A stretch of DNA of 64,000 nucleotides, taken from IMG/VR virus record IMGVR_UViG_3300007734_000755, positions 32,001 to 96,000 of that record; one strand, 5' to 3'. The notes below the pieces were generated by a model, which saw nothing but the letters and a program-made list of their open reading frames with translations, did not search any database and was not told where the DNA came from. Position 1 is the first letter of the stretch. Each line of letters opens with the position of its first letter. Positions 1-64,000 of this stretch are shown here, one piece after another. The stretch is from a virus. Both the position numbers and the translations under genes were made by a program.

Positions 1-220
1 AATCCTTGAGGACTCTAACTCTAATAGCAATATCCAGCCCAGATTGTTCAAGCGCCCCTCTTATGGCTCCCTCTAGGGAGCTAGATAGTGGGGTCTTCCC
101 CCTATTCAGAGAGTAATCGTCATTCTGTAACTTCCAGAATTCAGAATCGTCTAAGCTGTGTTCTAGGGTTTTATATATTGATTTTGGTAGATGCGAGAGT
201 TCTTTTAGGAGAGTGTTCAT
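1..220 (-). CDS. hypothetical protein, 5' part (runs off window start)
   Basis: ATG at 220 opens MNTLLKELSHLPKSIYKTLEHSLDDSEFW... with no stop before position 1; preceded by a CTAATTA late-type motif (not in the ORF track). Confidence 0.7.
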   Translation of the reverse strand, partial: MNTLLKELSHLPKSIYKTLEHSLDDSEFWKLQNDDYSLNRGKTPLSSSLEGAIRGALEQSGLDIAIRVRVLKD

Positions 221-228
221 ATAAATAA

Positions 229-519
229 TTAGTTTTGAATAATCAAAGGCGCGTCCCAGTCTGAATCGAATTCATAATCTTCTGAGGAAGATTTCACCTT
301 TGGAGCAGGTATCCTGTGCCCTTCTCTATACCAGGCTTCATAACCTGAATTATTGACTCTCGCTGGGCCGTTGATTCTATGAATTTTTCCTTCCTTATAC
401 CACAAACCTTCACCATCTGAATGCATGACAGCGGGAAGATCATTATCTCTGTGTAGAGTATCATCCTTATACCAAATAGTCACGCTTTTAAGGAGCTTTT
501 TTCCTATTTTCTTAATCAT
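229..519 (-). CDS. small MORN-variant-like repeat protein (HRxxxPA family)
   Basis: LHRDNDLPA and IHRINGPA repeats with W-Y-x-x-G spacing. Confidence 0.75.
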   Translation of the reverse strand: MIKKIGKKLLKSVTIWYKDDTLHRDNDLPAVMHSDGEGLWYKEGKIHRINGPARVNNSGYEAWYREGHRIPAPKVKSSSEDYEFDSDWDAPLIIQN

Positions 520-528
520 TCGATTTAC

Positions 529-711
529 TCAGTAAAAGTTTTTTTTACGATATTGCGCCCCATCCTTATAATATAATTGGACACCAACAAAATCTATATA
601 GGCAGGAAGGTCGTTATCTCTGTGTAGGCAATTGTTTTTAAACCAAAAGTTGCTAATAGTACCGTCATAGTAAACGTTTATTTCTTTCGATATTATTTTT
701 TTATTCTTCAT
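529..711 (-). CDS. small HRDNDLPA-family protein
   Basis: WFKNNCLHRDNDLPAYI; ATG at 711 overlaps the upstream TAA (TAATG). Confidence 0.7.
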   Translation of the reverse strand: MKNKKIISKEINVYYDGTISNFWFKNNCLHRDNDLPAYIDFVGVQLYYKDGAQYRKKNFY

Positions 712-854
712 TACCAAAGTCTTACCGCCCTTAATCCGTTTGCCTTATAAAAACAATAATCACAATTTTCCTGATCTAGAACCCACCAAATTACTTGGCA
801 TGTTGTTTCATCTTGATTTCTAAAGATTTGAACTTCTATTTTCTTAATCTTCAT
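711..854 (-). CDS. 47-aa hypothetical protein
   Basis: MKIKKIEVQIFRNQDETTCQVIWW...RLW*; AGGA RBS upstream; TAATG coupling to next gene. Confidence 0.55.
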   Translation of the reverse strand: MKIKKIEVQIFRNQDETTCQVIWWVLDQENCDYCFYKANGLRAVRLW

Positions 855-863
855 CTTATTCCT

Positions 864-952
864 TGGCGGAAACTAAGGGATTCGAACCCTTGGAGGCTAT
901 AAACCCCGCTAGTTTTCTAGACTAGTGCCGTAAACCACTTGGCTAAATTTCC
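864..952 (-). tRNA. tRNA-Ser, anticodon AGA
   Basis: Acceptor GGAAATT/AGTTTCC, G73, encoded CCA; anticodon arm CTAGT-CTAGAAA-ACTAG; long variable arm; GGTTCGAATCC T-arm. Confidence 0.9.
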
Positions 953-1036
953 CAATGGGACTTCCACCCGATGTTTGGCATACTCGTTAAATGAGTACAA
1001 TGCCAATCTGCAACACTTTTGGCTGTTACTACCTAG

Positions 1037-1109
1037 CGGGCTGGGCGGGACTCGAACCCACGTCTCAAGGTTTTGGAGGCCCGTATCTTAGCCGCTGGAA
1101 CACCAACCC
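1037..1109 (-). tRNA. tRNA-Trp, anticodon CCA (imperfect anticodon stem, CCA end not encoded)
   Basis: Acceptor GGGTTGG/CCAGCCC, loop CTCCAAA, T-arm GGGTTCGAGTCCC. Confidence 0.8.
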
Positions 1110-1128
1110 ATCTATATTTAGTCCTCTG

Positions 1129-1217
1129 TGGCGGAAACGGCGGGTAACGATCCCACTCGAGCTATTAACCCCTAGAAGTTTAGCAAACTTCCCTCTTATC
1201 CTATTGAGTACGTTCCC
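1129..1217 (-). tRNA. tRNA-Ser, anticodon GCT
   Basis: Acceptor GGGAACG/CGTTTCC, G73-CCA; GAAGT-TTGCTAA-ACTTC anticodon arm; long variable arm; atypical T-loop ATCGTTA. Confidence 0.85.
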
Positions 1218-1232
1218 GACGCTTCAAGTTAT

Positions 1233-1493
1233 CTAGTATGGAGGAATATCCTCGGCATCCCAGGTGTGAGAATAAACGCCTCTCTCGAGTATGTGGCATA
1301 AAAAAGCTGGTAGGTCGATTTCTCTTTCTCCGTTGACTTCAGAGAAACTCTTGATTTCTCCGTCCTCGTTCGAGGGAAAGACAAGAACTTCTACCGGAGC
1401 TATTCTTTCTACACTTTGACTCACAATAAAATATTGTTCGTTTTCCTTTACAAGAACCTGTCTTTCGTTTATAGCTCTAATCAGTTCAGTCAT
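1233..1493 (-). CDS. hypothetical protein
   Basis: ORF with GGAG RBS in a tightly packed operon. Confidence 0.65.
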   Translation of the reverse strand: MTELIRAINERQVLVKENEQYFIVSQSVERIAPVEVLVFPSNEDGEIKSFSEVNGEREIDLPAFLCHILERGVYSHTWDAEDIPPY

Positions 1494-1501
1494 TGTATCT
1501 C

Positions 1502-1702
1502 CTAACTACAGGGATAAAACCCTGGACCAGTAAAGGTATCTACTTCCCAACTCTTGGGGTCAGTAAAATACTCCAAAGTCCCCATCTCGTGAGGAGTGCC
1601 AACTCCGCTATTGGCAAGAACCATAGCTTCCCATTCATTCTCTGCCTCTACAACCGTAGGAGTAATTCTCATCTTCTCTACATTAACAATATATTTCTTC
1701 AT
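1502..1702 (-). CDS. small hypothetical protein
   Basis: ORF with AGGA RBS; VVEAENEWEA motif typical of small phage proteins. Confidence 0.65.
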   Translation of the reverse strand: MKKYIVNVEKMRITPTVVEAENEWEAMVLANSGVGTPHEMGTLEYFTDPKSWEVDTFTGPGFYPCS

Positions 1703-1714
1703 TGTAATTCCTTT

Positions 1715-1981
1715 TTAATTATCATATTGTTCAAGCTGTTCGCCTGAGAAATTAAACATCTTAGTATCCAGGTCGTTCTCTGTTAGAACCTCATAAAGGT
1801 ATTCGTTGCTTTTCTTGAGAAAGATAATCTCCGAAACAATAAGGCATTCGTCACCCACTAGAATAACCTCGTCGATATCAAGATTTTCTCTTTCCTGATT
1901 TGGCTTGATATTAATCCCCATAGTCGGAGAAGCCACTCGTACCAAATCTCCAACCTTAAAAATCGCTTCCTTCTGTTTCAT
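1715..1981 (-). CDS. hypothetical SH3/KOW-like small protein
   Basis: FKVGDLVRV start motif; ATGA overlap. Confidence 0.6.
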   Translation of the reverse strand: MKQKEAIFKVGDLVRVASPTMGINIKPNQERENLDIDEVILVGDECLIVSEIIFLKKSNEYLYEVLTENDLDTKMFNFSGEQLEQYDN

Positions 1982-2313
1982 TCTCCCCTCGTTTCAAGAT
2001 AATGCTTGTGAACCGAAAATTCCCTTCCAAAGGATTGATCACCAAACGGTGAGATAACATTTGTATCTGGATATTTTCCAGAGTTAATAACCAGGAACGG
2101 CAGATCTATAAACTCTTCCATTCTCCAGTTGACATCTAGGATTTCTTTCCTTAGAAAGACAACATCTCCAATCTTCAACTCAACATCTTTCTTCAACATC
2201 TTCTTAATCTTTGCCAGCAAAGAAATTCTTGCTGGTCTGTCCATATATGTTGTTGCAAATTCTTCGTTCACTGCACAAACAGCCTTTACAAAATCATTTG
2301 TGTCAAATGGCAT
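1978..2313 (-). CDS. hypothetical protein
   Basis: ORF with LKIGDVV motif, RBS AGGA. Confidence 0.6.
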   Translation of the reverse strand: MPFDTNDFVKAVCAVNEEFATTYMDRPARISLLAKIKKMLKKDVELKIGDVVFLRKEILDVNWRMEEFIDLPFLVINSGKYPDTNVISPFGDQSFGREFSVHKHYLETRGE

Positions 2314-2322
2314 GTTAAATTC

Positions 2323-2970
2323 CTAGCGATTATACTTCTTGCTTTTTTTTGGAAGCAGTGCTGAAGAACGAATCTCGAAAGTTTTTTGGTCTTCCATTAA
2401 GTTTGGGTTGATTAGTTCATAGTGAAGAACAAAATCCTTCTCTGGCAGAGAGGAAACATTGAGAACCAAATAGGCTGTTTCCTTTTCAAACCAATTTTTA
2501 CTTCTATTTTGTGTAGTATCTCTGGCGTAAACAAGGTCACCGCAAGAATGTTCTGGTTGTTCATTGAAATTACTAATAATCTTTTGTGCCCACGCAGACT
2601 CTACGCTCTTTTCATAAATGTTTTGTGGACAGACCCATTCCGGATTTGTATAATTCTTAGCGAGGATAGAAGAGTTATAATGAGCCGCATAATACCGGCC
2701 CATAATATTCACGTTGCGTTTGCGCTCATCATCCATAGATGATTCCCACAGTTTTTCCTGTTCTAGAACTTCCTGTGGAGGAAAACATTCCGCCCAAAAC
2801 TTATCTACCCAAACAACCTGTTTTTCACTAAGTTCTTTCTTCTCTGCTTGAGCTTTAATTGATTCAACAAATGAGCGGCTAGACACCCTCAACCGAGGGT
2901 TGATTAGAATTTTCTCTAGCTTTTCAATATTAGTTAGGTCTGACATATATACCAACATTCTTGTATTCAA
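2323..2970 (-). CDS. hypothetical protein
   Basis: 215-aa ORF downstream of a sigma70-like promoter; start uncertain. Confidence 0.65.
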   Translation of the reverse strand: MNTRMLVYMSDLTNIEKLEKILINPRLRVSSRSFVESIKAQAEKKELSEKQVVWVDKFWAECFPPQEVLEQEKLWESSMDDERKRNVNIMGRYYAAHYNSSILAKNYTNPEWVCPQNIYEKSVESAWAQKIISNFNEQPEHSCGDLVYARDTTQNRSKNWFEKETAYLVLNVSSLPEKDFVLHYELINPNLMEDQKTFEIRSSALLPKKSKKYNR

Positions 2971-3013
2971 TAGGTTTGTTCTGGTGGCTGCGTCGAGCTA
3001 ACCACTCCCCACA

Positions 3014-3042
3014 AGTATAGTGTAGGAGTGGTTAGTCGTCAA
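3014..3042 (-). promoter_or_regulatory. sigma70-like early promoter
   Basis: TTGACG-N17-TATACT, embedded in inverted repeat CTAACCACTCC/GGAGTGGTTAG. Confidence 0.75.
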
Positions 3043-3050
3043 GCCCGGTA

Positions 3051-4286
3051 TTAAGCAGCCTTCTTTCTTTCAATGACAATCATCATCTCATTTGGCCGAG
3101 GGTCGAAATATGGGCGACCAGCACAATCCTTAGTCGTCATCCACATTCTTTGGCACTTAGAGGCCACCGGCTTTTCTGCACACATATCAGTTAGAATGAT
3201 ATGTCCGTCGAACTTCTTGCTATTCACATAGATGGTCGGAGAAGAAAAGTTGGTGCCGCCACAGAGAACTCGTTCGCGCTTACGATGTTCGCCCTTTTTC
3301 CAGGTATAGATTTTATCCTCAAACACCCTATCATCAAAGGGGACAACCACGAATGTTGCCAGCTTAGAAAGAGAGTTAAGCTCCTCAAAGAACATGGAAA
3401 GCATTTCATCACTTACAGAACCAGATTGGTCGATCGAAATTGCAATGTTGGCAACTCTGTTGACTTTTCTGCCGGGGTTGACCGACATGACCCCAATATT
3501 GGATGAATACTCGTGAGTTCTCTTATCAATTTTTCTGCGAGAGTTGGACTTGTCTGCTCGCTGCGCTCTACCAATAAAGAGCTTGAGAACTCGCTTCCAG
3601 TCGATATACGACTCCAGCATTCTCTTAATCTCTTCTCTAACCTTATTGGACATCGTACCCCAGCCCTTAGCGTTAGCTTTTTCGGCTGCGTCCTTTACAT
3701 ATTCCTTGATTCTTTCATTTGCAGTTTCAGCTTCAATGCCGTCGCCAGAACCATTTGCCCAACCATCGTGGTTATCAAATTGCCCCTCACCCATGCCTTC
3801 GCCCTCACCGCCGCCACCCTCTCCATTCTTGTCAAGCTTTACCTTGTCCAGAATCTTGCGGAAATAGAATTCGGCACCTTCCATACTCGGAAAGTCCTCA
3901 AAGCCCTTTCCACCAGGAATACAGCAATTCTCCGGAAGATTTTGCGCACCAATCAAGCAGTTAATTGAAAGGTCAGTGGCAATGTTCCAGAACTTAAAGA
4001 AACGCTCTGGGTCCTGAATAACAAGAGCAGGTCTGCGATTTGAAACATGGCGAAAGACAAGGTGATAGAATTCGTGAACAATAACACCTCGACGTTGACA
4101 ATCACTAAGATTGTCAAAGAAGGATGGATTATAGAGAAACTCGTATTGCATAGCTTCTCGGTTAAGACCAACAGCAGCTGTTGGAATGGCGTTTGTCGCA
4201 ATCTTCTCAACTCTGCGAGAGAGTGCAGCAAAAAACGGCTCTTCCTTGAGAAGGCGCGCAATATCAATATTCAAATCGTAAGCCAT
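3051..4286 (-). CDS. metallopeptidase-vWA domain protein (DUF2201-like), MoxR partner
   Basis: HEFYH zincin motif, WNIATDLSIN, Gly/acidic linker, MIDAS DQSGS, GGTNF, ILTD; track start (4361) lies upstream of the promoter, so the start is 4286 or 4316. Confidence 0.9.
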   Translation of the reverse strand: MAYDLNIDIARLLKEEPFFAALSRRVEKIATNAIPTAAVGLNREAMQYEFLYNPSFFDNLSDCQRRGVIVHEFYHLVFRHVSNRRPALVIQDPERFFKFWNIATDLSINCLIGAQNLPENCCIPGGKGFEDFPSMEGAEFYFRKILDKVKLDKNGEGGGGEGEGMGEGQFDNHDGWANGSGDGIEAETANERIKEYVKDAAEKANAKGWGTMSNKVREEIKRMLESYIDWKRVLKLFIGRAQRADKSNSRRKIDKRTHEYSSNIGVMSVNPGRKVNRVANIAISIDQSGSVSDEMLSMFFEELNSLSKLATFVVVPFDDRVFEDKIYTWKKGEHRKRERVLCGGTNFSSPTIYVNSKKFDGHIILTDMCAEKPVASKCQRMWMTTKDCAGRPYFDPRPNEMMIVIERKKAA

Positions 4287-4322
4287 GATGTGTACCTGTC
4301 GGTCTTGATTGACCATGAGTAG

Positions 4323-4351
4323 AGTGTAGCCCACCTGACCATTTGCGTCAA
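4323..4351 (-). promoter_or_regulatory. sigma70-like early promoter
   Basis: TTGACG-N17-TACACT. Confidence 0.7.
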
Positions 4352-4390
4352 ACCGGGCCATATAGAGCTAATTCTCCACCGGGAGAATCG

Positions 4391-5152
4391 TTATAGATAT
4401 TTATTCTTAAAATCGTGCCAATAAGAAGTCATCTTCTTAATTGAGGTTAGAAATTCGTCTAGACTTACATCGTCAGGGTGTGGAATACCCGAGTGGGTTC
4501 CCCAAAAATGATCTTGGGCCTCTACTCTTACTACTCCAGCCTGGTCCAATAATTGTTCCCGCGCACCATTTATCCAAAGATCTACCAGGGTTTTATATTC
4601 TGGAATATTTGAATACATACACTTATATTGATCCAGACACCCAAAATAGCCCTTCTTATCTTCTTCAACTTCCGCCGGAGTTGGGTTTCTACTTCCGGCT
4701 ATCAACTGGTAGCGTTGCTTCTTAACATCCAACCACCATTGAATTTCCTCGTCGCTATAGCGTCTTTCTTTGACTGGGATTCCGCATCCGCAAAAGAAAC
4801 AAGCATCATCCTTTGTGATACTTACTTGGGACACTACCCGATACTTTCCAAACTGTCGCCAACGAACATCCATTTTACAAATTCTGTGAGCAAAACCGCC
4901 GCAGGGATCATACCAGATTTCTCCTAATTTATGAGGTTGTAACTCCCAGCCTTCAAAATTGCCAGCTCCATCCCAGCCGCCAGACCATTTCTTGTATTGT
5001 CGCTTCTTAAGTCTGCCTCGATATGGTCTGTTTGGCGTAGATGTAAGCTCCGCTACCCAAGTGGCATAGGGCTTATTATAATTAAGATCCTTGTATGGTT
5101 TGTGACCGGGAGGCTCATATCCATCTGGTCGAAGGATGTGTTTTTTAGACAT
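4391..5152 (-). CDS. hypothetical protein
   Basis: 253-aa ORF, Trp/Cys-rich (CFFCGC), no recognised family. Confidence 0.7.
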   Translation of the reverse strand: MSKKHILRPDGYEPPGHKPYKDLNYNKPYATWVAELTSTPNRPYRGRLKKRQYKKWSGGWDGAGNFEGWELQPHKLGEIWYDPCGGFAHRICKMDVRWRQFGKYRVVSQVSITKDDACFFCGCGIPVKERRYSDEEIQWWLDVKKQRYQLIAGSRNPTPAEVEEDKKGYFGCLDQYKCMYSNIPEYKTLVDLWINGAREQLLDQAGVVRVEAQDHFWGTHSGIPHPDDVSLDEFLTSIKKMTSYWHDFKNKYL

Positions 5153-5531
5153 CGGAAAGCTTTTCCTCTAATTCCTTTAGTTCTGCACCAATTTCTAAGA
5201 TCTCGGATTCAAGGAAATTAGATCTGACAAGGCAATTTTCATGCTCTACTTGAGTGGATGCAAGATCTCGTTTTAGAGAGGAGATTTTATATCGGAGATG
5301 TTCCTTAGTATCTTGTTTGTTGTACAACTCTACACAGGTTTCGGGATCGAGTTCAACAATCTCAATCTTGTAAACTTTTTCGATTTTTGCTTCATCTTCT
5401 AGAAGATGACGAACGTCCTCACCAGACGTTAGGGCATCCTTAACCGAGGTTGAAACTTCTTCTATTGTATCAAATATTTGACTAGTTTCGATTTCCAGCG
5501 ATGGAAACGTTGTTCTTTTAACTACCCACAT
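5145..5531 (-). CDS. hypothetical coiled-coil protein
   Basis: ORF overlapping neighbours, heptad-like C-terminus. Confidence 0.6.
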   Translation of the reverse strand: MWVVKRTTFPSLEIETSQIFDTIEEVSTSVKDALTSGEDVRHLLEDEAKIEKVYKIEIVELDPETCVELYNKQDTKEHLRYKISSLKRDLASTQVEHENCLVRSNFLESEILEIGAELKELEEKLSDV

Positions 5532-5706
5532 TTTGGCCTCTCAATTTTTCTTTTAACTCAGCGACCCGAGCCTCTCTCTCTGCAATCCTTGTTTTTAGGA
5601 TAGACAAGCAACAACGATGATATCGCTCTTCTTCTCTACTTTCGTCCAAGTAACTTTCCGCGTCATCCAAGGCTTCTTTAATCTCTTCTCTTTCGTCGTC
5701 AGTCAT
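5518..5706 (-). CDS. small coiled-coil protein
   Basis: ORF, charged helical sequence. Confidence 0.55.
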   Translation of the reverse strand: MTDDEREEIKEALDDAESYLDESREEERYHRCCLSILKTRIAEREARVAELKEKLRGQNVGS

Positions 5707-5738
5707 TTTACAATTTCATCCTTATAATTTTTTCCATT

Positions 5739-5984
5739 TTAGAAACTCTCCAGATGAATCTTAAGAATATGAACACGGTGTTCATATTCTTCTATTTGTC
5801 GTTCATCATATTTAATGATTGCAATTGATCTGTTGTTATATTGATCATCAAGCAGGGTTTTTTTCCATTGTTCAAGAATCTTTTCCGCTTCATCGAGCTG
5901 TTCTTGATATTTCTTCTTTAAGAGAGCTTCTTCGAACTTATACTTCTTTGGAATTTTAACTTTACTCACCATACCCTCGTCCAT
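5739..5984 (-). CDS. small coiled-coil protein
   Basis: ORF, charged helical sequence. Confidence 0.55.
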   Translation of the reverse strand: MDEGMVSKVKIPKKYKFEEALLKKKYQEQLDEAEKILEQWKKTLLDDQYNNRSIAIIKYDERQIEEYEHRVHILKIHLESF

Positions 5985-6373
5985 AAATTAGTTGACTTGT
6001 AGTGTAGGGCGAAACCATCCCAACCATCCACTGCGAAGTAAACCTCATATTGAGACAAACCCCATCTATCATCTAACTCCCAATCAACTATAATTCCCTG
6101 GTCTGGTCTATCAATATTCCAATTTGGATTATTTGACCATTGTTCCATGGGATGTAGCACTCGACGACCAACCCAGGTCTGTTGTGGAAGGGAATTCAAC
6201 TGTACCAACCCGCAGGTTATATGAGCATAAACCTTTCTTGTAAAGTTCTTATCGTGTTTTTCGTATCGAGCAATTGTCCCGCCGCAGAAAATACATCCAC
6301 GGCGAATCTGGCTTCCAGATACCTGCCTACGCCATTTATTTCCAATCAGTCTGCTGTCCGTTGTCGTTATCAT
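5966..6373 (-). CDS. hypothetical protein with CxxC
   Basis: CIFC...HITC; ATGA overlap. Confidence 0.6.
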   Translation of the reverse strand: MITTTDSRLIGNKWRRQVSGSQIRRGCIFCGGTIARYEKHDKNFTRKVYAHITCGLVQLNSLPQQTWVGRRVLHPMEQWSNNPNWNIDRPDQGIIVDWELDDRWGLSQYEVYFAVDGWDGFALHYKSTNLWTRVW

Positions 6374-6573
6374 AGAGATAATCCCAGTTCAAATGCTGCG
6401 AATAGACAGCCCACAAGCATAGTGAGAGCAGAAAGGATTAGTTCGTTCCGCTGCGAGGAAAGCCATTCAATTTCTGAATCAATTTGAACTAATCTGATAT
6501 CGCGAGATAAATCTTCCAGCAACTGATTAATTTCTTCTTCTAACTCTAGCGAATCCATTTTTTTGTTCTCCAA
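6370..6573 (-). CDS. small membrane-anchored coiled-coil protein
   Basis: C-terminal hydrophobic helix LILSALTMLVGCLFAAF. Confidence 0.55.
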   Translation of the reverse strand: MENKKMDSLELEEEINQLLEDLSRDIRLVQIDSEIEWLSSQRNELILSALTMLVGCLFAAFELGLSL

Positions 6574-6577
6574 GCAG

Positions 6578-6619
6578 GCAAGGGTTATCGTGGAGAACCT
6601 ACTCCACGATAACCCTTGC
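6578..6619. terminator. 18-bp perfect hairpin downstream of MoxR gene
   Basis: GCAAGGGTTATCGTGGAG-aaccta-CTCCACGATAACCCTTGC. Confidence 0.65.
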
Positions 6620-6633
6620 TGATTCCCTATCTC

Positions 6634-7704
6634 TTAGACAACCTTGCCAGTAAGAATCCGGACAGCGTGAAGGCTGGCCTTGCCCTTGCTGGTTTCCTGC
6701 TTCATGATAAGCTGGTTGTTCAGCTTACCAAAGACGCCCGCAATCTTGGTCGCGGCTTCCGAGGGAAGGTTGACGTAGTATTCTGCCACGTTCTTTGCCT
6801 CTTCTTCCTTAAGCTGGCGGTCAAACACCTTGCTCGCGCCCATCTTTTCGATTAGGGCCAGATGCTCATTAAGCGAGAACTTCTTGGTCATCTTTTGAGC
6901 CTTGCCATTCAGAACATCCTCAACCTTAACCTGACGGTCATAGTTACGGATAAAGTCCGCGAAGCTGGTTGCAGCCTCAAACCCAACGAAACCCTGAACC
7001 AGAGCCTGCATTTCAGGAGTGCAACCCTTTTCTAGGAGCTTAGAACGGGTCAGGGTGTCACTAACTCTGGCCCACGAACGGCGCGAGGGATAAACCTTAT
7101 TCGGTTCGAACGTATCCGAGTGCTCAAGATGATTGCGATTGTTATTGATAAAGTCCCAGACTTCAACGGCAATCTTCTCCTTGCCCCAAGTTAGCCAATC
7201 CTCAACAGTCGGCTCCAAGTCGAAGCAGGTATAACGATCCAACTCTGCAATATCCATGTCAGAAACCTGATAGTTGCTGCCGTGGATGCCACCGTTGACC
7301 GCCGAGAAAATCAGAGTATCGGGGTGAAGAGTATTGCCAGCCAGCTTACGGCTATCGGTCAACTCAAATAGGCCCTGACGAACTTCCTGCGTACCACGAT
7401 CTACTTCGTCGAAGAACAGAACAACCGCTTCGCGGCAGGCGCGAGCCAACCAGTCGGGCGATGCCCAGCGAGTAAAGATCTTGCCCGTTTCGTCCTTATC
7501 CATGACCGGGAGACCAATCAGGTCGCCCTCAGTCATTTGAGACGCTCTACGTTCAACTACCGGAAGGTGGACGACATCATTTGCAAACTGGTATACCAGT
7601 TGCGATTTGCCAATGCCGTGACGGCCACGCATAAGGACTGGAAAACGAGCATCAGTGACCGACTTGACGATAGACATGAAGGTCGAAAAAGAAATTGTAG
7701 CCAT
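6634..7704 (-). CDS. MoxR-like AAA+ ATPase (AAA_5 type)
   Basis: Walker A GRHGIGKS, Walker B LFFDEVDR, SAVN, PSRRSW; likely start MATISF at 7704 with AGAGG RBS. Confidence 0.9.
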   Translation of the reverse strand: MATISFSTFMSIVKSVTDARFPVLMRGRHGIGKSQLVYQFANDVVHLPVVERRASQMTEGDLIGLPVMDKDETGKIFTRWASPDWLARACREAVVLFFDEVDRGTQEVRQGLFELTDSRKLAGNTLHPDTLIFSAVNGGIHGSNYQVSDMDIAELDRYTCFDLEPTVEDWLTWGKEKIAVEVWDFINNNRNHLEHSDTFEPNKVYPSRRSWARVSDTLTRSKLLEKGCTPEMQALVQGFVGFEAATSFADFIRNYDRQVKVEDVLNGKAQKMTKKFSLNEHLALIEKMGASKVFDRQLKEEEAKNVAEYYVNLPSEAATKIAGVFGKLNNQLIMKQETSKGKASLHAVRILTGKVV

Positions 7705-7770
7705 TATAAAACCTCTAATTAATAAAAGAAACCAAGGAACTGTGGGACTTGAACCGCTCAAGACACCCTC

Positions 7771-7799
7771 ATCTTATAGCACCCTGTCATTCTCGTCAA
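7771..7799 (-). promoter_or_regulatory. sigma70-like early promoter
   Basis: TTGACG-N17-TAAGAT. Confidence 0.7.
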
Positions 7800-7858
7800 G
7801 GACGCTTGTGAAAGCCCGTTTCCGGGCATCGACTAGCATCTCTGCTCATCGTGTCCCC

Positions 7859-7887
7859 ATCTTAGCAAGGTGACACATTTCTGTCAA
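7859..7887 (-). promoter_or_regulatory. sigma70-like early promoter (tandem)
   Basis: TTGACA-N17-TAAGAT with TGn extended -10. Confidence 0.75.
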
Positions 7888-7895
7888 GGATGACA

Positions 7896-8567
7896 CTAAT
7901 TCATCCTGTGTCCCGCCTTTAGGTAGGACTCTAATGTCCCGTGCGAAAGAATAGGATCTGTATAGGCATCAACAAAACCCTTTAGCTTTTCAAGCTCTTC
8001 TGGTTTTGCCTTATGAACAACTTCAACCTTCTTTGATGTTGGGGTTGGAGCGTAATACTTGTGATAAGGAAGATAAATTCTGCTCACAGTTTCGTTTGTT
8101 GTATCTACGGCCTTAACCATATACCAATTCTTGGGGCCAGTTCCAATCATTTCGTCCAGAAACTTGTTGAAGACTCCACTCGAGAAGTCTTCAATTACGA
8201 CCATTTTTTCTCCCTTTGGAGTACTTGCCCATCTCCAATCCTTTGCCATACCATTTAGCATACACCCTGGGCCAAATCCAATTTCATGGAGCCAGATAAA
8301 AGCAGCGTCCAAATTAGCTCGCTTTTCCAAGATATATTTTCGCTTAGCAGCAAATTTTACCGGACACTGGGTGGAGAAATGTCCTGCGTCTCCACACCCC
8401 CCACAAATCTTCTTAAGACCCTTGGCCTTATTAAGGACCTTCTTGGCATAAATATCCCCTGCTGAGGCACACTCCAAGAGTCTTTTACATTCAAGGGGGG
8501 TATGCGGTGGAGTAGTACCGCAGTAGGCGCATCTTGTGTTGTTGCGTGTCGTATACATTGGTCTCAT
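7896..8567 (-). CDS. double CCHC zinc-knuckle protein
   Basis: CAYC..H....C and CGGCGDAGHFSTQC. Confidence 0.75.
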   Translation of the reverse strand: MRPMYTTRNNTRCAYCGTTPPHTPLECKRLLECASAGDIYAKKVLNKAKGLKKICGGCGDAGHFSTQCPVKFAAKRKYILEKRANLDAAFIWLHEIGFGPGCMLNGMAKDWRWASTPKGEKMVVIEDFSSGVFNKFLDEMIGTGPKNWYMVKAVDTTNETVSRIYLPYHKYYAPTPTSKKVEVVHKAKPEELEKLKGFVDAYTDPILSHGTLESYLKAGHRMN

Positions 8568-9340
8568 TAAACCTCTACTTTTGTTTTTAATTCTTTCTTG
8601 GCAGCCCGATTGGCCTTCCAGTAAGATTCAGCGTCTGAATACTTAAGGATTAGTGGCTTAAGATCCATAAACTTAGAAACGGTGTTATGGACTTCTTCCT
8701 CGGTCGCCTCTGAAATTACGTCGTACCCCGATACGGACAAATCTCTCATTTCCTTATCTGTAGGATGTTCTCTGCCACCATCAATTTTTCTTATCCAAGT
8801 TTTAGCTCCTTCTTGGAGAGGCCCTGTTGCTGTAAGAGACAATTCTAGTACCTTGCGGTATAGACCGGGAATTGACATTTCTGTTGTGAATCTCTGATTC
8901 ACTTTTTCTGGCTCGGCCAAAGTATCAATCTTAAGATAACCAGTACTTTCTGTTCTAACGCCCTGAACATTGACTCTGGAAATTATAAAATTTGCGTACT
9001 CATAACTATGAGTACCATCTCTATTGGTTTGTGGAGTTGAATAATACCGGTATGGTAATGGCCCGTAAAGGAATGCTCCTGTCGCGATTTTCTTCTCCTT
9101 AATAATGGAGATCGCCGCACAGGTTCCTGCCCAGTCGGATTTTGCTTCTAGCAAATCTTGGTTATATCTTTCTAGACATCTAGCGAGATTATGATCTTCA
9201 CTCTTGCAGAAGGAGCATTTTCTAGCCTTTACTCTTTCTAGTTGTCCCTTAGCCCAATCATCTCCATTTGCGGCGGAGGCAATCATTGTTGGACACTTTA
9301 GTCTATTGTGCCCCATCGTATAGCAATAACTACATCTCAT
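8567..9340 (-). CDS. double CCHC zinc-knuckle protein (paralogue of neighbour)
   Basis: CSYCYTMGHNRLKC and CSFCKSEDHNLARC. Confidence 0.75.
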   Translation of the reverse strand: MRCSYCYTMGHNRLKCPTMIASAANGDDWAKGQLERVKARKCSFCKSEDHNLARCLERYNQDLLEAKSDWAGTCAAISIIKEKKIATGAFLYGPLPYRYYSTPQTNRDGTHSYEYANFIISRVNVQGVRTESTGYLKIDTLAEPEKVNQRFTTEMSIPGLYRKVLELSLTATGPLQEGAKTWIRKIDGGREHPTDKEMRDLSVSGYDVISEATEEEVHNTVSKFMDLKPLILKYSDAESYWKANRAAKKELKTKVEV

Positions 9341-9656
9341 CTTTTGTTTCTCCTTCAGAATCTTCGTAAAACATATCTTCGATAACGCTGCTTATTTCAT
9401 CTGCCCCCATCGCAGATAGCTCCTCTAGAGTTTTTCCTCTTAGAATGGAGACAACATCATAAACATATGGGGCGAACTCGCTTCTTAGTATAAGGACTGT
9501 GTCTTTTTCTGTCAACTCTAGGAGAAAGTATCCATCCTCATAAATCCATCTCGATTTAGTGAGATTAGAAATGCCGGCGTTCAACGCCTCTAGCATTGTT
9601 TCTCTTACTTCGTTTCTGAATTGATTTCTTCTATTATAAAAGCTCTCAAGCACCAT
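9330..9656 (-). CDS. hypothetical protein
   Basis: start MVLES at 9656 with GAGG RBS, downstream of promoter. Confidence 0.6.
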   Translation of the reverse strand: MVLESFYNRRNQFRNEVRETMLEALNAGISNLTKSRWIYEDGYFLLELTEKDTVLILRSEFAPYVYDVVSILRGKTLEELSAMGADEISSVIEDMFYEDSEGETKDEM

Positions 9657-9683
9657 GCTCAACCTCGTCTTTGGTGAGAACAC

Positions 9684-9712
9684 AGTGTAGCAGGAGGGGA
9701 CTTTGCCGTCAA
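9684..9712 (-). promoter_or_regulatory. sigma70-like early promoter
   Basis: TTGACG-N17-TACACT. Confidence 0.7.
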
Positions 9713-9722
9713 TCTCGAGCTA

Positions 9723-10760
9723 TTAATCTATATCTGAGGGCTTCTTATCTGGTTCGTTCTTATTTCTTGGTTTGGGATCTGGCGAGGGCGGAAGAGAACT
9801 TATATCTTCTCTTCCGCTAATAAAGTCAATAACCGCTCCCATCACATCCAACAACATTGTAACATCAGCTAGGGCATCATGCCAACCCTTGTTTTCTACA
9901 TCGAAAGCCTTTATGAGCTTTCCCAGAGATACTGTTAACTTTCCCTTGTCACTGGTTAGGGCTCTTAGAAGCCGACTATCCTCTGGAGATAGTTCTACCC
10001 CTGCCGCAGAATCCTGTTGAAACTTCTTTAGACCAGGGACCAAAAACTTTCTGAATAGATTAACCGTATCAAATACGATATCATGAGGAGGTTGCATACC
10101 AGCTCTCGTATAGAAGTTATTAACATAGCCGACATCGAACGGAGCATTTTGTGCAACCAATACTCTTCTTGGATATTTATCCAGAAATTCAATAAATTGA
10201 CGAGCAGCATCCACTGGGGAAACAAACTTAACGCTGGCGGGAACATCGCCAAGTTTTGTACCCTCTGGCGCATTAAGGAAGGCAGATCTCTTAGCCTTTT
10301 CTTTATTGGGAGAAACTCCATATCCTGTCATTCTAAATATATCTGGAATGGTTTTGAATGGTAATTTTCCCTGTCTAACTCTCTTAACTCCCGGAGCGGC
10401 ATCAACTGCGGCAGCTCTTGCGTCCCTTACTCTTTCCTGACCCTTCTCTTTTTCCCACCCCATGAATCCCTTGGTTCTATCAGCAAGCTTTACCTTGATA
10501 TTAAACTTTTCTAGAATCTCCGGCTTATCCTTAAACCCATTTACGTTAACTGCTATGGCAGCAATCTGCGTTATTTGGTTATAATCTTTTTCTGAGGCTA
10601 ATCCGGTTGTTTCCGTATCAAAGAATATCCACGTCTTATTGGAGGATTTTTCAATCTTTTCAAGGAACTCTGCAAAACTACTCCCATAATCTTCGGACCT
10701 TAAGACATCTTCTTTCAACGTCTTAAATTTTCTCCAACTTTCAAATAGTTTTATCATCAT
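9723..10760 (-). CDS. DEDDh 3'-5' exonuclease (DnaQ-like) with N-terminal leader
   Basis: ExoI FFDTETTG, ExoII AQNAPFD, ExoIII WHDALAD. Confidence 0.9.
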   Translation of the reverse strand: MMIKLFESWRKFKTLKEDVLRSEDYGSSFAEFLEKIEKSSNKTWIFFDTETTGLASEKDYNQITQIAAIAVNVNGFKDKPEILEKFNIKVKLADRTKGFMGWEKEKGQERVRDARAAAVDAAPGVKRVRQGKLPFKTIPDIFRMTGYGVSPNKEKAKRSAFLNAPEGTKLGDVPASVKFVSPVDAARQFIEFLDKYPRRVLVAQNAPFDVGYVNNFYTRAGMQPPHDIVFDTVNLFRKFLVPGLKKFQQDSAAGVELSPEDSRLLRALTSDKGKLTVSLGKLIKAFDVENKGWHDALADVTMLLDVMGAVIDFISGREDISSLPPSPDPKPRNKNEPDKKPSDID

Positions 10761-10762
10761 TC

Positions 10763-11161
10763 TTAATCTTCCTTCTTATGCCTGTACTGTTGTTTCTTAA
10801 CCTTCTTTTCTTTCTTTGGTTCTTGTTTGGGCTTTTCCTTGGCCACAAATGGCTTGATAGCTCCATCTAATTCCTTGACCGAAATCCAGTCATGACCCTT
10901 AACATAATCCTTGCTGTCATTTTCATATATTTTTACCAAGGCATATTTTTCTTCTGTTTCCTCATCCGTTTGAAACTTAGTAATCTCAAACGGAGAATTA
11001 CCTCCAACTGTTATAGCAAGAGTTCTTCTGCAATATGGAATCTTATCTAACAAATCTGCTTTGGTACAAAAAGAATAAAGAGGACCTGTTTCTATTTCTA
11101 GGTTCTTTTCGAGGTCTTCTTCCTCTGTAAATCTCCTAAAATTTTCTAATAGTTCCCTCAT
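10763..11161 (-). CDS. hypothetical protein with LLENFRRF leader
   Basis: ORF directly downstream of ACTATTTA motif. Confidence 0.65.
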   Translation of the reverse strand: MRELLENFRRFTEEEDLEKNLEIETGPLYSFCTKADLLDKIPYCRRTLAITVGGNSPFEITKFQTDEETEEKYALVKIYENDSKDYVKGHDWISVKELDGAIKPFVAKEKPKQEPKKEKKVKKQQYRHKKED

Positions 11162-11200
11162 ATGTATGCCCCAGGGGTATAGTAGTGGTCTAGTACCCTA

Positions 11201-11208
11201 TAAATAGT
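11201..11208 (-). promoter_or_regulatory. putative phage late promoter ACTATTTA
   Basis: recurrent intergenic motif (see findings). Confidence 0.65.
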
Positions 11209-11238
11209 ATAGAAAAACATAAGACACAAATACTCGTG

Positions 11239-11472
11239 TCAAAGTATCTCCCAACAAACTTCTTCCTTCGAAAGCCAAACGGATTGCGTGTTTTCCGACA
11301 AATCAATATAACATATTTCGAATGCATTATCGAAAAGTTGATCAGAAACGATTCCCTCTAGCTCCCAAGGGTGATCTCTGTTAAACGGAGGAAGAAACCT
11401 TACTTTTACTAGGTCTCCTGTTTGTGGAAGCGGTTTTTGATAGATCATTTTTTCCTTCTTTATCCTCAACAA
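11239..11472 (-). CDS. small SH3-like hypothetical protein
   Basis: TGDLVKVRF...GIV motif. Confidence 0.5.
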   Translation of the reverse strand: MLRIKKEKMIYQKPLPQTGDLVKVRFLPPFNRDHPWELEGIVSDQLFDNAFEICYIDLSENTQSVWLSKEEVCWEIL

Positions 11473-11764
11473 GAACCTTTATTGTATTCCTAGCGTTTGA
11501 ATAAACTGCGGAGAACGGAACATGGGTCTTAACCCAAGTAATCATTTCGTCATCTGACCCAAACGGTCTAGAGTATACTGTTAGTTCTGTTTTGTTTTTG
11601 TAATTAAATCCTGACGCCACTTCTTTCCAATCCTTAAAGGTTGGATCAAGGATCTTGGTATATGCGCCTTTCTTGATACCGTCTATTTGAATACGGTAAT
11701 CGGTTTTATCCTTCATTTTTATATAGGCCCAAACTGTTGCTTTCATTGTTTTTTGTGAGAACAA
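11381..11764 (-). CDS. hypothetical protein
   Basis: ORF; start uncertain. Confidence 0.55.
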   Translation of the reverse strand: MFSQKTMKATVWAYIKMKDKTDYRIQIDGIKKGAYTKILDPTFKDWKEVASGFNYKNKTELTVYSRPFGSDDEMITWVKTHVPFSAVYSNARNTIKVLVEDKEGKNDLSKTASTNRRPSKSKVSSSV

Positions 11765-11806
11765 AATCGTTCTCTCCCTTGTTAATTATTGTTGATGTTT
11801 TCTATC

Positions 11807-12226
11807 TTACTGAACTTCAAAATCTTTTTGGAGCGGTACTTTTTTTGGTACTGATGGAATCGTTATTGTTAATACTCCATTTTCCAGAGTTGATGTCAGT
11901 TTCTCCCAATTTAATTGGGAAACATTATGCGACACCTTAAACGATGGAATAAATCTACTATTTGTGCAGGTAAGGGTCAATTCCTTGCCGTCTGTAACTC
12001 TTATCTTAATATCATCTTTCTTTGCTCCAGGTAGTGGGATAAAAATTTTCTGTCCTTCTACGCTAGTTTCGTACGCTGCCTCTTTGTAGCAGAAGCTACT
12101 AGTCATCAATAAGTCTCGTTTAGTAGTTTTGCCACCTGTCTGGACTGGTGTAGGACCAAACATTTCTTCGAGAACAGAGTTTACGTCCGTTAAAACAGTA
12201 GACCAATCATTTACGTTGCTATTCAT
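11807..12226 (-). CDS. Hsp20/alpha-crystallin small heat-shock protein
   Basis: LPGAKKDDIKI, LENGVLTITIP; start MNSNV with AGGAG RBS. Confidence 0.85.
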   Translation of the reverse strand: MNSNVNDWSTVLTDVNSVLEEMFGPTPVQTGGKTTKRDLLMTSSFCYKEAAYETSVEGQKIFIPLPGAKKDDIKIRVTDGKELTLTCTNSRFIPSFKVSHNVSQLNWEKLTSTLENGVLTITIPSVPKKVPLQKDFEVQ

Positions 12227-12266
12227 TATTTTTTTCTCCTTGTTAATGGTTGTTGCCAACCGGCTC

Positions 12267-12295
12267 ATTATAATCTGAGTGTTGTTATCTGTCAA
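12267..12295 (-). promoter_or_regulatory. perfect consensus sigma70 promoter
   Basis: TTGACA-N17-TATAAT. Confidence 0.85.
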
Positions 12296-13034
12296 GCTCG
12301 TCCGGAAATTTAGATGAATACCCAATTGATCGATACATCATCTTCAAAAGGTTTATCTTTAACAAGATCTTAGGATATCTGTTTCCCAGCTTAGAAAGGG
12401 AGTGTACGTCTGTAAACATCTTCTCTGCATAAACGTTAAAATCGTTTTCGTCGTTTGTTAAAGAATAATTCTTTAAGAACCCATCAGATAACAAATCTTC
12501 TGTAACACCCTCAGAGAAACTCTGGCTTCTTAAACATTTATTTAGATAATCCTTGGTGTAATAATATCTATTCTTCACCATCTTCCATTCTAAGATCTGA
12601 ATATAGCTTAATTTCTTATAAATGTTGCTAGAGAACTCATGATTCAATGTATTAATATAAATTTTGTTTTCAAGATCGCGATTGCCGTAATCATCTAGAC
12701 ATACAAAAATAGTTTTTCCATTACTTAGCCCACCAACATCGACCCCATTAAGTTTGAGATCTCTCAGGAGGTCTATCTCTTCAATGTTCTTCTGGAGAAA
12801 TTTGTAATCGTATGTGTTTAAAAAGATAGAAAGTGGTCTATAAACACTAACAAGTTGTTGATCTGTCCCAGCGACTCCAGAAATAGAGGATGACGGGAAT
12901 GTCATGGACGCCACCCTGCAATTTATCTTAATATTGTATGCCTTAGATAGAGCATCTATCTGCTGGTTACATTCAAGACCATGAGCGTTTGTTGCAAGAA
13001 ATAAACAAAGAAACAAGAGGTATCTTAGATACAC
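12285..13034 (-). CDS. secreted zincin-like protein (HEFSS variant)
   Basis: signal peptide MYLRYLLFLCLFLATNAHG; NHEFSS and ENDFNVYAE. Confidence 0.6.
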   Translation of the reverse strand: MYLRYLLFLCLFLATNAHGLECNQQIDALSKAYNIKINCRVASMTFPSSSISGVAGTDQQLVSVYRPLSIFLNTYDYKFLQKNIEEIDLLRDLKLNGVDVGGLSNGKTIFVCLDDYGNRDLENKIYINTLNHEFSSNIYKKLSYIQILEWKMVKNRYYYTKDYLNKCLRSQSFSEGVTEDLLSDGFLKNYSLTNDENDFNVYAEKMFTDVHSLSKLGNRYPKILLKINLLKMMYRSIGYSSKFPDELDR

Positions 13035-13046
13035 GACTTAGCCTGG

Positions 13047-13373
13047 CTAATGAACTCTAATACTGTACCCTGTTATTCTGGCAAACGATGTTTCAATTTC
13101 CTCAAGAATTTTTTTGTTCTGAGAAAAAGTTTCTATGGTGTTCTTAGCAACTAGAAATTCTTTTCCGCTTTGTTCTAAAAGTTCTTTTGCTTCCGCCGAA
13201 AATTTATCAATTGTATTGATATACAAATTAGCGAGCCTAAAACTTCGATCATCAGATGGGCAGTTGTTCAACAGCTCTGTAAGGACTAGCTTACCTCTCA
13301 TTCGCATAGAGGTCAACAGCTTGTCTACTTCTTCGAGTTTGTTTCTCTCAATCTTAAATTTTTGAGTCTTCAT
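13047..13373 (-). CDS. hypothetical protein
   Basis: ORF, ATGA-type overlap. Confidence 0.6.
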   Translation of the reverse strand: MKTQKFKIERNKLEEVDKLLTSMRMRGKLVLTELLNNCPSDDRSFRLANLYINTIDKFSAEAKELLEQSGKEFLVAKNTIETFSQNKKILEEIETSFARITGYSIRVH

Positions 13374-13753
13374 TTACCAGCTGATCCAAGTTCCTTAAGA
13401 GTCTTGATCGCATCAACCAATTCAGATAAACCTTTTGGGTCCGCTGATTTTTCGACTTCCGGCTGTGGAGGAATTGGGGCTGGAGGCTGTTCTTTTTTTG
13501 GAGCTAAATGTTCTGCATATGCCCCAATGTTGTTCTTGAGGCTTTCTAACATAATACTAACAACCCCAATGTTTTCTTGAGCTTGAGTTATGGCTTCAAT
13601 AGACCCCTCTAGATCTCTCTCTAAACAGTGAGCTGCAAAAGACTTAAGGTTGCAAACCATTTCATTCGCAGACTCTGCGGCATCTTCGGCATCATTTGCC
13701 ATTTTTCGTAGCCACTCTTCCTTCTTAGTAACTGATGTATAATATACTAACAC
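13370..13753 (-). CDS. hypothetical protein
   Basis: ORF; probable start MANDAED. Confidence 0.55.
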   Translation of the reverse strand: MLVYYTSVTKKEEWLRKMANDAEDAAESANEMVCNLKSFAAHCLERDLEGSIEAITQAQENIGVVSIMLESLKNNIGAYAEHLAPKKEQPPAPIPPQPEVEKSADPKGLSELVDAIKTLKELGSAGK

Positions 13754-13754
13754 T

Positions 13755-15323
13755 CTATACCTCCACTATTGCATTACTCGTCGTAATGAGGGTTGATACT
13801 ACCGATATTGAATTTCTGACGGCAGCCGTGGTTACTCTAACAGGATCCACGATTCCTGCTTTATATAAGTCTATAATAACTTTCTTCTTAACGTCTAGCC
13901 CAAACCCATATTTTGACTTAAGCACTTTTGACGCAAGTACCTGAGATTCTAGGTCAAGATTGTCGCAAATCTTCTCGAATGGGGCAACTAGGGATCTCTT
14001 AACTATGTCGTATCCTATGGCCTGTTCCTCGGCTAGGGAAGGGGTTTTAAGGGCCTTAGCTGCCTTCAGGAGCGTTGTTCCGCCACCAGGGTGAATACCG
14101 CCTAGCTGTGCTGACTTAACCGCTTCTAGGGCATCCTCAATACGGTGTTTCTTTTCTATAATTTCTACCTCACTCGACCCACCAACTCGTATGGTAACAA
14201 CCCCGCTGGAGAGTCTCGTTATTCGCTCCTGGATTCTCTTACATTCCTCGAGATCATCTGTCTCCTTAATAAGATCTCTAAGCGATTCAGTACGCTTTTC
14301 AACCTCTACCATTGATCCCTTTCCGCCTATAATTGCAGACTGTTGCTTGCCAATTTCTACAGACTTACATCTGCCAAAATCAGAGAGAGTAAACTGGGAA
14401 AAATCCTCCCCCGACTCGCGAGTAAAGAACTTTCCGCCGGTTGCTATTGCAAGATCAGATAAGACGTTTCTTCTTTCCTCTCCATAATATGGGGCCTTGA
14501 CAGCAACAACCTTCATGGAATTTTTTATCGTATTCATGATAAGAGAAGCAAGCAACTGTCCCTCAATATCATCCGTCACGATTATCAACGGCTTCTTTTC
14601 TCTTGCTGCTAATTCCAATACTGGGAGTATTGGTTCGACATATTCAAGTTTCCAATCAGTAATGAAAAGGAGACAATCATTGTGTTTCGCAACCTTTCTC
14701 ATCTCATCAGTTATAAACCTTGACGATAAAAATCCAGATTCAAAGATGAATCCTTCTGTTAGGTCTAATTCTGTTTCATATGACTTAGAATCGTCGATTG
14801 TTATTGCTCCATTCTTACCGGCAAGATCAACTGCCTTAGTTATTAACTTCCCAATAACAGCGTCATTATTAGATGATATGGTGGCAATATTTTCTATATC
14901 AGCAAGGCTGGTTATATCCTTGGAGTTTTCCACAATAAACTTAATAGCATCTTCGCAGGCTAAATCCATACCGCGCTTCATTTCTGTTGGAGAAACTCCG
15001 GATGATAAATATTTCTGAGCCTCACATAACATGCGGTACGCCAGTAGGGTACTAGTAGTGGTCCCATCTCCGGCTTCGTTTGCGGTCTGTAGAGCAGCTT
15101 GCTTTAGAATTTGTGCTCCAACATTCTCAAATGGGTCATCAAAATCAACAAACCGAGCTACAGTTACTCCGTCTTTTGTTATTATTGGTCTTCTTTCTTT
15201 CTGTTGTAGTATTACGTTTCTCCCTCCAGGCCCAAGAGTAGAAGAAACGATATTAGATAGCTTTTCTACTCCGGATAGTATCTTTTCTTGAAGGAGTTTG
15301 TTCCCCTCGTACACCTTTGACAT
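13755..15323 (-). CDS. groEL: chaperonin GroEL (Cpn60)
   Basis: TLGPGGRNV, ITKDGVTVA, AGDGTTT, GGGTTL, GIVDPVRV; no GGM tail. Confidence 0.97.
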   Translation of the reverse strand: MSKVYEGNKLLQEKILSGVEKLSNIVSSTLGPGGRNVILQQKERRPIITKDGVTVARFVDFDDPFENVGAQILKQAALQTANEAGDGTTTSTLLAYRMLCEAQKYLSSGVSPTEMKRGMDLACEDAIKFIVENSKDITSLADIENIATISSNNDAVIGKLITKAVDLAGKNGAITIDDSKSYETELDLTEGFIFESGFLSSRFITDEMRKVAKHNDCLLFITDWKLEYVEPILPVLELAAREKKPLIIVTDDIEGQLLASLIMNTIKNSMKVVAVKAPYYGEERRNVLSDLAIATGGKFFTRESGEDFSQFTLSDFGRCKSVEIGKQQSAIIGGKGSMVEVEKRTESLRDLIKETDDLEECKRIQERITRLSSGVVTIRVGGSSEVEIIEKKHRIEDALEAVKSAQLGGIHPGGGTTLLKAAKALKTPSLAEEQAIGYDIVKRSLVAPFEKICDNLDLESQVLASKVLKSKYGFGLDVKKKVIIDLYKAGIVDPVRVTTAAVRNSISVVSTLITTSNAIVEV

Positions 15324-15783
15324 TAACAGCCTCTTTTAAATATTGTATTAGCGATTCAGTTATATTTCTCTTATCCCTATAAGTGATAGCCTCTTCGAGT
15401 GTATCAAAGAACTTACTTCTTATTAAGGAGCCCTCCTTGATATTCCCGGCCAAATCGTTTCCGGGAACTTCAAGGACAAACTTGCACTTAGCCTTTGGAC
15501 TATATGGCCCGTCTGTTAGAGGTTGTACATTAGGAATGTAATCAACAATGTTGCCATATTTCCCTATAAAAACCATATCCAGCGGAATATAAGTTTCCTT
15601 CATTTGGAAGGTGTGTACTTCTTCATTTGGCATATCAAAGAACATGCCAAAACCATCCTCTAGTTTTGTTTTTCTTGATAAACCGCTTTTTCTCTTCTCG
15701 TCGTCACTCGCAATCTCGACTGCATAATGCTTGTTGCCTAGTTTAATATATCCAAATGGTTTTGTCAAGATTTTCTTTTTCAT
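15253..15783 (-). CDS. DUF192-like protein
   Basis: VEIA...GL...GMFF...MKETYIPLDMVFI...FVLEV. Confidence 0.8.
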   Translation of the reverse strand: MKKKILTKPFGYIKLGNKHYAVEIASDDEKRKSGLSRKTKLEDGFGMFFDMPNEEVHTFQMKETYIPLDMVFIGKYGNIVDYIPNVQPLTDGPYSPKAKCKFVLEVPGNDLAGNIKEGSLIRSKFFDTLEEAITYRDKRNITESLIQYLKEAVNVKGVRGEQTPSRKDTIRSRKAI

Positions 15784-16718
15784 TGTTTCTTTTTCTCTGT
15801 TAAATGAGATGGGATAGCGCCAGTGGTCGTTCCTATTTCATAATCATATTCCATGGCTGGATTTATTGTCATTCTTACTGATGTGATAGGGGTGTTTGTA
15901 AAGGACAATCTTACAAACTTACGAAATACCAGCCTTGATGATTTCGTTGCAGTGTGAACATGGTAAGCATTCATTAGATATACTTTATTAGCTTGCAGAT
16001 AATAACATAGATTTTCATCGACTTGTTTTCCTACCCATTTAAAAATATTATGTTTTGCTTCATTAGCTCCTTCCATATTAAAGGTCATTGTACAAAATTT
16101 TGTTGGGGTTTGATCCGCCCATATAAATTGAAAATCTACATTCTTTTTATATGGGACTTCTGTTCCTTGCATACCGTCAATGTGCCACCCAGTTTCTCTT
16201 TGGGATTTATCGGCTTTTACTTCCATTTGGTCTATTGTTATATAACCATATCTATTATTTGTATCTAACCCCATGTCGTTTGCATAATCATAACATTCGC
16301 TTATGAATTTTTTTATTTCTGGATATTTTTCTAATCCTCCTAGAATAAATTCGCTAGAGTTAGCCGTTTTTACCATAAAATGGTTAACTCTTGTATCACC
16401 TAGATCTCCAAAATTAAAAGATCTCAGCTCTATTGGCTCTCTTGTAAATCTTAAATGTTTGAGATCAAATGGAGTTTGTGTTTCTTTAACGAAGGTAAAC
16501 TTATTTAAATCATCTGTTAGTTGTTCGTTTTGATAATCCCAAATTAGATGATTTTCATCATTCATATAATCTTTATCTTTCTGATACTTCTGAAGCATGT
16601 TTATGATTCCAGGATAAAATCCAGTTTCTAAATATCCAAGAGTGTGAACTTCTTTGAGAAACTTACTCTCATTTATGACTTCAACATACCTTCTCCACGA
16701 TTCAAAAAGTTGCTTCAT
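15780..16718 (-). CDS. putative 2OG-Fe(II) dioxygenase-fold protein with N-terminal leader
   Basis: WHIDG (HxD), distal HVH, RKFVRLS; leader MKQLFESWRRY. Confidence 0.6.
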   Translation of the reverse strand: MKQLFESWRRYVEVINESKFLKEVHTLGYLETGFYPGIINMLQKYQKDKDYMNDENHLIWDYQNEQLTDDLNKFTFVKETQTPFDLKHLRFTREPIELRSFNFGDLGDTRVNHFMVKTANSSEFILGGLEKYPEIKKFISECYDYANDMGLDTNNRYGYITIDQMEVKADKSQRETGWHIDGMQGTEVPYKKNVDFQFIWADQTPTKFCTMTFNMEGANEAKHNIFKWVGKQVDENLCYYLQANKVYLMNAYHVHTATKSSRLVFRKFVRLSFTNTPITSVRMTINPAMEYDYEIGTTTGAIPSHLTEKKKQ

Positions 16719-16778
16719 TCTGCCGTTTCCTTATTCTTTAAAAAACAATCATTAAACTTTCTCGATGTCGTATTTAAA

Positions 16779-17867
16779 TTATTGTGTTATTTCTTTAAAG
16801 CTGTCTTCGATGTTATCAATGGTGCCTATTATGCTCATTTTGTTCTCAGAACTGCTATTCACGGCGAAGAAGTTTAACATTTGTTTGTTTAGAGCGTTTA
16901 CTTCTTCTAACAGCTTTCCTATTCTTCCTAGTTCATGGTCTCTATACTTTAGCTTAGCTTCATATATAATTTTAGCACTAATGCTTATATCTCCCTCATA
17001 GCTGCACTTGGTATTAGAAAAGTTAGCAAGTGTGGCATTAAGCTGAGTTAGATTGTAGACCTCGCTCAGAAAATTCTGATCAAAAAGTTCTGTTGTTGTT
17101 TCGGCTCTGGCTGGTCCAAACTTTTTCTTCATGTGTTCCAACATAAGGGCTGCAAGTTCCTGCCCTCCAATTTGTTCGGGACGCTGAAAGTCAGAAAAAT
17201 ATCTGCCATACATTTCTGTTGATTTCTTTATTATTGAGTAGAAGTTTTCTGGTTCTACAAGGAATGAATAGAATTTAAAATTCGGTGGGCTCTTTAGGCA
17301 AATAAAATAAACGACATCCTTACCCTCAGCCATCATTCTCAGCAGATTATGCATAGACCCATCAAGTCTATATCTTCTTTGAGCAGAATAGAACTTATAA
17401 CTAAACCTAGCAAGAACTCTTGGTTCTACTATCTCAGCATCAGTAATGTCTGACCCGTTAAGTTGAACTCCTCTAAATAATACAGTAAAGAGAGTTTCAA
17501 ACTTGAAGCCCGCCTGTCTCGGATCTTCATTCTCGTATTCTCTTAGGATTTTATCAAACTCCTGTAGGAAAATAAAGGTTGCAACAAACTCATCCGTTCT
17601 TAGATCAGTGTGTCCTCTTGGATCCAAATATTTCTTTATCGTTTCTAGTCTATTAAAGAAATATTTATCGCTGATTATTGAATGATATATTGGAGTTGTG
17701 AGAAGTTCGTCAAATTCTCTTCGGAATTCCGATCTCCCCGACCCTACGCCGAGGGTTAACTCATCAACACCGAAAGACTCGCTTAATCTTGCCTCAATTA
17801 ATCTGACAAGGAGTTCGTTTCCCTTCTTGGGAGCATAATACTCATCTACCAACTTCTCTAATTCCAT
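16779..17867 (-). CDS. putative PD-(D/E)xK nuclease-like protein
   Basis: AGFKFETLF...ITD...SYK pattern. Confidence 0.45.
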   Translation of the reverse strand: MELEKLVDEYYAPKKGNELLVRLIEARLSESFGVDELTLGVGSGRSEFRREFDELLTTPIYHSIISDKYFFNRLETIKKYLDPRGHTDLRTDEFVATFIFLQEFDKILREYENEDPRQAGFKFETLFTVLFRGVQLNGSDITDAEIVEPRVLARFSYKFYSAQRRYRLDGSMHNLLRMMAEGKDVVYFICLKSPPNFKFYSFLVEPENFYSIIKKSTEMYGRYFSDFQRPEQIGGQELAALMLEHMKKKFGPARAETTTELFDQNFLSEVYNLTQLNATLANFSNTKCSYEGDISISAKIIYEAKLKYRDHELGRIGKLLEEVNALNKQMLNFFAVNSSSENKMSIIGTIDNIEDSFKEITQ

Positions 17868-17881
17868 ATTTTGCCTCGTAG

Positions 17882-17888
17882 TAATTAG
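17882..17888 (-). promoter_or_regulatory. putative late promoter variant CTAATTA
   Basis: just upstream of GAGG RBS of 16779..17867. Confidence 0.5.
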
Positions 17889-17900
17889 GCTTCAACAAAC

Positions 17901-17930
17901 AAAGAAGCCTGGAATTACCCAGGCTTCTTT
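17901..17930. terminator. rho-independent terminator (bidirectional)
   Basis: AAAGAAGCCTGG-aattac-CCAGGCTTCTTT with T-runs both sides. Confidence 0.8.
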
Positions 17931-17950
17931 TGATTCTTAGGAATGAATCG

Positions 17951-18865
17951 TTACTTCTTCTTTGCAGGGAAACCTTTCTTCTTTTCTGTCTCTTTCTTGT
18001 CGGCTTCCTTCTTCTTCATTTCCAATTTCTTCTTCTTGTCAGCTTCTTTCTTCTTGTCTGTTGCCTGCTTTTCCTTGATCATTGAGGTCTTTCCGGCTGG
18101 AGCTTTCTTCTTTGCTTCAATCAATCTACGCTTTACTCTTGATGTAATCTTGTTGACCAATCTATTAATTGCCTCTTCCATTGGTGAGGGGGCCGGAGGC
18201 ATTTCTTCTTCATCTTCTGTTGGAGGCATTTCTTCTTCGGTCTCTGGGGCTTTCTCGCCATCTTCTACTGTAACCTCAACGCCAAGTGTTTCCTGAACCA
18301 ACTCTCCCAGCTTCTTTACAAAGTCCTTGATCTTAGTCTCGGTCTCGTCGCCATCTGGCTCTTCGTGCATTTCCGGAGCTGGTTCAACTTCTTCCTCGTC
18401 ACCCTTTGGGTCTAATTCGGCCTGTTCAAGAAGTTTCTTGAGCTTCTTCATTGATCTGCGCAGATTTTCTTGAAAAGACATTTGTGGAACTGCTTCGTCT
18501 AGTTCCTCCTCGTCTTCCATTTCCTCATCCTCGTGGCCCTCGTCCACATCACACTCACAATCCTTAAACGGAGCACCACATTCTGGGCATTCTTCGTTTC
18601 CTAGATCAAATTCGCTATCTAGATTTTCACCCTCATCGCCAAATTCTCCACCCGATTCATCGGAAGGGAACTCATCATCGGTATATGTAGAGTGGAATCC
18701 TTCATCTCCCAACGAAGCATCAAAGGCGTTCCCTTTTGGATCATCTGGGTTAAAATTCTTATGTCCTTCTCTTAGGAATGGATTTGTTAATGCTCCAATC
18801 CCAGCCAATCCCATCATTCGTCTTGTGACTGACTCATTTAGCAGTAAATCTTTTCTCTTTGACAT
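17951..18865 (-). CDS. highly acidic protein with Lys-rich tail; prohead core/internal head protein candidate
   Basis: LLNESVTRRMMGLAGI start, D/E-rich middle, K-rich C-terminus, ACTATTTA upstream at 18893. Confidence 0.6.
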   Translation of the reverse strand: MSKRKDLLLNESVTRRMMGLAGIGALTNPFLREGHKNFNPDDPKGNAFDASLGDEGFHSTYTDDEFPSDESGGEFGDEGENLDSEFDLGNEECPECGAPFKDCECDVDEGHEDEEMEDEEELDEAVPQMSFQENLRRSMKKLKKLLEQAELDPKGDEEEVEPAPEMHEEPDGDETETKIKDFVKKLGELVQETLGVEVTVEDGEKAPETEEEMPPTEDEEEMPPAPSPMEEAINRLVNKITSRVKRRLIEAKKKAPAGKTSMIKEKQATDKKKEADKKKKLEMKKKEADKKETEKKKGFPAKKK

Positions 18866-18910
18866 GTTCTATTTCTCCTAAGAAATCACAAATAAATAGT
18901 AGTGAGAATT

Positions 18911-19162
18911 CTAAAAAGCCCAATCTTCGTTCTTTGCGGCCTGTTTAATTTTCTCGATTGCCTTATCTTCGATCTGTTTAATTCTAACGTAGGAAACCCC
19001 CATTCTTTTTGAAGCCTCTTCCAGAGTTAGAGATCCGTGTTTTCTTGTGCAGATTAACACACAATTTAAATCATCTGGATATTCTATATAGTTTCTACAT
19101 TCTGTTTTTAGACAGGGCGTATTTGTCTTCTGGCAAATTTCATCACAATACATTATGATCAT
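18911..19162 (-). CDS. stand-alone sigma70 region-4 HTH protein with Cys-rich N-terminus
   Basis: LTLEEASKRMGVSYVRIKQIEDKAIEKI resembles sigma region 4.2. Confidence 0.8.
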   Translation of the reverse strand: MIIMYCDEICQKTNTPCLKTECRNYIEYPDDLNCVLICTRKHGSLTLEEASKRMGVSYVRIKQIEDKAIEKIKQAAKNEDWAF

Positions 19163-19485
19163 CCTGGGAGAGTTTCGTCGAGGATATCATAGATATCTTC
19201 TATCTCCTCGTGGTTTAGATCATACAGTACCTTTGATTTCTTGGCAAGAACCTCTTGCTTTTCAATGTAGGGCTTCTTTAATCTTCCGGAAATCTTATTC
19301 CTTTGCTTATAATTTTCCACAATAGTTCTCGCATTCTCATCCCCAGCTAGATAACTTTCAATAAAGAACTTTATAATTCTAGATGGGTGAGGAAGGTTTT
19401 CGAACTTAAGTGAGGAAAGAAACTCTCCATATTCATATTCACCTAGATTGCATATAATTCTCTTTTGGTAGACTGCCGATTTCAT
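19159..19485 (-). CDS. hypothetical protein (possible DNA-binding)
   Basis: ORF coupled to neighbours. Confidence 0.6.
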   Translation of the reverse strand: MKSAVYQKRIICNLGEYEYGEFLSSLKFENLPHPSRIIKFFIESYLAGDENARTIVENYKQRNKISGRLKKPYIEKQEVLAKKSKVLYDLNHEEIEDIYDILDETLPG

Positions 19486-20543
19486 TATTTATTCCTTAGA
19501 AGGATGTGGGTTTCGCTTTCAATGATAGAAGAGTTAGACTGAAGGGTTATTTTTGCCTTCTTGTGCATATCCTTTATGTTTGACACTCCTGAATATGACA
19601 GCCCACTTCTGATTCCTTTTTCAAGATCACTCAAAATATCTATAACTGTTCCCTTGTACGGGACTGTTGTCGAAATACCCTCTAGTGACCCTATAGAGCC
19701 TCTCCATTTTTGTTGTGCTTCTGGGGATGCCATGCCCTGGTAGATTTTATACTTTCGACCATCTCTTTCCAGAACAACACCGGGGGATTCGTCTGTACCA
19801 GCTAAGAGCGAGCCAAGCATAACAAGGTCAGCTCCAGCAGCGATTGCCTTAACAATATCTCCAGAGTTTCTTATGCCACCATCAGCAATTAATAAGGTCT
19901 TAGTTCCCTTCTTTGCCTTTGCGCAGTCCATTATGGCAGTTATGCTAGGAACTCCGTGTCCAGTCTTTATTCTAGTTTCACAAATGCTCCCATTCCCAAT
20001 CCCAACCTTAATTGAATCTGCACCCCAATTACTTAGGTCTCGGAAGCCTTCTCCTGTGGCAACATTTCCAACCATAAGATGGCAATCGTAGAGATATTTC
20101 TTCAACACCCTCATTGCGTCCTTAACGAGTATGTGGTGACCATGTGCAACATCTATGCAAAAGATACGACAACCATTTCTTACTAGCTCCTGGGCTCTCT
20201 CCAAATAGTCTCCGGTGATTCCAATTGCACATCCGGCGTATGGAGCCTTATTAAATAACTCTACTTGTTGAGCAACAGAATTATATCTGTGTATAATTCC
20301 TAATCCACCGCACCCAATTATAGCGTTAGCCATCTGGTCCTCTGTTACTGTATCCATCGGACTAGAAATTATGGGAAGTTCAAGTACTCTGCAATCTTCT
20401 GTTAGAAACGGATCATCGTAATCCGTGTTCTTCTCCTTCTTTCTGATTGGAAATTTTGTTGTTAGGATAATATCCTTCCTCGTCTTTACTTCACTAAACT
20501 GTGGCACTAAAAGACAATCATCAAACGTATATGTTTTTTTCAT
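19485..20543 (-). CDS. IMPDH/GMP reductase family oxidoreductase without CBS domains (GMP reductase favoured)
   Basis: TFDDCLLVP, SSPMDTVTE, IDVAHGH, GIGNGSICETR, ADGGI, YQGMAS; short flap lacking the Arg-Tyr pair. Confidence 0.9.
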   Translation of the reverse strand: MKKTYTFDDCLLVPQFSEVKTRKDIILTTKFPIRKKEKNTDYDDPFLTEDCRVLELPIISSPMDTVTEDQMANAIIGCGGLGIIHRYNSVAQQVELFNKAPYAGCAIGITGDYLERAQELVRNGCRIFCIDVAHGHHILVKDAMRVLKKYLYDCHLMVGNVATGEGFRDLSNWGADSIKVGIGNGSICETRIKTGHGVPSITAIMDCAKAKKGTKTLLIADGGIRNSGDIVKAIAAGADLVMLGSLLAGTDESPGVVLERDGRKYKIYQGMASPEAQQKWRGSIGSLEGISTTVPYKGTVIDILSDLEKGIRSGLSYSGVSNIKDMHKKAKITLQSNSSIIESETHILLRNK

Positions 20544-20870
20544 TTATTTACCTTGAATCCTTTTTATTTCTTCTGTTAGAGATGCTTCATCAAACCCAGA
20601 TTCTGGGTAAACTAACTCATGGAACTTTTGTCCCTTAATATAGTATATTGTTGGGACTCCCTCTTCAACAAACAATTCTGCCAACTCTTCCTCTTCATCA
20701 ATATCAACCTCACAAAAGTCTAGCTCCTTGAATTTAAGGGATACGTCTTCGTATAGTTGCTCTATATCCGTACACACTGGGCAGTCGTCACTCTTAAACT
20801 TTACCAGGAAGGGTTTCCCCGCGTCAACCATCTTTTTAAATTTAAACAAATCAAGATCTTTCGGCTTCAT
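20544..20870 (-). CDS. thioredoxin-like protein
   Basis: CPVC active site, GVPT cis-Pro. Confidence 0.85.
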   Translation of the reverse strand: MKPKDLDLFKFKKMVDAGKPFLVKFKSDDCPVCTDIEQLYEDVSLKFKELDFCEVDIDEEEELAELFVEEGVPTIYYIKGQKFHELVYPESGFDEASLTEEIKRIQGK

Positions 20871-21120
20871 TTGGTACGGCCTCCTTTGCTTTGTCTATAC
20901 ATTGTGGGCAAAAAAGTCTCACGACGGACTCCTCATACTTAACCACTACCACCCAGGTATTGGCCATTTCCCTAGATTTCTTGTCAAATTGGGCAGAACA
21001 CACGTCACACTTGTCAGGAAGTCTACTAAACATTCCAACCTTTTCGGATAGGTCCTTTTCGACTTCCTTTCTTTTCTCCAGTGTTTGGCTTCTTTCTATT
21101 TTTTTTAGAAGATTTGACAT
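20851..21120 (-). CDS. small zinc-finger protein
   Basis: CDVC...CPQC. Confidence 0.7.
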   Translation of the reverse strand: MSNLLKKIERSQTLEKRKEVEKDLSEKVGMFSRLPDKCDVCSAQFDKKSREMANTWVVVVKYEESVVRLFCPQCIDKAKEAVPNEAERS

Positions 21121-21584
21121 TATACTCCAGTAGAACCAAAGCCGCCATCCTGTCTATTGGATAGGGTAAGAGTCCTAAAATAGAGATCTTCGTTTTCTGG
21201 AACCTCAACAAACTCTGGTAGCTTGATTGGGTAGACTATAATCTGCGCAATCTTCTCTCCCGGATTTATTTGTTGAGATCCAGAACCAACATTGTGTATG
21301 TTAACCATTACTTCTCCAGTGTATCCCGAATCAATAATACAGGCTCCGACCAACAATTGTTTTTTGCTTGCTATACCTGACTTATTCTTAACTTCACATA
21401 CGTGTCCAGACGGGACAGCAATTTTGATTCCTGTTGATAACAGTCGTGATTCCCCGGCCCAAATAAGCACGGGCTCTGTCCCGTGATAGAATACGTCAGC
21501 TCCCGCATCCGATTTATTTGCCCGATTGGGCAGCTTTGAATCCTCATAAATTTTCTTAACGTCTATAAACAAATTAACCTCCAT
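21120..21584 (-). CDS. dut: trimeric dUTPase
   Basis: AGAD, KSG, IIDSGYTGE, IAQ, RQDGGFGSTG. Confidence 0.95.
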   Translation of the reverse strand: MEVNLFIDVKKIYEDSKLPNRANKSDAGADVFYHGTEPVLIWAGESRLLSTGIKIAVPSGHVCEVKNKSGIASKKQLLVGACIIDSGYTGEVMVNIHNVGSGSQQINPGEKIAQIIVYPIKLPEFVEVPENEDLYFRTLTLSNRQDGGFGSTGV

Positions 21585-21599
21585 TGGTGTTGTCCAAGG

Positions 21600-21628
21600 A
21601 GGTTAACATGGTCTTACTTGTCTGTCAA
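21600..21628 (-). promoter_or_regulatory. sigma70-like promoter
   Basis: TTGACA-N17-TAACCT with TGn. Confidence 0.6.
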
Positions 21629-21632
21629 TCGC

Positions 21633-22448
21633 TTAGACGTAAGATCCTGAGGATAGAACGACAAATACCCCAGCGACCGGAGTATGTGATTCCTTGGCAG
21701 ACGATGAAAATTCGACAATTATTCCACCAGCAGTGTTTATTGTTCCCGTGGCAATCAAGAAGGCTTTTCTGTATAAGGCCGAAGATAGATCCGTTGCTGA
21801 CGCAGTAGCCACGCTCCCTGTTGGACCGAACGAGGTGTTAGACCCGGTCGCAACCTTGGAAGCAAATACCGAAGCGTCTGACGGCTTTATTAATCTGATC
21901 TGATCTCCAGAGGTCATTTGACCCGCAACATAGACCACTAGGTGTGATGGGGTTCCAGCTCCAGTGATTGCTGCGCCAAACTTGATTGAGGCAGTAGCTG
22001 TGGTTCCGCCCAAATAGTAGGGGACGTATGCTGATTGTGGGCCATCGTTACTGTAGATGATGACCGGAGAAACAGGGGCATTAGACTTAGAACAATCCGT
22101 TTGAACTGCGCCGACAAGTGGGAAATAGTAATGCTTTGCTGCCGAACTTAGACCAACCGCGCCGCTTAGTGAGGATGAAAGAAACGCACCAACATTGGTA
22201 ACTTCTCCAGAGAGTCCGGCATAAGTCCACGCACCATCGGCATTTGACACGGCATCACTCAATTGCGTAGCTGATGCCGCAGTAAAGGTTGGAGAGGTTC
22301 CTGCCTTACCATATAGAGCAGTGTTTACAAGGGCCGCTTGGTTGGCAGCAACGCCTCTATCCACTTCTGAAACGTTGGTATACCCAGCCGGGTGCAATAC
22401 GTTATTATATACTGCCGCAGCCTTTCTTTTTCTGTGTCCACTTGCCAT
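21633..22448 (-). CDS. putative virion structural protein (A/S/G/T-rich)
   Basis: small-residue beta-type composition; ACTATTTA at 22473 and GGAG RBS. Confidence 0.55.
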   Translation of the reverse strand: MASGHRKRKAAAVYNNVLHPAGYTNVSEVDRGVAANQAALVNTALYGKAGTSPTFTAASATQLSDAVSNADGAWTYAGLSGEVTNVGAFLSSSLSGAVGLSSAAKHYYFPLVGAVQTDCSKSNAPVSPVIIYSNDGPQSAYVPYYLGGTTATASIKFGAAITGAGTPSHLVVYVAGQMTSGDQIRLIKPSDASVFASKVATGSNTSFGPTGSVATASATDLSSALYRKAFLIATGTINTAGGIIVEFSSSAKESHTPVAGVFVVLSSGSYV

Positions 22449-22498
22449 TCTTCGATCTCCTAAGTTCAGTAGTAAATAGTATTATAAAACGCGAAATA

Positions 22499-25400
22499 CT
22501 ATCCGACCATCTTCCAATTCTTAGAAATGCCCATACAAGAATAGCTCTTATAGTTCTCATCATAATCTAGTTTGGCAACATATGGTCTGTTTAAATAGAT
22601 TAAATCCTTTTCAAGATCTACTCCCCAGCACTTTATTTCAAACGTCTTTGAGGAATCATCCGCTACCTGCACTGCATAATAGTTCTTGCTATTTTTTGAC
22701 TTCTTTACCTCAAAGGACATTGGGATAAACCAACAAACTCCAAGTTCTGCATCAAACTTGGAGATCGGATAAATCATCTTATCGTCCAATCTCTTATAAA
22801 GTTTAGGATCCATAACCAACTCTATGGGGAAGAATCCCAACAACTCCTTACAATTCTGTATTACCTCGGCCTTTGAGAAGTCTCCCTCTGACTTATAGAG
22901 CTCAATATATTCATCAAACTTCTTCTTTGTCTTTGGTCTTTCTGCGCTAAACGACATCCAAAAATGCTTTGTTCCTGTAAATCGATTGTCTATCAAACAA
23001 TCCAGCGCTCCGCATCTGGCAAGAGCATCAAACCCTCTCTTGTTGAGCTTGGAATAAACAATGTCCTCGTTGAAAAGCATTTCATCAATCGTCTTGAATG
23101 GCCGATTATTTAGGACTTGTTCGACAGCCTTATCTCCCAATCCCTTGATTGAGTTTAAAGGTTGATAATAAGTCTTACCATCGGTTGAAACACGCCATTT
23201 ATCTCCAGAATTATTGATATTTGGGGACTCAATTTTATAACCCAGAGACTTAATAGTAGAAATGGCCTTAGCCTTTCCATCATCATCCTTGGTTTCTTCA
23301 TCTAGGTACGACGCAATCCATTCAGATGGATGATAAGTAAGAAGGTATGCACACTGATAGGAAAGGATGCTATAACAAACGGCATGAGATTTATTAAAGC
23401 CGTAACCAGAGAAGAACTCAAAGGTTTGCCATAGCCTCTCCGCATCATCAACTTGAATATTCTTTTCAGCACATCCTTCCATAAACTTAACATAAATCCC
23501 GTCCTTTACTTCATGACCCTTTCCGGTGCCCTTCTTGGTAAGTAGTTTTCTAAGTAGATTGCCCTCGTCAAGAGACAAGTCCTTTCCTAGCTTGTGGGCA
23601 ATCAACGCAATCTGTTCCTGAAAGATGAGAAATCCAAAGGTCTCCCTTGTTATTTCTTCTACAATTGGATGCAGGTATGAAATACTTTCCGGAGATTCCT
23701 TGGCCTTAACATAGTTCTCGTCAACCTTAGCCGATAACGGGCCTGGTCTAAAGATCGAGGTTACTGCCGATAGGTCAATGATACTCGTTGGCTTTGCCTT
23801 CTTACAAAACTCCTGCGCGCCTCTTTCTGCAAATTGAAAGACTCCAACCCAGCTTCCGTCATGAAATACGTTTTTATAAACTTTTTGGTCATCAAAGTTT
23901 ATGACTGACGGGTGTAGTTTTTTATCATAGAAATCTCTTATCTCCTTAAATGTTGGAGATGGATTTCCGTTCTTGACGAGGATCCTAGAAATAGTATTTT
24001 CTATTAGTCGAAGGGTTGTTAATCCAAGAATGTCGAACTTGATAAACCCTAGAGGCTCCAAGTGTCTTACATTCTGGCCCTCACTCCATGGGGTTTGTGT
24101 AACACCGCCAGAATTTATCAGCGGCATATATCTTGAGATATTTTCAGATACAATTACGCCACCAGCGTGCCTACTCGCACTTCTCACTTGTCCCTGTAAG
24201 ACACCAATGCTCGTCTTTATATCTGGATATTTCGTAAGAAAGCCTTGCAGGCTTTCTGAATATTCCATCAACTCCTCAAAGGTTGGCACGTACTTACCAG
24301 CAGTTAGCCCGTGTTTTTCCTTTGCGGCAACCATCGCTTCCTTTTCCATCACTGATGTTACATCATTTACTTCCTGATATGGAACGCTATAAAGTTTTGA
24401 GAGATCCTTGATAAGAGAACGAAGTTGTAGAGTGTTCCAGTTTGAAATTGGAACAACGCTGTCATTTCCCCATTCATCAATAAGCATCTGTTTCAATGCC
24501 ATTGGATCAGAGGTATCAAAGTCGATATCTGGATAATCCTTTGCGTTTTTTTGTAGGAACCGGCTAAACAACAGACCGTATTTAATTGGATCTAGTTGAG
24601 TGATATTCAGCAAATATGATACCAAGGAACCTGCTGCCGATCCTCTACCTGCTCCGACTAGCTGATTCTCCACTGCCTTATCGGCAATAGCCTTCATTGT
24701 CAGAAAGTACTTAGAGAATCCGCGATCCTTAATAATCGATAATTCTTCTCTTATTCTTTCAATATATTGCTTATTGGTTCCAAAGCCAAATTTCTTCATT
24801 GATTCAGAACACATTTCAACAAGGGCCTGAAAGTCAGTCTTGCCCTCTGGCACAACAAAGCTTGGAAGTCTCACCGATGAGTCTGGCAGAAAGGATTCAA
24901 TATGAGCGTGAGCAATTTCATAGGAGTTTTCGATTGATTCAAGTACTACTTGATCGTCATAATCACAACCTACCTGTTCCGAATACTTCTTGTATGCATC
25001 CCACATTTGTTGCCCGTTCTTGGGGTACAGCTCACACTTAAGATCTTCACGGCTCTTGGGAAGAGTTTCTAGAGAGAGATTCTTTGATCCAAGCCAACCA
25101 AGCATCTTATAAATTTCTCTTTCCTTCCACAACTCTGGTCTTGGATAATGGCTATCGCAGGTTGATACGAGCTTAACCCCGTTCTCTTTTGCAACGGAGA
25201 TGATAAGGTTGTTGATGCTGTGTTGTTCTGAGTAGGCATTCCATTGTAATTCGCAATAGAATCTGTCTGAAAAGATTTCCTTAAAACTCTTAACAGTTTT
25301 ATTCATCTCCTCGAATACTTTTTCTTCTCCCTGCTCCTTGTAGGCCCAAAACGATTTGGATAAAATCCCACCCATGCAGGCAGAAAGAACTATTACCCCC

Positions 25401-25912
25401 TCGTTATGTTCCTTCAACATTTCGTAGTCGATTCTTGGAAATCTGTAAAAATTTCCTGGTCTGTAAGATTTTGATACTAGTTGATAGATATTAGACAGAC
25501 CTACTGGGTTTTGTGCCAGCAGTACAAGATGCGCTCTGAAATTTAGAGAATTCTTTTCCAGTTGCTTGGATTCCTCTTCGTCTTCTACTACTACACCGCT
25601 CTCCTCATTGTCATCCTTCTTTGTCTTCTTATCTGCCTTGCTTTTATCATAGGCGACTTTCCAATCTGATATAGATGGGACAAAATAAGCCTCAACTCCG
25701 AAGATTGGCTTGAAGGTCTTTCCCTCGGCCGCTAATTTCTTTGAGTGCAAAACTTGATATGACAGGCCGTTCATGTTACCGTGATCTGTTAGTGCTAGGG
25801 CATCTGCTCCATTCTCCATGGCATAATCAATATGCTGGGAGGGGTAGCCTAGGCCATCAAAAACACTGAAGGTTGAGTGTCCGTGCAGGTTGGTGAATTT
25901 AATATTTGGCAT
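22499..25912 (-). CDS. dnaE: DNA polymerase III alpha subunit (family C)
   Basis: PHP motifs HGHS/TDHG/DSH, GRGSAAGS, PDIDFD, RHAGG, KFDILGL, FSGYGFNKSHA; no intein. Confidence 0.97.
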   Translation of the reverse strand: MPNIKFTNLHGHSTFSVFDGLGYPSQHIDYAMENGADALALTDHGNMNGLSYQVLHSKKLAAEGKTFKPIFGVEAYFVPSISDWKVAYDKSKADKKTKKDDNEESGVVVEDEEESKQLEKNSLNFRAHLVLLAQNPVGLSNIYQLVSKSYRPGNFYRFPRIDYEMLKEHNEGVIVLSACMGGILSKSFWAYKEQGEEKVFEEMNKTVKSFKEIFSDRFYCELQWNAYSEQHSINNLIISVAKENGVKLVSTCDSHYPRPELWKEREIYKMLGWLGSKNLSLETLPKSREDLKCELYPKNGQQMWDAYKKYSEQVGCDYDDQVVLESIENSYEIAHAHIESFLPDSSVRLPSFVVPEGKTDFQALVEMCSESMKKFGFGTNKQYIERIREELSIIKDRGFSKYFLTMKAIADKAVENQLVGAGRGSAAGSLVSYLLNITQLDPIKYGLLFSRFLQKNAKDYPDIDFDTSDPMALKQMLIDEWGNDSVVPISNWNTLQLRSLIKDLSKLYSVPYQEVNDVTSVMEKEAMVAAKEKHGLTAGKYVPTFEELMEYSESLQGFLTKYPDIKTSIGVLQGQVRSASRHAGGVIVSENISRYMPLINSGGVTQTPWSEGQNVRHLEPLGFIKFDILGLTTLRLIENTISRILVKNGNPSPTFKEIRDFYDKKLHPSVINFDDQKVYKNVFHDGSWVGVFQFAERGAQEFCKKAKPTSIIDLSAVTSIFRPGPLSAKVDENYVKAKESPESISYLHPIVEEITRETFGFLIFQEQIALIAHKLGKDLSLDEGNLLRKLLTKKGTGKGHEVKDGIYVKFMEGCAEKNIQVDDAERLWQTFEFFSGYGFNKSHAVCYSILSYQCAYLLTYHPSEWIASYLDEETKDDDGKAKAISTIKSLGYKIESPNINNSGDKWRVSTDGKTYYQPLNSIKGLGDKAVEQVLNNRPFKTIDEMLFNEDIVYSKLNKRGFDALARCGALDCLIDNRFTGTKHFWMSFSAERPKTKKKFDEYIELYKSEGDFSKAEVIQNCKELLGFFPIELVMDPKLYKRLDDKMIYPISKFDAELGVCWFIPMSFEVKKSKNSKNYYAVQVADDSSKTFEIKCWGVDLEKDLIYLNRPYVAKLDYDENYKSYSCMGISKNWKMVG

Positions 25913-26231
25913 TTTGTCCTGTGTTGCTTGGGTTGTCTAATTGTTCGCTAAGAGCGAAAATTTGATTCGATAAAATCTTCTCTTTATTTCTTAACTCACA
26001 CTCCATCATATAAAATCTTTGGGCTTGTTGCACATGTCTCTTTTTTTCTTCTTGAAGTTCTTCGTAAAGCTTTCCATAGAGAGTATTTTCTGGTTCTACC
26101 AGACAAAGGACCGAATTTATGTTGTTCATCAACTCATAAGCTTCTTCAAATGTCATAGTAACGGGACGCCCGTTTATTGGAACTGTGAGACGTTTGTATT
26201 CTTCATGCTGAGAAAGCCCGTTATACATCAA
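25899..26231 (-). CDS. hypothetical protein
   Basis: ORF overlapping neighbours. Confidence 0.55.
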   Translation of the reverse strand: MMYNGLSQHEEYKRLTVPINGRPVTMTFEEAYELMNNINSVLCLVEPENTLYGKLYEELQEEKKRHVQQAQRFYMMECELRNKEKILSNQIFALSEQLDNPSNTGQNAKY

Positions 26232-27402
26232 CCGCTCCTCTTACTTCTGAATTATAGGCAAAAATTTCTGCTATCGTTGCCGACTCTCTTTCTCCTAATT
26301 CCTTTGGAAGCTCTTTTCCGCCCGATAGGCGATTCCAGGCCAATCTTAACTCATCTCTATTAAGAGAGCCAACGTGGCATATAGAGGATAATCTACCTGG
26401 TCTTTTCATAGCATCATCTATCTGAACTATCGGCTGATTTGTCGTGATTAACAATCTTATGTTGCAAACGTCTCCGAGGATGCCATCTCCCATGTTTAGA
26501 GCTGCTGAAATGGCATCGATGGAATCCTTCATTCTCTCCTTTACCAAGATATCTGCGTCCTCAAGAATAAGAACCATTGGACGATTTTCCTTCTTGTGTG
26601 ATAGCAACGCAGGTAACATATCCGGCTCTCCAAGTTTCGCAACGAGAGAGGGAGGAACGATAACAAACGAACAATGCTTCCCAAGCTCGGCAATTATAGA
26701 ACGAATCAGATAGGTCTTCCCTGTTCCCGGAGGGCCACTGAGAATACTAATCTTCCCCGTTGGGAATTCTTTCTTTAATTCATCAGATAAAAAGATTTTT
26801 TGTTTTTGAAGCTCAGCTGAATAATACTCTGGCGTAAATGCACACCCTACCTTGCCAGTTTTTTGGATCGAAATCCCCTCTATAGAGGACAACATCATAC
26901 CGACTGAACTCTTATTCTTGTCCTCTGCCGGCGGCTTCTTAAACGGGAGAAAAACTCTCTTGAGAGAGTCGAACATATCTTTGTTTGTTGTACGAAGTGA
27001 TATGTATTGATACTTCCCGGAATAATTCGATCCCTTTTGATAGACAACGTTTGTATCCCCACTCTCGTTCACGAAGATGGCACACTCTACAGGATCCTCA
27101 TCAGAATCCACAATTTCATCGTATTCAGATACTAGGTCTTGCTCTTCCGAGGAATACAACTCAGCCATATTGAATTTGTATTCTGCCAGTGCTTCCTCGA
27201 CCTTAGAGTGGGAAAGAGTGGTCGATACCATAAACGTTCTTAGAGTCTTTTTTTCATTAACTGCCTTTTGCAGGAAGGCATCATCAAATATCCCAGCACC
27301 GCGCTCGGTTCTCCCGGCAAATCCATATTGAAACCACGGAAGGTTTGTAACCTTTTTTGAAGAAAGTTTATTAAACTGATTCTCTGTCGTATTCATATTC
27401 AC
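26221..27402 (-). CDS. AAA+ ATPase (classical clade)
   Basis: GPPGTGKT, LILEDAD, TTN, DDAMKRPGRL. Confidence 0.9.
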   Translation of the reverse strand: MNMNTTENQFNKLSSKKVTNLPWFQYGFAGRTERGAGIFDDAFLQKAVNEKKTLRTFMVSTTLSHSKVEEALAEYKFNMAELYSSEEQDLVSEYDEIVDSDEDPVECAIFVNESGDTNVVYQKGSNYSGKYQYISLRTTNKDMFDSLKRVFLPFKKPPAEDKNKSSVGMMLSSIEGISIQKTGKVGCAFTPEYYSAELQKQKIFLSDELKKEFPTGKISILSGPPGTGKTYLIRSIIAELGKHCSFVIVPPSLVAKLGEPDMLPALLSHKKENRPMVLILEDADILVKERMKDSIDAISAALNMGDGILGDVCNIRLLITTNQPIVQIDDAMKRPGRLSSICHVGSLNRDELRLAWNRLSGGKELPKELGERESATIAEIFAYNSEVRGAVDV

Positions 27403-27631
27403 ATTCCTTAAGCTCTTCGTAGTAATTGTTTAATTCGTTTTCAAATGAGAGTGAACATTCCTCGATTATGGCAGACACTAGATCTCTATACTCAAATGGA
27501 AGAGAATAAAAATCCTTCTTGAGTGCATCTGGCACCTGGTTTTTTAACATTATTGAACTCCAAATCCATTCTGGTCTAATCTTCGGGTTGGAGATCCCCG
27601 GTAATTCTGTCATAATCATCAAATACTCCAC
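27371..27631 (-). CDS. hypothetical protein
   Basis: ORF. Confidence 0.5.
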   Translation of the reverse strand: MEYLMIMTELPGISNPKIRPEWIWSSIMLKNQVPDALKKDFYSLPFEYRDLVSAIIEECSLSFENELNNYYEELKECEYEYDRESV

Positions 27632-28541
27632 AGTCTATTAATCTTTCTTCAAGATCTTTTATTTTGTTATAGCGAAAGTATTTAATCTTCCTTTGCATCT
27701 TATAGTGATAATTGGAAGAAATATACTTGACATACCCATCCCAAGTCGAAATATCATGTATTCTATACCCAGGAAGGATGGTCGCTCCCTCTAGTGTAGC
27801 ACAGCTGAACACCTCGTCAAGCCGGATATCTTTGTTAGAAACTCTCTCGCTCGGATTCCTTCTCTTTAAAAGCTTCAAATCTATTTGTTCACTGGAAATT
27901 CCAGTGTATTTCCATTCCCCAATAACCAGAGAATCAAGATTCTTCTTAAACTGAGGCAACTCTTCTCTAAAAAACGTAAACCCAATAGGAACCCCGTCTC
28001 TGATAGACTTGCCTTCTAGGGTAAAATAGAAATTATTTTTTGAACTTTTAATTCTTTTTCTAAATCTCTGCAATTTCCAGGGTGAATAAACTGTGTGTGG
28101 GAATGAAACATAAAACTTATCTGGCTTTATGAAACCAGATAGTTTCCCAGAGATTTTTAGAGCATAGTCCGCTCCAATTAGAATAGATGATGCGTAGCAA
28201 TCCTTCTTACCCACATCTCTTACTGGTACTGAGGCATACCAGATTGGTATCCTCATCTTGAAATTGTTCTTAAATTCTACTGGAAGCTGAGCAAGTATGG
28301 GATCTTCTACCCATTCGCCCACGACTGTTTTCATGAGAGGAACATACCTCTTGTCCACTATTACCCAAATAGAGTTACATCCTGCTATGGCACACTCCAA
28401 GACACTTCTGTGGAGGGCCGTATAATTCTTATTCAGAGGAGAGAGAGAACTCGGCCACGGGAGTCCATCATTTGATGGACCATTCTGTATTGGAATGATC
28501 CCAACCAAGTGGTTTGCGTAAATTCCCGGCAATCTTTCCAT
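27576..28541 (-). CDS. divergent sugar-phosphate nucleotidyltransferase-fold protein
   Basis: GIIP...PSSLSPL...HRSVLECAIAGCNSIWVI...YVSFP...DISTWDGY; canonical GGxGxR absent. Confidence 0.6.
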   Translation of the reverse strand: MERLPGIYANHLVGIIPIQNGPSNDGLPWPSSLSPLNKNYTALHRSVLECAIAGCNSIWVIVDKRYVPLMKTVVGEWVEDPILAQLPVEFKNNFKMRIPIWYASVPVRDVGKKDCYASSILIGADYALKISGKLSGFIKPDKFYVSFPHTVYSPWKLQRFRKRIKSSKNNFYFTLEGKSIRDGVPIGFTFFREELPQFKKNLDSLVIGEWKYTGISSEQIDLKLLKRRNPSERVSNKDIRLDEVFSCATLEGATILPGYRIHDISTWDGYVKYISSNYHYKMQRKIKYFRYNKIKDLEERLIDCGVFDDYDRITGDLQPED

Positions 28542-29314
28542 ACTTCGTCCTCTGTTCTTTTATCAATTATTATTGATGACGAGGTTTCATACTCGTTCAG
28601 ATCTTTATCTTGTATGTGTCTCTTAACCCACTCTAGTTTTATTCTTAGTTTATTTTCTAGCAGAATCTTATTAACCTGCTTTCCTATATAAAACGAAGAA
28701 TATTCTGGATTTCTCAATTCTTCCATTGTCAATTCTGAGTGGGACATCAGTCTTTTCTTATCAGTTGATAGATAAATGTTCCTAGGAAATAACCCTTCAG
28801 CTGGAATTATATGATAAAATTTATTATCAATAAACTTAGTATTGAATTCATCCAAAACATATAGGTGTTCTTTTCTTTCTCCTGTTGGAGTTAGAAATTT
28901 TATCTCTCTAGTATCAAAGATTCTTAGTTTATTAAACTTAAATTTATAAATTCTTTGATTCTTAGATACAACCTTCAATATTTGACTTTCTTCATCTAAG
29001 TAAAACTCTGTTACATTCTCAGCCAAAGGAATCTTTCCACTTAGAGATTGAATATAATATAGATGATTATATACACTCTTTTTTGAATAGGGCTTTACAA
29101 ATTTTCCCTTTGGGAAATTAAGTTGTTTGTTTTCCTTATCCATACCAATTCTACTCAGGTTCATAGAATAGTCTATGAACTCAAAAAACCGAGGTTTTGA
29201 GTTAATCTTGTAGAGAATTGGATTTCCAGTAAAATATGAATGTATTAATGAAGAGATATTAAGGCCTATGTTAATCTCATCGTATTCATATATATGAGTT
29301 TTTAAATCATTCAT
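28433..29314 (-). CDS. hypothetical protein (possible degenerate Rossmann fold)
   Basis: YDEINIGLNISSL start. Confidence 0.55.
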   Translation of the reverse strand: MNDLKTHIYEYDEINIGLNISSLIHSYFTGNPILYKINSKPRFFEFIDYSMNLSRIGMDKENKQLNFPKGKFVKPYSKKSVYNHLYYIQSLSGKIPLAENVTEFYLDEESQILKVVSKNQRIYKFKFNKLRIFDTREIKFLTPTGERKEHLYVLDEFNTKFIDNKFYHIIPAEGLFPRNIYLSTDKKRLMSHSELTMEELRNPEYSSFYIGKQVNKILLENKLRIKLEWVKRHIQDKDLNEYETSSSIIIDKRTEDEVWKDCREFTQTTWLGSFQYRMVHQMMDSRGRVLSLL

Positions 29315-29501
29315 TTATCCTTGTTGTCTCGTATGCTATAAATCTATAGCCTACTATATCAGATATGCCATATTCTGGGGTCACCATAAATACGGGAATC
29401 AGTGATACCTCGGACCATTCTACATCCTCTGGCATATCATTTAAGACTTCCATTAATTTTATGGGTTTTGAAAAAACCCTACTTTCATATTTTCTCTTCA
29501 T
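29307..29501 (-). CDS. small hypothetical protein
   Basis: ORF coupled by ATGA overlap. Confidence 0.5.
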   Translation of the reverse strand: MKRKYESRVFSKPIKLMEVLNDMPEDVEWSEVSLIPVFMVTPEYGISDIVGYRFIAYETTRINE

Positions 29502-29767
29502 TTTAATCCTGCCTCCGGATAATAAAACACCAACAATTTCTCGGCAAGTGTGTTTTGACTCATATCTCGATCGTTACCCATGTTCATCATCCGACCCATA
29601 TGGAACCAATAAAAGGTTCCATATTCTTCTACAGCCGGTAGGTCGTTGTCTCGGTGCTCACGCCACAGGTCGAGATCGTCCTTTCTTTTCCAGCAAAATG
29701 TTCGATATATTACTTCAGGGCTGTTATATCTTGATGTAATCGTGAGTCTAATTTTTTTCATATACAT
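29498..29767 (-). CDS. HRDNDLPA-family mini-protein
   Basis: MKKIRL...EHRDNDLPAVEEYGTFYWF. Confidence 0.7.
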   Translation of the reverse strand: MYMKKIRLTITSRYNSPEVIYRTFCWKRKDDLDLWREHRDNDLPAVEEYGTFYWFHMGRMMNMGNDRDMSQNTLAEKLLVFYYPEAGLK

Positions 29768-30024
29768 CCTTTAATCAGGGGTAGGTCTTTAAGAGTCTTG
29801 TCATAGAAATGAGGGTAGTCTTCTCCTGTTCTCCAGGTGGCAAATAATCTATCCTTGTAATAATAGTCACAATGAGTAGACAGACAAACAGCTGGAAGGT
29901 TGTTTTCTCTATAATAATATGTGCTGTACTCATAAATATCAAAAAATACTCGGCACCACTCTTTATATGAGTCGTGCTTGTCCCTACCTTGACTTGTACG
30001 TAACAATATTTTCTTACGTCTCAT
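29758..30024 (-). CDS. HRDNDLPA-family mini-protein
   Basis: KKILL...YRENNLPAV. Confidence 0.7.
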   Translation of the reverse strand: MRRKKILLRTSQGRDKHDSYKEWCRVFFDIYEYSTYYYRENNLPAVCLSTHCDYYYKDRLFATWRTGEDYPHFYDKTLKDLPLIKGCI

Positions 30025-30305
30025 ATTTTAATATCTTCAAATTGAATTTCTGGAGTGAAGGTACATTCTTCTTCTGTTTCGTGTCTGCTCTTTATTATCA
30101 AAGCATTTTCGTACCAATAAAGATATCCAAATTCATATGCAGCTGGTAAATCATTTTCTCTATATGAATAGAAAACGTTATCAGATTCACCTCGGAACCA
30201 CTCCACGGAAAAATACCCTCTATCCCACGAGTGGTTAGTTTGGTGGTATGATAAATTTCTTTTAATTGAACTGGAGTTCAATACCAACCTAATTTTTTTC
30301 ATCAT
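30021..30305 (-). CDS. HRDNDLPA-family mini-protein
   Basis: MKKIRL...YRENDLPAAYEFGYLYWY. Confidence 0.7.
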   Translation of the reverse strand: MMKKIRLVLNSSSIKRNLSYHQTNHSWDRGYFSVEWFRGESDNVFYSYRENDLPAAYEFGYLYWYENALIIKSRHETEEECTFTPEIQFEDIKI

Positions 30306-30559
30306 AGATATTTCTCTCGAAAGTATGGACGAACCAATTGTAGTGGTCCTGGGCCTCTGACGTATCGTGGGCCAGGACTGTCACGATTCCAAGTGGCATA
30401 AAAACGCCCTTTTTCGTCATAATATACTCCCACTATAGAATCGTACTGGGCGGGTAGAGAGTGGTCTCTGTGTATTCCGTCGTAAACTTCACCTCCCTCC
30501 CAAAAATCCTTAGACCATGTGATGTAATCTCTTCTTATTGTTAGCCTCACAGTCTTCAT
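30302..30559 (-). CDS. HRDNDLPA-family mini-protein
   Basis: MKTVRL...IHRDHSLPA. Confidence 0.7.
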   Translation of the reverse strand: MKTVRLTIRRDYITWSKDFWEGGEVYDGIHRDHSLPAQYDSIVGVYYDEKGRFYATWNRDSPGPRYVRGPGPLQLVRPYFREKYL

Positions 30560-30567
30560 TTCTAATC

Positions 30568-31221
30568 CTAGGACAGTTGAAATATTTTTGATAAAGCCTC
30601 AGCGATAGCGTTCGCAACTTCTCTGTGTTCCTTCTGTGTTGCCACATCCTGCCGAACTTCAAGATAGTGGATCCACGATCTAATTGATCCCTTCATATAC
30701 ATTCTAGTCTTGGTTAAGCCCTCTGGGAGAACCTTACGAGCAACTTCCTTTGCAATCCCCTTATCTATGGCCCACTCATAGGCTTCCTTGGATGACTTCA
30801 ACACGCTCTCTTGATAGATCTTCCATTGAAGTTTTAGAGAATCATCCTCAATTTCTATTGAATTTTGACGATTTTTATCGTCTTGCAGTCTCGCATCTGA
30901 AAGCTCAAAAGTATCATCGAGATCTCTAATGTCTGAATATCGTTGCGAAAATTCTTGGAACGAAAAGCTCCGGTGTCGTAGGATTTGTCTCGCTATATCT
31001 CTCGTTGTTTCTATTTCGAATGTTGCATCAACCATTTCTAGTGGTGACCAGTGGTGATTCTTTATAAGATATTTGATAAGGCGATCTGACGTTTGTGTGT
31101 TCATCTGGTTAGATGGATTTGATACTCTTGCGCAATAGGAAACGAGATCCTTGATATCTTCTATATCTGTTTCCTCTAACTTTCCCGCTGGCTTTGTATG
31201 TGATATTAAGCTAACCTTCAT
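30568..31221 (-). CDS. thyX: flavin-dependent thymidylate synthase
   Basis: HWSPLE, RQILRHRSFSFQEFSQRY, TQKEHR. Confidence 0.97.
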   Translation of the reverse strand: MKVSLISHTKPAGKLEETDIEDIKDLVSYCARVSNPSNQMNTQTSDRLIKYLIKNHHWSPLEMVDATFEIETTRDIARQILRHRSFSFQEFSQRYSDIRDLDDTFELSDARLQDDKNRQNSIEIEDDSLKLQWKIYQESVLKSSKEAYEWAIDKGIAKEVARKVLPEGLTKTRMYMKGSIRSWIHYLEVRQDVATQKEHREVANAIAEALSKIFQLS

Positions 31222-31242
31222 TTCTTCTCCTAGTAGGAGGTT

Positions 31243-31271
31243 AGTGTCTCATCTAGGGAGTTAGTTGTCAA
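31243..31271 (-). promoter_or_regulatory. sigma70-like promoter
   Basis: TTGACA-N17-GACACT. Confidence 0.5.
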
Positions 31272-32044
31272 CTGTCTTTTTCTATTCTAGATAGAAGTTG
31301 GTTTCTCTTCCAATGAAGTCCGATTGGATTTTCAACTTCTTTATTGACAAAATTATTTACTAACGAAGTTGCTTTTTTTATCGAGACAAAATTAATCCCG
31401 GCATCGGGAAGCTCCTTGGCATCATTGTTGATAACAATGAAATTATCTTCTCCAAAATCACTCTTATATTTGTCCATGTTAGCGACACACATATGCCACA
31501 GATTTGAGGTGAGATCCGCAGGAAGAACACGATCTCTTTTTTCGTTCCTGTCAAGAGCCGTCTCCAGACTCGTATAGACAAAGATCATTGAGCAGTCATA
31601 TCCTTGTCTTACTAGCTCCTTTCTTATTCCGTTGGTAATTTTATAATCACCGCCCGTTCCATCAATAACAATTCCAATTCTTTCCTTGGAATATGAGTTA
31701 AGCAATCTATTCGTCTTATCCTTTGCTACAATTCTAGGTGAATTTGGCCCACGATTAAGCTTATGAAATTCATCTGGTGGGAGATCCGCAAGCTTAGAAG
31801 GGTCTACTCCGGCTTGTTTTAATAACATTGTATAAACAGTATCGGAATTGGACATCTTTAATCCAAACCCGGTTAGGGTGTTCATGTTTCCCGACTTGTA
31901 TCCAAATATTTTATTTGTAACATAGGACTTTCCAGATCCAGGTCCCCCGGCCAAGAAAACAGCCTTGAGAGCCCCCTTATCATAAAGCCCCTCGGAAAGA
32001 ACAGATGTTATCTCCTCTTGGATGAGTGTCAACAAATTCTTCAC
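31268..32044 (-). CDS. zeta-toxin-like/AAA_33 P-loop kinase with N-terminal leader
   Basis: FLAGGPGSGKS, NSD, IVIDGTG, ALDRNEKRDR. Confidence 0.8.
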   Translation of the reverse strand: MKNLLTLIQEEITSVLSEGLYDKGALKAVFLAGGPGSGKSYVTNKIFGYKSGNMNTLTGFGLKMSNSDTVYTMLLKQAGVDPSKLADLPPDEFHKLNRGPNSPRIVAKDKTNRLLNSYSKERIGIVIDGTGGDYKITNGIRKELVRQGYDCSMIFVYTSLETALDRNEKRDRVLPADLTSNLWHMCVANMDKYKSDFGEDNFIVINNDAKELPDAGINFVSIKKATSLVNNFVNKEVENPIGLHWKRNQLLSRIEKDS

Positions 32045-32292
32045 TTGTCCTCTTCTTCCTTTTTGATGCCTTGTGTGCCTGTGTACCCCTGTACCCCACC
32101 ACCGGAGCAGGAGGACATCTCCTCAATGGTTTCTGAATCTTCGGATTTCTCTTCTTCCTTCTCGGAAACAATGATTTCCTTGCCAGTTTTCTTGTCTATA
32201 TTCTTCTTTGAGGACTTTTTTTTCTTGTCCTCCTTGAAGGTATTTTCAGCCAGAAACTGCTTCCATCTATTATTAATATCTCCATAATCCAT
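32041..32292 (-). CDS. small charged protein with NRWKQFLAE leader
   Basis: ORF after CTATTTA at 32311; GTGA overlap with kinase. Confidence 0.6.
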   Translation of the reverse strand: MDYGDINNRWKQFLAENTFKEDKKKKSSKKNIDKKTGKEIIVSEKEEEKSEDSETIEEMSSCSGGGVQGYTGTQGIKKEEEDK

Positions 32293-32321
32293 AGTATTTT
32301 ACCTCAACAATAAATAGAGTA

Positions 32322-33380
32322 TTATATAGTAATCTTGCCGATTCTATCGTCAACATTTATCTTAGTTACTCTATCAAACCCCTCTTCTTCGGTTGGCCTT
32401 TCATATCTATTCAACATTGATAAAATTACATCTCTTGAGATTTTCTTTGATTTTCCTTGAGTTCTCAACTGTTCGTCTCTATCCTGGTTTATTTTGATTA
32501 ATTTTTCCATATTCGACTTATCAATCATGAAGTCAACGGCCACTCTTGTAAATCTGTTTCTGTTAAATTTATTCAACCATTGTTTTCTTGTTTTGACATT
32601 CATGTTCGTCATATCAATAATGATATCCTTCTCGCTCTTAGCAGCCTCCTCGATATTTCGCTGAAGCATATTGCTAATACGTTTGTTTAGTTCTTCAATT
32701 TTTGGGTCATTTTTCCACATATCATTATATGTAAGTCCGTTTTCTTCCGCAACTCTATCAACAATGGCATCTCGAGATATAACAGTTGAACTGTTAAATT
32801 GCACATTATTTTTTATCCAAGTTGATTTTCCCACCCCAGGAGGGCCTATTAGGACAAAAAGCTTCTTCTTTTGTATGTCCTCTTGCCCCTCTATCATTGT
32901 ATATGCCTCCGGAACATGAATAATTTTACATCCAAGGTTGTTATCGTTACAAAATTCCTTAAAAATAGGGAAATGTTCTTCGCGGTCATCATAAAACGTT
33001 ATGTAATCAATATATGGGTTGTTAGACAGCAGACTTTTTACGTGTGCTAGCTTAGATTCGGCTGCTCCACCATCATCGGCAAGCCCAATATATGGAAAAC
33101 CTAGTTCTTTCTGGGATAATAATTCCTTAACTCTATTGGAAAACAACTCTTTTCTACCAGTAAGCATAATAACGTAGCATTCTTTGTCCGAGAGATGTTC
33201 AAAAGCCCTTTCGCATATTTCATTATTCCACCATGAACCATCGGGAACCGGAGGAACCAGTGGCTCCATAAGGGAGGCAGTGTTTCCCCACCATTTTCCT
33301 CTCCATTTGTTTGGTCTTCTGGGGCTTTTAAATAGGGTCCCATCAAAATCAAATATGACGAGGTGTTTTATAACGTTCAT
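32322..33380 (-). CDS. HAD phosphatase + P-loop polynucleotide kinase (PNKP-like RNA repair)
   Basis: FDFDGTLF, LTGR, FYDDR; GPPGVGKST, ISRD, IIDMTN; true start MNVIKHL at 33380. Confidence 0.85.
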   Translation of the reverse strand: MNVIKHLVIFDFDGTLFKSPRRPNKWRGKWWGNTASLMEPLVPPVPDGSWWNNEICERAFEHLSDKECYVIMLTGRKELFSNRVKELLSQKELGFPYIGLADDGGAAESKLAHVKSLLSNNPYIDYITFYDDREEHFPIFKEFCNDNNLGCKIIHVPEAYTMIEGQEDIQKKKLFVLIGPPGVGKSTWIKNNVQFNSSTVISRDAIVDRVAEENGLTYNDMWKNDPKIEELNKRISNMLQRNIEEAAKSEKDIIIDMTNMNVKTRKQWLNKFNRNRFTRVAVDFMIDKSNMEKLIKINQDRDEQLRTQGKSKKISRDVILSMLNRYERPTEEEGFDRVTKINVDDRIGKITI

Positions 33381-33688
33381 ATGACCTCCGGTAATAAGGG
33401 TAATGGGCACCAGAGGTCTGGCGAGATCGGCGTATCCGTGCGGGGGTCGCGCATGGTGCCACCGACTTCGTAGGCGATACCGACACCGACCCAGCCGTCG
33501 CACCCGTACACGACATGCTGCCCCTCCGCTGGCCTCTCGTCTGCCAGCCTGCGCCAGCCTGCGGCGGCGACCTGTGCCCGCAGCGCCAGAGTCTCTGCGC
33601 CTGCGCGTGTTGGCATCCACCGTGGCTTTTGCACCTCAGCCAGCCGCTCCACGCGGTCGGCTCTAGCTAATATTTCGGTCGTAGTCAT
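33377..33688 (-). CDS. DUF551-like small phage protein, high-GC insert
   Basis: WRRLADERP...V...WCPLPLLP; 33421-33660 counted at about 70% GC. Confidence 0.7.
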   Translation of the reverse strand: MTTTEILARADRVERLAEVQKPRWMPTRAGAETLALRAQVAAAGWRRLADERPAEGQHVVYGCDGWVGVGIAYEVGGTMRDPRTDTPISPDLWCPLPLLPEVI

Positions 33689-33699
33689 GATTTTATTCC

Positions 33700-34770
33700 T
33701 TAAAAAAATCTATCAATCATTTTGTAGCCTGATTTATCATCAAAATCAGACAGTGCCTTAACTGTTTCCTGGAATTCATCGCAAACATATGGGTTATCCG
33801 AAAAGTAAGTTACAGCTCCTATTTTAGAGGCTGCTTTGCTTATCCATCTCTGGAAATCTTCTCTATTCGAGAAGTTCAATAAATCTTTTTCATTATAAAT
33901 TTTCCAGGTTCCAAGTTCCTCGAGGACATCAATCTTATTTACTATTAATTTATTTACTCCGTTCATCTTAATGGCTTGAGCTACCAGATTCCAATTCATC
34001 CAATTACACTGTCTCTTCCTTCCAGTTGTTGCTCCGAACTCTTTTCCTAGTTCTTGAACTTTTGAGAAGATCGGATCACTTGGTTGAAAGTCCTTTGCTC
34101 CAACATAAGTGTCGTATGCCTTTATAACTCCATAAACATCTCTCATGTGTTTATGGTTAAAACCATTTAGCATAAGAGAGCCAATTCCACAATGGCTAGA
34201 GGTAACATATGGGTAATCTCCCCAATCTATATCAAGCCCAAAGGCTTGAGCCCCCTCTGCCAAAACAGAGAATACGTCATTTCTGGTATAAAATTCACTA
34301 TACATATCGATAAGATATTTTTGTAACAATGGCTCAGATTCTGCTCTCCGACCAGTTCTAGCATATTTGTTACTATATGCTGGACCATTCCCGGTCTTAG
34401 TCGTACCAATCCTGGAGTCTTTTGAATCGCTTAGAATGTCTTCTGGTGTAACGATATGTGCGTTCTTGGCTACAAAGACAAGTCCTTCGGTTTTTATTCC
34501 GTTATCATTTAAATATTTTATTTCTTCCAAAAATTTATCCACATTAAGAACACAGCCGGGGCCTACTATTGATTTAATACCGTGAAATATCCCAACAGGG
34601 ATAAGATGAGTTACAAACTTCTTATTGTTGTGATAAATGGTATGTCCAGCATTTCCGCCGCCAGAAAACCTAATACAATGTGTATATGACTTCTTTCTTG
34701 CCCAATCGTAACAAATTTTTCCCTTGCCCTCATCTCCATATTGCAACCCCAAAACTACATCAACCTTCAT
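33700..34770 (-). CDS. purA: adenylosuccinate synthetase
   Basis: GLQYGDEGKGK, GGGNAGHT, IGTTKTG, AEGAQ, YPYVTSS, GATTGRKR, NKID; start MKVDV. Confidence 0.95.
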   Translation of the reverse strand: MKVDVVLGLQYGDEGKGKICYDWARKKSYTHCIRFSGGGNAGHTIYHNNKKFVTHLIPVGIFHGIKSIVGPGCVLNVDKFLEEIKYLNDNGIKTEGLVFVAKNAHIVTPEDILSDSKDSRIGTTKTGNGPAYSNKYARTGRRAESEPLLQKYLIDMYSEFYTRNDVFSVLAEGAQAFGLDIDWGDYPYVTSSHCGIGSLMLNGFNHKHMRDVYGVIKAYDTYVGAKDFQPSDPIFSKVQELGKEFGATTGRKRQCNWMNWNLVAQAIKMNGVNKLIVNKIDVLEELGTWKIYNEKDLLNFSNREDFQRWISKAASKIGAVTYFSDNPYVCDEFQETVKALSDFDDKSGYKMIDRFF

Positions 34771-34795
34771 GATACCTCTTGTCTGTGATATGAAC

Positions 34796-34824
34796 ACTGT
34801 ACCTCGTCCCAAGAAGAAGGTCAA
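34796..34824 (-). promoter_or_regulatory. sigma70-like promoter
   Basis: TTGACC-N17-TACAGT. Confidence 0.6.
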
Positions 34825-34835
34825 GTCCGTGTTGA

Positions 34836-35186
34836 TTAATCCCTATATTTTTTCCAAGCATGTTTCTTTCTTCTTATCAAATATAGAGGGTTGTTTTGAT
34901 TGTCGTGCGCCTCTCTCTCAAACGGGGATTCAAGATATGCTAATTTAGAATTTTTATATTCTATCAATCCATTTAAATAATAATAGACATACAATATAAA
35001 AAACATAAAGAACCAAAGTTCTCTTTGTTGTCTATAATGAATCATTTCGTGACGCCAAATTTTTTCTGGTAACTTATCCCGGCAGAAAATAAATATTCCA
35101 AGTGAAATTGCATAAATTTCTATAGGAGCGATCTTTGACAAGACAATAGGAACCTTAGAATTCTCTACGATAATAGGAAAATCCAT
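34836..35186 (-). CDS. small zincin-like membrane protein (DUF4157-like)
   Basis: RHEMIH, hydrophobic segment, PFEREA; GGAGG RBS. Confidence 0.7.
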   Translation of the reverse strand: MDFPIIVENSKVPIVLSKIAPIEIYAISLGIFIFCRDKLPEKIWRHEMIHYRQQRELWFFMFFILYVYYYLNGLIEYKNSKLAYLESPFEREAHDNQNNPLYLIRRKKHAWKKYRD

Positions 35187-35202
35187 CTTGGCCTCCAAAG
35201 AA

Positions 35203-35242
35203 GAAAAGAGCTGCTGAATTAAATAGTCCAGCAGCTCTTTTC
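35203..35242. terminator. terminator hairpin with ACTATTTA in its loop
   Basis: GAAAAGAGCTGCTG-aattaaatagtc-CAGCAGCTCTTTTC. Confidence 0.75.
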
Positions 35243-35263
35243 CAGGCCAATATACTTTGATTA

Positions 35264-35524
35264 TTAAAAGATTCTAACGTGTCCGACAGGACGAGTATCG
35301 AGTAGTTTTATCCACTCATCTCTGTTTAGAGGGCATCCATATGGACCCTGAAGCATTTCAACTGCAACATCACCGGCCCTTGGATCTTGTGAAATGCTAC
35401 GTCTAACCGTAGCTTCCCATATCTTTTGAGAGGCTCTGTTTGCTGCCTCGTTTCCAAAGGCTTGTCTGAACTCATCTAGAGTTGCACAAGGGTCTGGTTG
35501 TGAGAGAAATTGTTCAACTGTCAT
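35264..35524 (-). CDS. hypothetical protein
   Basis: ORF with GAGG RBS. Confidence 0.6.
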   Translation of the reverse strand: MTVEQFLSQPDPCATLDEFRQAFGNEAANRASQKIWEATVRRSISQDPRAGDVAVEMLQGPYGCPLNRDEWIKLLDTRPVGHVRIF

Positions 35525-35526
35525 GG

Positions 35527-35778
35527 TTACACCTCTTCTAAATATCCAACCATACCAGATGTTGGTACAATTGAGAATTGTTTACCCTGAAAATCAAACT
35601 TTTGGATCGTTGAGGTAACGACAACTGCTAGTGCGCCATTGTCCTTCCCAGACAGAATCTTAACAACCATCAATTCTCCGGGCTTCTTAGCCCAGGCCAT
35701 CATTAGTTCTGCTCCAGTGGTTGATTCTTCAACCACTTCGGACACCTCAATATAACCATTGATTGGGTTTAATTTCAT
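35527..35778 (-). CDS. GroES-like co-chaperonin (divergent)
   Basis: MKLNPINGYIEV, mobile-loop-like ESTTGAEL, GroES-like length and C-terminus. Confidence 0.55.
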   Translation of the reverse strand: MKLNPINGYIEVSEVVEESTTGAELMMAWAKKPGELMVVKILSGKDNGALAVVVTSTIQKFDFQGKQFSIVPTSGMVGYLEEV

Positions 35779-36017
35779 TCTTCTTCTCCTGGCATCATAT
35801 CAAACATTTCTGTTAGTTGATCCATATCCTGGTTATCCTTGCGGAGTTTATATGCCTTTAGAGCCGTCTTAATTTCTTCCTTAGAAAGCCATCCATTTTC
35901 AATATAGGACTTTCTAAGATCTGTCTTTTGTTCTCTATACGGCTTAATTGCGTCCTCTAGTGCTGCCACCGAGGTAACATAATCTACTACGTGTTGTTCC
36001 TTTGTCTTCTCGCTCAT
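35775..36017 (-). CDS. T4 DsbA/GapR-like dsDNA-binding protein
   Basis: helical pattern LEDAIKPYREQKTDLRK...G.SKEEIKTALKAYK. Confidence 0.55.
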   Translation of the reverse strand: MSEKTKEQHVVDYVTSVAALEDAIKPYREQKTDLRKSYIENGWLSKEEIKTALKAYKLRKDNQDMDQLTEMFDMMPGEEE

Positions 36018-36036
36018 TGTGCTCCTTTTTTGTTTA

Positions 36037-36288
36037 TTAGAATTCTATTTCTAGTTCTTCTTGAACCACTTCCGTGGTTGTTGACTTCCAGTTGAATACC
36101 CGGAAGTCTCTTGCGTCTACATCATAGACCGTTTCGGACCCGATGGCAAGGACCCTTTTTTTGTTTTCCTTATCCTCCGTCAGCCCTATTTTTGTCTTTT
36201 GTTCAATTGACATCTCTGATATTTTCAGAAATCTCATTTTCCTGACTTCTCCGTTTTTCTTCCGGAATTCTCCGACTCTTACCAGCAT
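36037..36288 (-). CDS. small SH3/WYL-like beta-barrel protein
   Basis: FRKKNGEVRKM...VYDVDARDFRVFNW. Confidence 0.65.
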   Translation of the reverse strand: MLVRVGEFRKKNGEVRKMRFLKISEMSIEQKTKIGLTEDKENKKRVLAIGSETVYDVDARDFRVFNWKSTTTEVVQEELEIEF

Positions 36289-36297
36289 TTTTTCCTC

Positions 36298-36543
36298 CTA
36301 TCCAATCATTCCACTCTTGTGGATTACGTGTATAATGTTGTCTGTACGTCTAAACTCAAAACTTCTCCATTCGGAGTCCGTCTCTTCTCTGCCCAAAGAG
36401 GACAACGCGGCCAGCCTATAGCTCTCAAGTATGGCGTTACACCTCATTATCTCATGAGCCTCTTCTTCGCTCACTCTAAACGAAATGATGTGTTCGTCTT
36501 GTACACAATTACTGTGTGTACTTGTTATATTTATAATTTCCAT
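36298..36543 (-). CDS. hypothetical protein
   Basis: ORF with GGAGG RBS downstream of promoter. Confidence 0.6.
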   Translation of the reverse strand: MEIINITSTHSNCVQDEHIISFRVSEEEAHEIMRCNAILESYRLAALSSLGREETDSEWRSFEFRRTDNIIHVIHKSGMIG

Positions 36544-36563
36544 ATTTGCCTCCGACAGGAGAC

Positions 36564-36592
36564 AGTATACTAGGGATAAATTATCTTGTCTA
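36564..36592 (-). promoter_or_regulatory. sigma70-like promoter
   Basis: TAGACA-N17-TATACT. Confidence 0.65.
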
Positions 36593-36613
36593 CTGCTAGA
36601 AAAAACTTATTCT

Positions 36614-36847
36614 TTATGACGCTTTTTGTGCAGCGTTGTAATCTGGGTCTTCCAGGCGAAAGACTCTCTTTTCTAATCTTTCAACTCTCTTTTCGATTTT
36701 TTCCACTTGCTCAAATTTTACAAGTAGTTTTTCTACCGAAAGTCTAATTGATGTTATTTCATTGTGAAGTTTCCACGATACCCCGATCAGAGTAAAGACT
36801 ATTGTTAAGGCCATTCCAGCGAATGCAAGCCAATTATCAACGCTCAT
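36614..36847 (-). CDS. single-TM coiled-coil protein (holin/antiholin-like candidate)
   Basis: N-terminal TM helix plus coiled coil; ACTATTTA at 36870. Confidence 0.55.
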   Translation of the reverse strand: MSVDNWLAFAGMALTIVFTLIGVSWKLHNEITSIRLSVEKLLVKFEQVEKIEKRVERLEKRVFRLEDPDYNAAQKAS

Positions 36848-36888
36848 AATAATCTCCTAGTTACTAGAATAAATAGTAATCTGCGTAG

Positions 36889-37440
36889 CTAACTGCCTTT
36901 CCCAACAACTCTGAAAATTGTATTATTGTTGTCTTGTGGCTCCCATATAGTCCATATAAAATCCATCGTCGGAGAGGATTTAGAATGTTTTTCTCCGCCA
37001 AACTGCGGTCTCCAGTTTAGCGCCAAGATCTTTGCGGGCGGATATTTTTCAAATATCTTAGTTCTTGATTTGGCGTGCCAAAAAGTAGACTTTGTTAACA
37101 TTGCGACATAAGAACAATTATCAAGAGACTTTATAATAAAGGCCTCGGCTAAGCTAAATGGAGGATTTGTTATAATCCCGTCGCACTTAAATTTTCTCGA
37201 TGATAAATCAACTGTTAAGAAGTCATCCCCAGTTTCAATGTCAGAACTCTTTACCTCATCAAAGTACGACGTAAGAACCTTCGCCATTGCGCCATCACCG
37301 CAGGCAGGCTCTAAAATAATAACAGATTTAGGCCAATCAATATTGTCCAATAGAACTTTCGTTACTTCTGCTGGAGTCGGATAGAAGTCCCTTTCGTTCC
37401 TCGTTCCGTTTCCGCCTATAATGTTTGAAGAGTCTATCAC
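36889..37440 (-). CDS. orphan DNA N6-adenine/N4-cytosine methyltransferase
   Basis: DFYPTP, LEPACGDG, ITNPPF. Confidence 0.85.
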   Translation of the reverse strand: MIDSSNIIGGNGTRNERDFYPTPAEVTKVLLDNIDWPKSVIILEPACGDGAMAKVLTSYFDEVKSSDIETGDDFLTVDLSSRKFKCDGIITNPPFSLAEAFIIKSLDNCSYVAMLTKSTFWHAKSRTKIFEKYPPAKILALNWRPQFGGEKHSKSSPTMDFIWTIWEPQDNNNTIFRVVGKGS

Positions 37441-39293
37441 TTTAATTCACAAGCTCCACCGCTACAGGCTATCTCTCCCTGTAGGTTTGTTTCATCATCT
37501 GTCTCAAAGACCATTGAGAGATCAACATTCTTTAATGTTTCCATTAGGGATTCAAATTCCTCCTTAGAACAATCAGTAAACGGCATTTGCCTATAATTTC
37601 CGCCATCGTGTGGAATGACACTAAGACCTGAATAATAATTTTTATTATTCCACATCCATTCTCCAACTTCGTCCCATCCGCTATCCTTGATAGCTATTGT
37701 TGCAGAGACGTTATGCGTGTTTTGTCCCTTTAGATGTCCTGGCTTTATCCAACTATTGTGAATTTTCTTAATTCTTTCTAGAAGATCTACCTCACTCTCT
37801 GTTCTAAGGATAGCGCCTTCTGGAGCTTTTTGCGGAACAGAAATAACAGCAGAATCGTGTGGTCTAAAATATTCATCCTCAACTAGTTCTGGGTGGTTGT
37901 CGGACAGGTATCTATAAATGGCCTCGCCCTTACCAACACGAAGTCTGCGAATATAAAAATCGTTGTGCCAGGCATGAACACCGCTGGAGGTTCCCAGGAT
38001 TAGGCTTGTAGTTCCAGACGGCTTAACAGTAGTTACTCTTGCTGCCTGATTAATTCCTATCAGAGCAGCAACTCTCTTGTTCTCTTCTATAGCTATCAGG
38101 GCTGCCTGCCCCATGTCCAACTCTGTTACCTTGTTAGACGCTATTCCGGTCATCCCAATGCCCAACAGAGCCTCTTTCTCGGTTGTACGACGCCACACAT
38201 CTCTTAGATAGTGAAAGTCGGTATATGAGGCTTGTAGTGTGCCTATGAACGATGCAGCTTTTACTCTAGCATTGAAGTCCTCTTGAGATTCAAGATCACT
38301 AACGTTTGTCTCGACAAGATTACAGAATTGGTTACTTCTTAGTGCAATTTCGGCACACGGGTTTGTTCCCCATTCCTTATCGTTTGTAAAGAAGATTCCT
38401 GGCTCGCCAGCTCCGGAGGCTCTTATTCTATCCCAAATTCCAAGAAAATAATCCTTGGTGATACGGTGTCTAAGAATCACTGCCGAATTGTTTGCTCTTC
38501 CTCGGTGAGGGTGGGTTTCCGACCAGTTCCCAGACTTGGCAGCGATCATTTCATCATCATCTGCGCTAAACAAACAGATAAGAGCAGAGCGCCTAATTCC
38601 GCCTGCAAGTACGGCATCCGCAATGTAGCAAATAATATCATGTACCTCAATTGGTTGAAGTTTGTCTCCCTCTTCCTTTCCATTTAAAACTCCCTCTATT
38701 TTTAATAGACATTCCTTTAGTGGTTGTGGGCCGGGAGCCTTACCTCCGGCGGTTATAAGTCTCGAACCCTTTGCTCTAATATCTCTGAAGTCAAACGTAA
38801 GACTTGATCCGCCCTCAAAGTACGATTTCATTAACGATTTGACCGCATCGGCCCATCCCTCAATGCTATCTCCAACAAGATATCTTCTCTTCCTCTTACC
38901 GTTTGGTTTCTTTATTTCTGGAAGTTTCTCAACGTGATGTTTTTGGACCGAATATCCTACGCCTGTTCCGCCCAATAGGAGGAACATGATTTCGTTGAAT
39001 GCCCGATAATCATCCACCGCCGTGAATGCACAATTAAAGATTCTTGATGGACATACGTCGATCGCCTTCCCGGCAAACTGCATTGATCTCATAGATGGCA
39101 AGACCTTTCTTTGAAGGACAAACTGATACGCCTCTTTGATTTGTTCTGAAAGTTCTGGAAACTTGCGTATATGCATTTGCATATTTCTATCTACTGTTTC
39201 CTCGTATGTCTCTCTTCTAAGCTCTTCTCTAAGATAGCGAGCATACTTCATATGATGCGTAATGTCGCTCAAAATTTTCTGTGAAATATCCAT
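37437..39293 (-). CDS. nrdJ: class II (B12-dependent) ribonucleotide reductase
   Basis: PSMR, FNC, GGIRRSA, TNPCAEI, VKPSGT, C-terminal ACSGGAC. Confidence 0.93.
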   Translation of the reverse strand: MDISQKILSDITHHMKYARYLREELRRETYEETVDRNMQMHIRKFPELSEQIKEAYQFVLQRKVLPSMRSMQFAGKAIDVCPSRIFNCAFTAVDDYRAFNEIMFLLLGGTGVGYSVQKHHVEKLPEIKKPNGKRKRRYLVGDSIEGWADAVKSLMKSYFEGGSSLTFDFRDIRAKGSRLITAGGKAPGPQPLKECLLKIEGVLNGKEEGDKLQPIEVHDIICYIADAVLAGGIRRSALICLFSADDDEMIAAKSGNWSETHPHRGRANNSAVILRHRITKDYFLGIWDRIRASGAGEPGIFFTNDKEWGTNPCAEIALRSNQFCNLVETNVSDLESQEDFNARVKAASFIGTLQASYTDFHYLRDVWRRTTEKEALLGIGMTGIASNKVTELDMGQAALIAIEENKRVAALIGINQAARVTTVKPSGTTSLILGTSSGVHAWHNDFYIRRLRVGKGEAIYRYLSDNHPELVEDEYFRPHDSAVISVPQKAPEGAILRTESEVDLLERIKKIHNSWIKPGHLKGQNTHNVSATIAIKDSGWDEVGEWMWNNKNYYSGLSVIPHDGGNYRQMPFTDCSKEEFESLMETLKNVDLSMVFETDDETNLQGEIACSGGACELK

Positions 39294-39321
39294 TAAAACC
39301 CCTGTTGTATGGTGTTCGTGT

Positions 39322-39351
39322 AGTATAGCGCGGGATGTGTTAGGTTGTCAA
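39322..39351 (-). promoter_or_regulatory. sigma70-like promoter
   Basis: TTGACA-N18-TATACT. Confidence 0.65.
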
Positions 39352-39360
39352 CTAGGACAG

Positions 39361-39933
39361 TTATATTTTCTGTAGGAGAGATTTCAGAGACTTAAGAAGC
39401 GTCTCCTCAATTTTCTCTCTTGGGGCAAAACTGCCCTTGGGCCTTGGAAGACGAGTTGGCGCGTCCTTAATGGTAGAATCTAAACTATTATCTAGGGAAC
39501 CAGAGGGGACAACCTCTCTTTCTGGCTTCGTGGCGGCACTTAGCTTGTTCTCGGAATCAACCGTCTTTGCAAAGGCATCTCTTCTGGCATTTGCCTTGGC
39601 GACAACTTTTGTAAAGATAGGAAGATTTCCCATTACTTCTTCCTTGGTGCAATTCTTCTTTGTAACCTTGCTTATAGCAGCAAGAGTCTTTGGACCAAGA
39701 TATCCGTCCGGCTTATTCTTAGTACCGTTTTCTCCGGTAACATTATATCCCATTTTGATTAGGTCAGATTGTAGTTGTCCAATCGGGCTATTCTCAATTC
39801 GGCTTGAATAGTGTTCTGCTCCCTTTGAAGCAAGTTGTCCTGCGCCGGGTCCAAGTTTCCTACCGGCGTCCTGTTCACTTAGGACCTTCTTGATCTCTTC
39901 CATAATAATCTTTCTTAAGAAACTTTGTTGCAT
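39361..39933 (-). CDS. peptidoglycan-binding domain protein with N-terminal leader
   Basis: QLQSDLIKMGY...DGYLGPKTLAAI; leader LRKIIMEEIKKVLSE; ACTATTTA at 39956. Confidence 0.75.
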   Translation of the reverse strand: MQQSFLRKIIMEEIKKVLSEQDAGRKLGPGAGQLASKGAEHYSSRIENSPIGQLQSDLIKMGYNVTGENGTKNKPDGYLGPKTLAAISKVTKKNCTKEEVMGNLPIFTKVVAKANARRDAFAKTVDSENKLSAATKPEREVVPSGSLDNSLDSTIKDAPTRLPRPKGSFAPREKIEETLLKSLKSLLQKI

Positions 39934-39969
39934 ATAGAATATCTCCTGTGTTTTATAAATAGTTTGATT

Positions 39970-41331
39970 TTATTTTGCAGTCCGATATTTATCAAAGATT
40001 TCCTGTTTCTTGTTTTTTGTTTTCTTAAATTTCATGGGTTCTTGTTCTGGTTCATTTGGTTCGTCTAGCACCTCAATCTTAACCACGGAAGTATCCATAA
40101 AAATTGGCATAACAATACCATCTGGGCCATTTCGATTCTTAGCAATAAAGAATCTGCCAGAATTGGTCTTTTTATCATCCATAGTTCTTGATAATGAGAA
40201 GATAAAGTCAGCCACGAAGCATTTGTTAAATGCCTCAGAAATAGATTCCATTGTAACGATCTCTGCGTTTAATCCCGATCTGTTTGTTTGAGAGGCTGTT
40301 ATAATTGGACAAGTAAACTCCTGAGCCATTGCTCTCAATTCTTCATAGATTGATTCCAACTCAGTTCTCTTCTCCTTATACACAACTGTCGGCTTTAACA
40401 GATCTCCATAATCCACAATAATTAAATCTACCTTCTGTCCCATCGACATAACCCTCTTAGCATGATTCTTAATTGTTGTCGTTGAGGCTGATTTTGTTGG
40501 ATATTCCTTAATAATAAGCTTACCCTTAAGATCTTTAATGCCCTCCAGAACAGCATCCTTCTCATTCATTAATTCAGACAGCGGAACTCCGGTTAAACAG
40601 GCATCGTATCTTCCGGCTATGATCGTATCGGACAATTCAAGAGTATAATGAAGTACGTGTAGGCCCGCCTTTAGTGCCTGAGCTCCTAGATGTACTAGGA
40701 GATGAGTCTTTCCAGCCCCAGTTGGAGCTACTGCCACCGTTAATTCCCCTCTTCCAAAGCCGCCCTTTGTAATAGCGTCAATTTGCGGCCATCCGGTAGA
40801 GACTGGATTTCTGTCCTTAGCTAGGAACCTTTTTTCGAAATCTAGTTTGTAATCATAACCAAAGTTGTTGTCTGTCCCTAACTTAAGGGCGTTTGTTACG
40901 ATAACACCAATCTCATCTAGAGAGGTAGACTTCCCCATAAGAGCGGCACTCTTAACAAGAGCTTCCTTGATTTTCTGACGGCGACAAAAATCTAGAGAAG
41001 TATCCTTAATATACTCCTCGTCCTCTATTTCTGGTGATGCCGTTATCCTGGCGAAGTAATCCCTTATTTGTTTATTAAGGGCATCATTGTCATCTTCTAG
41101 TTCTGTACGAAGGATTGTCGTCATTGTTGAATTCGATGGGTACATATCATACTTGTCTCTGTACTCAAACAACTTCTTACAAAAGAACTGAAGGTATTTC
41201 AACTCAAAGAAATTAAGATCTAAAACTTCTCTTAGTTGGTCTGCAAACTGCCTATCCTGAAATATTAACTGCGTTAATCGTTCCTGGAACGATTTCCCAA
41301 ATTTAGAAAAATCTATTTGGTTATTACTCAT
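39970..41331 (-). CDS. replicative SF4 helicase (T4 gp41/DnaB-like)
   Basis: APTGAGKT, YTLE, IIVDYGD, ASQTNR, KNRNG. Confidence 0.93.
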   Translation of the reverse strand: MSNNQIDFSKFGKSFQERLTQLIFQDRQFADQLREVLDLNFFELKYLQFFCKKLFEYRDKYDMYPSNSTMTTILRTELEDDNDALNKQIRDYFARITASPEIEDEEYIKDTSLDFCRRQKIKEALVKSAALMGKSTSLDEIGVIVTNALKLGTDNNFGYDYKLDFEKRFLAKDRNPVSTGWPQIDAITKGGFGRGELTVAVAPTGAGKTHLLVHLGAQALKAGLHVLHYTLELSDTIIAGRYDACLTGVPLSELMNEKDAVLEGIKDLKGKLIIKEYPTKSASTTTIKNHAKRVMSMGQKVDLIIVDYGDLLKPTVVYKEKRTELESIYEELRAMAQEFTCPIITASQTNRSGLNAEIVTMESISEAFNKCFVADFIFSLSRTMDDKKTNSGRFFIAKNRNGPDGIVMPIFMDTSVVKIEVLDEPNEPEQEPMKFKKTKNKKQEIFDKYRTAK

Positions 41332-41339
41332 TTGTTTCC

Positions 41340-42305
41340 TTATTTATTGTGTAGTGAGACCTTATTAAGTCTGGCGAATAATTCAACCCAAGAATAATTA
41401 CCTGTTCCATCTTCCATCATAAACTTGCGAATATTTGTCTTGTTGAACGACGATGGATAGTTGTCGATTATATCTCTTGTCTTTATTGTTGTATCAATAG
41501 ATACAGATGGAGAATACAGTTGCATCATTTCATAGTTTTCTCTGATAAGAGATTCTGATTTTAAAATTGAGCTATGCAGTTGCAGAGGCTTGGCCACATT
41601 CTTGCACGCATCGAAGATTTCGGTCAACATCACAGATTTTTCTTCTCGAAGGCTCGGGAATCTCTTTGCCATAGTCTTGATTCCGACCCCCTCTGCTCCT
41701 GGCAAATTATCGGAAGCATCACCAACAAACGCCCTTGCAAGAGCAAAGTTGTTGGGGTGGATATCAAACTCTCCCACAACCTTATCAACGTCATAGATCT
41801 CTTCCTTGCAGGGCCTATATAAAAACGTTGTCGAATTTAGAAGTTGTAGGAAGTCCTTGTCGTTAGATACGATGACCTTATTATCACTTGGAAGCTCTCT
41901 ACAGAGAATAGAAATAATATCGTCTGCCTCAACAAAATCTAGATAAATTTGTGCTATTGGCATTTCATTTAAATATTCCATCACTCTAGAGTTCTGCCAA
42001 TACTTGTTTTTTCTTTCGTCATCTTCACTTAATTCCCCAAAGGTTCGATTCAGCCGAACAGGCTTTCTACCCTCCTTATAATTACTGTTTATGGCTCTTC
42101 TTCGTATAGAAGATTTATGTCCATCCCAACAAAAGAAAATCTTATCGGGTTCTATTTCTCGAACCATTTTTTGTAGAATCTTAAACGTTCCCTTTATTCC
42201 TCCAACAGGATCTCCATTGGGGCCAAGAGATGGATCCATAAGATATGCTCTAAAGAATAGATTAAGCCCATCAATTATTAAAATTTTATCGGGTGTTTTA
42301 CTCAT
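41340..42305 (-). CDS. 5'-3' exonuclease / flap endonuclease (T4 RNase H-like)
   Basis: IDGLN, YKEGR, EADD, SNDKDFLQL, GDASDNLPG. Confidence 0.93.
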   Translation of the reverse strand: MSKTPDKILIIDGLNLFFRAYLMDPSLGPNGDPVGGIKGTFKILQKMVREIEPDKIFFCWDGHKSSIRRRAINSNYKEGRKPVRLNRTFGELSEDDERKNKYWQNSRVMEYLNEMPIAQIYLDFVEADDIISILCRELPSDNKVIVSNDKDFLQLLNSTTFLYRPCKEEIYDVDKVVGEFDIHPNNFALARAFVGDASDNLPGAEGVGIKTMAKRFPSLREEKSVMLTEIFDACKNVAKPLQLHSSILKSESLIRENYEMMQLYSPSVSIDTTIKTRDIIDNYPSSFNKTNIRKFMMEDGTGNYSWVELFARLNKVSLHNK

Positions 42306-43437
42306 CTATATCACAATCCTCTTCTGAATCATCAATGTCGTAAAAACTCTTAGCACTTCCTTCCTTAGAATCAAACTTGTGGATCACTTCCTTATCCATA
42401 ACTCTGAGGACCTGAGATCTAAAATCATCATCCTTTAGCTTCTCGATCCAATCCTTAAATTGAAATTTGACTTCCTTTCCATCATCAAATATCAGAGTAT
42501 ACCAGGCCCCACCCTGCTTCAACTTGTCAGAGTTCTTTATAGCCTCAAACCAACTTTCCTCATCCTGAATAGCAATATCCTCTCCACCCCACAAAATCTT
42601 AAAGGTACACTCTCTTCCCTGAGTGCCAAATCTAGATTTTTCGATCTTCGCCTTAAGCTCATTACCAACTCTAAACCCAGCATCGTTTAATATAAAACTA
42701 GCCTTACCCTTTCTGGCCGTAAGCCAGATTCGCAATGAGTACGCATAAGCCAGTGCTTTCCCACCAGGAGTAAAGTATGGCGTCATCATAGCTTCCTGCG
42801 GAGTTCTTGCAATATTGGTCTTCAATTGATTTAGGCAGAGCAGAGTGCTCCCGGAGTTTGCAAGGGGCTGTATGAGCTTGGAGAAGGCCTTAGAAAGGAT
42901 TCTGGGCTTCACTGCCATAGATGACTGCGGATTGAAGTCTCCCTCAACGTCCGTTTCTGTTGGAGTAAACGCAATAGAATCCCATACAAACAACAGCTTA
43001 TTTTGGTTTGCCGCCAATAGGGTCTCAATTGTTTCTAAGACAAATTCTACCGACCGTGCCTGTACATACAACAGATTAGAAATGTCTACTCCGGCACTTG
43101 TCATGAAGTCTGACGAGATGGCGGATTCAGAATCGAAATAGATAACATCTATTCCCATCTTCTGCGCGTTGGCCGCAACCTGTGCTGCCATATAGGACTT
43201 ACCGGCAGATTCCAATCCTGCTAACTCCACAATCTTACCAGTTGGTATTCCGGCGACCATTCCCTTGCATATGATGGAATCTAGCCATCTTGAGCCGGTT
43301 GGAATCCAATCATGGACATCTGTGGGATTGAGTTCACCCAAATCAAATGCAACAATTGATCCATCTTTCTTGTTAATCATGTCCCTCATTTGAGACATGG
43401 GGATTCTTCCCTTAACTTCCTCTTTCTTCTTCTTCAT
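42298..43437 (-). CDS. recA: RecA/UvsX recombinase
   Basis: IPTGS..LD, GLESAGKS, FDSE, VWDS, LNQL, TPGGKAL, KSR. Confidence 0.92.
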   Translation of the reverse strand: MKKKKEEVKGRIPMSQMRDMINKKDGSIVAFDLGELNPTDVHDWIPTGSRWLDSIICKGMVAGIPTGKIVELAGLESAGKSYMAAQVAANAQKMGIDVIYFDSESAISSDFMTSAGVDISNLLYVQARSVEFVLETIETLLAANQNKLLFVWDSIAFTPTETDVEGDFNPQSSMAVKPRILSKAFSKLIQPLANSGSTLLCLNQLKTNIARTPQEAMMTPYFTPGGKALAYAYSLRIWLTARKGKASFILNDAGFRVGNELKAKIEKSRFGTQGRECTFKILWGGEDIAIQDEESWFEAIKNSDKLKQGGAWYTLIFDDGKEVKFQFKDWIEKLKDDDFRSQVLRVMDKEVIHKFDSKEGSAKSFYDIDDSEEDCDIDE

Positions 43438-43456
43438 TTTTTAACTCCTAATAGGT

Positions 43457-43492
43457 TAAGAGGGAGAATGAAATTATCCATTCTCCCTCTTA
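43457..43492. other. 14-bp hairpin just upstream of recA RBS
   Basis: TAAGAGGGAGAATG-N8-CATTCTCCCTCTTA. Confidence 0.7.
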
Positions 43493-43590
43493 TGCACACG
43501 GCAGGCGCGACCTGGTGTGGAAGGGTGGCAACGGGACGGTGCGCGCCGTTGAGAGATTTTGATCCGAAACACACCCTAACTGGTCAAGTC

Positions 43591-44343
43591 TTAGACTCCA
43601 AGAGACTTGAGAGCAGAATCAAGTTCTTCTGCTTCACCGGGGACAGCCGTAGAAACATCACCCCCTTCTTCACTGCCGCCGTTTAAGAATTTATCCAAGG
43701 CTTCGGCAACCTGCCCAGTTGTTTTACGCTCGAAGATCGCATTGAAATCTAGACCGTGGCTGAGGAAATCTTCGATTTCCTTCTTGGTTTGCGCCAACGG
43801 TGTTGACTTGCGCTTTGGCGTCATAACCGCCTCTGCGAACTTCTTTCCACCCTTCTTTGTGGATTGGACGGTTAGATCCAGTCCCTCGGTAACATCAGTG
43901 ATATCGCCGTAATCGGGATTAAGCATTAGCTTAAGTAACTCTTCGTAGATTGTCTTAGAGAACCCCCAAACCATAACGCCCTTGTCCTCTTCTCCTCTAG
44001 CGATGACCGGAGCAAAGAACCGTTGTTTCGATCCAATCTCCTTGGCCATTGTGCGACTTTCCTCATCGCCCTCTTTATAGAGCTTAGAGACTAGATCACA
44101 GATCGGGCAGGATTCACTTAGGTTTCTCTTGAGACAGAAGATACTCGTAACCTTCTTTGAGTCCTCGCGTAGGTAATGGAAGAAGAATTCCTTGAGTGGA
44201 TCTCCATCCTCGGTGGGCACAATACGAATTGTGGTGTCCACGTTTTCTAGAGGCTTCCAATAGGTTACGGTCTTACCCTTTCCGCCGGTTCTATCATTCA
44301 GCTTAGCCAATTTTTCTTTAATTTTTTTAATATCGAACGCCAT
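43591..44343 (-). CDS. T4 gp32-like single-stranded DNA-binding protein
   Basis: YWKP, IRIVP, C...CPIC, DYGDITDVTEGLDL, acidic tail. Confidence 0.85.
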   Translation of the reverse strand: MAFDIKKIKEKLAKLNDRTGGKGKTVTYWKPLENVDTTIRIVPTEDGDPLKEFFFHYLREDSKKVTSIFCLKRNLSESCPICDLVSKLYKEGDEESRTMAKEIGSKQRFFAPVIARGEEDKGVMVWGFSKTIYEELLKLMLNPDYGDITDVTEGLDLTVQSTKKGGKKFAEAVMTPKRKSTPLAQTKKEIEDFLSHGLDFNAIFERKTTGQVAEALDKFLNGGSEEGGDVSTAVPGEAEELDSALKSLGV

Positions 44344-44359
44344 TTTTATTCACTCCTGT

Positions 44360-45184
44360 TTATTGTTGTATTATGTTGGTATTAGCAACGAGGTAGACAA
44401 AATTTGTATCATAGTTTGTAGTTGTTATCTTGTAAGAGATATCAATTTCCGTACCGGAATAGGCCTCTTTCGTCTGCTGTTGGATCAGTTTAGTCAAGTT
44501 TTTGTTCTGTGTCAAGTCCTCTTTTCCGATGGCATAAAGAAAAACTTTCTGCATTGGTTGAGACAACTTGTATAAATAAGCCTCTTGTCCATCCTCGATA
44601 TTATATATCCCAACAGTAGAGATTCTGTCTATCTCTCTTGTTGAAGACATCTTACCAAAGACTTCCTTTCCTGTCAATAAGTAGTTTATCATATGAAAAG
44701 TGGTTACAATTGTCTGGTTTATGCTCTCATAATACTCTGTAATCGATAAACCACCAAGAAGATTTTCTACTTGTGAGTTAGAAATTATCACAATTCTGTT
44801 TATGAGAGAGCTTCTAGCATACTCCTGAAGAATGCCAAATACTACCTTATCCCTGATTTTCTTCTCGTTGGAAATAAGGGCCGAATCTGGTCTTATATAA
44901 AGAAGGTCTACCTTTAGATGTTTAATCTTCTCTAAGATTCTCAATGTTATACCCGATATCTCTCCACCACCCGCTAAAATTACGGTGGCGTCTCCCTTCA
45001 ATTTCCCCAGTAGCTTTATTTCCGGAATGTTATCTTCGTATTCTTCTATAGAGTTCTTTTTGGGGATAGAAAAGCAATTTTTGCCCTTTATTCCGACATC
45101 TATTTTGTATATTTTATATTCTGGATATTGTGAGAATAAGTCAGCAATACAACATCCACCATTTCCAATCCCAATTATGTTCAT
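44360..45184 (-). CDS. divergent tubulin/FtsZ-family protein
   Basis: IIGIGNGGCCIAD, AGGGEISG (degenerate signature), ISN, YYESIN. Confidence 0.7.
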   Translation of the reverse strand: MNIIGIGNGGCCIADLFSQYPEYKIYKIDVGIKGKNCFSIPKKNSIEEYEDNIPEIKLLGKLKGDATVILAGGGEISGITLRILEKIKHLKVDLLYIRPDSALISNEKKIRDKVVFGILQEYARSSLINRIVIISNSQVENLLGGLSITEYYESINQTIVTTFHMINYLLTGKEVFGKMSSTREIDRISTVGIYNIEDGQEAYLYKLSQPMQKVFLYAIGKEDLTQNKNLTKLIQQQTKEAYSGTEIDISYKITTTNYDTNFVYLVANTNIIQQ

Positions 45185-46383
45185 AGTGTCCTCATATCTC
45201 CAAATCCCTTTCCAACTTTCCTGGTTATTAGAAATTTACCAAAACAGGTATTAGAGAACGTTTCACAGATCTCCTTTGCCATGTCTTTTTCCGTTACATC
45301 CATATCAACCACAATAGAATCGTGAATTAGAAACTTTACAAAAGATTTTTTGTTATGAAGTAACTTATCAACTAGAATTGCTTGTCTTAGAAAGACATCG
45401 GAGGCGGTACTTTGAACAATATAGTTAAGAGAATGCTCCGCATCTGCCATTATTTCACGTTGAAAGAAATTTTTAACTATATTTCCGTCATAATATTTGT
45501 TCTTTATAGAATTCTTATCATAAACGCTGCAAGATATTTTTTCTTGTGAAGCAGTCAACTTATGGGTGCCACGCTCATCATACATCCACGCCAAGAACTT
45601 CTTCTTTGCCTCGTCTCTTGGTATCTCCTCGCAGAAAATGTTTATTCTATTCCATTCGTGGACATCTATTTCTGGTTGTTTTTTCCCGTTTAGAGCTAGC
45701 ATAACTCTAGGTTCGAAGGCATTGAAGTCCAGCTCCAGCAAGAAACTATTTGTTGATTCTATAGCTGGTCGCATAGCCTTCGACAGAGTCAAGATAGGGA
45801 AGCTATCGGGCTCAGTTGTAAGACGACCGGTAATTGCTCCGAACAAATTGTATTTGGTTGCTTTTTCTGTCTTTCCCAGGCTTTTCCCCAATTGTATCAG
45901 GGAACTTACGCTTGCAACCTCTTTTAAGTGTTGTGGGGAAAACTTTACTTTTTTATCCGAAAGATTAATTAACATTCTGTTCAAATCATAAAGAAAATCA
46001 TAGTTTTTTGGTCTCTCTTTTGTTAGAAAGATTTCTTGAATCAGCTCATTTCTTATAGAGAAGAATTCCTTGATGAAGGAAATCGGGACAAGATCATAGA
46101 AACAATATTCATCCAAGGAGACTTGAGCTGTTACGAATGACTTAAGATAGGACCTTAATTTACTCTTGCTAATAAGATATCGCTCTCTCATAGAGTGAGA
46201 GCAGGCGTCTTCTATATTCTTTGTCCCGGCGTACAAACAAGCTAGTTCATATTTTTTATCGCCCATCATTGGAGAATAATCCCAAGTATGAGATCCGCTC
46301 TCTAATGAAGAGAACTTTATGATTTCTCCGTCTACGAAACAGGAATCACATTTTTTCTTAGAGTCTATGAGTTCAAAAATCAT
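45181..46383 (-). CDS. minimal family A DNA polymerase
   Basis: TGRLT, motif A LDFNAFEPR, motif B RDEAK...Y, NYIVQSTASD, motif C IHDS. Confidence 0.85.
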   Translation of the reverse strand: MIFELIDSKKKCDSCFVDGEIIKFSSLESGSHTWDYSPMMGDKKYELACLYAGTKNIEDACSHSMRERYLISKSKLRSYLKSFVTAQVSLDEYCFYDLVPISFIKEFFSIRNELIQEIFLTKERPKNYDFLYDLNRMLINLSDKKVKFSPQHLKEVASVSSLIQLGKSLGKTEKATKYNLFGAITGRLTTEPDSFPILTLSKAMRPAIESTNSFLLELDFNAFEPRVMLALNGKKQPEIDVHEWNRINIFCEEIPRDEAKKKFLAWMYDERGTHKLTASQEKISCSVYDKNSIKNKYYDGNIVKNFFQREIMADAEHSLNYIVQSTASDVFLRQAILVDKLLHNKKSFVKFLIHDSIVVDMDVTEKDMAKEICETFSNTCFGKFLITRKVGKGFGDMRTL

Positions 46384-46389
46384 AGACGT

Positions 46390-46418
46390 ATCTTACCAAC
46401 TTGACTATTTGCTGTCAA
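46390..46418 (-). promoter_or_regulatory. sigma70-like promoter, probably leaderless transcript
   Basis: TTGACA-N17-TAAGAT, 6 nt, then ATG. Confidence 0.7.
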
Positions 46419-47649
46419 ACTCGATTGTTGCTTGGTTTCGATATGTAACAGTTCCAACATTATCTGTAAAATATTTTATAGCGGCGATAGCAGCCTTTGC
46501 TGGATTGGTGTCCTGATTAGATCTAAAAATTTCTATTGACGTCTCTCTAGCTCTATCTAATGTTTCTTCTTCGACAGTACCAGTCAACTCTGCACTTCTA
46601 AACAAGAGATAGAGTCTTATGTAATCCTCTATCCCAGTAGGAGTCATAGTTTCTCTGGGAGTATCCTGTACGTTTGCTGTACCACACGGATTTATCAAAT
46701 AACTCTTATACGAGGAGGTAGAGGCGATAAACGCAGAATAAAATGATTTAATTGTCGTTATAAATTCATTAAGATAACTGTAAGAATCCATGTCGTATGG
46801 TATCACTCGATCGTAATATGTGTCAAAGAATAGTTGTAGCTTTTCCTCTGGATTCTCCTTGGTGAGTATCCCTGGTATAAAGTTTGCCGCAACTGTTTCG
46901 AAGTCTAATTGATTCTCTCCGGAATCCGCCGGTTTAGTCCTTATATCAACGTAAACTCTCCACGGAATTTCTCTATCAATTTTTAAATTATTTCTAATAC
47001 ACAGCTCTAGAAACGGTTCGTGATTTGGGTCCTCAAAAAACCCGGCTCTTTCATCTTCGTTTATGGTTTTCTCGTTATAAATCTCTATGCCTAATCCGGT
47101 ATGTAATAAAGAAAAATCCACCGACTCGACGTACCCTGCTCTTGTGAAGTATTCTCTGTTGTTTTTCACAAAAGAAACAAGTTCATCGGCAAAATCATTA
47201 AACGACTTGATAGAATTTGTTTTATTTGATGATTTCAAATATTGAAAAAACCTTTGATATAGATTTTTTAGAAGCTCAACAAATTCGAGACTCCCGTTTA
47301 TGTATCCTTTTAATGGCGGAATATCCTTTGCAAAATACTTGCTATTTCTGCTCATTGAACCTAGAGCATAATATTCTTTATATTGTTGTCTTAGAGGAAA
47401 TACAAAGTCTAAAACTGGCTGAATAGCCCTAACCTGAATTTTATCCTTGCTGTAGGTACAGTGTCTTAGCAACCCTGGCTTTGGTATAATCGGGATACCT
47501 AGAGTGTCAACCTTCCCATAGAATGGCGATGTATACCAAGAGTCTAGGTAATATTTAGTATAAACAAGACCGGGTTTGGGAGAAACAAACAAATCATTTT
47601 TATCGTCGAACTCCTTCCTTCTTAAGAAAGTTTCTTTTATATTTCCCAT
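46405..47649 (-). CDS. hypothetical protein (tail/baseplate module)
   Basis: 414-aa ORF at end of tail operon. Confidence 0.65.
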   Translation of the reverse strand: MGNIKETFLRRKEFDDKNDLFVSPKPGLVYTKYYLDSWYTSPFYGKVDTLGIPIIPKPGLLRHCTYSKDKIQVRAIQPVLDFVFPLRQQYKEYYALGSMSRNSKYFAKDIPPLKGYINGSLEFVELLKNLYQRFFQYLKSSNKTNSIKSFNDFADELVSFVKNNREYFTRAGYVESVDFSLLHTGLGIEIYNEKTINEDERAGFFEDPNHEPFLELCIRNNLKIDREIPWRVYVDIRTKPADSGENQLDFETVAANFIPGILTKENPEEKLQLFFDTYYDRVIPYDMDSYSYLNEFITTIKSFYSAFIASTSSYKSYLINPCGTANVQDTPRETMTPTGIEDYIRLYLLFRSAELTGTVEEETLDRARETSIEIFRSNQDTNPAKAAIAAIKYFTDNVGTVTYRNQATIEFDSK

Positions 47650-47658
47650 TTTGTTCCT

Positions 47659-50376
47659 TTATGGCAGCTTCGCGTCTTTACCAAAATGTTCAGCTCTGTC
47701 AAGCGATGTCACCTTTATCTTTTTAACGTTTTTGTTCTTCTTTGCTTCTTCCTTGCTCTTTGTTTCTGGAGGGATTACATTTTGAGCCTCTATTTTTATA
47801 ATAGATTCAACGTCATTCTCTAGAAGCTGAATAACATGATCAACTGGATTTGTCATCAAGATTGATACGCTATCAGTTATTTTTCCGCTAGCAACCGGAA
47901 TAGAGGCGGTCTTCGTTTTTTCCCTATTGTTATTTCTTGGATTATAAAACCAGTCTGCCTTGGCCACTGTGGTATATTCGTTTGTTGAACTAAAAGTATC
48001 GGTCGTTTCCTTCACTTTATAATATCCGGCTATACCGGGATCGTTTTCTTCAGAATCTATTCCTAACGGATTAGAAGGAATACAAATCACTGAGTCGTAA
48101 TCAAACATATTATTACCCAGCATTGTTGCACTAGTTTGATAATAAAAGAAAAATGTTCTCGATTCCTTATTGGAAAGAGCTTCTAACGCAAGAGCCGACC
48201 TAATCTTTGTAAAATCTTGCGCCATAAAGTTCATCGCTGTAACAGCACCACCATCTGCTCCAATCTTTATATGAATTATTCCTCTCTTAGAATCTTCAAT
48301 CTCATCAAACTTGAACTCTGAATTCCCTAGGTTAGTAAACATCGGAGATGATATCTGCGAAGTCTTATTATTGATTTGCCCGTGATAAATTAACGGAAGA
48401 GCTTTATCGGTTGGATTTTTGCTAATCAACTCAGACAACTTCCTCAAGTTAGTTTCGTCACTAGAAAAATATACTTGTTCCACCAAATCTTTTGGTGGAG
48501 GACTCTTTAAATAAAATTGAGTTTGTTTTATTGCAGTGGTTGGCGATTTGTCATCAAACCCAACTCTGTTGCGATATAATATTTCCGGAACCAAATCAGT
48601 TAGAATATCGGTTATAAATGCCCCAAACGAATATTCTAGAAGATCCTTCTTGAAAAATTTATTGTAGTACCACTGCTGGAAAACTCCGGTTTCTACCAGA
48701 AGGTCCCCAATGTTGACAGAGCAGGTTTCTTCCCCAACCTTCATCAACACGCTTCCAAACATCATATGTGGTAGTGACACTTTTTCTTCTTTTTCTAAGA
48801 ACATATATCCTGCCGACAGCAGTGCCTTTAATGGAAAAAACATTATATTCCCGTAGTGAGAAGTTTTTACTTTTTCATCGTATGGAGCGTTGAATATTCT
48901 TGCAAATATTCTGGTTAACAACTCTTCTGTTCCGGCCTTGTTTGTCTTGATAAATTCCTTTATGGTCGCATTTTCTTTAAATTTTGATGAGTTATACGTG
49001 CTTGTATTTTGAACAAGATCAACAAAATCTCCATTATCGGGGTGTACTATCGAAAAGATTGTTTTAATTATAAATTCATCCGATGGGGTCTTTATCGTAT
49101 TAAACCTCACCGAAAACAACTGACCCTGGCTCTTAATTTGATCAAGAAACACCGTCGTCAACTCATTTTTTAATCCGCTCATAAGGAGGGCTATTGTCTT
49201 GTTTGTTCTTGAAAGATCTTTCGTTATATCTTTTATTTTGAACTCTTTTCTTTTCTGCTCAATTTTGCTTATTTCCCCAACTTCGTGTTCTGTTTTTGAA
49301 TTTCTTAGTTGTTCATCTAATAATTTTGATTGATTCTTCAGATCTCCAAGTCTTTTTAGTTTATCAAGAGATTCTTTCTTTATCTTTAAATTTTCAATAT
49401 TTTTTGAAGTTGGTGCAGGCTTAGATATGTCGTTCACGGCGCGTAAAGATGTATCATGAAAGTTATAGAAGGACACTCCAAGAGAAATTACCCCTTTTTC
49501 ATCAAATCCAAAGTCATGCTTAAATTTGTTTAAGAGATAAACCTTTTTTTCCTTGGCCTCTATTACACTTATCAAGTGGTCGCTTACTCCAGTTATTCCA
49601 TTGGCAACCTTACGCCCGTATTCAAGCCTTATTATCTCTTTTTTTGTATCGAGATTAGTAACTAACTTCATAAAACTTAGGCCATATGGAAGCTTTGTTT
49701 CGCCCTTTCTACACGGAGTTCCCTGTTCATTAATTTCTTGCGTAAGAACATTCATATTCCCAAACACAAACTTAATGTCTATCATAGAATTTATGTGAGT
49801 AGACAAATTGAACTTGTTCTCAACAGAAATATCTAAGATTCCACATCCTTCCGACCTTGCATTTTTGTTGTTTAAGATAAAGTCCAAATCGTATTTTTGT
49901 TTGAACGGAAAGTCTATAAATTGAAACTTATCTCTGGGCGTTTTTTTGTATCCATATTGAAGTTTCACATATGGCTGAAGAAAGGCCGCCTGATACGGTT
50001 TCATTGATGACATAAACAACAGGTAGTCTTGAAGATCCTTAGAAGAGACTGATTGGCCTTTTAGAGTTTCATCTATTTCAAATATGTCTAGGAATCTTCC
50101 GTTTAGGAAAATAAACTTATCCTCCTTCTCACCTGCTCTTTCCACAATAAATTTATTAAAAGAAGCGTCAGTTCCCAACCCCTTACGCAACGCATTATAC
50201 AGAGCCAGTTGAGTTGGTGTTCCAGGAAAAGTCTTATCATAAAATAAACGCGCCAGGACGCTTTTTTTTCTTTCTCCTCGAGAAAGAATAGGGGTGATAA
50301 ATTCAGATATCCATCCCTGTGGGTTCAGATGATTAAGAGGGAAATAAACATTTAATTCGTTAGATAATTCTATCAT
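47659..50376 (-). CDS. putative baseplate hub protein
   Basis: position; C-terminal ATMLGN...GIAGYYKV...YTT typical of hub proteins. Confidence 0.55.
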   Translation of the reverse strand: MIELSNELNVYFPLNHLNPQGWISEFITPILSRGERKKSVLARLFYDKTFPGTPTQLALYNALRKGLGTDASFNKFIVERAGEKEDKFIFLNGRFLDIFEIDETLKGQSVSSKDLQDYLLFMSSMKPYQAAFLQPYVKLQYGYKKTPRDKFQFIDFPFKQKYDLDFILNNKNARSEGCGILDISVENKFNLSTHINSMIDIKFVFGNMNVLTQEINEQGTPCRKGETKLPYGLSFMKLVTNLDTKKEIIRLEYGRKVANGITGVSDHLISVIEAKEKKVYLLNKFKHDFGFDEKGVISLGVSFYNFHDTSLRAVNDISKPAPTSKNIENLKIKKESLDKLKRLGDLKNQSKLLDEQLRNSKTEHEVGEISKIEQKRKEFKIKDITKDLSRTNKTIALLMSGLKNELTTVFLDQIKSQGQLFSVRFNTIKTPSDEFIIKTIFSIVHPDNGDFVDLVQNTSTYNSSKFKENATIKEFIKTNKAGTEELLTRIFARIFNAPYDEKVKTSHYGNIMFFPLKALLSAGYMFLEKEEKVSLPHMMFGSVLMKVGEETCSVNIGDLLVETGVFQQWYYNKFFKKDLLEYSFGAFITDILTDLVPEILYRNRVGFDDKSPTTAIKQTQFYLKSPPPKDLVEQVYFSSDETNLRKLSELISKNPTDKALPLIYHGQINNKTSQISSPMFTNLGNSEFKFDEIEDSKRGIIHIKIGADGGAVTAMNFMAQDFTKIRSALALEALSNKESRTFFFYYQTSATMLGNNMFDYDSVICIPSNPLGIDSEENDPGIAGYYKVKETTDTFSSTNEYTTVAKADWFYNPRNNNREKTKTASIPVASGKITDSVSILMTNPVDHVIQLLENDVESIIKIEAQNVIPPETKSKEEAKKNKNVKKIKVTSLDRAEHFGKDAKLP

Positions 50377-50379
50377 TAA

Positions 50380-50724
50380 TTAAAATCCATAAAGGTTTAG
50401 GATGACATCCAACGGAACCGGTATTTTTATGATATCTCCAAATTTAATATCAGCTTCGGTGGCTATCCCGTTAAAAAGCGCAATTAGCCACCAATATTGA
50501 GAATTTCCATAATGGGTATGAGACATCTTATATAATCTCTTTCCAAGTCCCCAGGTTTCGTTGATATATGTAATCCCAGATAGCTCAGTTTCGGAAGGCT
50601 GTCTTGTTGTCGCCGTGCCAGTTTGGATAAGACCAGATGGACCAAACCTGCTACTAAATATTTTTTTATAATCAGAATCAATATTCTTAATGATATTTTC
50701 TTTTTTATATCGAGAAATAGACAT
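50380..50724 (-). CDS. LysM-like baseplate protein (gp53/tail X-like)
   Basis: RLYKMSHTHYGNSQYWWLIALFN...GDIIKIP. Confidence 0.8.
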   Translation of the reverse strand: MSISRYKKENIIKNIDSDYKKIFSSRFGPSGLIQTGTATTRQPSETELSGITYINETWGLGKRLYKMSHTHYGNSQYWWLIALFNGIATEADIKFGDIIKIPVPLDVILNLYGF

Positions 50725-50726
50725 AA

Positions 50727-51380
50727 TTATTTTTGACTCCTTAGAATGTTTACGGGATTACCCCCACCACTGATAAACCCTGGCGTGTAATGGTGTAGCA
50801 CATTAAAGTTAAAGGATAACGAATATGCCTTTGGATAGGTTTCATATCCCTCTCCTCGAGAGAATACTCCCTTGGTTAGGTCGTGCTTTATAACAACTCC
50901 CCCATCAAAATATCCCAATAAAGAACTGTCTGTCGTCTTATCATAGATTAAATTAGAGAAGAAGATTGTAACGAGAGGAGGAGATGATATAACATTTACC
51001 GCGCCATTCTTTTGATATGACGGATATAAATTTTGGACTAGAGTATTCAATTTATCGGCAATCTCTCTTGAGTGAGCCAGCCCGTTGGATGGAAGAGTTA
51101 AGTCAAAGGAAATTTTTCTTGTAGTTCCTTGATAGATGGGAATCGGGTCCATTCTTCCATACACCTTCTTAGAATCATATGATAAAGAAAAGTTGTCAGA
51201 CACGTCCTTGATATAAGCCGGGAAGGCTATGGATTTTGATTTTAGATCATCTGTGTTGCGAGTTGGAAAATAAAAGACCAGATTATATCCTGGCATCTTT
51301 GTGCTGATATTGCTCTCATAGTCTGGAGCGTTAATGCTAACACTACTATCAACTATTTCTTTTATCGTTGGTATTGCCAT
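50727..51380 (-). CDS. tail tube initiator / baseplate protein
   Basis: YGRMDPIPIYQGTTRKISF, YPSY, PPLV. Confidence 0.7.
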   Translation of the reverse strand: MAIPTIKEIVDSSVSINAPDYESNISTKMPGYNLVFYFPTRNTDDLKSKSIAFPAYIKDVSDNFSLSYDSKKVYGRMDPIPIYQGTTRKISFDLTLPSNGLAHSREIADKLNTLVQNLYPSYQKNGAVNVISSPPLVTIFFSNLIYDKTTDSSLLGYFDGGVVIKHDLTKGVFSRGEGYETYPKAYSLSFNFNVLHHYTPGFISGGGNPVNILRSQK

Positions 51381-51383
51381 AAT

Positions 51384-52982
51384 TTAGAGTCTCCGAGCGG
51401 GTGGATTAGTTGAGGTTAGGGCACCAGCGGCAGTATCCACAACTCGTCCACCAATCTTATAGTCTACAGACAACTTTAGTCCTGTTCCGCTTAGAACTTT
51501 GCTTAATTCAGCCATTGCCGCTCCTCCCCTGCTCATGGCTGAATCGGGGTCCGAGAGCACTTCCTTTAAAGTCGTTCCGACAGACTTACCAAAGGCTTCG
51601 AAGGATGACTTAAGTGCAGCGGTATTTCCAGAAACAATTGGAGATAGAAATTTTTCGTCCAGAAGTCTTGTGAGCTTTATGGCAGAGTCGGTTCTGCTTC
51701 TATCGGAGATCTTAACCTTCTCTGCAAAGGTTTGCGCCGCCTTACCAGCCTCCAACAGGCCGTCTCTAGCCTCGGCAAAATCTTTAGAGAGGCTAAGGTC
51801 TACCATCTTGTCTGCGCGCTCCCTAGGGGTATATCCCTCTGTTATGAGGGGCCTCTTAGATATATCGGCTATATCTCTAGACAGATCAGTTGATTTATTT
51901 AATAAACCGACAACCGTCTTCAAATCCACCCCTGTTGATTCTTGAAGCTGCTTTGCGAAATTTCTCTTTGCCTGCGTTGTATTCAATTCTGAATATTTAT
52001 CTGCCACGCCAGCTATGGCCTCGTATATCATCTTGGCACGTTCTTCGTCCTCAGCCTGAAACGCCTTAAACGTATCGAAGGAACCACCCATAAAGGACAG
52101 GACTCGATTTATTTGTCCACCCTTTTCGAATCCGGAATCTATATCATCAAACTTTCCTACAATGTCAATAAGACCAGACATAGACTGCCCAGTTCTGGCA
52201 GCGGTCATCTGCAATCTTTCAAATGACGCTATAGCCTTATCTGCCGTTTGAACAGAGAATCTATCGAGATTGGTATTAAATGCAGTAAATACAGCATTTG
52301 TATTTTGTCCCGTAGATTTTGCAAACCTCTCAAGTTGTTCAGAAAACCTAATAGCGGCCTCTGTTCCGCCTCCCATCGTATTCTTTGTAAAATTTAGCAG
52401 ATCCGAGGTGGCCCTTAGACCTATTCCAAATTTATCATTAAACACAAGGAGTTGAGACATGGCCTTGCGGTTATCCTCGAAGCTCTTGCTTTGTGTTTCC
52501 GTTATTCTTATGGCTGCATTATAAGAATCCACAAGCTCCAGATTTGCTTTCTTTAAAGAATCATACGAAATACCAAGCGTGGCTAAATCTCGTGCCTGTT
52601 CCCCGATTGCTTTCTGAAAGCTTTTATCCTGTCCATATTGGACTAGTGTTTTTTGAAATTCTTGAGCGTTTGTATAGGCTCCCTTGAATAGGGTCGTTAC
52701 ATCCTTTATGGCTGCTCCGAACTCTCCCTTTGCCATATGTGAAAAGGCAGACATGGCTGCGGTCTCTGTCTTACTTCTTTCATATAGTTCATATACCGCT
52801 TCTGACAGGTCCTTAATATTAGATGCGGCCTTGTCTCCTGCGGTTCCCAAAAGTCCAAATGCCGAAGCCAGGGCCTTAGTTGTTAACTCTACCTTCGCAA
52901 AGTCCTCTAGGGTTGCTTCACCACCAAGAACTCTAGATGCGGTTTCGCTAGCACCATTTAATAGATCATCCCCTACTCCCAT
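51384..52982 (-). CDS. tape measure-like protein
   Basis: Ala-rich helical protein following tail chaperone genes. Confidence 0.6.
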   Translation of the reverse strand: MGVGDDLLNGASETASRVLGGEATLEDFAKVELTTKALASAFGLLGTAGDKAASNIKDLSEAVYELYERSKTETAAMSAFSHMAKGEFGAAIKDVTTLFKGAYTNAQEFQKTLVQYGQDKSFQKAIGEQARDLATLGISYDSLKKANLELVDSYNAAIRITETQSKSFEDNRKAMSQLLVFNDKFGIGLRATSDLLNFTKNTMGGGTEAAIRFSEQLERFAKSTGQNTNAVFTAFNTNLDRFSVQTADKAIASFERLQMTAARTGQSMSGLIDIVGKFDDIDSGFEKGGQINRVLSFMGGSFDTFKAFQAEDEERAKMIYEAIAGVADKYSELNTTQAKRNFAKQLQESTGVDLKTVVGLLNKSTDLSRDIADISKRPLITEGYTPRERADKMVDLSLSKDFAEARDGLLEAGKAAQTFAEKVKISDRSRTDSAIKLTRLLDEKFLSPIVSGNTAALKSSFEAFGKSVGTTLKEVLSDPDSAMSRGGAAMAELSKVLSGTGLKLSVDYKIGGRVVDTAAGALTSTNPPARRL

Positions 52983-53004
52983 ATCAAATCCTCTATATTA
53001 AGTA

Positions 53005-53191
53005 CTACTCATTATCTTTTTTATTTTCCTCGAGGTATCTATCGAAGAACCAATCTCGTAGTTTTCTTGGCAACATATAGATCTCCTCGAATGACCACCC
53101 CATATGAGTCTTCATTAGATAGATTTTTTCGTATACGTCGTTTATATAGTCGGCGGGAAGCTCAATGAATTCATAGTTCGGGCCAAAAAAA
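53005..53191 (-). CDS. gp51-like C-terminal extension of tail/baseplate chaperone (frameshift product)
   Basis: VYEKIYLMKTHMGWSFEEIYMLPRKLRDWF; no good own start; overlaps upstream gene at a T7 run. Confidence 0.65.
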
Positions 53192-54001
53192 GTTTGCTGC
53201 CAATGGCACGCCCCCCTTATTTGTGTGACCACACTTAGAACAATCGCTTGTATAATCGAATATTAAATTAGGATTAAGCTCGGAATAATTTGATCTTAGG
53301 AATCTAGAATCCCTAACGGGCATTGCCTCAAGGAACTGGACAATTGTTTCCGTGTCTGTCTTTCCGTTAACAGACAACATCATGTATCTATATCTCGTGA
53401 GAAGAGATTCCGCTGGAAGGTTATTTGAAACTCTTTTTTGTACCACTTGTTCCACAGCGGTCTCATCCTCCCCCGTTAAGAGTTTTACTTCTATTGTCGC
53501 CTTAGAAACCGGGAGTGTCATCATTATCGTTCCTGTTTCCAATATCGTGCAATCTTCTCTTGGGACGAGTTCTTTTATCTTCATATTACTGAAATATTCA
53601 GTATGCTTGTTCTCTGTATTACAATTTTCACACTTATAGGAAAAATTATACTCATCTCCAAACGCATTTTTTCTAACATTCAAAAGAATTGCATTCTTAT
53701 CTCCAACAAGAAGATCCTTGGCTCGTATTCTCTTATCAACCAACAAGGACTCTATAACTCTATCAACAGCTATGCCAGCTTTTTGTAGTCCAGGAGACAC
53801 CAACAGGTCCTCCTCTCTTGCTGTCATGTACTTTACTTCTAGCTTTTCTACGCCAAACAGCGGGGAGTCTACTGGATAGAATTTCCCCTGTGATGGTAGG
53901 TCTACGAAGTCGGTTGGAACCTCGTAAACGCCTCTAGGTCTTGAGCCAGTATTCCCGCCACCAAGACCGGGTGGCAGGCCAAATTTGTTTGCATTACTCA
54001 T
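53171..54001 (-). CDS. T4 gp26-like baseplate hub assembly / tail chaperone
   Basis: VDLPSQGKFY, MTAREEDLL, LLVGDKNAIL, two CxxC, NFFWP end. Confidence 0.8.
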   Translation of the reverse strand: MSNANKFGLPPGLGGGNTGSRPRGVYEVPTDFVDLPSQGKFYPVDSPLFGVEKLEVKYMTAREEDLLVSPGLQKAGIAVDRVIESLLVDKRIRAKDLLVGDKNAILLNVRKNAFGDEYNFSYKCENCNTENKHTEYFSNMKIKELVPREDCTILETGTIMMTLPVSKATIEVKLLTGEDETAVEQVVQKRVSNNLPAESLLTRYRYMMLSVNGKTDTETIVQFLEAMPVRDSRFLRSNYSELNPNLIFDYTSDCSKCGHTNKGGVPLAANFFWPEL

Positions 54002-54016
54002 TTTTTCCTTTTTTGA

Positions 54017-54706
54017 TTAAATACCTAATATTCGCAGGACAGAATCTTCTTCGGCATAAACACCTCGGAAGCCATAACTCGCCCAGTCGTAATTCAATTC
54101 TACCTTAATTGTAGAAAGTTTTTCACCGTCATAAGTTAAATCAGTTGGAGTAATTCCAGTTATAAAGGCCTGATTTAACCGCCATGATTCAAACACCTTG
54201 CCCTGTTCATCTAGTACCTTTATTTCAACCTTCCCTAGAGCGGCTGTTAGTTTCTGTTTTGATAAATCTAGAACAGTTCCCTCGTTCGAAGTTCTAACAT
54301 AGCCGGTATTTGGGCCATTGTTAATAAAAGAAGAAATCTTATCTCTAATATTATAGAGAGAGTTTGGAAGAACTAAATCACGCTCCCCAGTCCCTATTCC
54401 CATTGGGCTGGCATAATAGGCCGAACTATACAACTTAGACATAAAGTATCCAAGGGTGCTAACAACGGCTTCATCGTCCAATATCTGAATTACGTCAAAC
54501 GATACCGGACCCTGCCACTCTACCTTCTTCGGATAATTAAATTTATATTCTAGAAGCTCATAGGATTCTGTTGTCACTTTGTACTTCGGAACAGTGACTT
54601 CTCTAATGATGGCAGCATCAACGCCCTTTATGTTTAATATAAAGCGGTGGCTCTGTTGTGCCTGTTTCCCGTTTACAAGGGAACTTTTGTCGAAGAATAG
54701 AGGCAT
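54017..54706 (-). CDS. tail tube-like protein 2
   Basis: paralogue of adjacent tube (HRFIL...ESWRL...LTYD...YDWA). Confidence 0.75.
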   Translation of the reverse strand: MPLFFDKSSLVNGKQAQQSHRFILNIKGVDAAIIREVTVPKYKVTTESYELLEYKFNYPKKVEWQGPVSFDVIQILDDEAVVSTLGYFMSKLYSSAYYASPMGIGTGERDLVLPNSLYNIRDKISSFINNGPNTGYVRTSNEGTVLDLSKQKLTAALGKVEIKVLDEQGKVFESWRLNQAFITGITPTDLTYDGEKLSTIKVELNYDWASYGFRGVYAEEDSVLRILGI

Positions 54707-54719
54707 CGTTACCTCCTAA

Positions 54720-55295
54720 TTATTTTGGGAATGACGGAGGATTGCCAGAATCGCCATCTCTCAGTTCTGCCCAATCGTAGGTGAACTCAACTCCCATCTC
54801 GATTAGACCTTCCTTATCGTAGTCGGCAGATCCAAAATCTACCTTGCTGATCCATGGATTATTAAGAACCCAAGTTTCGTATGTAGCACCCTCAGAATCA
54901 ATTCTTTGAATTTTAACCTGCTTGAATGGGAATTTGGCCTTTGAAATGGTCTTTCTGAAATATTCTGGATTTGACGATGACTCGCTAAAATTAGAGGGAT
55001 AGACATATCCTGCCTTTCTAACATAATCAACAAATTTCTTTGACATATTATAGTCAATGGTGTCAACTAGCTTTATTTCTGACTTCCCGTTCCATTCTAC
55101 GGATCCTGGAAAACGAAACTTATGTCCAAGAAACTTGTGTGTTCCACCCTCTGTAATTGTGAACGATGGCACAGTTGCCGACTTTACAAAGTATGTTGGA
55201 ATGCCATCAAGATATAGAATAAATCTATGGCTTCTCTTGGGATCTAGGCCAGCCTTATCTGCTGCCCAAATTGGTTTGACTGGTGGCTGCGCCAT
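54720..55295 (-). CDS. tail tube protein (gp19-like)
   Basis: PKRSHRF, FPGSVEW, ETWVLNNPW, FGSADY, YDWA; follows sheath. Confidence 0.85.
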   Translation of the reverse strand: MAQPPVKPIWAADKAGLDPKRSHRFILYLDGIPTYFVKSATVPSFTITEGGTHKFLGHKFRFPGSVEWNGKSEIKLVDTIDYNMSKKFVDYVRKAGYVYPSNFSESSSNPEYFRKTISKAKFPFKQVKIQRIDSEGATYETWVLNNPWISKVDFGSADYDKEGLIEMGVEFTYDWAELRDGDSGNPPSFPK

Positions 55296-55308
55296 TTATA
55301 TTCTCCTA

Positions 55309-58203
55309 TTAAGCATCAAACGATGCACCGCTCTTGGTGATAAAGAAATCAATTGCAATAAATTCAATTGCTCTCGCTGGTTTAATTAGTACCTTGGCAT
55401 AAAGTATATTCTGATCAATTAGGTCAGGAGTTGTGGTTGTTGAATCTAGAATCAGTCTATATTCAGTAGTGCCAAATCTAGCCTTAACATCCGAGAGGAA
55501 CGGCTCTGCCTTATCCTTAAAGTTATTCCATGTATCCTCTACGTTTGGTTCGAAGAGGATACCGTTCGAAATTAAATTAATCCCTCTCTTGACATACAGC
55601 ATTAATCTGCGAACATTAATTCTATCAAGGGCACTTGGGACTGCTTGTAGTGTCTTTTGCCCAAAGATAACAATTCCCTCATTTGGGAACGAGGTAATCG
55701 GATTGACGTTTACTAAATAAAGCTTATCTCTGTCTGCTTGATTTAGTTTCTTGACAACATTAACAACATTAACCCCCGCATTACCAGTTGACAACCCACC
55801 TCTGTTGAAACCGGCAGGAGCGAACCAGGGAGCTTGAACCTTGTCTGTGTAGGACATCGCTCCGACTGCCGGGATAGACGGAGGAATCGGCAGGATCTTT
55901 CCAGAATTTGCATCTGAAATTTGTACCCAAGGATAATAAACTGCACCATAGCTTGTGTTAAGATTTCTTCCCTTGATTTGATCTACCACAGAATCAACAG
56001 ATGCCGCTCTTATTAAAGTTCCATCCTGATCGCTATTCTCGTATTTTGTAACATATGACGCCTGGTTTTCGGCTTCTCCAGAGGCATCAATAACAGCTAA
56101 CATGTCGCCTCTTTGTTCTGCCATCTGCGCTAGATATTGAGTAATTGGCTCAAACACAAGACCAGGAACAGAAACCAAATTAGCTTCTACTTCCTCCGGA
56201 TCTCTTACTAAATCTATGGCGCGCTTGTAGGTATAGTAAACATAGTTACTGTCGTTGTCGGAATTAGAATCCATTATTGTGTTTCTAAGCGGCTCGCCTT
56301 CTAGAATATTAAATCCGTCAGAACCACCCTGAAACACTGTCGTAAAGGAATTAACACCTGTGTTTAGAAGAGCATCATATGTGCCGCCAATAGAGGTGTA
56401 TGACGTTCCATCAGCCTTAGACCCAGATACGTGCTTAAAGAACGTTCCTGTCCAAGTTAATCCAGAGCCAGAGGCTCCAGTAATTTCGATATCATCAAGG
56501 CTGAACTGCCACGCATAGGTTAATCCACCTCCTGCAACTCCATTGGTAAATGCTACCGCACCAGTTACTGGAAGTCTTAAAATATCATTGACTCCATCAT
56601 TGTACAATAGTGATGAGACATCTCTAGTTGTGGACGCTCCCCAATCTGCTAATTTATATGTTGTTAAAGAATCTTCCTTTGAATCAGCTCTCTCCCTGAG
56701 GGAGGGAAACGTCCACACATAAGTCGTGGCAGAATGATCAGAACCGGTTATAGCCGAAGAGGAGTAATTCTCTCCTGCGGTGAGAACCTCTATCATACCG
56801 GATTTTGTACTTCTAAGAGAAGAGATGGATGCTGTGACATTATTATATTTTAGTGGGCCAAGAACTCCAAACGGAACTAAAGAAGAATCTAGCTGGTCAC
56901 TATACATTTCAACTCTAACAAACTTAGAGTTGTTGTCGTAGAGGCCAATTTCTGTTTGTCTTCTATCGGTGTCATCCCAAGAGAAATATTTGTCGCCTAT
57001 TTTTCTAGCAACATAATTCGGAGATGATGGATCAAGAGTACAGCCAACATAGGATTCAACCAATTTCTTATTAGAATCGGTATCGTAAACTCGTCTAATT
57101 TCTATATCAAATGAGGCATATTTTTGAGCGTCATTTTGCGGAGGAATAATGTTATTAATCGTAACCTTTAAATTGTTTCTGATCCATTCGCCAGAATCAA
57201 GCGCGACAAGCCTGAACAGCTTGGCCGCCTTTGTTGCGGGGGTATATGAAGAATCCGTTCCTGCTGCTACCTGAGAAATGAACCACCCGGTTCTAGCCGC
57301 ATTGTCTTCGCTAGCTGGTCTGTTAAGCCTGCCAGTGTGGAAGTTTGTAAGTGGTACAATAATGCCCACCATCTCTTGGGATGAGCTTGTTAGAACAGAG
57401 TTTGTTACTCCATTAAAGAGATCATTTTCGAACGTTTCTCCAAGCCAATATCCATAGAAGCTGCTATTGTCAGAAGCTAATCCAGATACGGAATCTGGGT
57501 TTGCATTCTGAGGATTTGTGTTGAAAGTTTTTCTAATAAATTTACCTGATGAGGGAGAGAAATTGAATTTCTTAGCTGTGCTAACATCAACACCAGCCGA
57601 GCCGCTCATGTAAACAGTGAAATTTCCGTCTGTTGATTCCTTCATAGACGAGTTGCGATAGTCAGTGTCGTGTCCGCCGCCAAAAATGTTTCCTCCTAAC
57701 ACTGGAACGGTGCCAGAGCAGTACCAGATAGCAGCGAGTGTTCCGATTAGTTGTGAACCTGCGGATGCTGAATTGAAAATGAATAGGCCAACAGATCCAT
57801 GCTTTGTATCGGTGGTGCTTGGTCCGAACTGCCAACCAGCATATCCGGCATTGTTGTCTGTTGTTGCAGTTGCGGTATCGCTTTGCACGCCAAGCATTCT
57901 AACATAGGTAACAGTTGGGCTGTTTGCAAGCCAAGCCTGGGCAGCATAACCTCCGTATGTTGGACCGGCTGGGATGCCACTTCTCCATACATCGCCAGAC
58001 GAATCTCCACCGGCAACCGGTTCTCCGAATGTCTCTACAAACTCCTTATAGGATGAAACAGTAACAGGACGCATCGCTGGCCCTCTTTGTGCTCTACCGA
58101 TGATTACTGGTCCTACAGGGGCCGCATTCTTCTGAACCTGTGATTGATCGACTTCGTTCAGAAAGACACCTGGGGATGAAAAGTTGAAAGATTTTACTGT
58201 CAT
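55309..58203 (-). CDS. contractile tail sheath protein (gp18-like)
   Basis: SPGVFLNEVD, YYPWV, PWFAPAGFNRG, GQKTLQ, DRINVRRL, FEPN, KPARAIEFI. Confidence 0.95.
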   Translation of the reverse strand: MTVKSFNFSSPGVFLNEVDQSQVQKNAAPVGPVIIGRAQRGPAMRPVTVSSYKEFVETFGEPVAGGDSSGDVWRSGIPAGPTYGGYAAQAWLANSPTVTYVRMLGVQSDTATATTDNNAGYAGWQFGPSTTDTKHGSVGLFIFNSASAGSQLIGTLAAIWYCSGTVPVLGGNIFGGGHDTDYRNSSMKESTDGNFTVYMSGSAGVDVSTAKKFNFSPSSGKFIRKTFNTNPQNANPDSVSGLASDNSSFYGYWLGETFENDLFNGVTNSVLTSSSQEMVGIIVPLTNFHTGRLNRPASEDNAARTGWFISQVAAGTDSSYTPATKAAKLFRLVALDSGEWIRNNLKVTINNIIPPQNDAQKYASFDIEIRRVYDTDSNKKLVESYVGCTLDPSSPNYVARKIGDKYFSWDDTDRRQTEIGLYDNNSKFVRVEMYSDQLDSSLVPFGVLGPLKYNNVTASISSLRSTKSGMIEVLTAGENYSSSAITGSDHSATTYVWTFPSLRERADSKEDSLTTYKLADWGASTTRDVSSLLYNDGVNDILRLPVTGAVAFTNGVAGGGLTYAWQFSLDDIEITGASGSGLTWTGTFFKHVSGSKADGTSYTSIGGTYDALLNTGVNSFTTVFQGGSDGFNILEGEPLRNTIMDSNSDNDSNYVYYTYKRAIDLVRDPEEVEANLVSVPGLVFEPITQYLAQMAEQRGDMLAVIDASGEAENQASYVTKYENSDQDGTLIRAASVDSVVDQIKGRNLNTSYGAVYYPWVQISDANSGKILPIPPSIPAVGAMSYTDKVQAPWFAPAGFNRGGLSTGNAGVNVVNVVKKLNQADRDKLYLVNVNPITSFPNEGIVIFGQKTLQAVPSALDRINVRRLMLYVKRGINLISNGILFEPNVEDTWNNFKDKAEPFLSDVKARFGTTEYRLILDSTTTTPDLIDQNILYAKVLIKPARAIEFIAIDFFITKSGASFDA

Positions 58204-58234
58204 CTAACGAGTCTCCTATGATTCTAACTCTTAG

Positions 58235-58242
58235 TAAATAGT
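58235..58242 (-). promoter_or_regulatory. putative late promoter ACTATTTA
   Basis: upstream of tail sheath RBS. Confidence 0.7.
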
Positions 58243-58258
58243 TTGGGTAAGATGAAAA

Positions 58259-59104
58259 TCATTGTCTAAATGGGGTATCTAGATTGCCAAGGGTATTTAT
58301 GTCCCCCAATACGACTCGTTCCCTCTGTATTCTCACTTTTGCAGGGCCTTCCCTATAGACAACGTTTGGAGTTTGTTGTGATGTCTGTGAAGTTGTGGTA
58401 AACCCAAGAACATTGATAGAGAATTTTGCCTCATATATTTTTTCTGTCTCCCCTATGTCCGGCGAGTTTGATGAGAATCCGGTATCCTTTGGCATAAAAA
58501 CCTCATATTTGAATCCGTCATATTTTATAGTAAAGACCTGGGAGTTGTAGGGAACGACAACTCTTTGTATTGGAGCCATCATTTCATTGATCTGTTGCAT
58601 ATAGATCGCCTTCAATGAAATCTCGTACTTCATATCATAATAGGAGGGATAGGGAACAAATACATATTCATTAACCACCTCTATATTATCCATCTTAAAA
58701 TTTTGTTGTCCACGGACTCGATTGGACTTGGCATTGGCGAAGTTTGATGTCTTTTCCTGGTTTATTTTTCTCCAAAAACCAAACTGACTGTTCTTATAAT
58801 CTAAGCCCTTTCTTATTATTCCCGGAAGCGGGCGATTTCCGACATCTGTTAGCTGAACACCGGTTCTTTGCAGTTGAATCTGTGGAAAGTCTAGGAATCC
58901 ATTTTCATCCCTCATGTCATTCTGTTCTTTGATTTGATAAGCTCTCTCCCTGGAAAACCAAACGACAGGAACCTTTCTCATGCCATCGTTGGTAATGGTT
59001 TGAATGTCCAGGGTTTCGTTTAACCAAGTAAACAGCGCCATGTCCACGGTCTCGAATGTGGAAGTTGGAGTTGAATTATTCTGATTTTTGTATGACGTAT
59101 CCAT
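58259..59104 (-). CDS. tail terminator / sheath stabiliser (gp15-like)
   Basis: KVPVVW..RER, P..YDMKYEI, QQINEM; position between neck and sheath. Confidence 0.65.
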   Translation of the reverse strand: MDTSYKNQNNSTPTSTFETVDMALFTWLNETLDIQTITNDGMRKVPVVWFSRERAYQIKEQNDMRDENGFLDFPQIQLQRTGVQLTDVGNRPLPGIIRKGLDYKNSQFGFWRKINQEKTSNFANAKSNRVRGQQNFKMDNIEVVNEYVFVPYPSYYDMKYEISLKAIYMQQINEMMAPIQRVVVPYNSQVFTIKYDGFKYEVFMPKDTGFSSNSPDIGETEKIYEAKFSINVLGFTTTSQTSQQTPNVVYREGPAKVRIQRERVVLGDINTLGNLDTPFRQ

Positions 59105-59106
59105 TG

Positions 59107-60327
59107 TTATCCTCTTCTATATATGATTCTGATTGTCCTTCCTTTCCTCCCTATTGATTCTGTCATGCCCCTCTGCTTCTTAGCCTGTTCCCACCGCTCT
59201 TTTGTTGGATAACCTATTCCATATAAATGATATAATGGTTCGTGTTCATTTCCAAACACATCAGTAAATGATTTTGTATAAACCACAGCTGGGCCGTCTG
59301 TTCTATGAATTTGCCCATTTAGATACCACACCTCTATTCCGTTGCTAAGTATGTCTGCTGGTCCATCGCGTCTATCAAGACGCCCATTCAGAGTCCACTT
59401 CTTATTTCCCCTTGTTTCAGTGTACGTTCTTCCATCTCCTAGGTTTATGTGTTTATATTCATTTGTTTGGCTTATTGTATTCTTGGGTAATTTATCCGAT
59501 AACTTCTTAACTATTTCGTTTAAACGGAAGAACAGATGACTTTCTTCGAGATCATCATCTTCCTTATCCTTGAACTGGCTCTCCTCTCCATCATAGTGAA
59601 ATTGATATTTTTCTTCTGGGTTTTTCTTTGAGATGAAGATGATCAATGGTTTTTCCCTGGAGTGATATTTTTCATAATATTGCAGTCCAGGAGCTGCCGT
59701 ACACCACCTTGTACCCTTCCCCAGCTGTATTGCTGCTGCTTTATTTTCTGGTATAAAAATTTCCCAGTTCTCATCCTCATAGATTTTGTTGATTATCGCA
59801 TTTTTTTCTGCCTTCTTTTGTTTATATTCTTCATAGGCTGGCATTGCATCATCAACAATTTTAACGAATTCATCTGTTGTCTTTATTGAATATATATCCT
59901 GTTTGGCTAATATTCTGCCGATTCCCTGTTCCTTGATTTGATAGAAGGTTTCTAGTGGACGGCTTAGTATAATATAAAATACCACATCTTTTTCATTAAC
60001 GACACTAGACAGAAAAACGCTTATAAGCCAATTGAGGGCTTCTGCTCGATTTGAAGGAGAAATATCGTCTGGAATGGCGCTTTTTATCATTTCTTCCATT
60101 CCCTCGGTGCTATATTTTGCGTTCAGAGAGTCTTCTGCTATTTCTTCCTTTGTCATACCCATTCTTATAGATTTTTCATCAGATACGAATCTAGCGAAAT
60201 ATTTTATAGAGTTTCTCATAACCTCTTCGCACTTTGACTTAAATGCCTTAGACTTGAATCTTGGGAGGACTTGTTCCATCTTTATTTCATTAAGAATTCT
60301 TCTATTTTCAAATATAATTCTTATCAT
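59107..60327 (-). CDS. protein with G.GT.WC domain and HRxDGPA repeats, N-terminal leader
   Basis: LGKGTRWCTA...KYQFH; LDRRDGPA, IHRTDGPA. Confidence 0.7.
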   Translation of the reverse strand: MIRIIFENRRILNEIKMEQVLPRFKSKAFKSKCEEVMRNSIKYFARFVSDEKSIRMGMTKEEIAEDSLNAKYSTEGMEEMIKSAIPDDISPSNRAEALNWLISVFLSSVVNEKDVVFYIILSRPLETFYQIKEQGIGRILAKQDIYSIKTTDEFVKIVDDAMPAYEEYKQKKAEKNAIINKIYEDENWEIFIPENKAAAIQLGKGTRWCTAAPGLQYYEKYHSREKPLIIFISKKNPEEKYQFHYDGEESQFKDKEDDDLEESHLFFRLNEIVKKLSDKLPKNTISQTNEYKHINLGDGRTYTETRGNKKWTLNGRLDRRDGPADILSNGIEVWYLNGQIHRTDGPAVVYTKSFTDVFGNEHEPLYHLYGIGYPTKERWEQAKKQRGMTESIGRKGRTIRIIYRRG

Positions 60328-60815
60328 TGGGCTGAAAAATTTCCTTTTCTAGATTTAATGCAGGTTGCCACTATTTCTACCTTATTCTCATCCTGTCCAT
60401 AGGGAGAAATTGGTTCCTTTAGTTTGACAATTTCAAACAGGATTTGGTTGTGAAGAATAAAATCTCCCTCTCTAACATATAGGTTTTGGTCCTCTGTTAA
60501 CCTTCTCTTGTGGAAGAACACTTCAATATTTCGTTCCTTCTCTAGACCAAACTTATCAACTCTCGTCTCGACACCACTTGGCTTAACAAAGGCATAAACT
60601 CTTATGGGAGGGAGGAAATTTTTCTGAATGGCTTCACCATATAGAGGATGATATTCAGTGGTGTTTGTATCAATTGCGTAATAAAGGATAGCCTGGCCAA
60701 CAACTCTTTCTGCAACCTCTGTAACGACTTGTTTATTAAAGTCCCTCTCTGGCTGGTTAATAAACAGCGGAGCGGGAGGAGCGGCGGGTTGTGTAAATTG
60801 GTTTATTTTTGGCAT
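60324..60815 (-). CDS. neck/head completion protein (gp14-like)
   Basis: HPLYGE, FG, VREGDFI, FEI. Confidence 0.7.
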   Translation of the reverse strand: MPKINQFTQPAAPPAPLFINQPERDFNKQVVTEVAERVVGQAILYYAIDTNTTEYHPLYGEAIQKNFLPPIRVYAFVKPSGVETRVDKFGLEKERNIEVFFHKRRLTEDQNLYVREGDFILHNQILFEIVKLKEPISPYGQDENKVEIVATCIKSRKGNFSAQ

Positions 60816-60825
60816 TGTTTAAATT

Positions 60826-62064
60826 TTAACCAACGTATATCGGGAGGGGCACCATCTTCATTGTGTCTGCCGTATTCTTTACCATCGCTGCCTGTGTTTC
60901 AGCAATCTTGGAATAGGTTAACTCGTCCAAGACTTTTATCAACTCATCTCTGAGCGATGTTTTTTCCTTATCTGCCTCTGCTAGAAGAGCTGAGGAATTA
61001 AGTGTAATCGTAACACCTGGAGCCGGAATAGCTCCACTAAACTTTCCTCGGATCTGGCCCAGCATTTCCTTGCTAAGAGCTAGGGCATATCTTCTAATCC
61101 ATTGCTTTCCAATGCTGTTAATATTTTGATAGGGAATATTCTCAAACGGTAAGGTATTAAGGTTGTTAATACCAGAAATCTCTCCTGGAGTATCGCCCTC
61201 GTCCCATCCATCCGGAACAACATAAAATTTAAAAAATACCTTATGAACATCCGTTACAGCCGGGACTGGGTATAATCTCAGTTTGTTGTTAACGATCTCA
61301 TAGGAGTGGTGTGAGGTCCTTGTATAGATTGAATCCTCATACATCATCGCCTGTAACTTATTCTGCCATGTGGGGATAACCTCAAAGGTGGAATCGTCTG
61401 TATACATACCGTACGTTGACATATTTCCAATAACATTCATCCCACCATAGTAAGCGAAGAATCTCCACATAGCCCGAGGAGTTATGTAATATATCTTTGT
61501 TATTACGGCTCTCTTGCCGTTTAGCTCTGGATATTGTGAATCGACAGCTTCCTGGAGATCATAGTCTTGAACGCTGGATGTTAGGTTAACCGAAGCAGAG
61601 TAGGTCGTTATATCACCACCAACACTTGTTGATGCCCCAAACCCCTTTGCGACGTTTCTGGGGAGTTGTGGGAAAAATCTTGGGAACTTCAGGGCGACGT
61701 TACTTCCGGACACAGAACCAGAAAGCAAATTGCCTGCATTATCAAAGCTTCCGGTAGAGTTACCTAGGAGGCTCGGAAGAGCATTCTTGGCCTGATGGAT
61801 ATTGACAAGATAGGAATATTCTAGACAGGCTTCCTGATAGGCTGCAAACACATTCTGGTTTGTTAGTTCTATATCAAGAACATCTCCACCCAATCTCTTG
61901 TAGACATAGGAAACCTGCTCTGCTGCCCCAGATAGAAAGTAGTCGTCGCTTATGTATGTTGTAAAGGGATATGAGGTTACAACCGCAGCATCGGTAGTTG
62001 TAGCTATCGAGGACAATCTAACAGTTGTTGTTGTTGATATTGGTGTAAGGGTGGGTAGGGCCAT
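60826..62064 (-). CDS. neck protein (gp13-like)
   Basis: LGGDVLDIELT, QWIRRYALALSKEMLGQIRGKF, PLPIYVG. Confidence 0.85.
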   Translation of the reverse strand: MALPTLTPISTTTTVRLSSIATTTDAAVVTSYPFTTYISDDYFLSGAAEQVSYVYKRLGGDVLDIELTNQNVFAAYQEACLEYSYLVNIHQAKNALPSLLGNSTGSFDNAGNLLSGSVSGSNVALKFPRFFPQLPRNVAKGFGASTSVGGDITTYSASVNLTSSVQDYDLQEAVDSQYPELNGKRAVITKIYYITPRAMWRFFAYYGGMNVIGNMSTYGMYTDDSTFEVIPTWQNKLQAMMYEDSIYTRTSHHSYEIVNNKLRLYPVPAVTDVHKVFFKFYVVPDGWDEGDTPGEISGINNLNTLPFENIPYQNINSIGKQWIRRYALALSKEMLGQIRGKFSGAIPAPGVTITLNSSALLAEADKEKTSLRDELIKVLDELTYSKIAETQAAMVKNTADTMKMVPLPIYVG

Positions 62065-62084
62065 TTACTATTTCTCCGCACATA

Positions 62085-62091
62085 TAAATAG
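62085..62091 (-). promoter_or_regulatory. putative late promoter CTATTTA
   Basis: upstream of neck gene GGAG RBS. Confidence 0.65.
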
Positions 62092-62125
62092 CCTTGTTAA
62101 TGATAAACGGCAAAATAACACATTG

Positions 62126-64000
62126 CTATATTAGTTTAGATTTGGCAGTTAGGGTCTTAAGTATTGGTACGACCTTCTTGTCCTTTGTTGTAAATTGAAT
62201 TTCGACCTGCAATAGATTCCCGATTATATTTATCTTAGCTAGATTATATGGAAAAATCTCCGGTGGAAAATAAATAGGGTCAGACCAAGAAGCAGTTTCA
62301 AGCTCCACCTTTGTGTTTCCGGCTCTTAATCTAAATCTTAATGCAGTTCCCTCTGGCAAATCTGCCTCTGCCGAGATTGACTGCCACAATTGTTTCGGCT
62401 TGTTCGTTGTAATTGGGTTAAGGTTTATACCTCCAAAGAATACCGTACTATATTGACCCTTGGGAGCCGTGAAGTAGTTAAGGGTGTATCCTGTCATATC
62501 TGAATATGTGTAGGGCGATGAACCAACTGAAACCAATCCTACCTTCGTCATAGTCTTTGGTTCAATTTTCGCCGTACTTGAGCCGCCCTGATTAACCGCC
62601 CACACAAACCCATCATAATCCAGCGCAACACCAACCGGATTACCAGAACTCGAGACAAACCCCTCGGTCTTTGGTGGATCAAGATTCCCGTTTATTTTTA
62701 CAATACCTCCAGAACTATCAACCGCAACATAGATATATCCATCATTAGAACTTGCAACTCCTCTTCCCCCACCCCATTGCATACTTACAACCTTCCACTT
62801 TAATGTCTTTGGATCATAAACAGAAGCGGTATTACCAGAAGCAACCCAAACTCTCCCGTACTTGTCGATGTTCAACCCATAGGCTCCGGATGGATAGGCT
62901 AGAGCCGGAAGGGTACTGGATTTTGTAACAACGCCGGTTGAGGGATCAACCATAATTAAACTACCACAACCAGCCCCCTGTCCCCAGATAATCCCCTTCT
63001 GGTCGATTACAAGACCATATGGTTCACAACCAATATTTATATCTGTCATCGTTGCCCCGTCATTTTGATTTAGTCTAACGAGAGACTTCGTATTCCAGTA
63101 GCCAATCCAAACATTGTTATCCTTATCTACCGCTGCCCCTCTGGCATAGGTTCCCTTGTTCGGCTGGACAATAAACTTAACGCACTCGTCATTGGGAATC
63201 GTATTGCTACCCGTAGAAGTTTCAATAATTCCATTTCCGTTCTTGTCTATGCACTTTGATGTCTCTGATATAATCTTTGCCACCTTCCCATCTCCTCGAC
63301 AGGCAACCCACACGTTTCCCTCTAGGTCCACAGATGTTCTTGATGGGTCCTGACAAACAGTATATCGCCCAACCTCCACGACAGTCTTGCAATCTACCTT
63401 TGATACCGTATTCTGCGGAGAGTTGGCGATCCAGATGAATTTTAGGTTTAATGAAATTTGAGACACATCAAGCGTTACATTACCCTGATCATTTAATCCA
63501 AGACCAGTTGAATTCTCGCTATTTAGATTCCAGGGATTTGCACCACCAATTGTTTGTTGGTTACAGGTTAAATCACAATTTCCACAGGTAGACTTCACAC
63601 CCTCGTCTGTCTCTCCATCACAATCATCATCCTTTCCGTTGCAAGTCTCTGCGGATGGTCCCACGTCACCCTTACAACCCTGCCAGAAGCCATCCACACA
63701 CGACTGGGTTCCTTTCTTGCAAGCTCCCTTCCCCGCAGTTGGAGGATCGTATGAATAACATAATGTGGATGGGGTATTACAGATACAACCCACGATGCCT
63801 CCCTTAGAGCAATCTGGGCACGTTGTTGTAAAGTTGGGGTTTGTATCGTCGCAGTCGTTACCGGGTACACAATTAACTCCATACCCATCTCCGTCCTCAT
63901 CTATACAAACTGCTATAGTCTCTTCAATCTCGGCGGAATCCTCGGACACCTCTCCCGTATCCTCCGGTACTTCCTCTGCAACATCAACTCCCAACACCTC
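62126..64000 (-). CDS. myxobacterial-type Cys-rich (MopE-like metal-binding motif) + Vgb-like beta-propeller protein, 5'-truncated
   Basis: CIDEDGDGYG..DCDDTNP and ETCNGKDDDCDGETDEG; propeller repeats IWIAN, VDLEGNVW, PYTYSDMTG; frame open to window end. Confidence 0.8.
   Translation of the reverse strand, partial: EVLGVDVAEEVPEDTGEVSEDSAEIEETIAVCIDEDGDGYGVNCVPGNDCDDTNPNFTTTCPDCSKGGIVGCICNTPSTLCYSYDPPTAGKGACKKGTQSCVDGFWQGCKGDVGPSAETCNGKDDDCDGETDEGVKSTCGNCDLTCNQQTIGGANPWNLNSENSTGLGLNDQGNVTLDVSQISLNLKFIWIANSPQNTVSKVDCKTVVEVGRYTVCQDPSRTSVDLEGNVWVACRGDGKVAKIISETSKCIDKNGNGIIETSTGSNTIPNDECVKFIVQPNKGTYARGAAVDKDNNVWIGYWNTKSLVRLNQNDGATMTDINIGCEPYGLVIDQKGIIWGQGAGCGSLIMVDPSTGVVTKSSTLPALAYPSGAYGLNIDKYGRVWVASGNTASVYDPKTLKWKVVSMQWGGGRGVASSNDGYIYVAVDSSGGIVKINGNLDPPKTEGFVSSSGNPVGVALDYDGFVWAVNQGGSSTAKIEPKTMTKVGLVSVGSSPYTYSDMTGYTLNYFTAPKGQYSTVFFGGINLNPITTNKPKQLWQSISAEADLPEGTALRFRLRAGNTKVELETASWSDPIYFPPEIFPYNLAKINIIGNLLQVEIQFTTKDKKVVPILKTLTAKSKLI

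Follow-up and report, generated by a model that had tools for sequence, protein, structure and literature searches.

Why do several otherwise unrelated proteins of one phage begin with short, similar N-terminal stretches that end in L/I/V-x-E? The question is raised by a window of 64,000 nucleotides (the whole stretch of DNA analysed, to which coordinates below refer unless another locus is named) that is part of a 114.8-kb fragment of an uncultured, distant T4-like myophage. Among cultured phages, Flavobacterium phage immuto and Rhodothermus phage RM378 are closest to this phage, and the record is only ~62% complete. Flavobacterium phage immuto, Pelagibacter phage HTVC008M and Methylophilales phage Melnitz are candidate cultured carriers of the tagged proteins discussed below. 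A GroEL-like protein is apparently encoded at 13755-15323, as judged by eye from the translation. In T4, a capsid-targeting sequence (CTS) is carried by IPI, IPII, IPIII and Alt and is removed by the prohead protease gp21 after L/I-x-E. Judged from its sequence, the phage studied here tags about a dozen unrelated proteins with short N-terminal leaders ending in the predicted cutting motif of a head protease. These leaders are probably capsid-targeting propeptides of the T4 type.

The fragment encodes head proteins of the gp23, gp20 and gp21 (S77 protease) types, and profile matches in the head module reach 4e-70 for Gp23 and 3e-72 for Portal_T4. The prohead protease matches PF03420 (Peptidase_S77) above the cut-off (4.2e-24) as well as phrog_207 (3e-51). 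It shares 34% identity with T4 gp21 and retains GEL-x-HP and GVSSRGLGS, which correspond to the catalytic His and Ser motifs. In the capsid protein, L-L-R-E↓A aligns with the maturation cut site F-L-T-E↓A of T4 gp23 (the arrow marks the cut, which is predicted for this phage), and the form LL(R/K)E↓(A/S/T) is invariant in 66 relatives.

By chance, a short h-x-E triplet would turn up roughly once in 55 residues. The preliminary description had listed nine leaders, and all nine strings are present where it placed them, on the minus strand. Six (at 9723, 10763, 15780, 31268, 39361 and 32041) exceed chance, while those at 59107, 16779 and 17951 proved unsupported. Six or seven further leaders lie outside the window (L001 at 1975, 3605 and 3178; L003 at 723, 6268 and 5475; and a truncated ORF at the contig edge). 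In a six-frame translation of the whole 115-kb record the class-1 pattern has only three matches, 9723, 10763 and 15780, each at residue 3-4 of an ORF. The class-B pattern hh-x-EE-h-xx-hL-x-E has six matches genome-wide, including 31268 and 39361, all at most 20 residues from the start Met. Every leader motif match in the six-frame translation thus falls within roughly 20 residues of an ORF start. An unbiased all-against-all comparison gives 8 N-terminal pairs scoring at least 36, against 1 per internal control. In the strict leaders the terminal L/I/V-x-E is reached at residues 13-25. Of the 93 leader residues that are identical, 65 (70%) are specified by different codons, suggesting that the leaders are under selection at the protein level. 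The mature parts have differing Pfam and PHROG assignments, or none, and BLASTP finds no match in this genome for the bodies of the relatives' tagged proteins. The record shows no polyprotein architecture.

The DEDDh exonuclease (9723..10760, minus strand, 345 aa; Pfam RNase_T 8.9e-14, PF00929 52.8 bits against a cut-off of 24) has the acidic residues of motifs Exo I-III and the His as invariant positions (D48, E50, D209, H294 and D299). Its class-A leader (LFESWRKF) occupies residues 1-17 and ends in L-K-E↓D, and the body begins near residue 44. In the AF2 model residues 1-16 are unpacked (pLDDT <50), whereas the body exceeds 90. A leader that ends in [LIV]-x-E at residues 10-25 is present in each of the 115 full-length homologues, with L (59), I (47) or V (9) at P3. 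Four unrelated, interchangeable leader classes are found on this one body, and the P1 Glu (E17) is nearly invariant across them. The unit is opened by the gene for a 132-aa protein (10763..11161, minus strand), which was searched in Pfam and PHROG with no match. The class-A-like leader of this protein (LLENFRRF, then F-T-E) matches the regular expression at residue 4 and the leader HMM at E = 1.7e-6, but the sequence is itself in the seed of that HMM. A CTATTTA late motif (11201..11207, minus strand) lies 46 nt upstream of the gene.

The second enzyme with a class-A leader is a 2OG/Fe(II)-oxygenase-like protein of 312 aa (15780..16718, minus strand). It consists of the leader LFESWRRY ... I-N-E↓S, a linker of ~60 aa and a body covering residues 75-306. 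A class-A HMM built from the exonuclease leaders of other phages recognizes it (E = 2.9e-6). The proposal that such leaders are grafted onto accessory enzymes agrees with its ~390 homologues, most of which (230-260 aa) begin directly at the body and have no leader; only the two closest carry one. H179, D181, H255 and R266, invariant in 50 sequences, correspond to the H-x-D...H iron triad and the 2OG-binding Arg. The AF2 model (pLDDT 93) retrieves only 2OG oxygenases among its top 25 Foldseek PDB matches, which are weak (TM ~0.3, E ~3e-4). The protein has no Pfam match and is therefore assigned to the 2OG/Fe(II) oxygenases at the superfamily level only.

The unit containing the oxygenase-like gene begins with the gene for a 362-aa protein (16779..17867, minus strand), 21 nt downstream of a CTAATTA motif (17882-17888). 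This protein is a doubtful leader bearer. Two h-x-E sites occur in its 30 N-terminal residues, but there is no independent leader signal, and the N-terminus is kept in 11 of 11 homologues, with no leader exchange. Its description as nuclease-like is without support; no family match was obtained. Equally doubtful as a leader bearer is the very acidic protein of 304 aa at 17951..18865 (minus strand; CTATTTA motif at 18893-18899, 34 nt upstream of the gene), where only isolated h-x-E triplets are present. Its Cys motif resembles the one in the scaffold protein, and over this motif it shows a weak local match to a 575-aa scaffold-like protein (E = 0.003). The 406-aa protein at 59107..60327 (minus strand) has an unsupported leader-like start, IIFENRRILNE, with no leader-HMM match. 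Its gene interrupts a pair of conserved neck/tail genes; no homologue is present in 80 related loci, where the flanking genes adjoin.

The kinase unit illustrates the diversity of the leaders. The P-loop kinase itself (31268..32044, minus strand, 258 aa, GTG start) is of the Zeta-toxin/AAA_33-like type (Pfam Zeta_toxin 3.3e-8; PF06414 33.6 bits against a cut-off of 22.3), with an invariant Walker A sequence G-G-P-G-S-G-K-S. Its class-B leader ends in L-S-E↓G, 14 residues ahead of the P-loop strand, where the Glu may be a body residue because it directly abuts the conserved body (E-G-V-Y-D). In 109 of 111 homologues [LIVM]-x-E directly precedes the body. Their leaders vary in class and in length (3 to 36 aa): some are K-T-F-E-Q-F-I-A-E↓G, near copies of the T4 tag MKTYQEFIAE, and short ones also include the M-I-K-L-K-D-I-L-N-E type. 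An S77 protease is encoded in 13 of the 18 long viral records that contain this kinase, and in all four of those at least 90% complete. The start of the kinase gene is overlapped by the stop of a gene for a highly charged protein of 83 aa (32041..32292, minus strand; CTATTTA motif at 32311-32317, 25 nt upstream). The T4-CTS-like leader of this protein, R-W-K-Q-F-L-A-E↓N, has its W, F, L and E spaced as Y4, F7, I8 and E10 of T4, and is matched by a class-C HMM from other phages (E = 0.003). The ORF at the contig edge has the four functional residues of the T4 tag at the same spacing. The initial division into two classes needed revision, with 32041 representing a separate, T4-like class. Class A has W-x-x-F, yet 2-3 extra residues precede L-x-E, and class B, the commonest here, is devoid of the aromatic residues of T4.

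Another class-B leader, IIMEEIKKVLSE↓Q, supported by regular expression and HMM matches, begins a 190-aa protein (39361..39933, minus strand) whose gene lies 29 nt downstream of a CTATTTA motif (39956-39962). This protein had been called peptidoglycan-binding; a weak region of this kind is present, but its PG_binding_1 score of 19.7 bits falls short of the 23-bit cut-off. The PG_binding_1 domain is clear in another tagged protein, which is encoded outside the window (L001:1562-1975).

The leaders are thus real, act at the protein level, and are modular and exchangeable. It might be argued that such shared N-terminal helices have another purpose (oligomerisation, membrane association, stability control, or docking to the replisome or another phage hub such as the putative chaperonin) and that the terminal h-x-E simply follows from helix composition. 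Across hundreds to thousands of phages the exonuclease and the kinase have retained their leaders, and this wide conservation could mean that the N-terminal helix has a part in the function of the enzymes themselves: nearly all homologues keep the leader, as would be expected for a working part of the enzyme. The lack of T4-like aromatic residues in class B, and the apparent GroEL-like protein (13755-15323), would also fit. We nevertheless regard this explanation as unlikely. L and I account for nearly all P3 residues, as in the T4 protease rule, and the P1 Glu is nearly invariant despite unrelated leader classes, whose exchange on one body would not be tolerable for a structural part of an enzyme. 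Moreover, the T4 tag, which has been defined by experiment, is copied almost exactly by some leaders, the leaders travel with S77-encoding genomes, and the protease gene adjoins leader genes in relatives.

The position of the leader genes is also informative. The coding strand has 30 copies of the motif CTA[AT]TTA and the opposite strand 3 (in relatives, 388 and 40, respectively). The motif is found upstream of the sheath, neck and scaffold-capsid operons, for example 38 nt upstream of the tail sheath gene (CTATTTA, 58235..58241, minus strand), and from position alone we infer that it is a late promoter. As the preliminary description had claimed, the leader genes lie downstream of this motif, all 10 strict ones being first or second after it (Fisher p = 4e-8). 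The companion claim, that genes driven by sigma70-like promoters lack leaders, also holds: of these promoters, 29 lie on the coding strand and 4 on the opposite one, and none is immediately upstream of a leader gene. Genes that join a leader to unrelated bodies adjoin the protease gene inside the head operon in six related loci. This neighborhood bears on the idea that the leader serves for recognition by a RiPP-type or radical-SAM-type modifying enzyme. One enzyme acting on many substrates through a common N-terminal tag is a known logic, and the partner could be missing from a record that is ~62% complete. However, the record has no radical-SAM match, the leaders have no Cys, Ser or Thr target patterns, and no conserved modifying enzyme lies beside leader genes here or in relatives, where the constant neighbor is the prohead protease. 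This possibility appears very improbable.

If the leaders are capsid-targeting propeptides, late transcription would start at the clade-specific upstream element CTA[AT]TTA, so that the tagged proteins would be made alongside the head proteins. The amphipathic N-terminal helix would bind the scaffolding core of the assembling prohead and, after closure of the shell, the S77 (gp21-type) protease would cut behind the L/I/V-x-E that ends the leader, as in the major capsid protein. The freed proteins would remain in the head and probably be expelled with the DNA. The predicted cargo includes three enzymes (the DEDDh exonuclease, the 2OG/Fe oxygenase-like protein and the Zeta-like P-loop kinase), two proteins with peptidoglycan-binding domains and several small charged proteins. 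Core binding, head loading, cleavage, retention and ejection or injection of the tagged proteins are presumed steps; no virion proteome, cleavage assay or packaging test for this phage or its relatives was found in the literature searched.

The last of these steps might differ. Propeptides removed by the protease could bring proteins into the prohead for action inside the head during assembly, as core building blocks, as DNA-end or DNA-condensation factors or in clearing mispackaged nucleic acid, after which they would be degraded or retained and no payload injected. Several tagged proteins are indeed small, highly charged and similar in character to scaffold components. In addition, conserved small core proteins adjoining the protease have related N-termini (L003:6071-6268, HMM E = 2.7e-4, and L003:5110-5475), and T4 gp22, gp67 and gp68 are cut to fragments and lost (PMC5694885). 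However, folded exonuclease, kinase and oxygenase-like enzymes have no obvious job in a closed capsid, a peptidoglycan-binding domain is sensible only outside the cytoplasm, and the tagged IPI and Alt of T4 are ejected and active in the next host (PMC9958956). A role confined to the head therefore seems rather unlikely. Capsid targeting with ejection has a wider implication, which we put forward tentatively and hold to be possible rather than probable: uncultured aquatic far-T4/pelagic T4-like phages may use exchangeable capsid-address peptides as a plug-in system, injecting enzymes as first-strike effectors. A gene gaining one leader class and the late element would then become virion cargo. 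The effectors would be the DEDDh exonuclease, the 2OG oxygenase-like protein, the Zeta-like kinase and the peptidoglycan binders, the phages using address peptides would form a large and abundant group, and leader class would track the scaffold-core protein to which each tag docks.

Comparison with T4 reveals both common and distinct features. The leader of T4 IPII/IPIII, taken from the T4 record, is MKTYQEFIAE↓A. Within the T4 tag, targeting is governed by residues 4 and 7 and processing by residues 8 and 10, the functional residues being an aromatic at 4, Phe at 7, Ile/Leu at 8 and Glu at 10 (PMC9026906). As in T4, the tag is short (10-20 residues), N-terminal, terminated by L/I-x-E and carried by otherwise unrelated proteins; a gp21-type S77 protease is encoded together with a gp23-type capsid protein whose cut site lies at the homologous position; aromatic-x-x-F-(L/I)-x-E is seen at the T4 spacing in one leader class; and the cargo genes are dispersed, away from the head cluster, with at least one cargo being an enzyme. 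Unlike in T4, several leader classes coexist, and nothing in T4 corresponds to the commonest, hh-x-EE-h-xx-hL-x-E↓Q. The element upstream of the genes reads CTA[AT]TTA rather than TATAAATA, and an exonuclease, an oxygenase-like protein, a P-loop kinase and peptidoglycan-binding proteins are among the predicted cargo. Whereas the T4 internal proteins are hypervariable and fast-evolving, two of the cargo enzymes here are widely conserved with their tags. The T4 system is experimentally defined, while this one is known from sequence alone.

The giant phages phiKZ, 201phi2-1 and SPN3US provide a second point of comparison. Their ejection proteins bear propeptides that are cut at S/A/G-x-E by a gp21-related protease, and giant-phage paralogues have conserved N-termini in common (PMC5694885). 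In those phages, too, Glu marks the cut in numerous inner-head proteins, some of them enzymes (PMC5694885), and cutting of this kind is predicted for the phage described here. However, the giant-phage propeptides mostly exceed 100 residues and have a small residue (A, S or G) at P3, whereas the leaders here are 10-25 residues long with L/I/V at P3, as in T4.

The record of which the window covers bases 32001-96000 is 114,837 bp long, is classed as a linear fragment in IMG/VR and is about 62% complete by CheckV estimate. Nearly all its genes lie on the minus strand. Four T4-type head genes are found just beyond the right end of the window (locus L003): a gp23-type major capsid protein (Pfam Gp23, 3.8e-70), a gp20-type portal (3.3e-72), the large terminase and a Peptidase_S77 prohead protease of 198 aa (L003:5475-6071; PF03420, 4.2e-24; phrog_207, 3.1e-51). 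The tail sheath, tube and hub genes are inside the window. Judged by the capsid protein, the closest cultured relatives (40-47% identity) are Flavobacterium phage immuto, Microcystis phage Mel-JY01 and Rhodothermus phage RM378, and at least 600 uncultured ones are present in IMG/VR. Between the capsid and neck genes, a 688-aa protein (62126-64000(-), continuing into L003) with a lipoprotein-signal-peptide-like start and SGL/beta-propeller-like repeats (PF08450, 4e-9) is an unusual component of the head-neck operon. The N-terminus of a 575-aa scaffold-like protein (L003:2644-4371(-)), L-L-E-Q-A-I-L-D-A-K-E, resembles T4 gp22 (L-K-E-Q-L-I-A-E-A-Q-K); the corresponding protein of immuto carries the annotation 'DNA polymerase phi-like', for which an acidic composition is the probable reason. 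Core proteins are encoded at L003:5110-5475 and L003:6071-6268. Judged from N-terminal translation, the window also carries candidate genes for a GroEL-type chaperonin (13755-15323(-)), a DnaE-type polymerase with a PHP domain (22499-25912(-)) and ThyX (30568-31221(-)). A MORN-like small-protein family is spread across the early region, with a near-identical H-R-D-N-D-L-P-A motif in ten small ORFs (453, 624 and 29656 in the window, and seven L001/L002 sites, genome 17005-30831).

The preliminary description listed nine proteins starting with short leaders that end in a hydrophobic residue-x-Glu triplet, and all nine N-termini are present at their places. A regular-expression scan of the six-frame translation of the whole record returned only three matches to the class A pattern, all at residue 3-4 of ORFs on the coding strand, namely those for the 345-aa exonuclease (9723), a 132-aa protein (10763) and a 312-aa protein (15780). 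The class B pattern gave six matches, all no more than 20 residues from the start Met. Two are inside the window, the 258-aa kinase (31268) and a 190-aa protein (39361), and four outside: a 143-aa protein with a clear PG_binding_1 domain (7.9e-14; L001:1562-1975(-)), a 141-aa protein (L001:3207-3605(-)), a 44-aa ORF (L001:3044-3178(-)) and a 144-aa acidic protein adjoining the capsid gene (L003:289-723(-)). When the first 45 residues of 82 proteins were compared all against all, the leaders formed the top-scoring pairs, and 8 N-terminal pairs scored at least 36 versus 1 in each of two internal control segments. HMMs built solely from exonuclease-family leaders of other phages recover the 312-aa protein (E = 2.9e-6), a small core protein adjoining the protease (L003:6071-6268; E = 2.7e-4), an 83-aa protein (32041; E = 0.003) and a truncated ORF cut by the contig end (L001:1-114(-)), which carries a T4-like tag, W-K-H-Y-L-N-E/S, 7 residues after Met. 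With an estimated completeness of about 62%, the record may lack further cargo genes. Among the six class B leaders, different codons are used for 65 of 93 pairwise-identical residues (70%), which argues for selection on the protein and not on the DNA and rules out an RNA or DNA element, or a recent duplication, as the source of the leaders.

Part of the original list does not hold up. The leader of the 406-aa protein gives no HMM match and is rejected as a supported member. In 80 related loci its gene (59107-60327(-)) is absent and the two flanking genes adjoin; the gene was apparently acquired by this lineage within the neck/tail operon. This protein matches PcfJ weakly, with a score under the cut-off, and ends in repeats similar to those of the H-R-D-N-D-L-P-A family. 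The leaders of the 362-aa protein (16779) and of a 304-aa acidic protein (17951) are doubtful: the N-terminus of the former is kept in its 11 homologues but shows neither leader exchange nor HMM signal, and the latter has isolated triplets only, with no HMM support.

Searches detect 349 homologues of the exonuclease (Pfam RNase_T). Across the 120 best of these, the body is kept from the Exo I motif onward and the N-termini fall into four unrelated classes, of the types L-F-E-N-W-R (81 sequences), K-W-Q-Q-F-L-T-E (13), M-K-I-T...L-R-x-I-I (9) and L-L-R-E-Y-I-R (5). An [LIV]-x-E triplet ends at residue 10-25 in all 115 full-length sequences (L in 59, I in 47 and V in 9 at P3). The Glu, E17 in this exonuclease, hardly varies in the cross-class alignment and is conserved to the same degree as the catalytic residues. 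The AlphaFold model has pLDDT <50 over residues 1-16 and >90 in the body. A viral-contig scan for the context of the single leaderless homologue, P0078, gave no match. Searching cultured phages for the exonuclease returned only two matches, both distant uncultured records, and a tblastn search of cultured phages with a 26-aa leader gave a single non-significant one.

The kinase has about 4,900 homologues, and [LIVM]-x-E directly precedes the body in 109 of the 111 sequences with an N-terminal P-loop (L in 83, I in 18). These homologues carry leaders of 3-36 residues that belong to several classes, some being K-T-F-E-Q-F-I-A-E/G. Among cultured phages, the tagged kinase is carried by Pelagibacter phage HTVC008M, where its leader ends in I-L-K-E/G, and by Methylophilales phage Melnitz, where the leader is M-K-T-F-A-E-L-Q-E/G. 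The family of the 312-aa protein behaves in the opposite way to those of the exonuclease and kinase. About 390 homologues match its body (residues 75-306); most are 230-260 aa long and start at the body, and only the two closest carry a class A leader, so that the tag looks to have been added in this phage group. The body includes an invariant H-x-D...H...R signature and its structure model matches 2OG/Fe(II) oxygenases only, though weakly.

The record has 30 copies of the motif CTA[AT]TTA on the coding strand and 3 on the other, and about 20 of the copies lie 20-60 nt ahead of a start codon. It precedes the sheath gene, the neck gene, the operon running from a 140-aa gene through the scaffold to the capsid gene, and also two small membrane-protein genes. 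The same bias is seen in 80 related loci (388 versus 40), with a peak 20-50 nt before ORF starts. From this position we infer that it is a late promoter. The T4 motif TATAAATA, also considered as late promoter, is not enriched on the coding strand of the 80 related loci (21 versus 93). The earlier proposal that leader units lie downstream of the late motif is borne out: every leader unit is preceded by CTA[AT]TTA, and 10/10 strict leader genes occupy the first or second place behind it, versus 23/149 others (Fisher p = 4e-8; p = 2e-8 within the non-structural region alone). Sigma70-like TTGACA-N17-TAnnnT sites (29 on the coding strand versus 4) are interleaved with these units but never lie directly ahead of a leader gene, in agreement with the claim that sigma70-driven genes lack leaders. 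One such site directly follows the late unit of the 190-aa tagged protein, ahead of a 618-aa gene (37437-39293). The 304-aa acidic protein (17951-18865(-)) could be a paralogue of the scaffold, with expression driven by a separate late motif. It shares with the scaffold-like protein a C-x-x-C...C-x-C motif (E = 0.003) and an R-M-x-x-L-A-G-I motif, N-terminal in the former and at the extreme C-terminus of the latter.

In six related loci, leader-bearing genes directly adjoin the protease gene. Most are located between it and a conserved core gene, inside the head operon; one locus has four class B genes around the protease and another a class A gene. The bodies of these genes have no match in this genome, a pattern that is also that of the variable internal-protein genes of T4. 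An S77 protease is encoded in 13/18 long viral records carrying the tagged kinase, in 4/4 of those at least 90% complete and in 0/14 control cellular genomes. In immuto (L089:2697-3997(+)), the leader N-F-(N/D)-L-(R/K)-x-F-L-(T/V)-E/N-K-L-T represents a further class and is common to two adjacent unrelated genes, one encoding a 333-aa PduO-type adenosyltransferase-like protein and the other a protein of 99 aa. This pair offers a cultured system where the tag could be tested.

The observations are most simply explained by a capsid-targeting and processing system of the T4 type. Tagged proteins would be synthesized late, attach to the scaffolding core by way of the leader helix, be trimmed by the S77 protease after L/I/V-x-E and be carried in the head. 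The alternative that the leader is a recognition tag for a radical-SAM enzyme has no support, no such enzyme being found in the record (about 62% complete). If the targeting account is right, we further infer, from T4 IPI and Alt (PMC9958956), that the cargo may be delivered into the next host. Delivery is plausible for the two predicted peptidoglycan-binding proteins because the cytoplasm offers them nothing to bind.

If the tags work as in T4, capsid cargo could be predicted from sequence alone in very common uncultured aquatic phages, and whole enzymes would be delivered at the moment of infection. This would provide a testable list of candidate early-acting effectors, and natural address peptides that could direct proteins into non-coli phages. 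Our literature search, which covered few subscription journals, found no description of such leaders in this lineage or on these enzymes, and none of comparable tags in T4 relatives among marine phages or cyanophages. The leader classes, the clear exchange of leaders on one enzyme body and the specific predicted cargo list are new here. Both the T4 tag and its proposed role in recruiting varied cargo are already established (PMC9026906); the gain is therefore in breadth and predicted cargo, not in principle. Leader exchange on a single enzyme body brings comparative support to the suggestion that the tag is an evolutionary device recruiting new cargo (PMC9026906).

Some features argue against a T4-type system. 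Unlike the hypervariable cargo of T4, the exonuclease and kinase are widely conserved together with their tags; the kinase Glu abuts the conserved body, and class B leaders lack the aromatic residues of T4. Other comparisons with T4 support such a system. In the T4 record, IPII and IPIII start with MKTYQEFIAE/A, IPI starts with M-K-T-F-K-E-F and is cut after I-T-E, and the gp24 leader ends in L-L-R-E/S. Replacing the P1 Glu by Asp in T4 prevents cutting but leaves targeting intact. Residues 4 and 7 of the T4 tag direct targeting, and residues 8 and 10 processing (PMC9026906). The S77 protease of this phage is 34% identical to T4 gp21 and keeps both catalytic motifs. The site at which T4 gp23 is cut, after F-L-T-E, aligns with L-L-R-E/A of the phage capsid protein, a site invariant in 66 relatives. 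The 83-aa protein, with R-W-K-Q-F-L-A-E/N, has the aromatic residue, Phe, Leu and Glu at exactly the spacing of the T4 tag.
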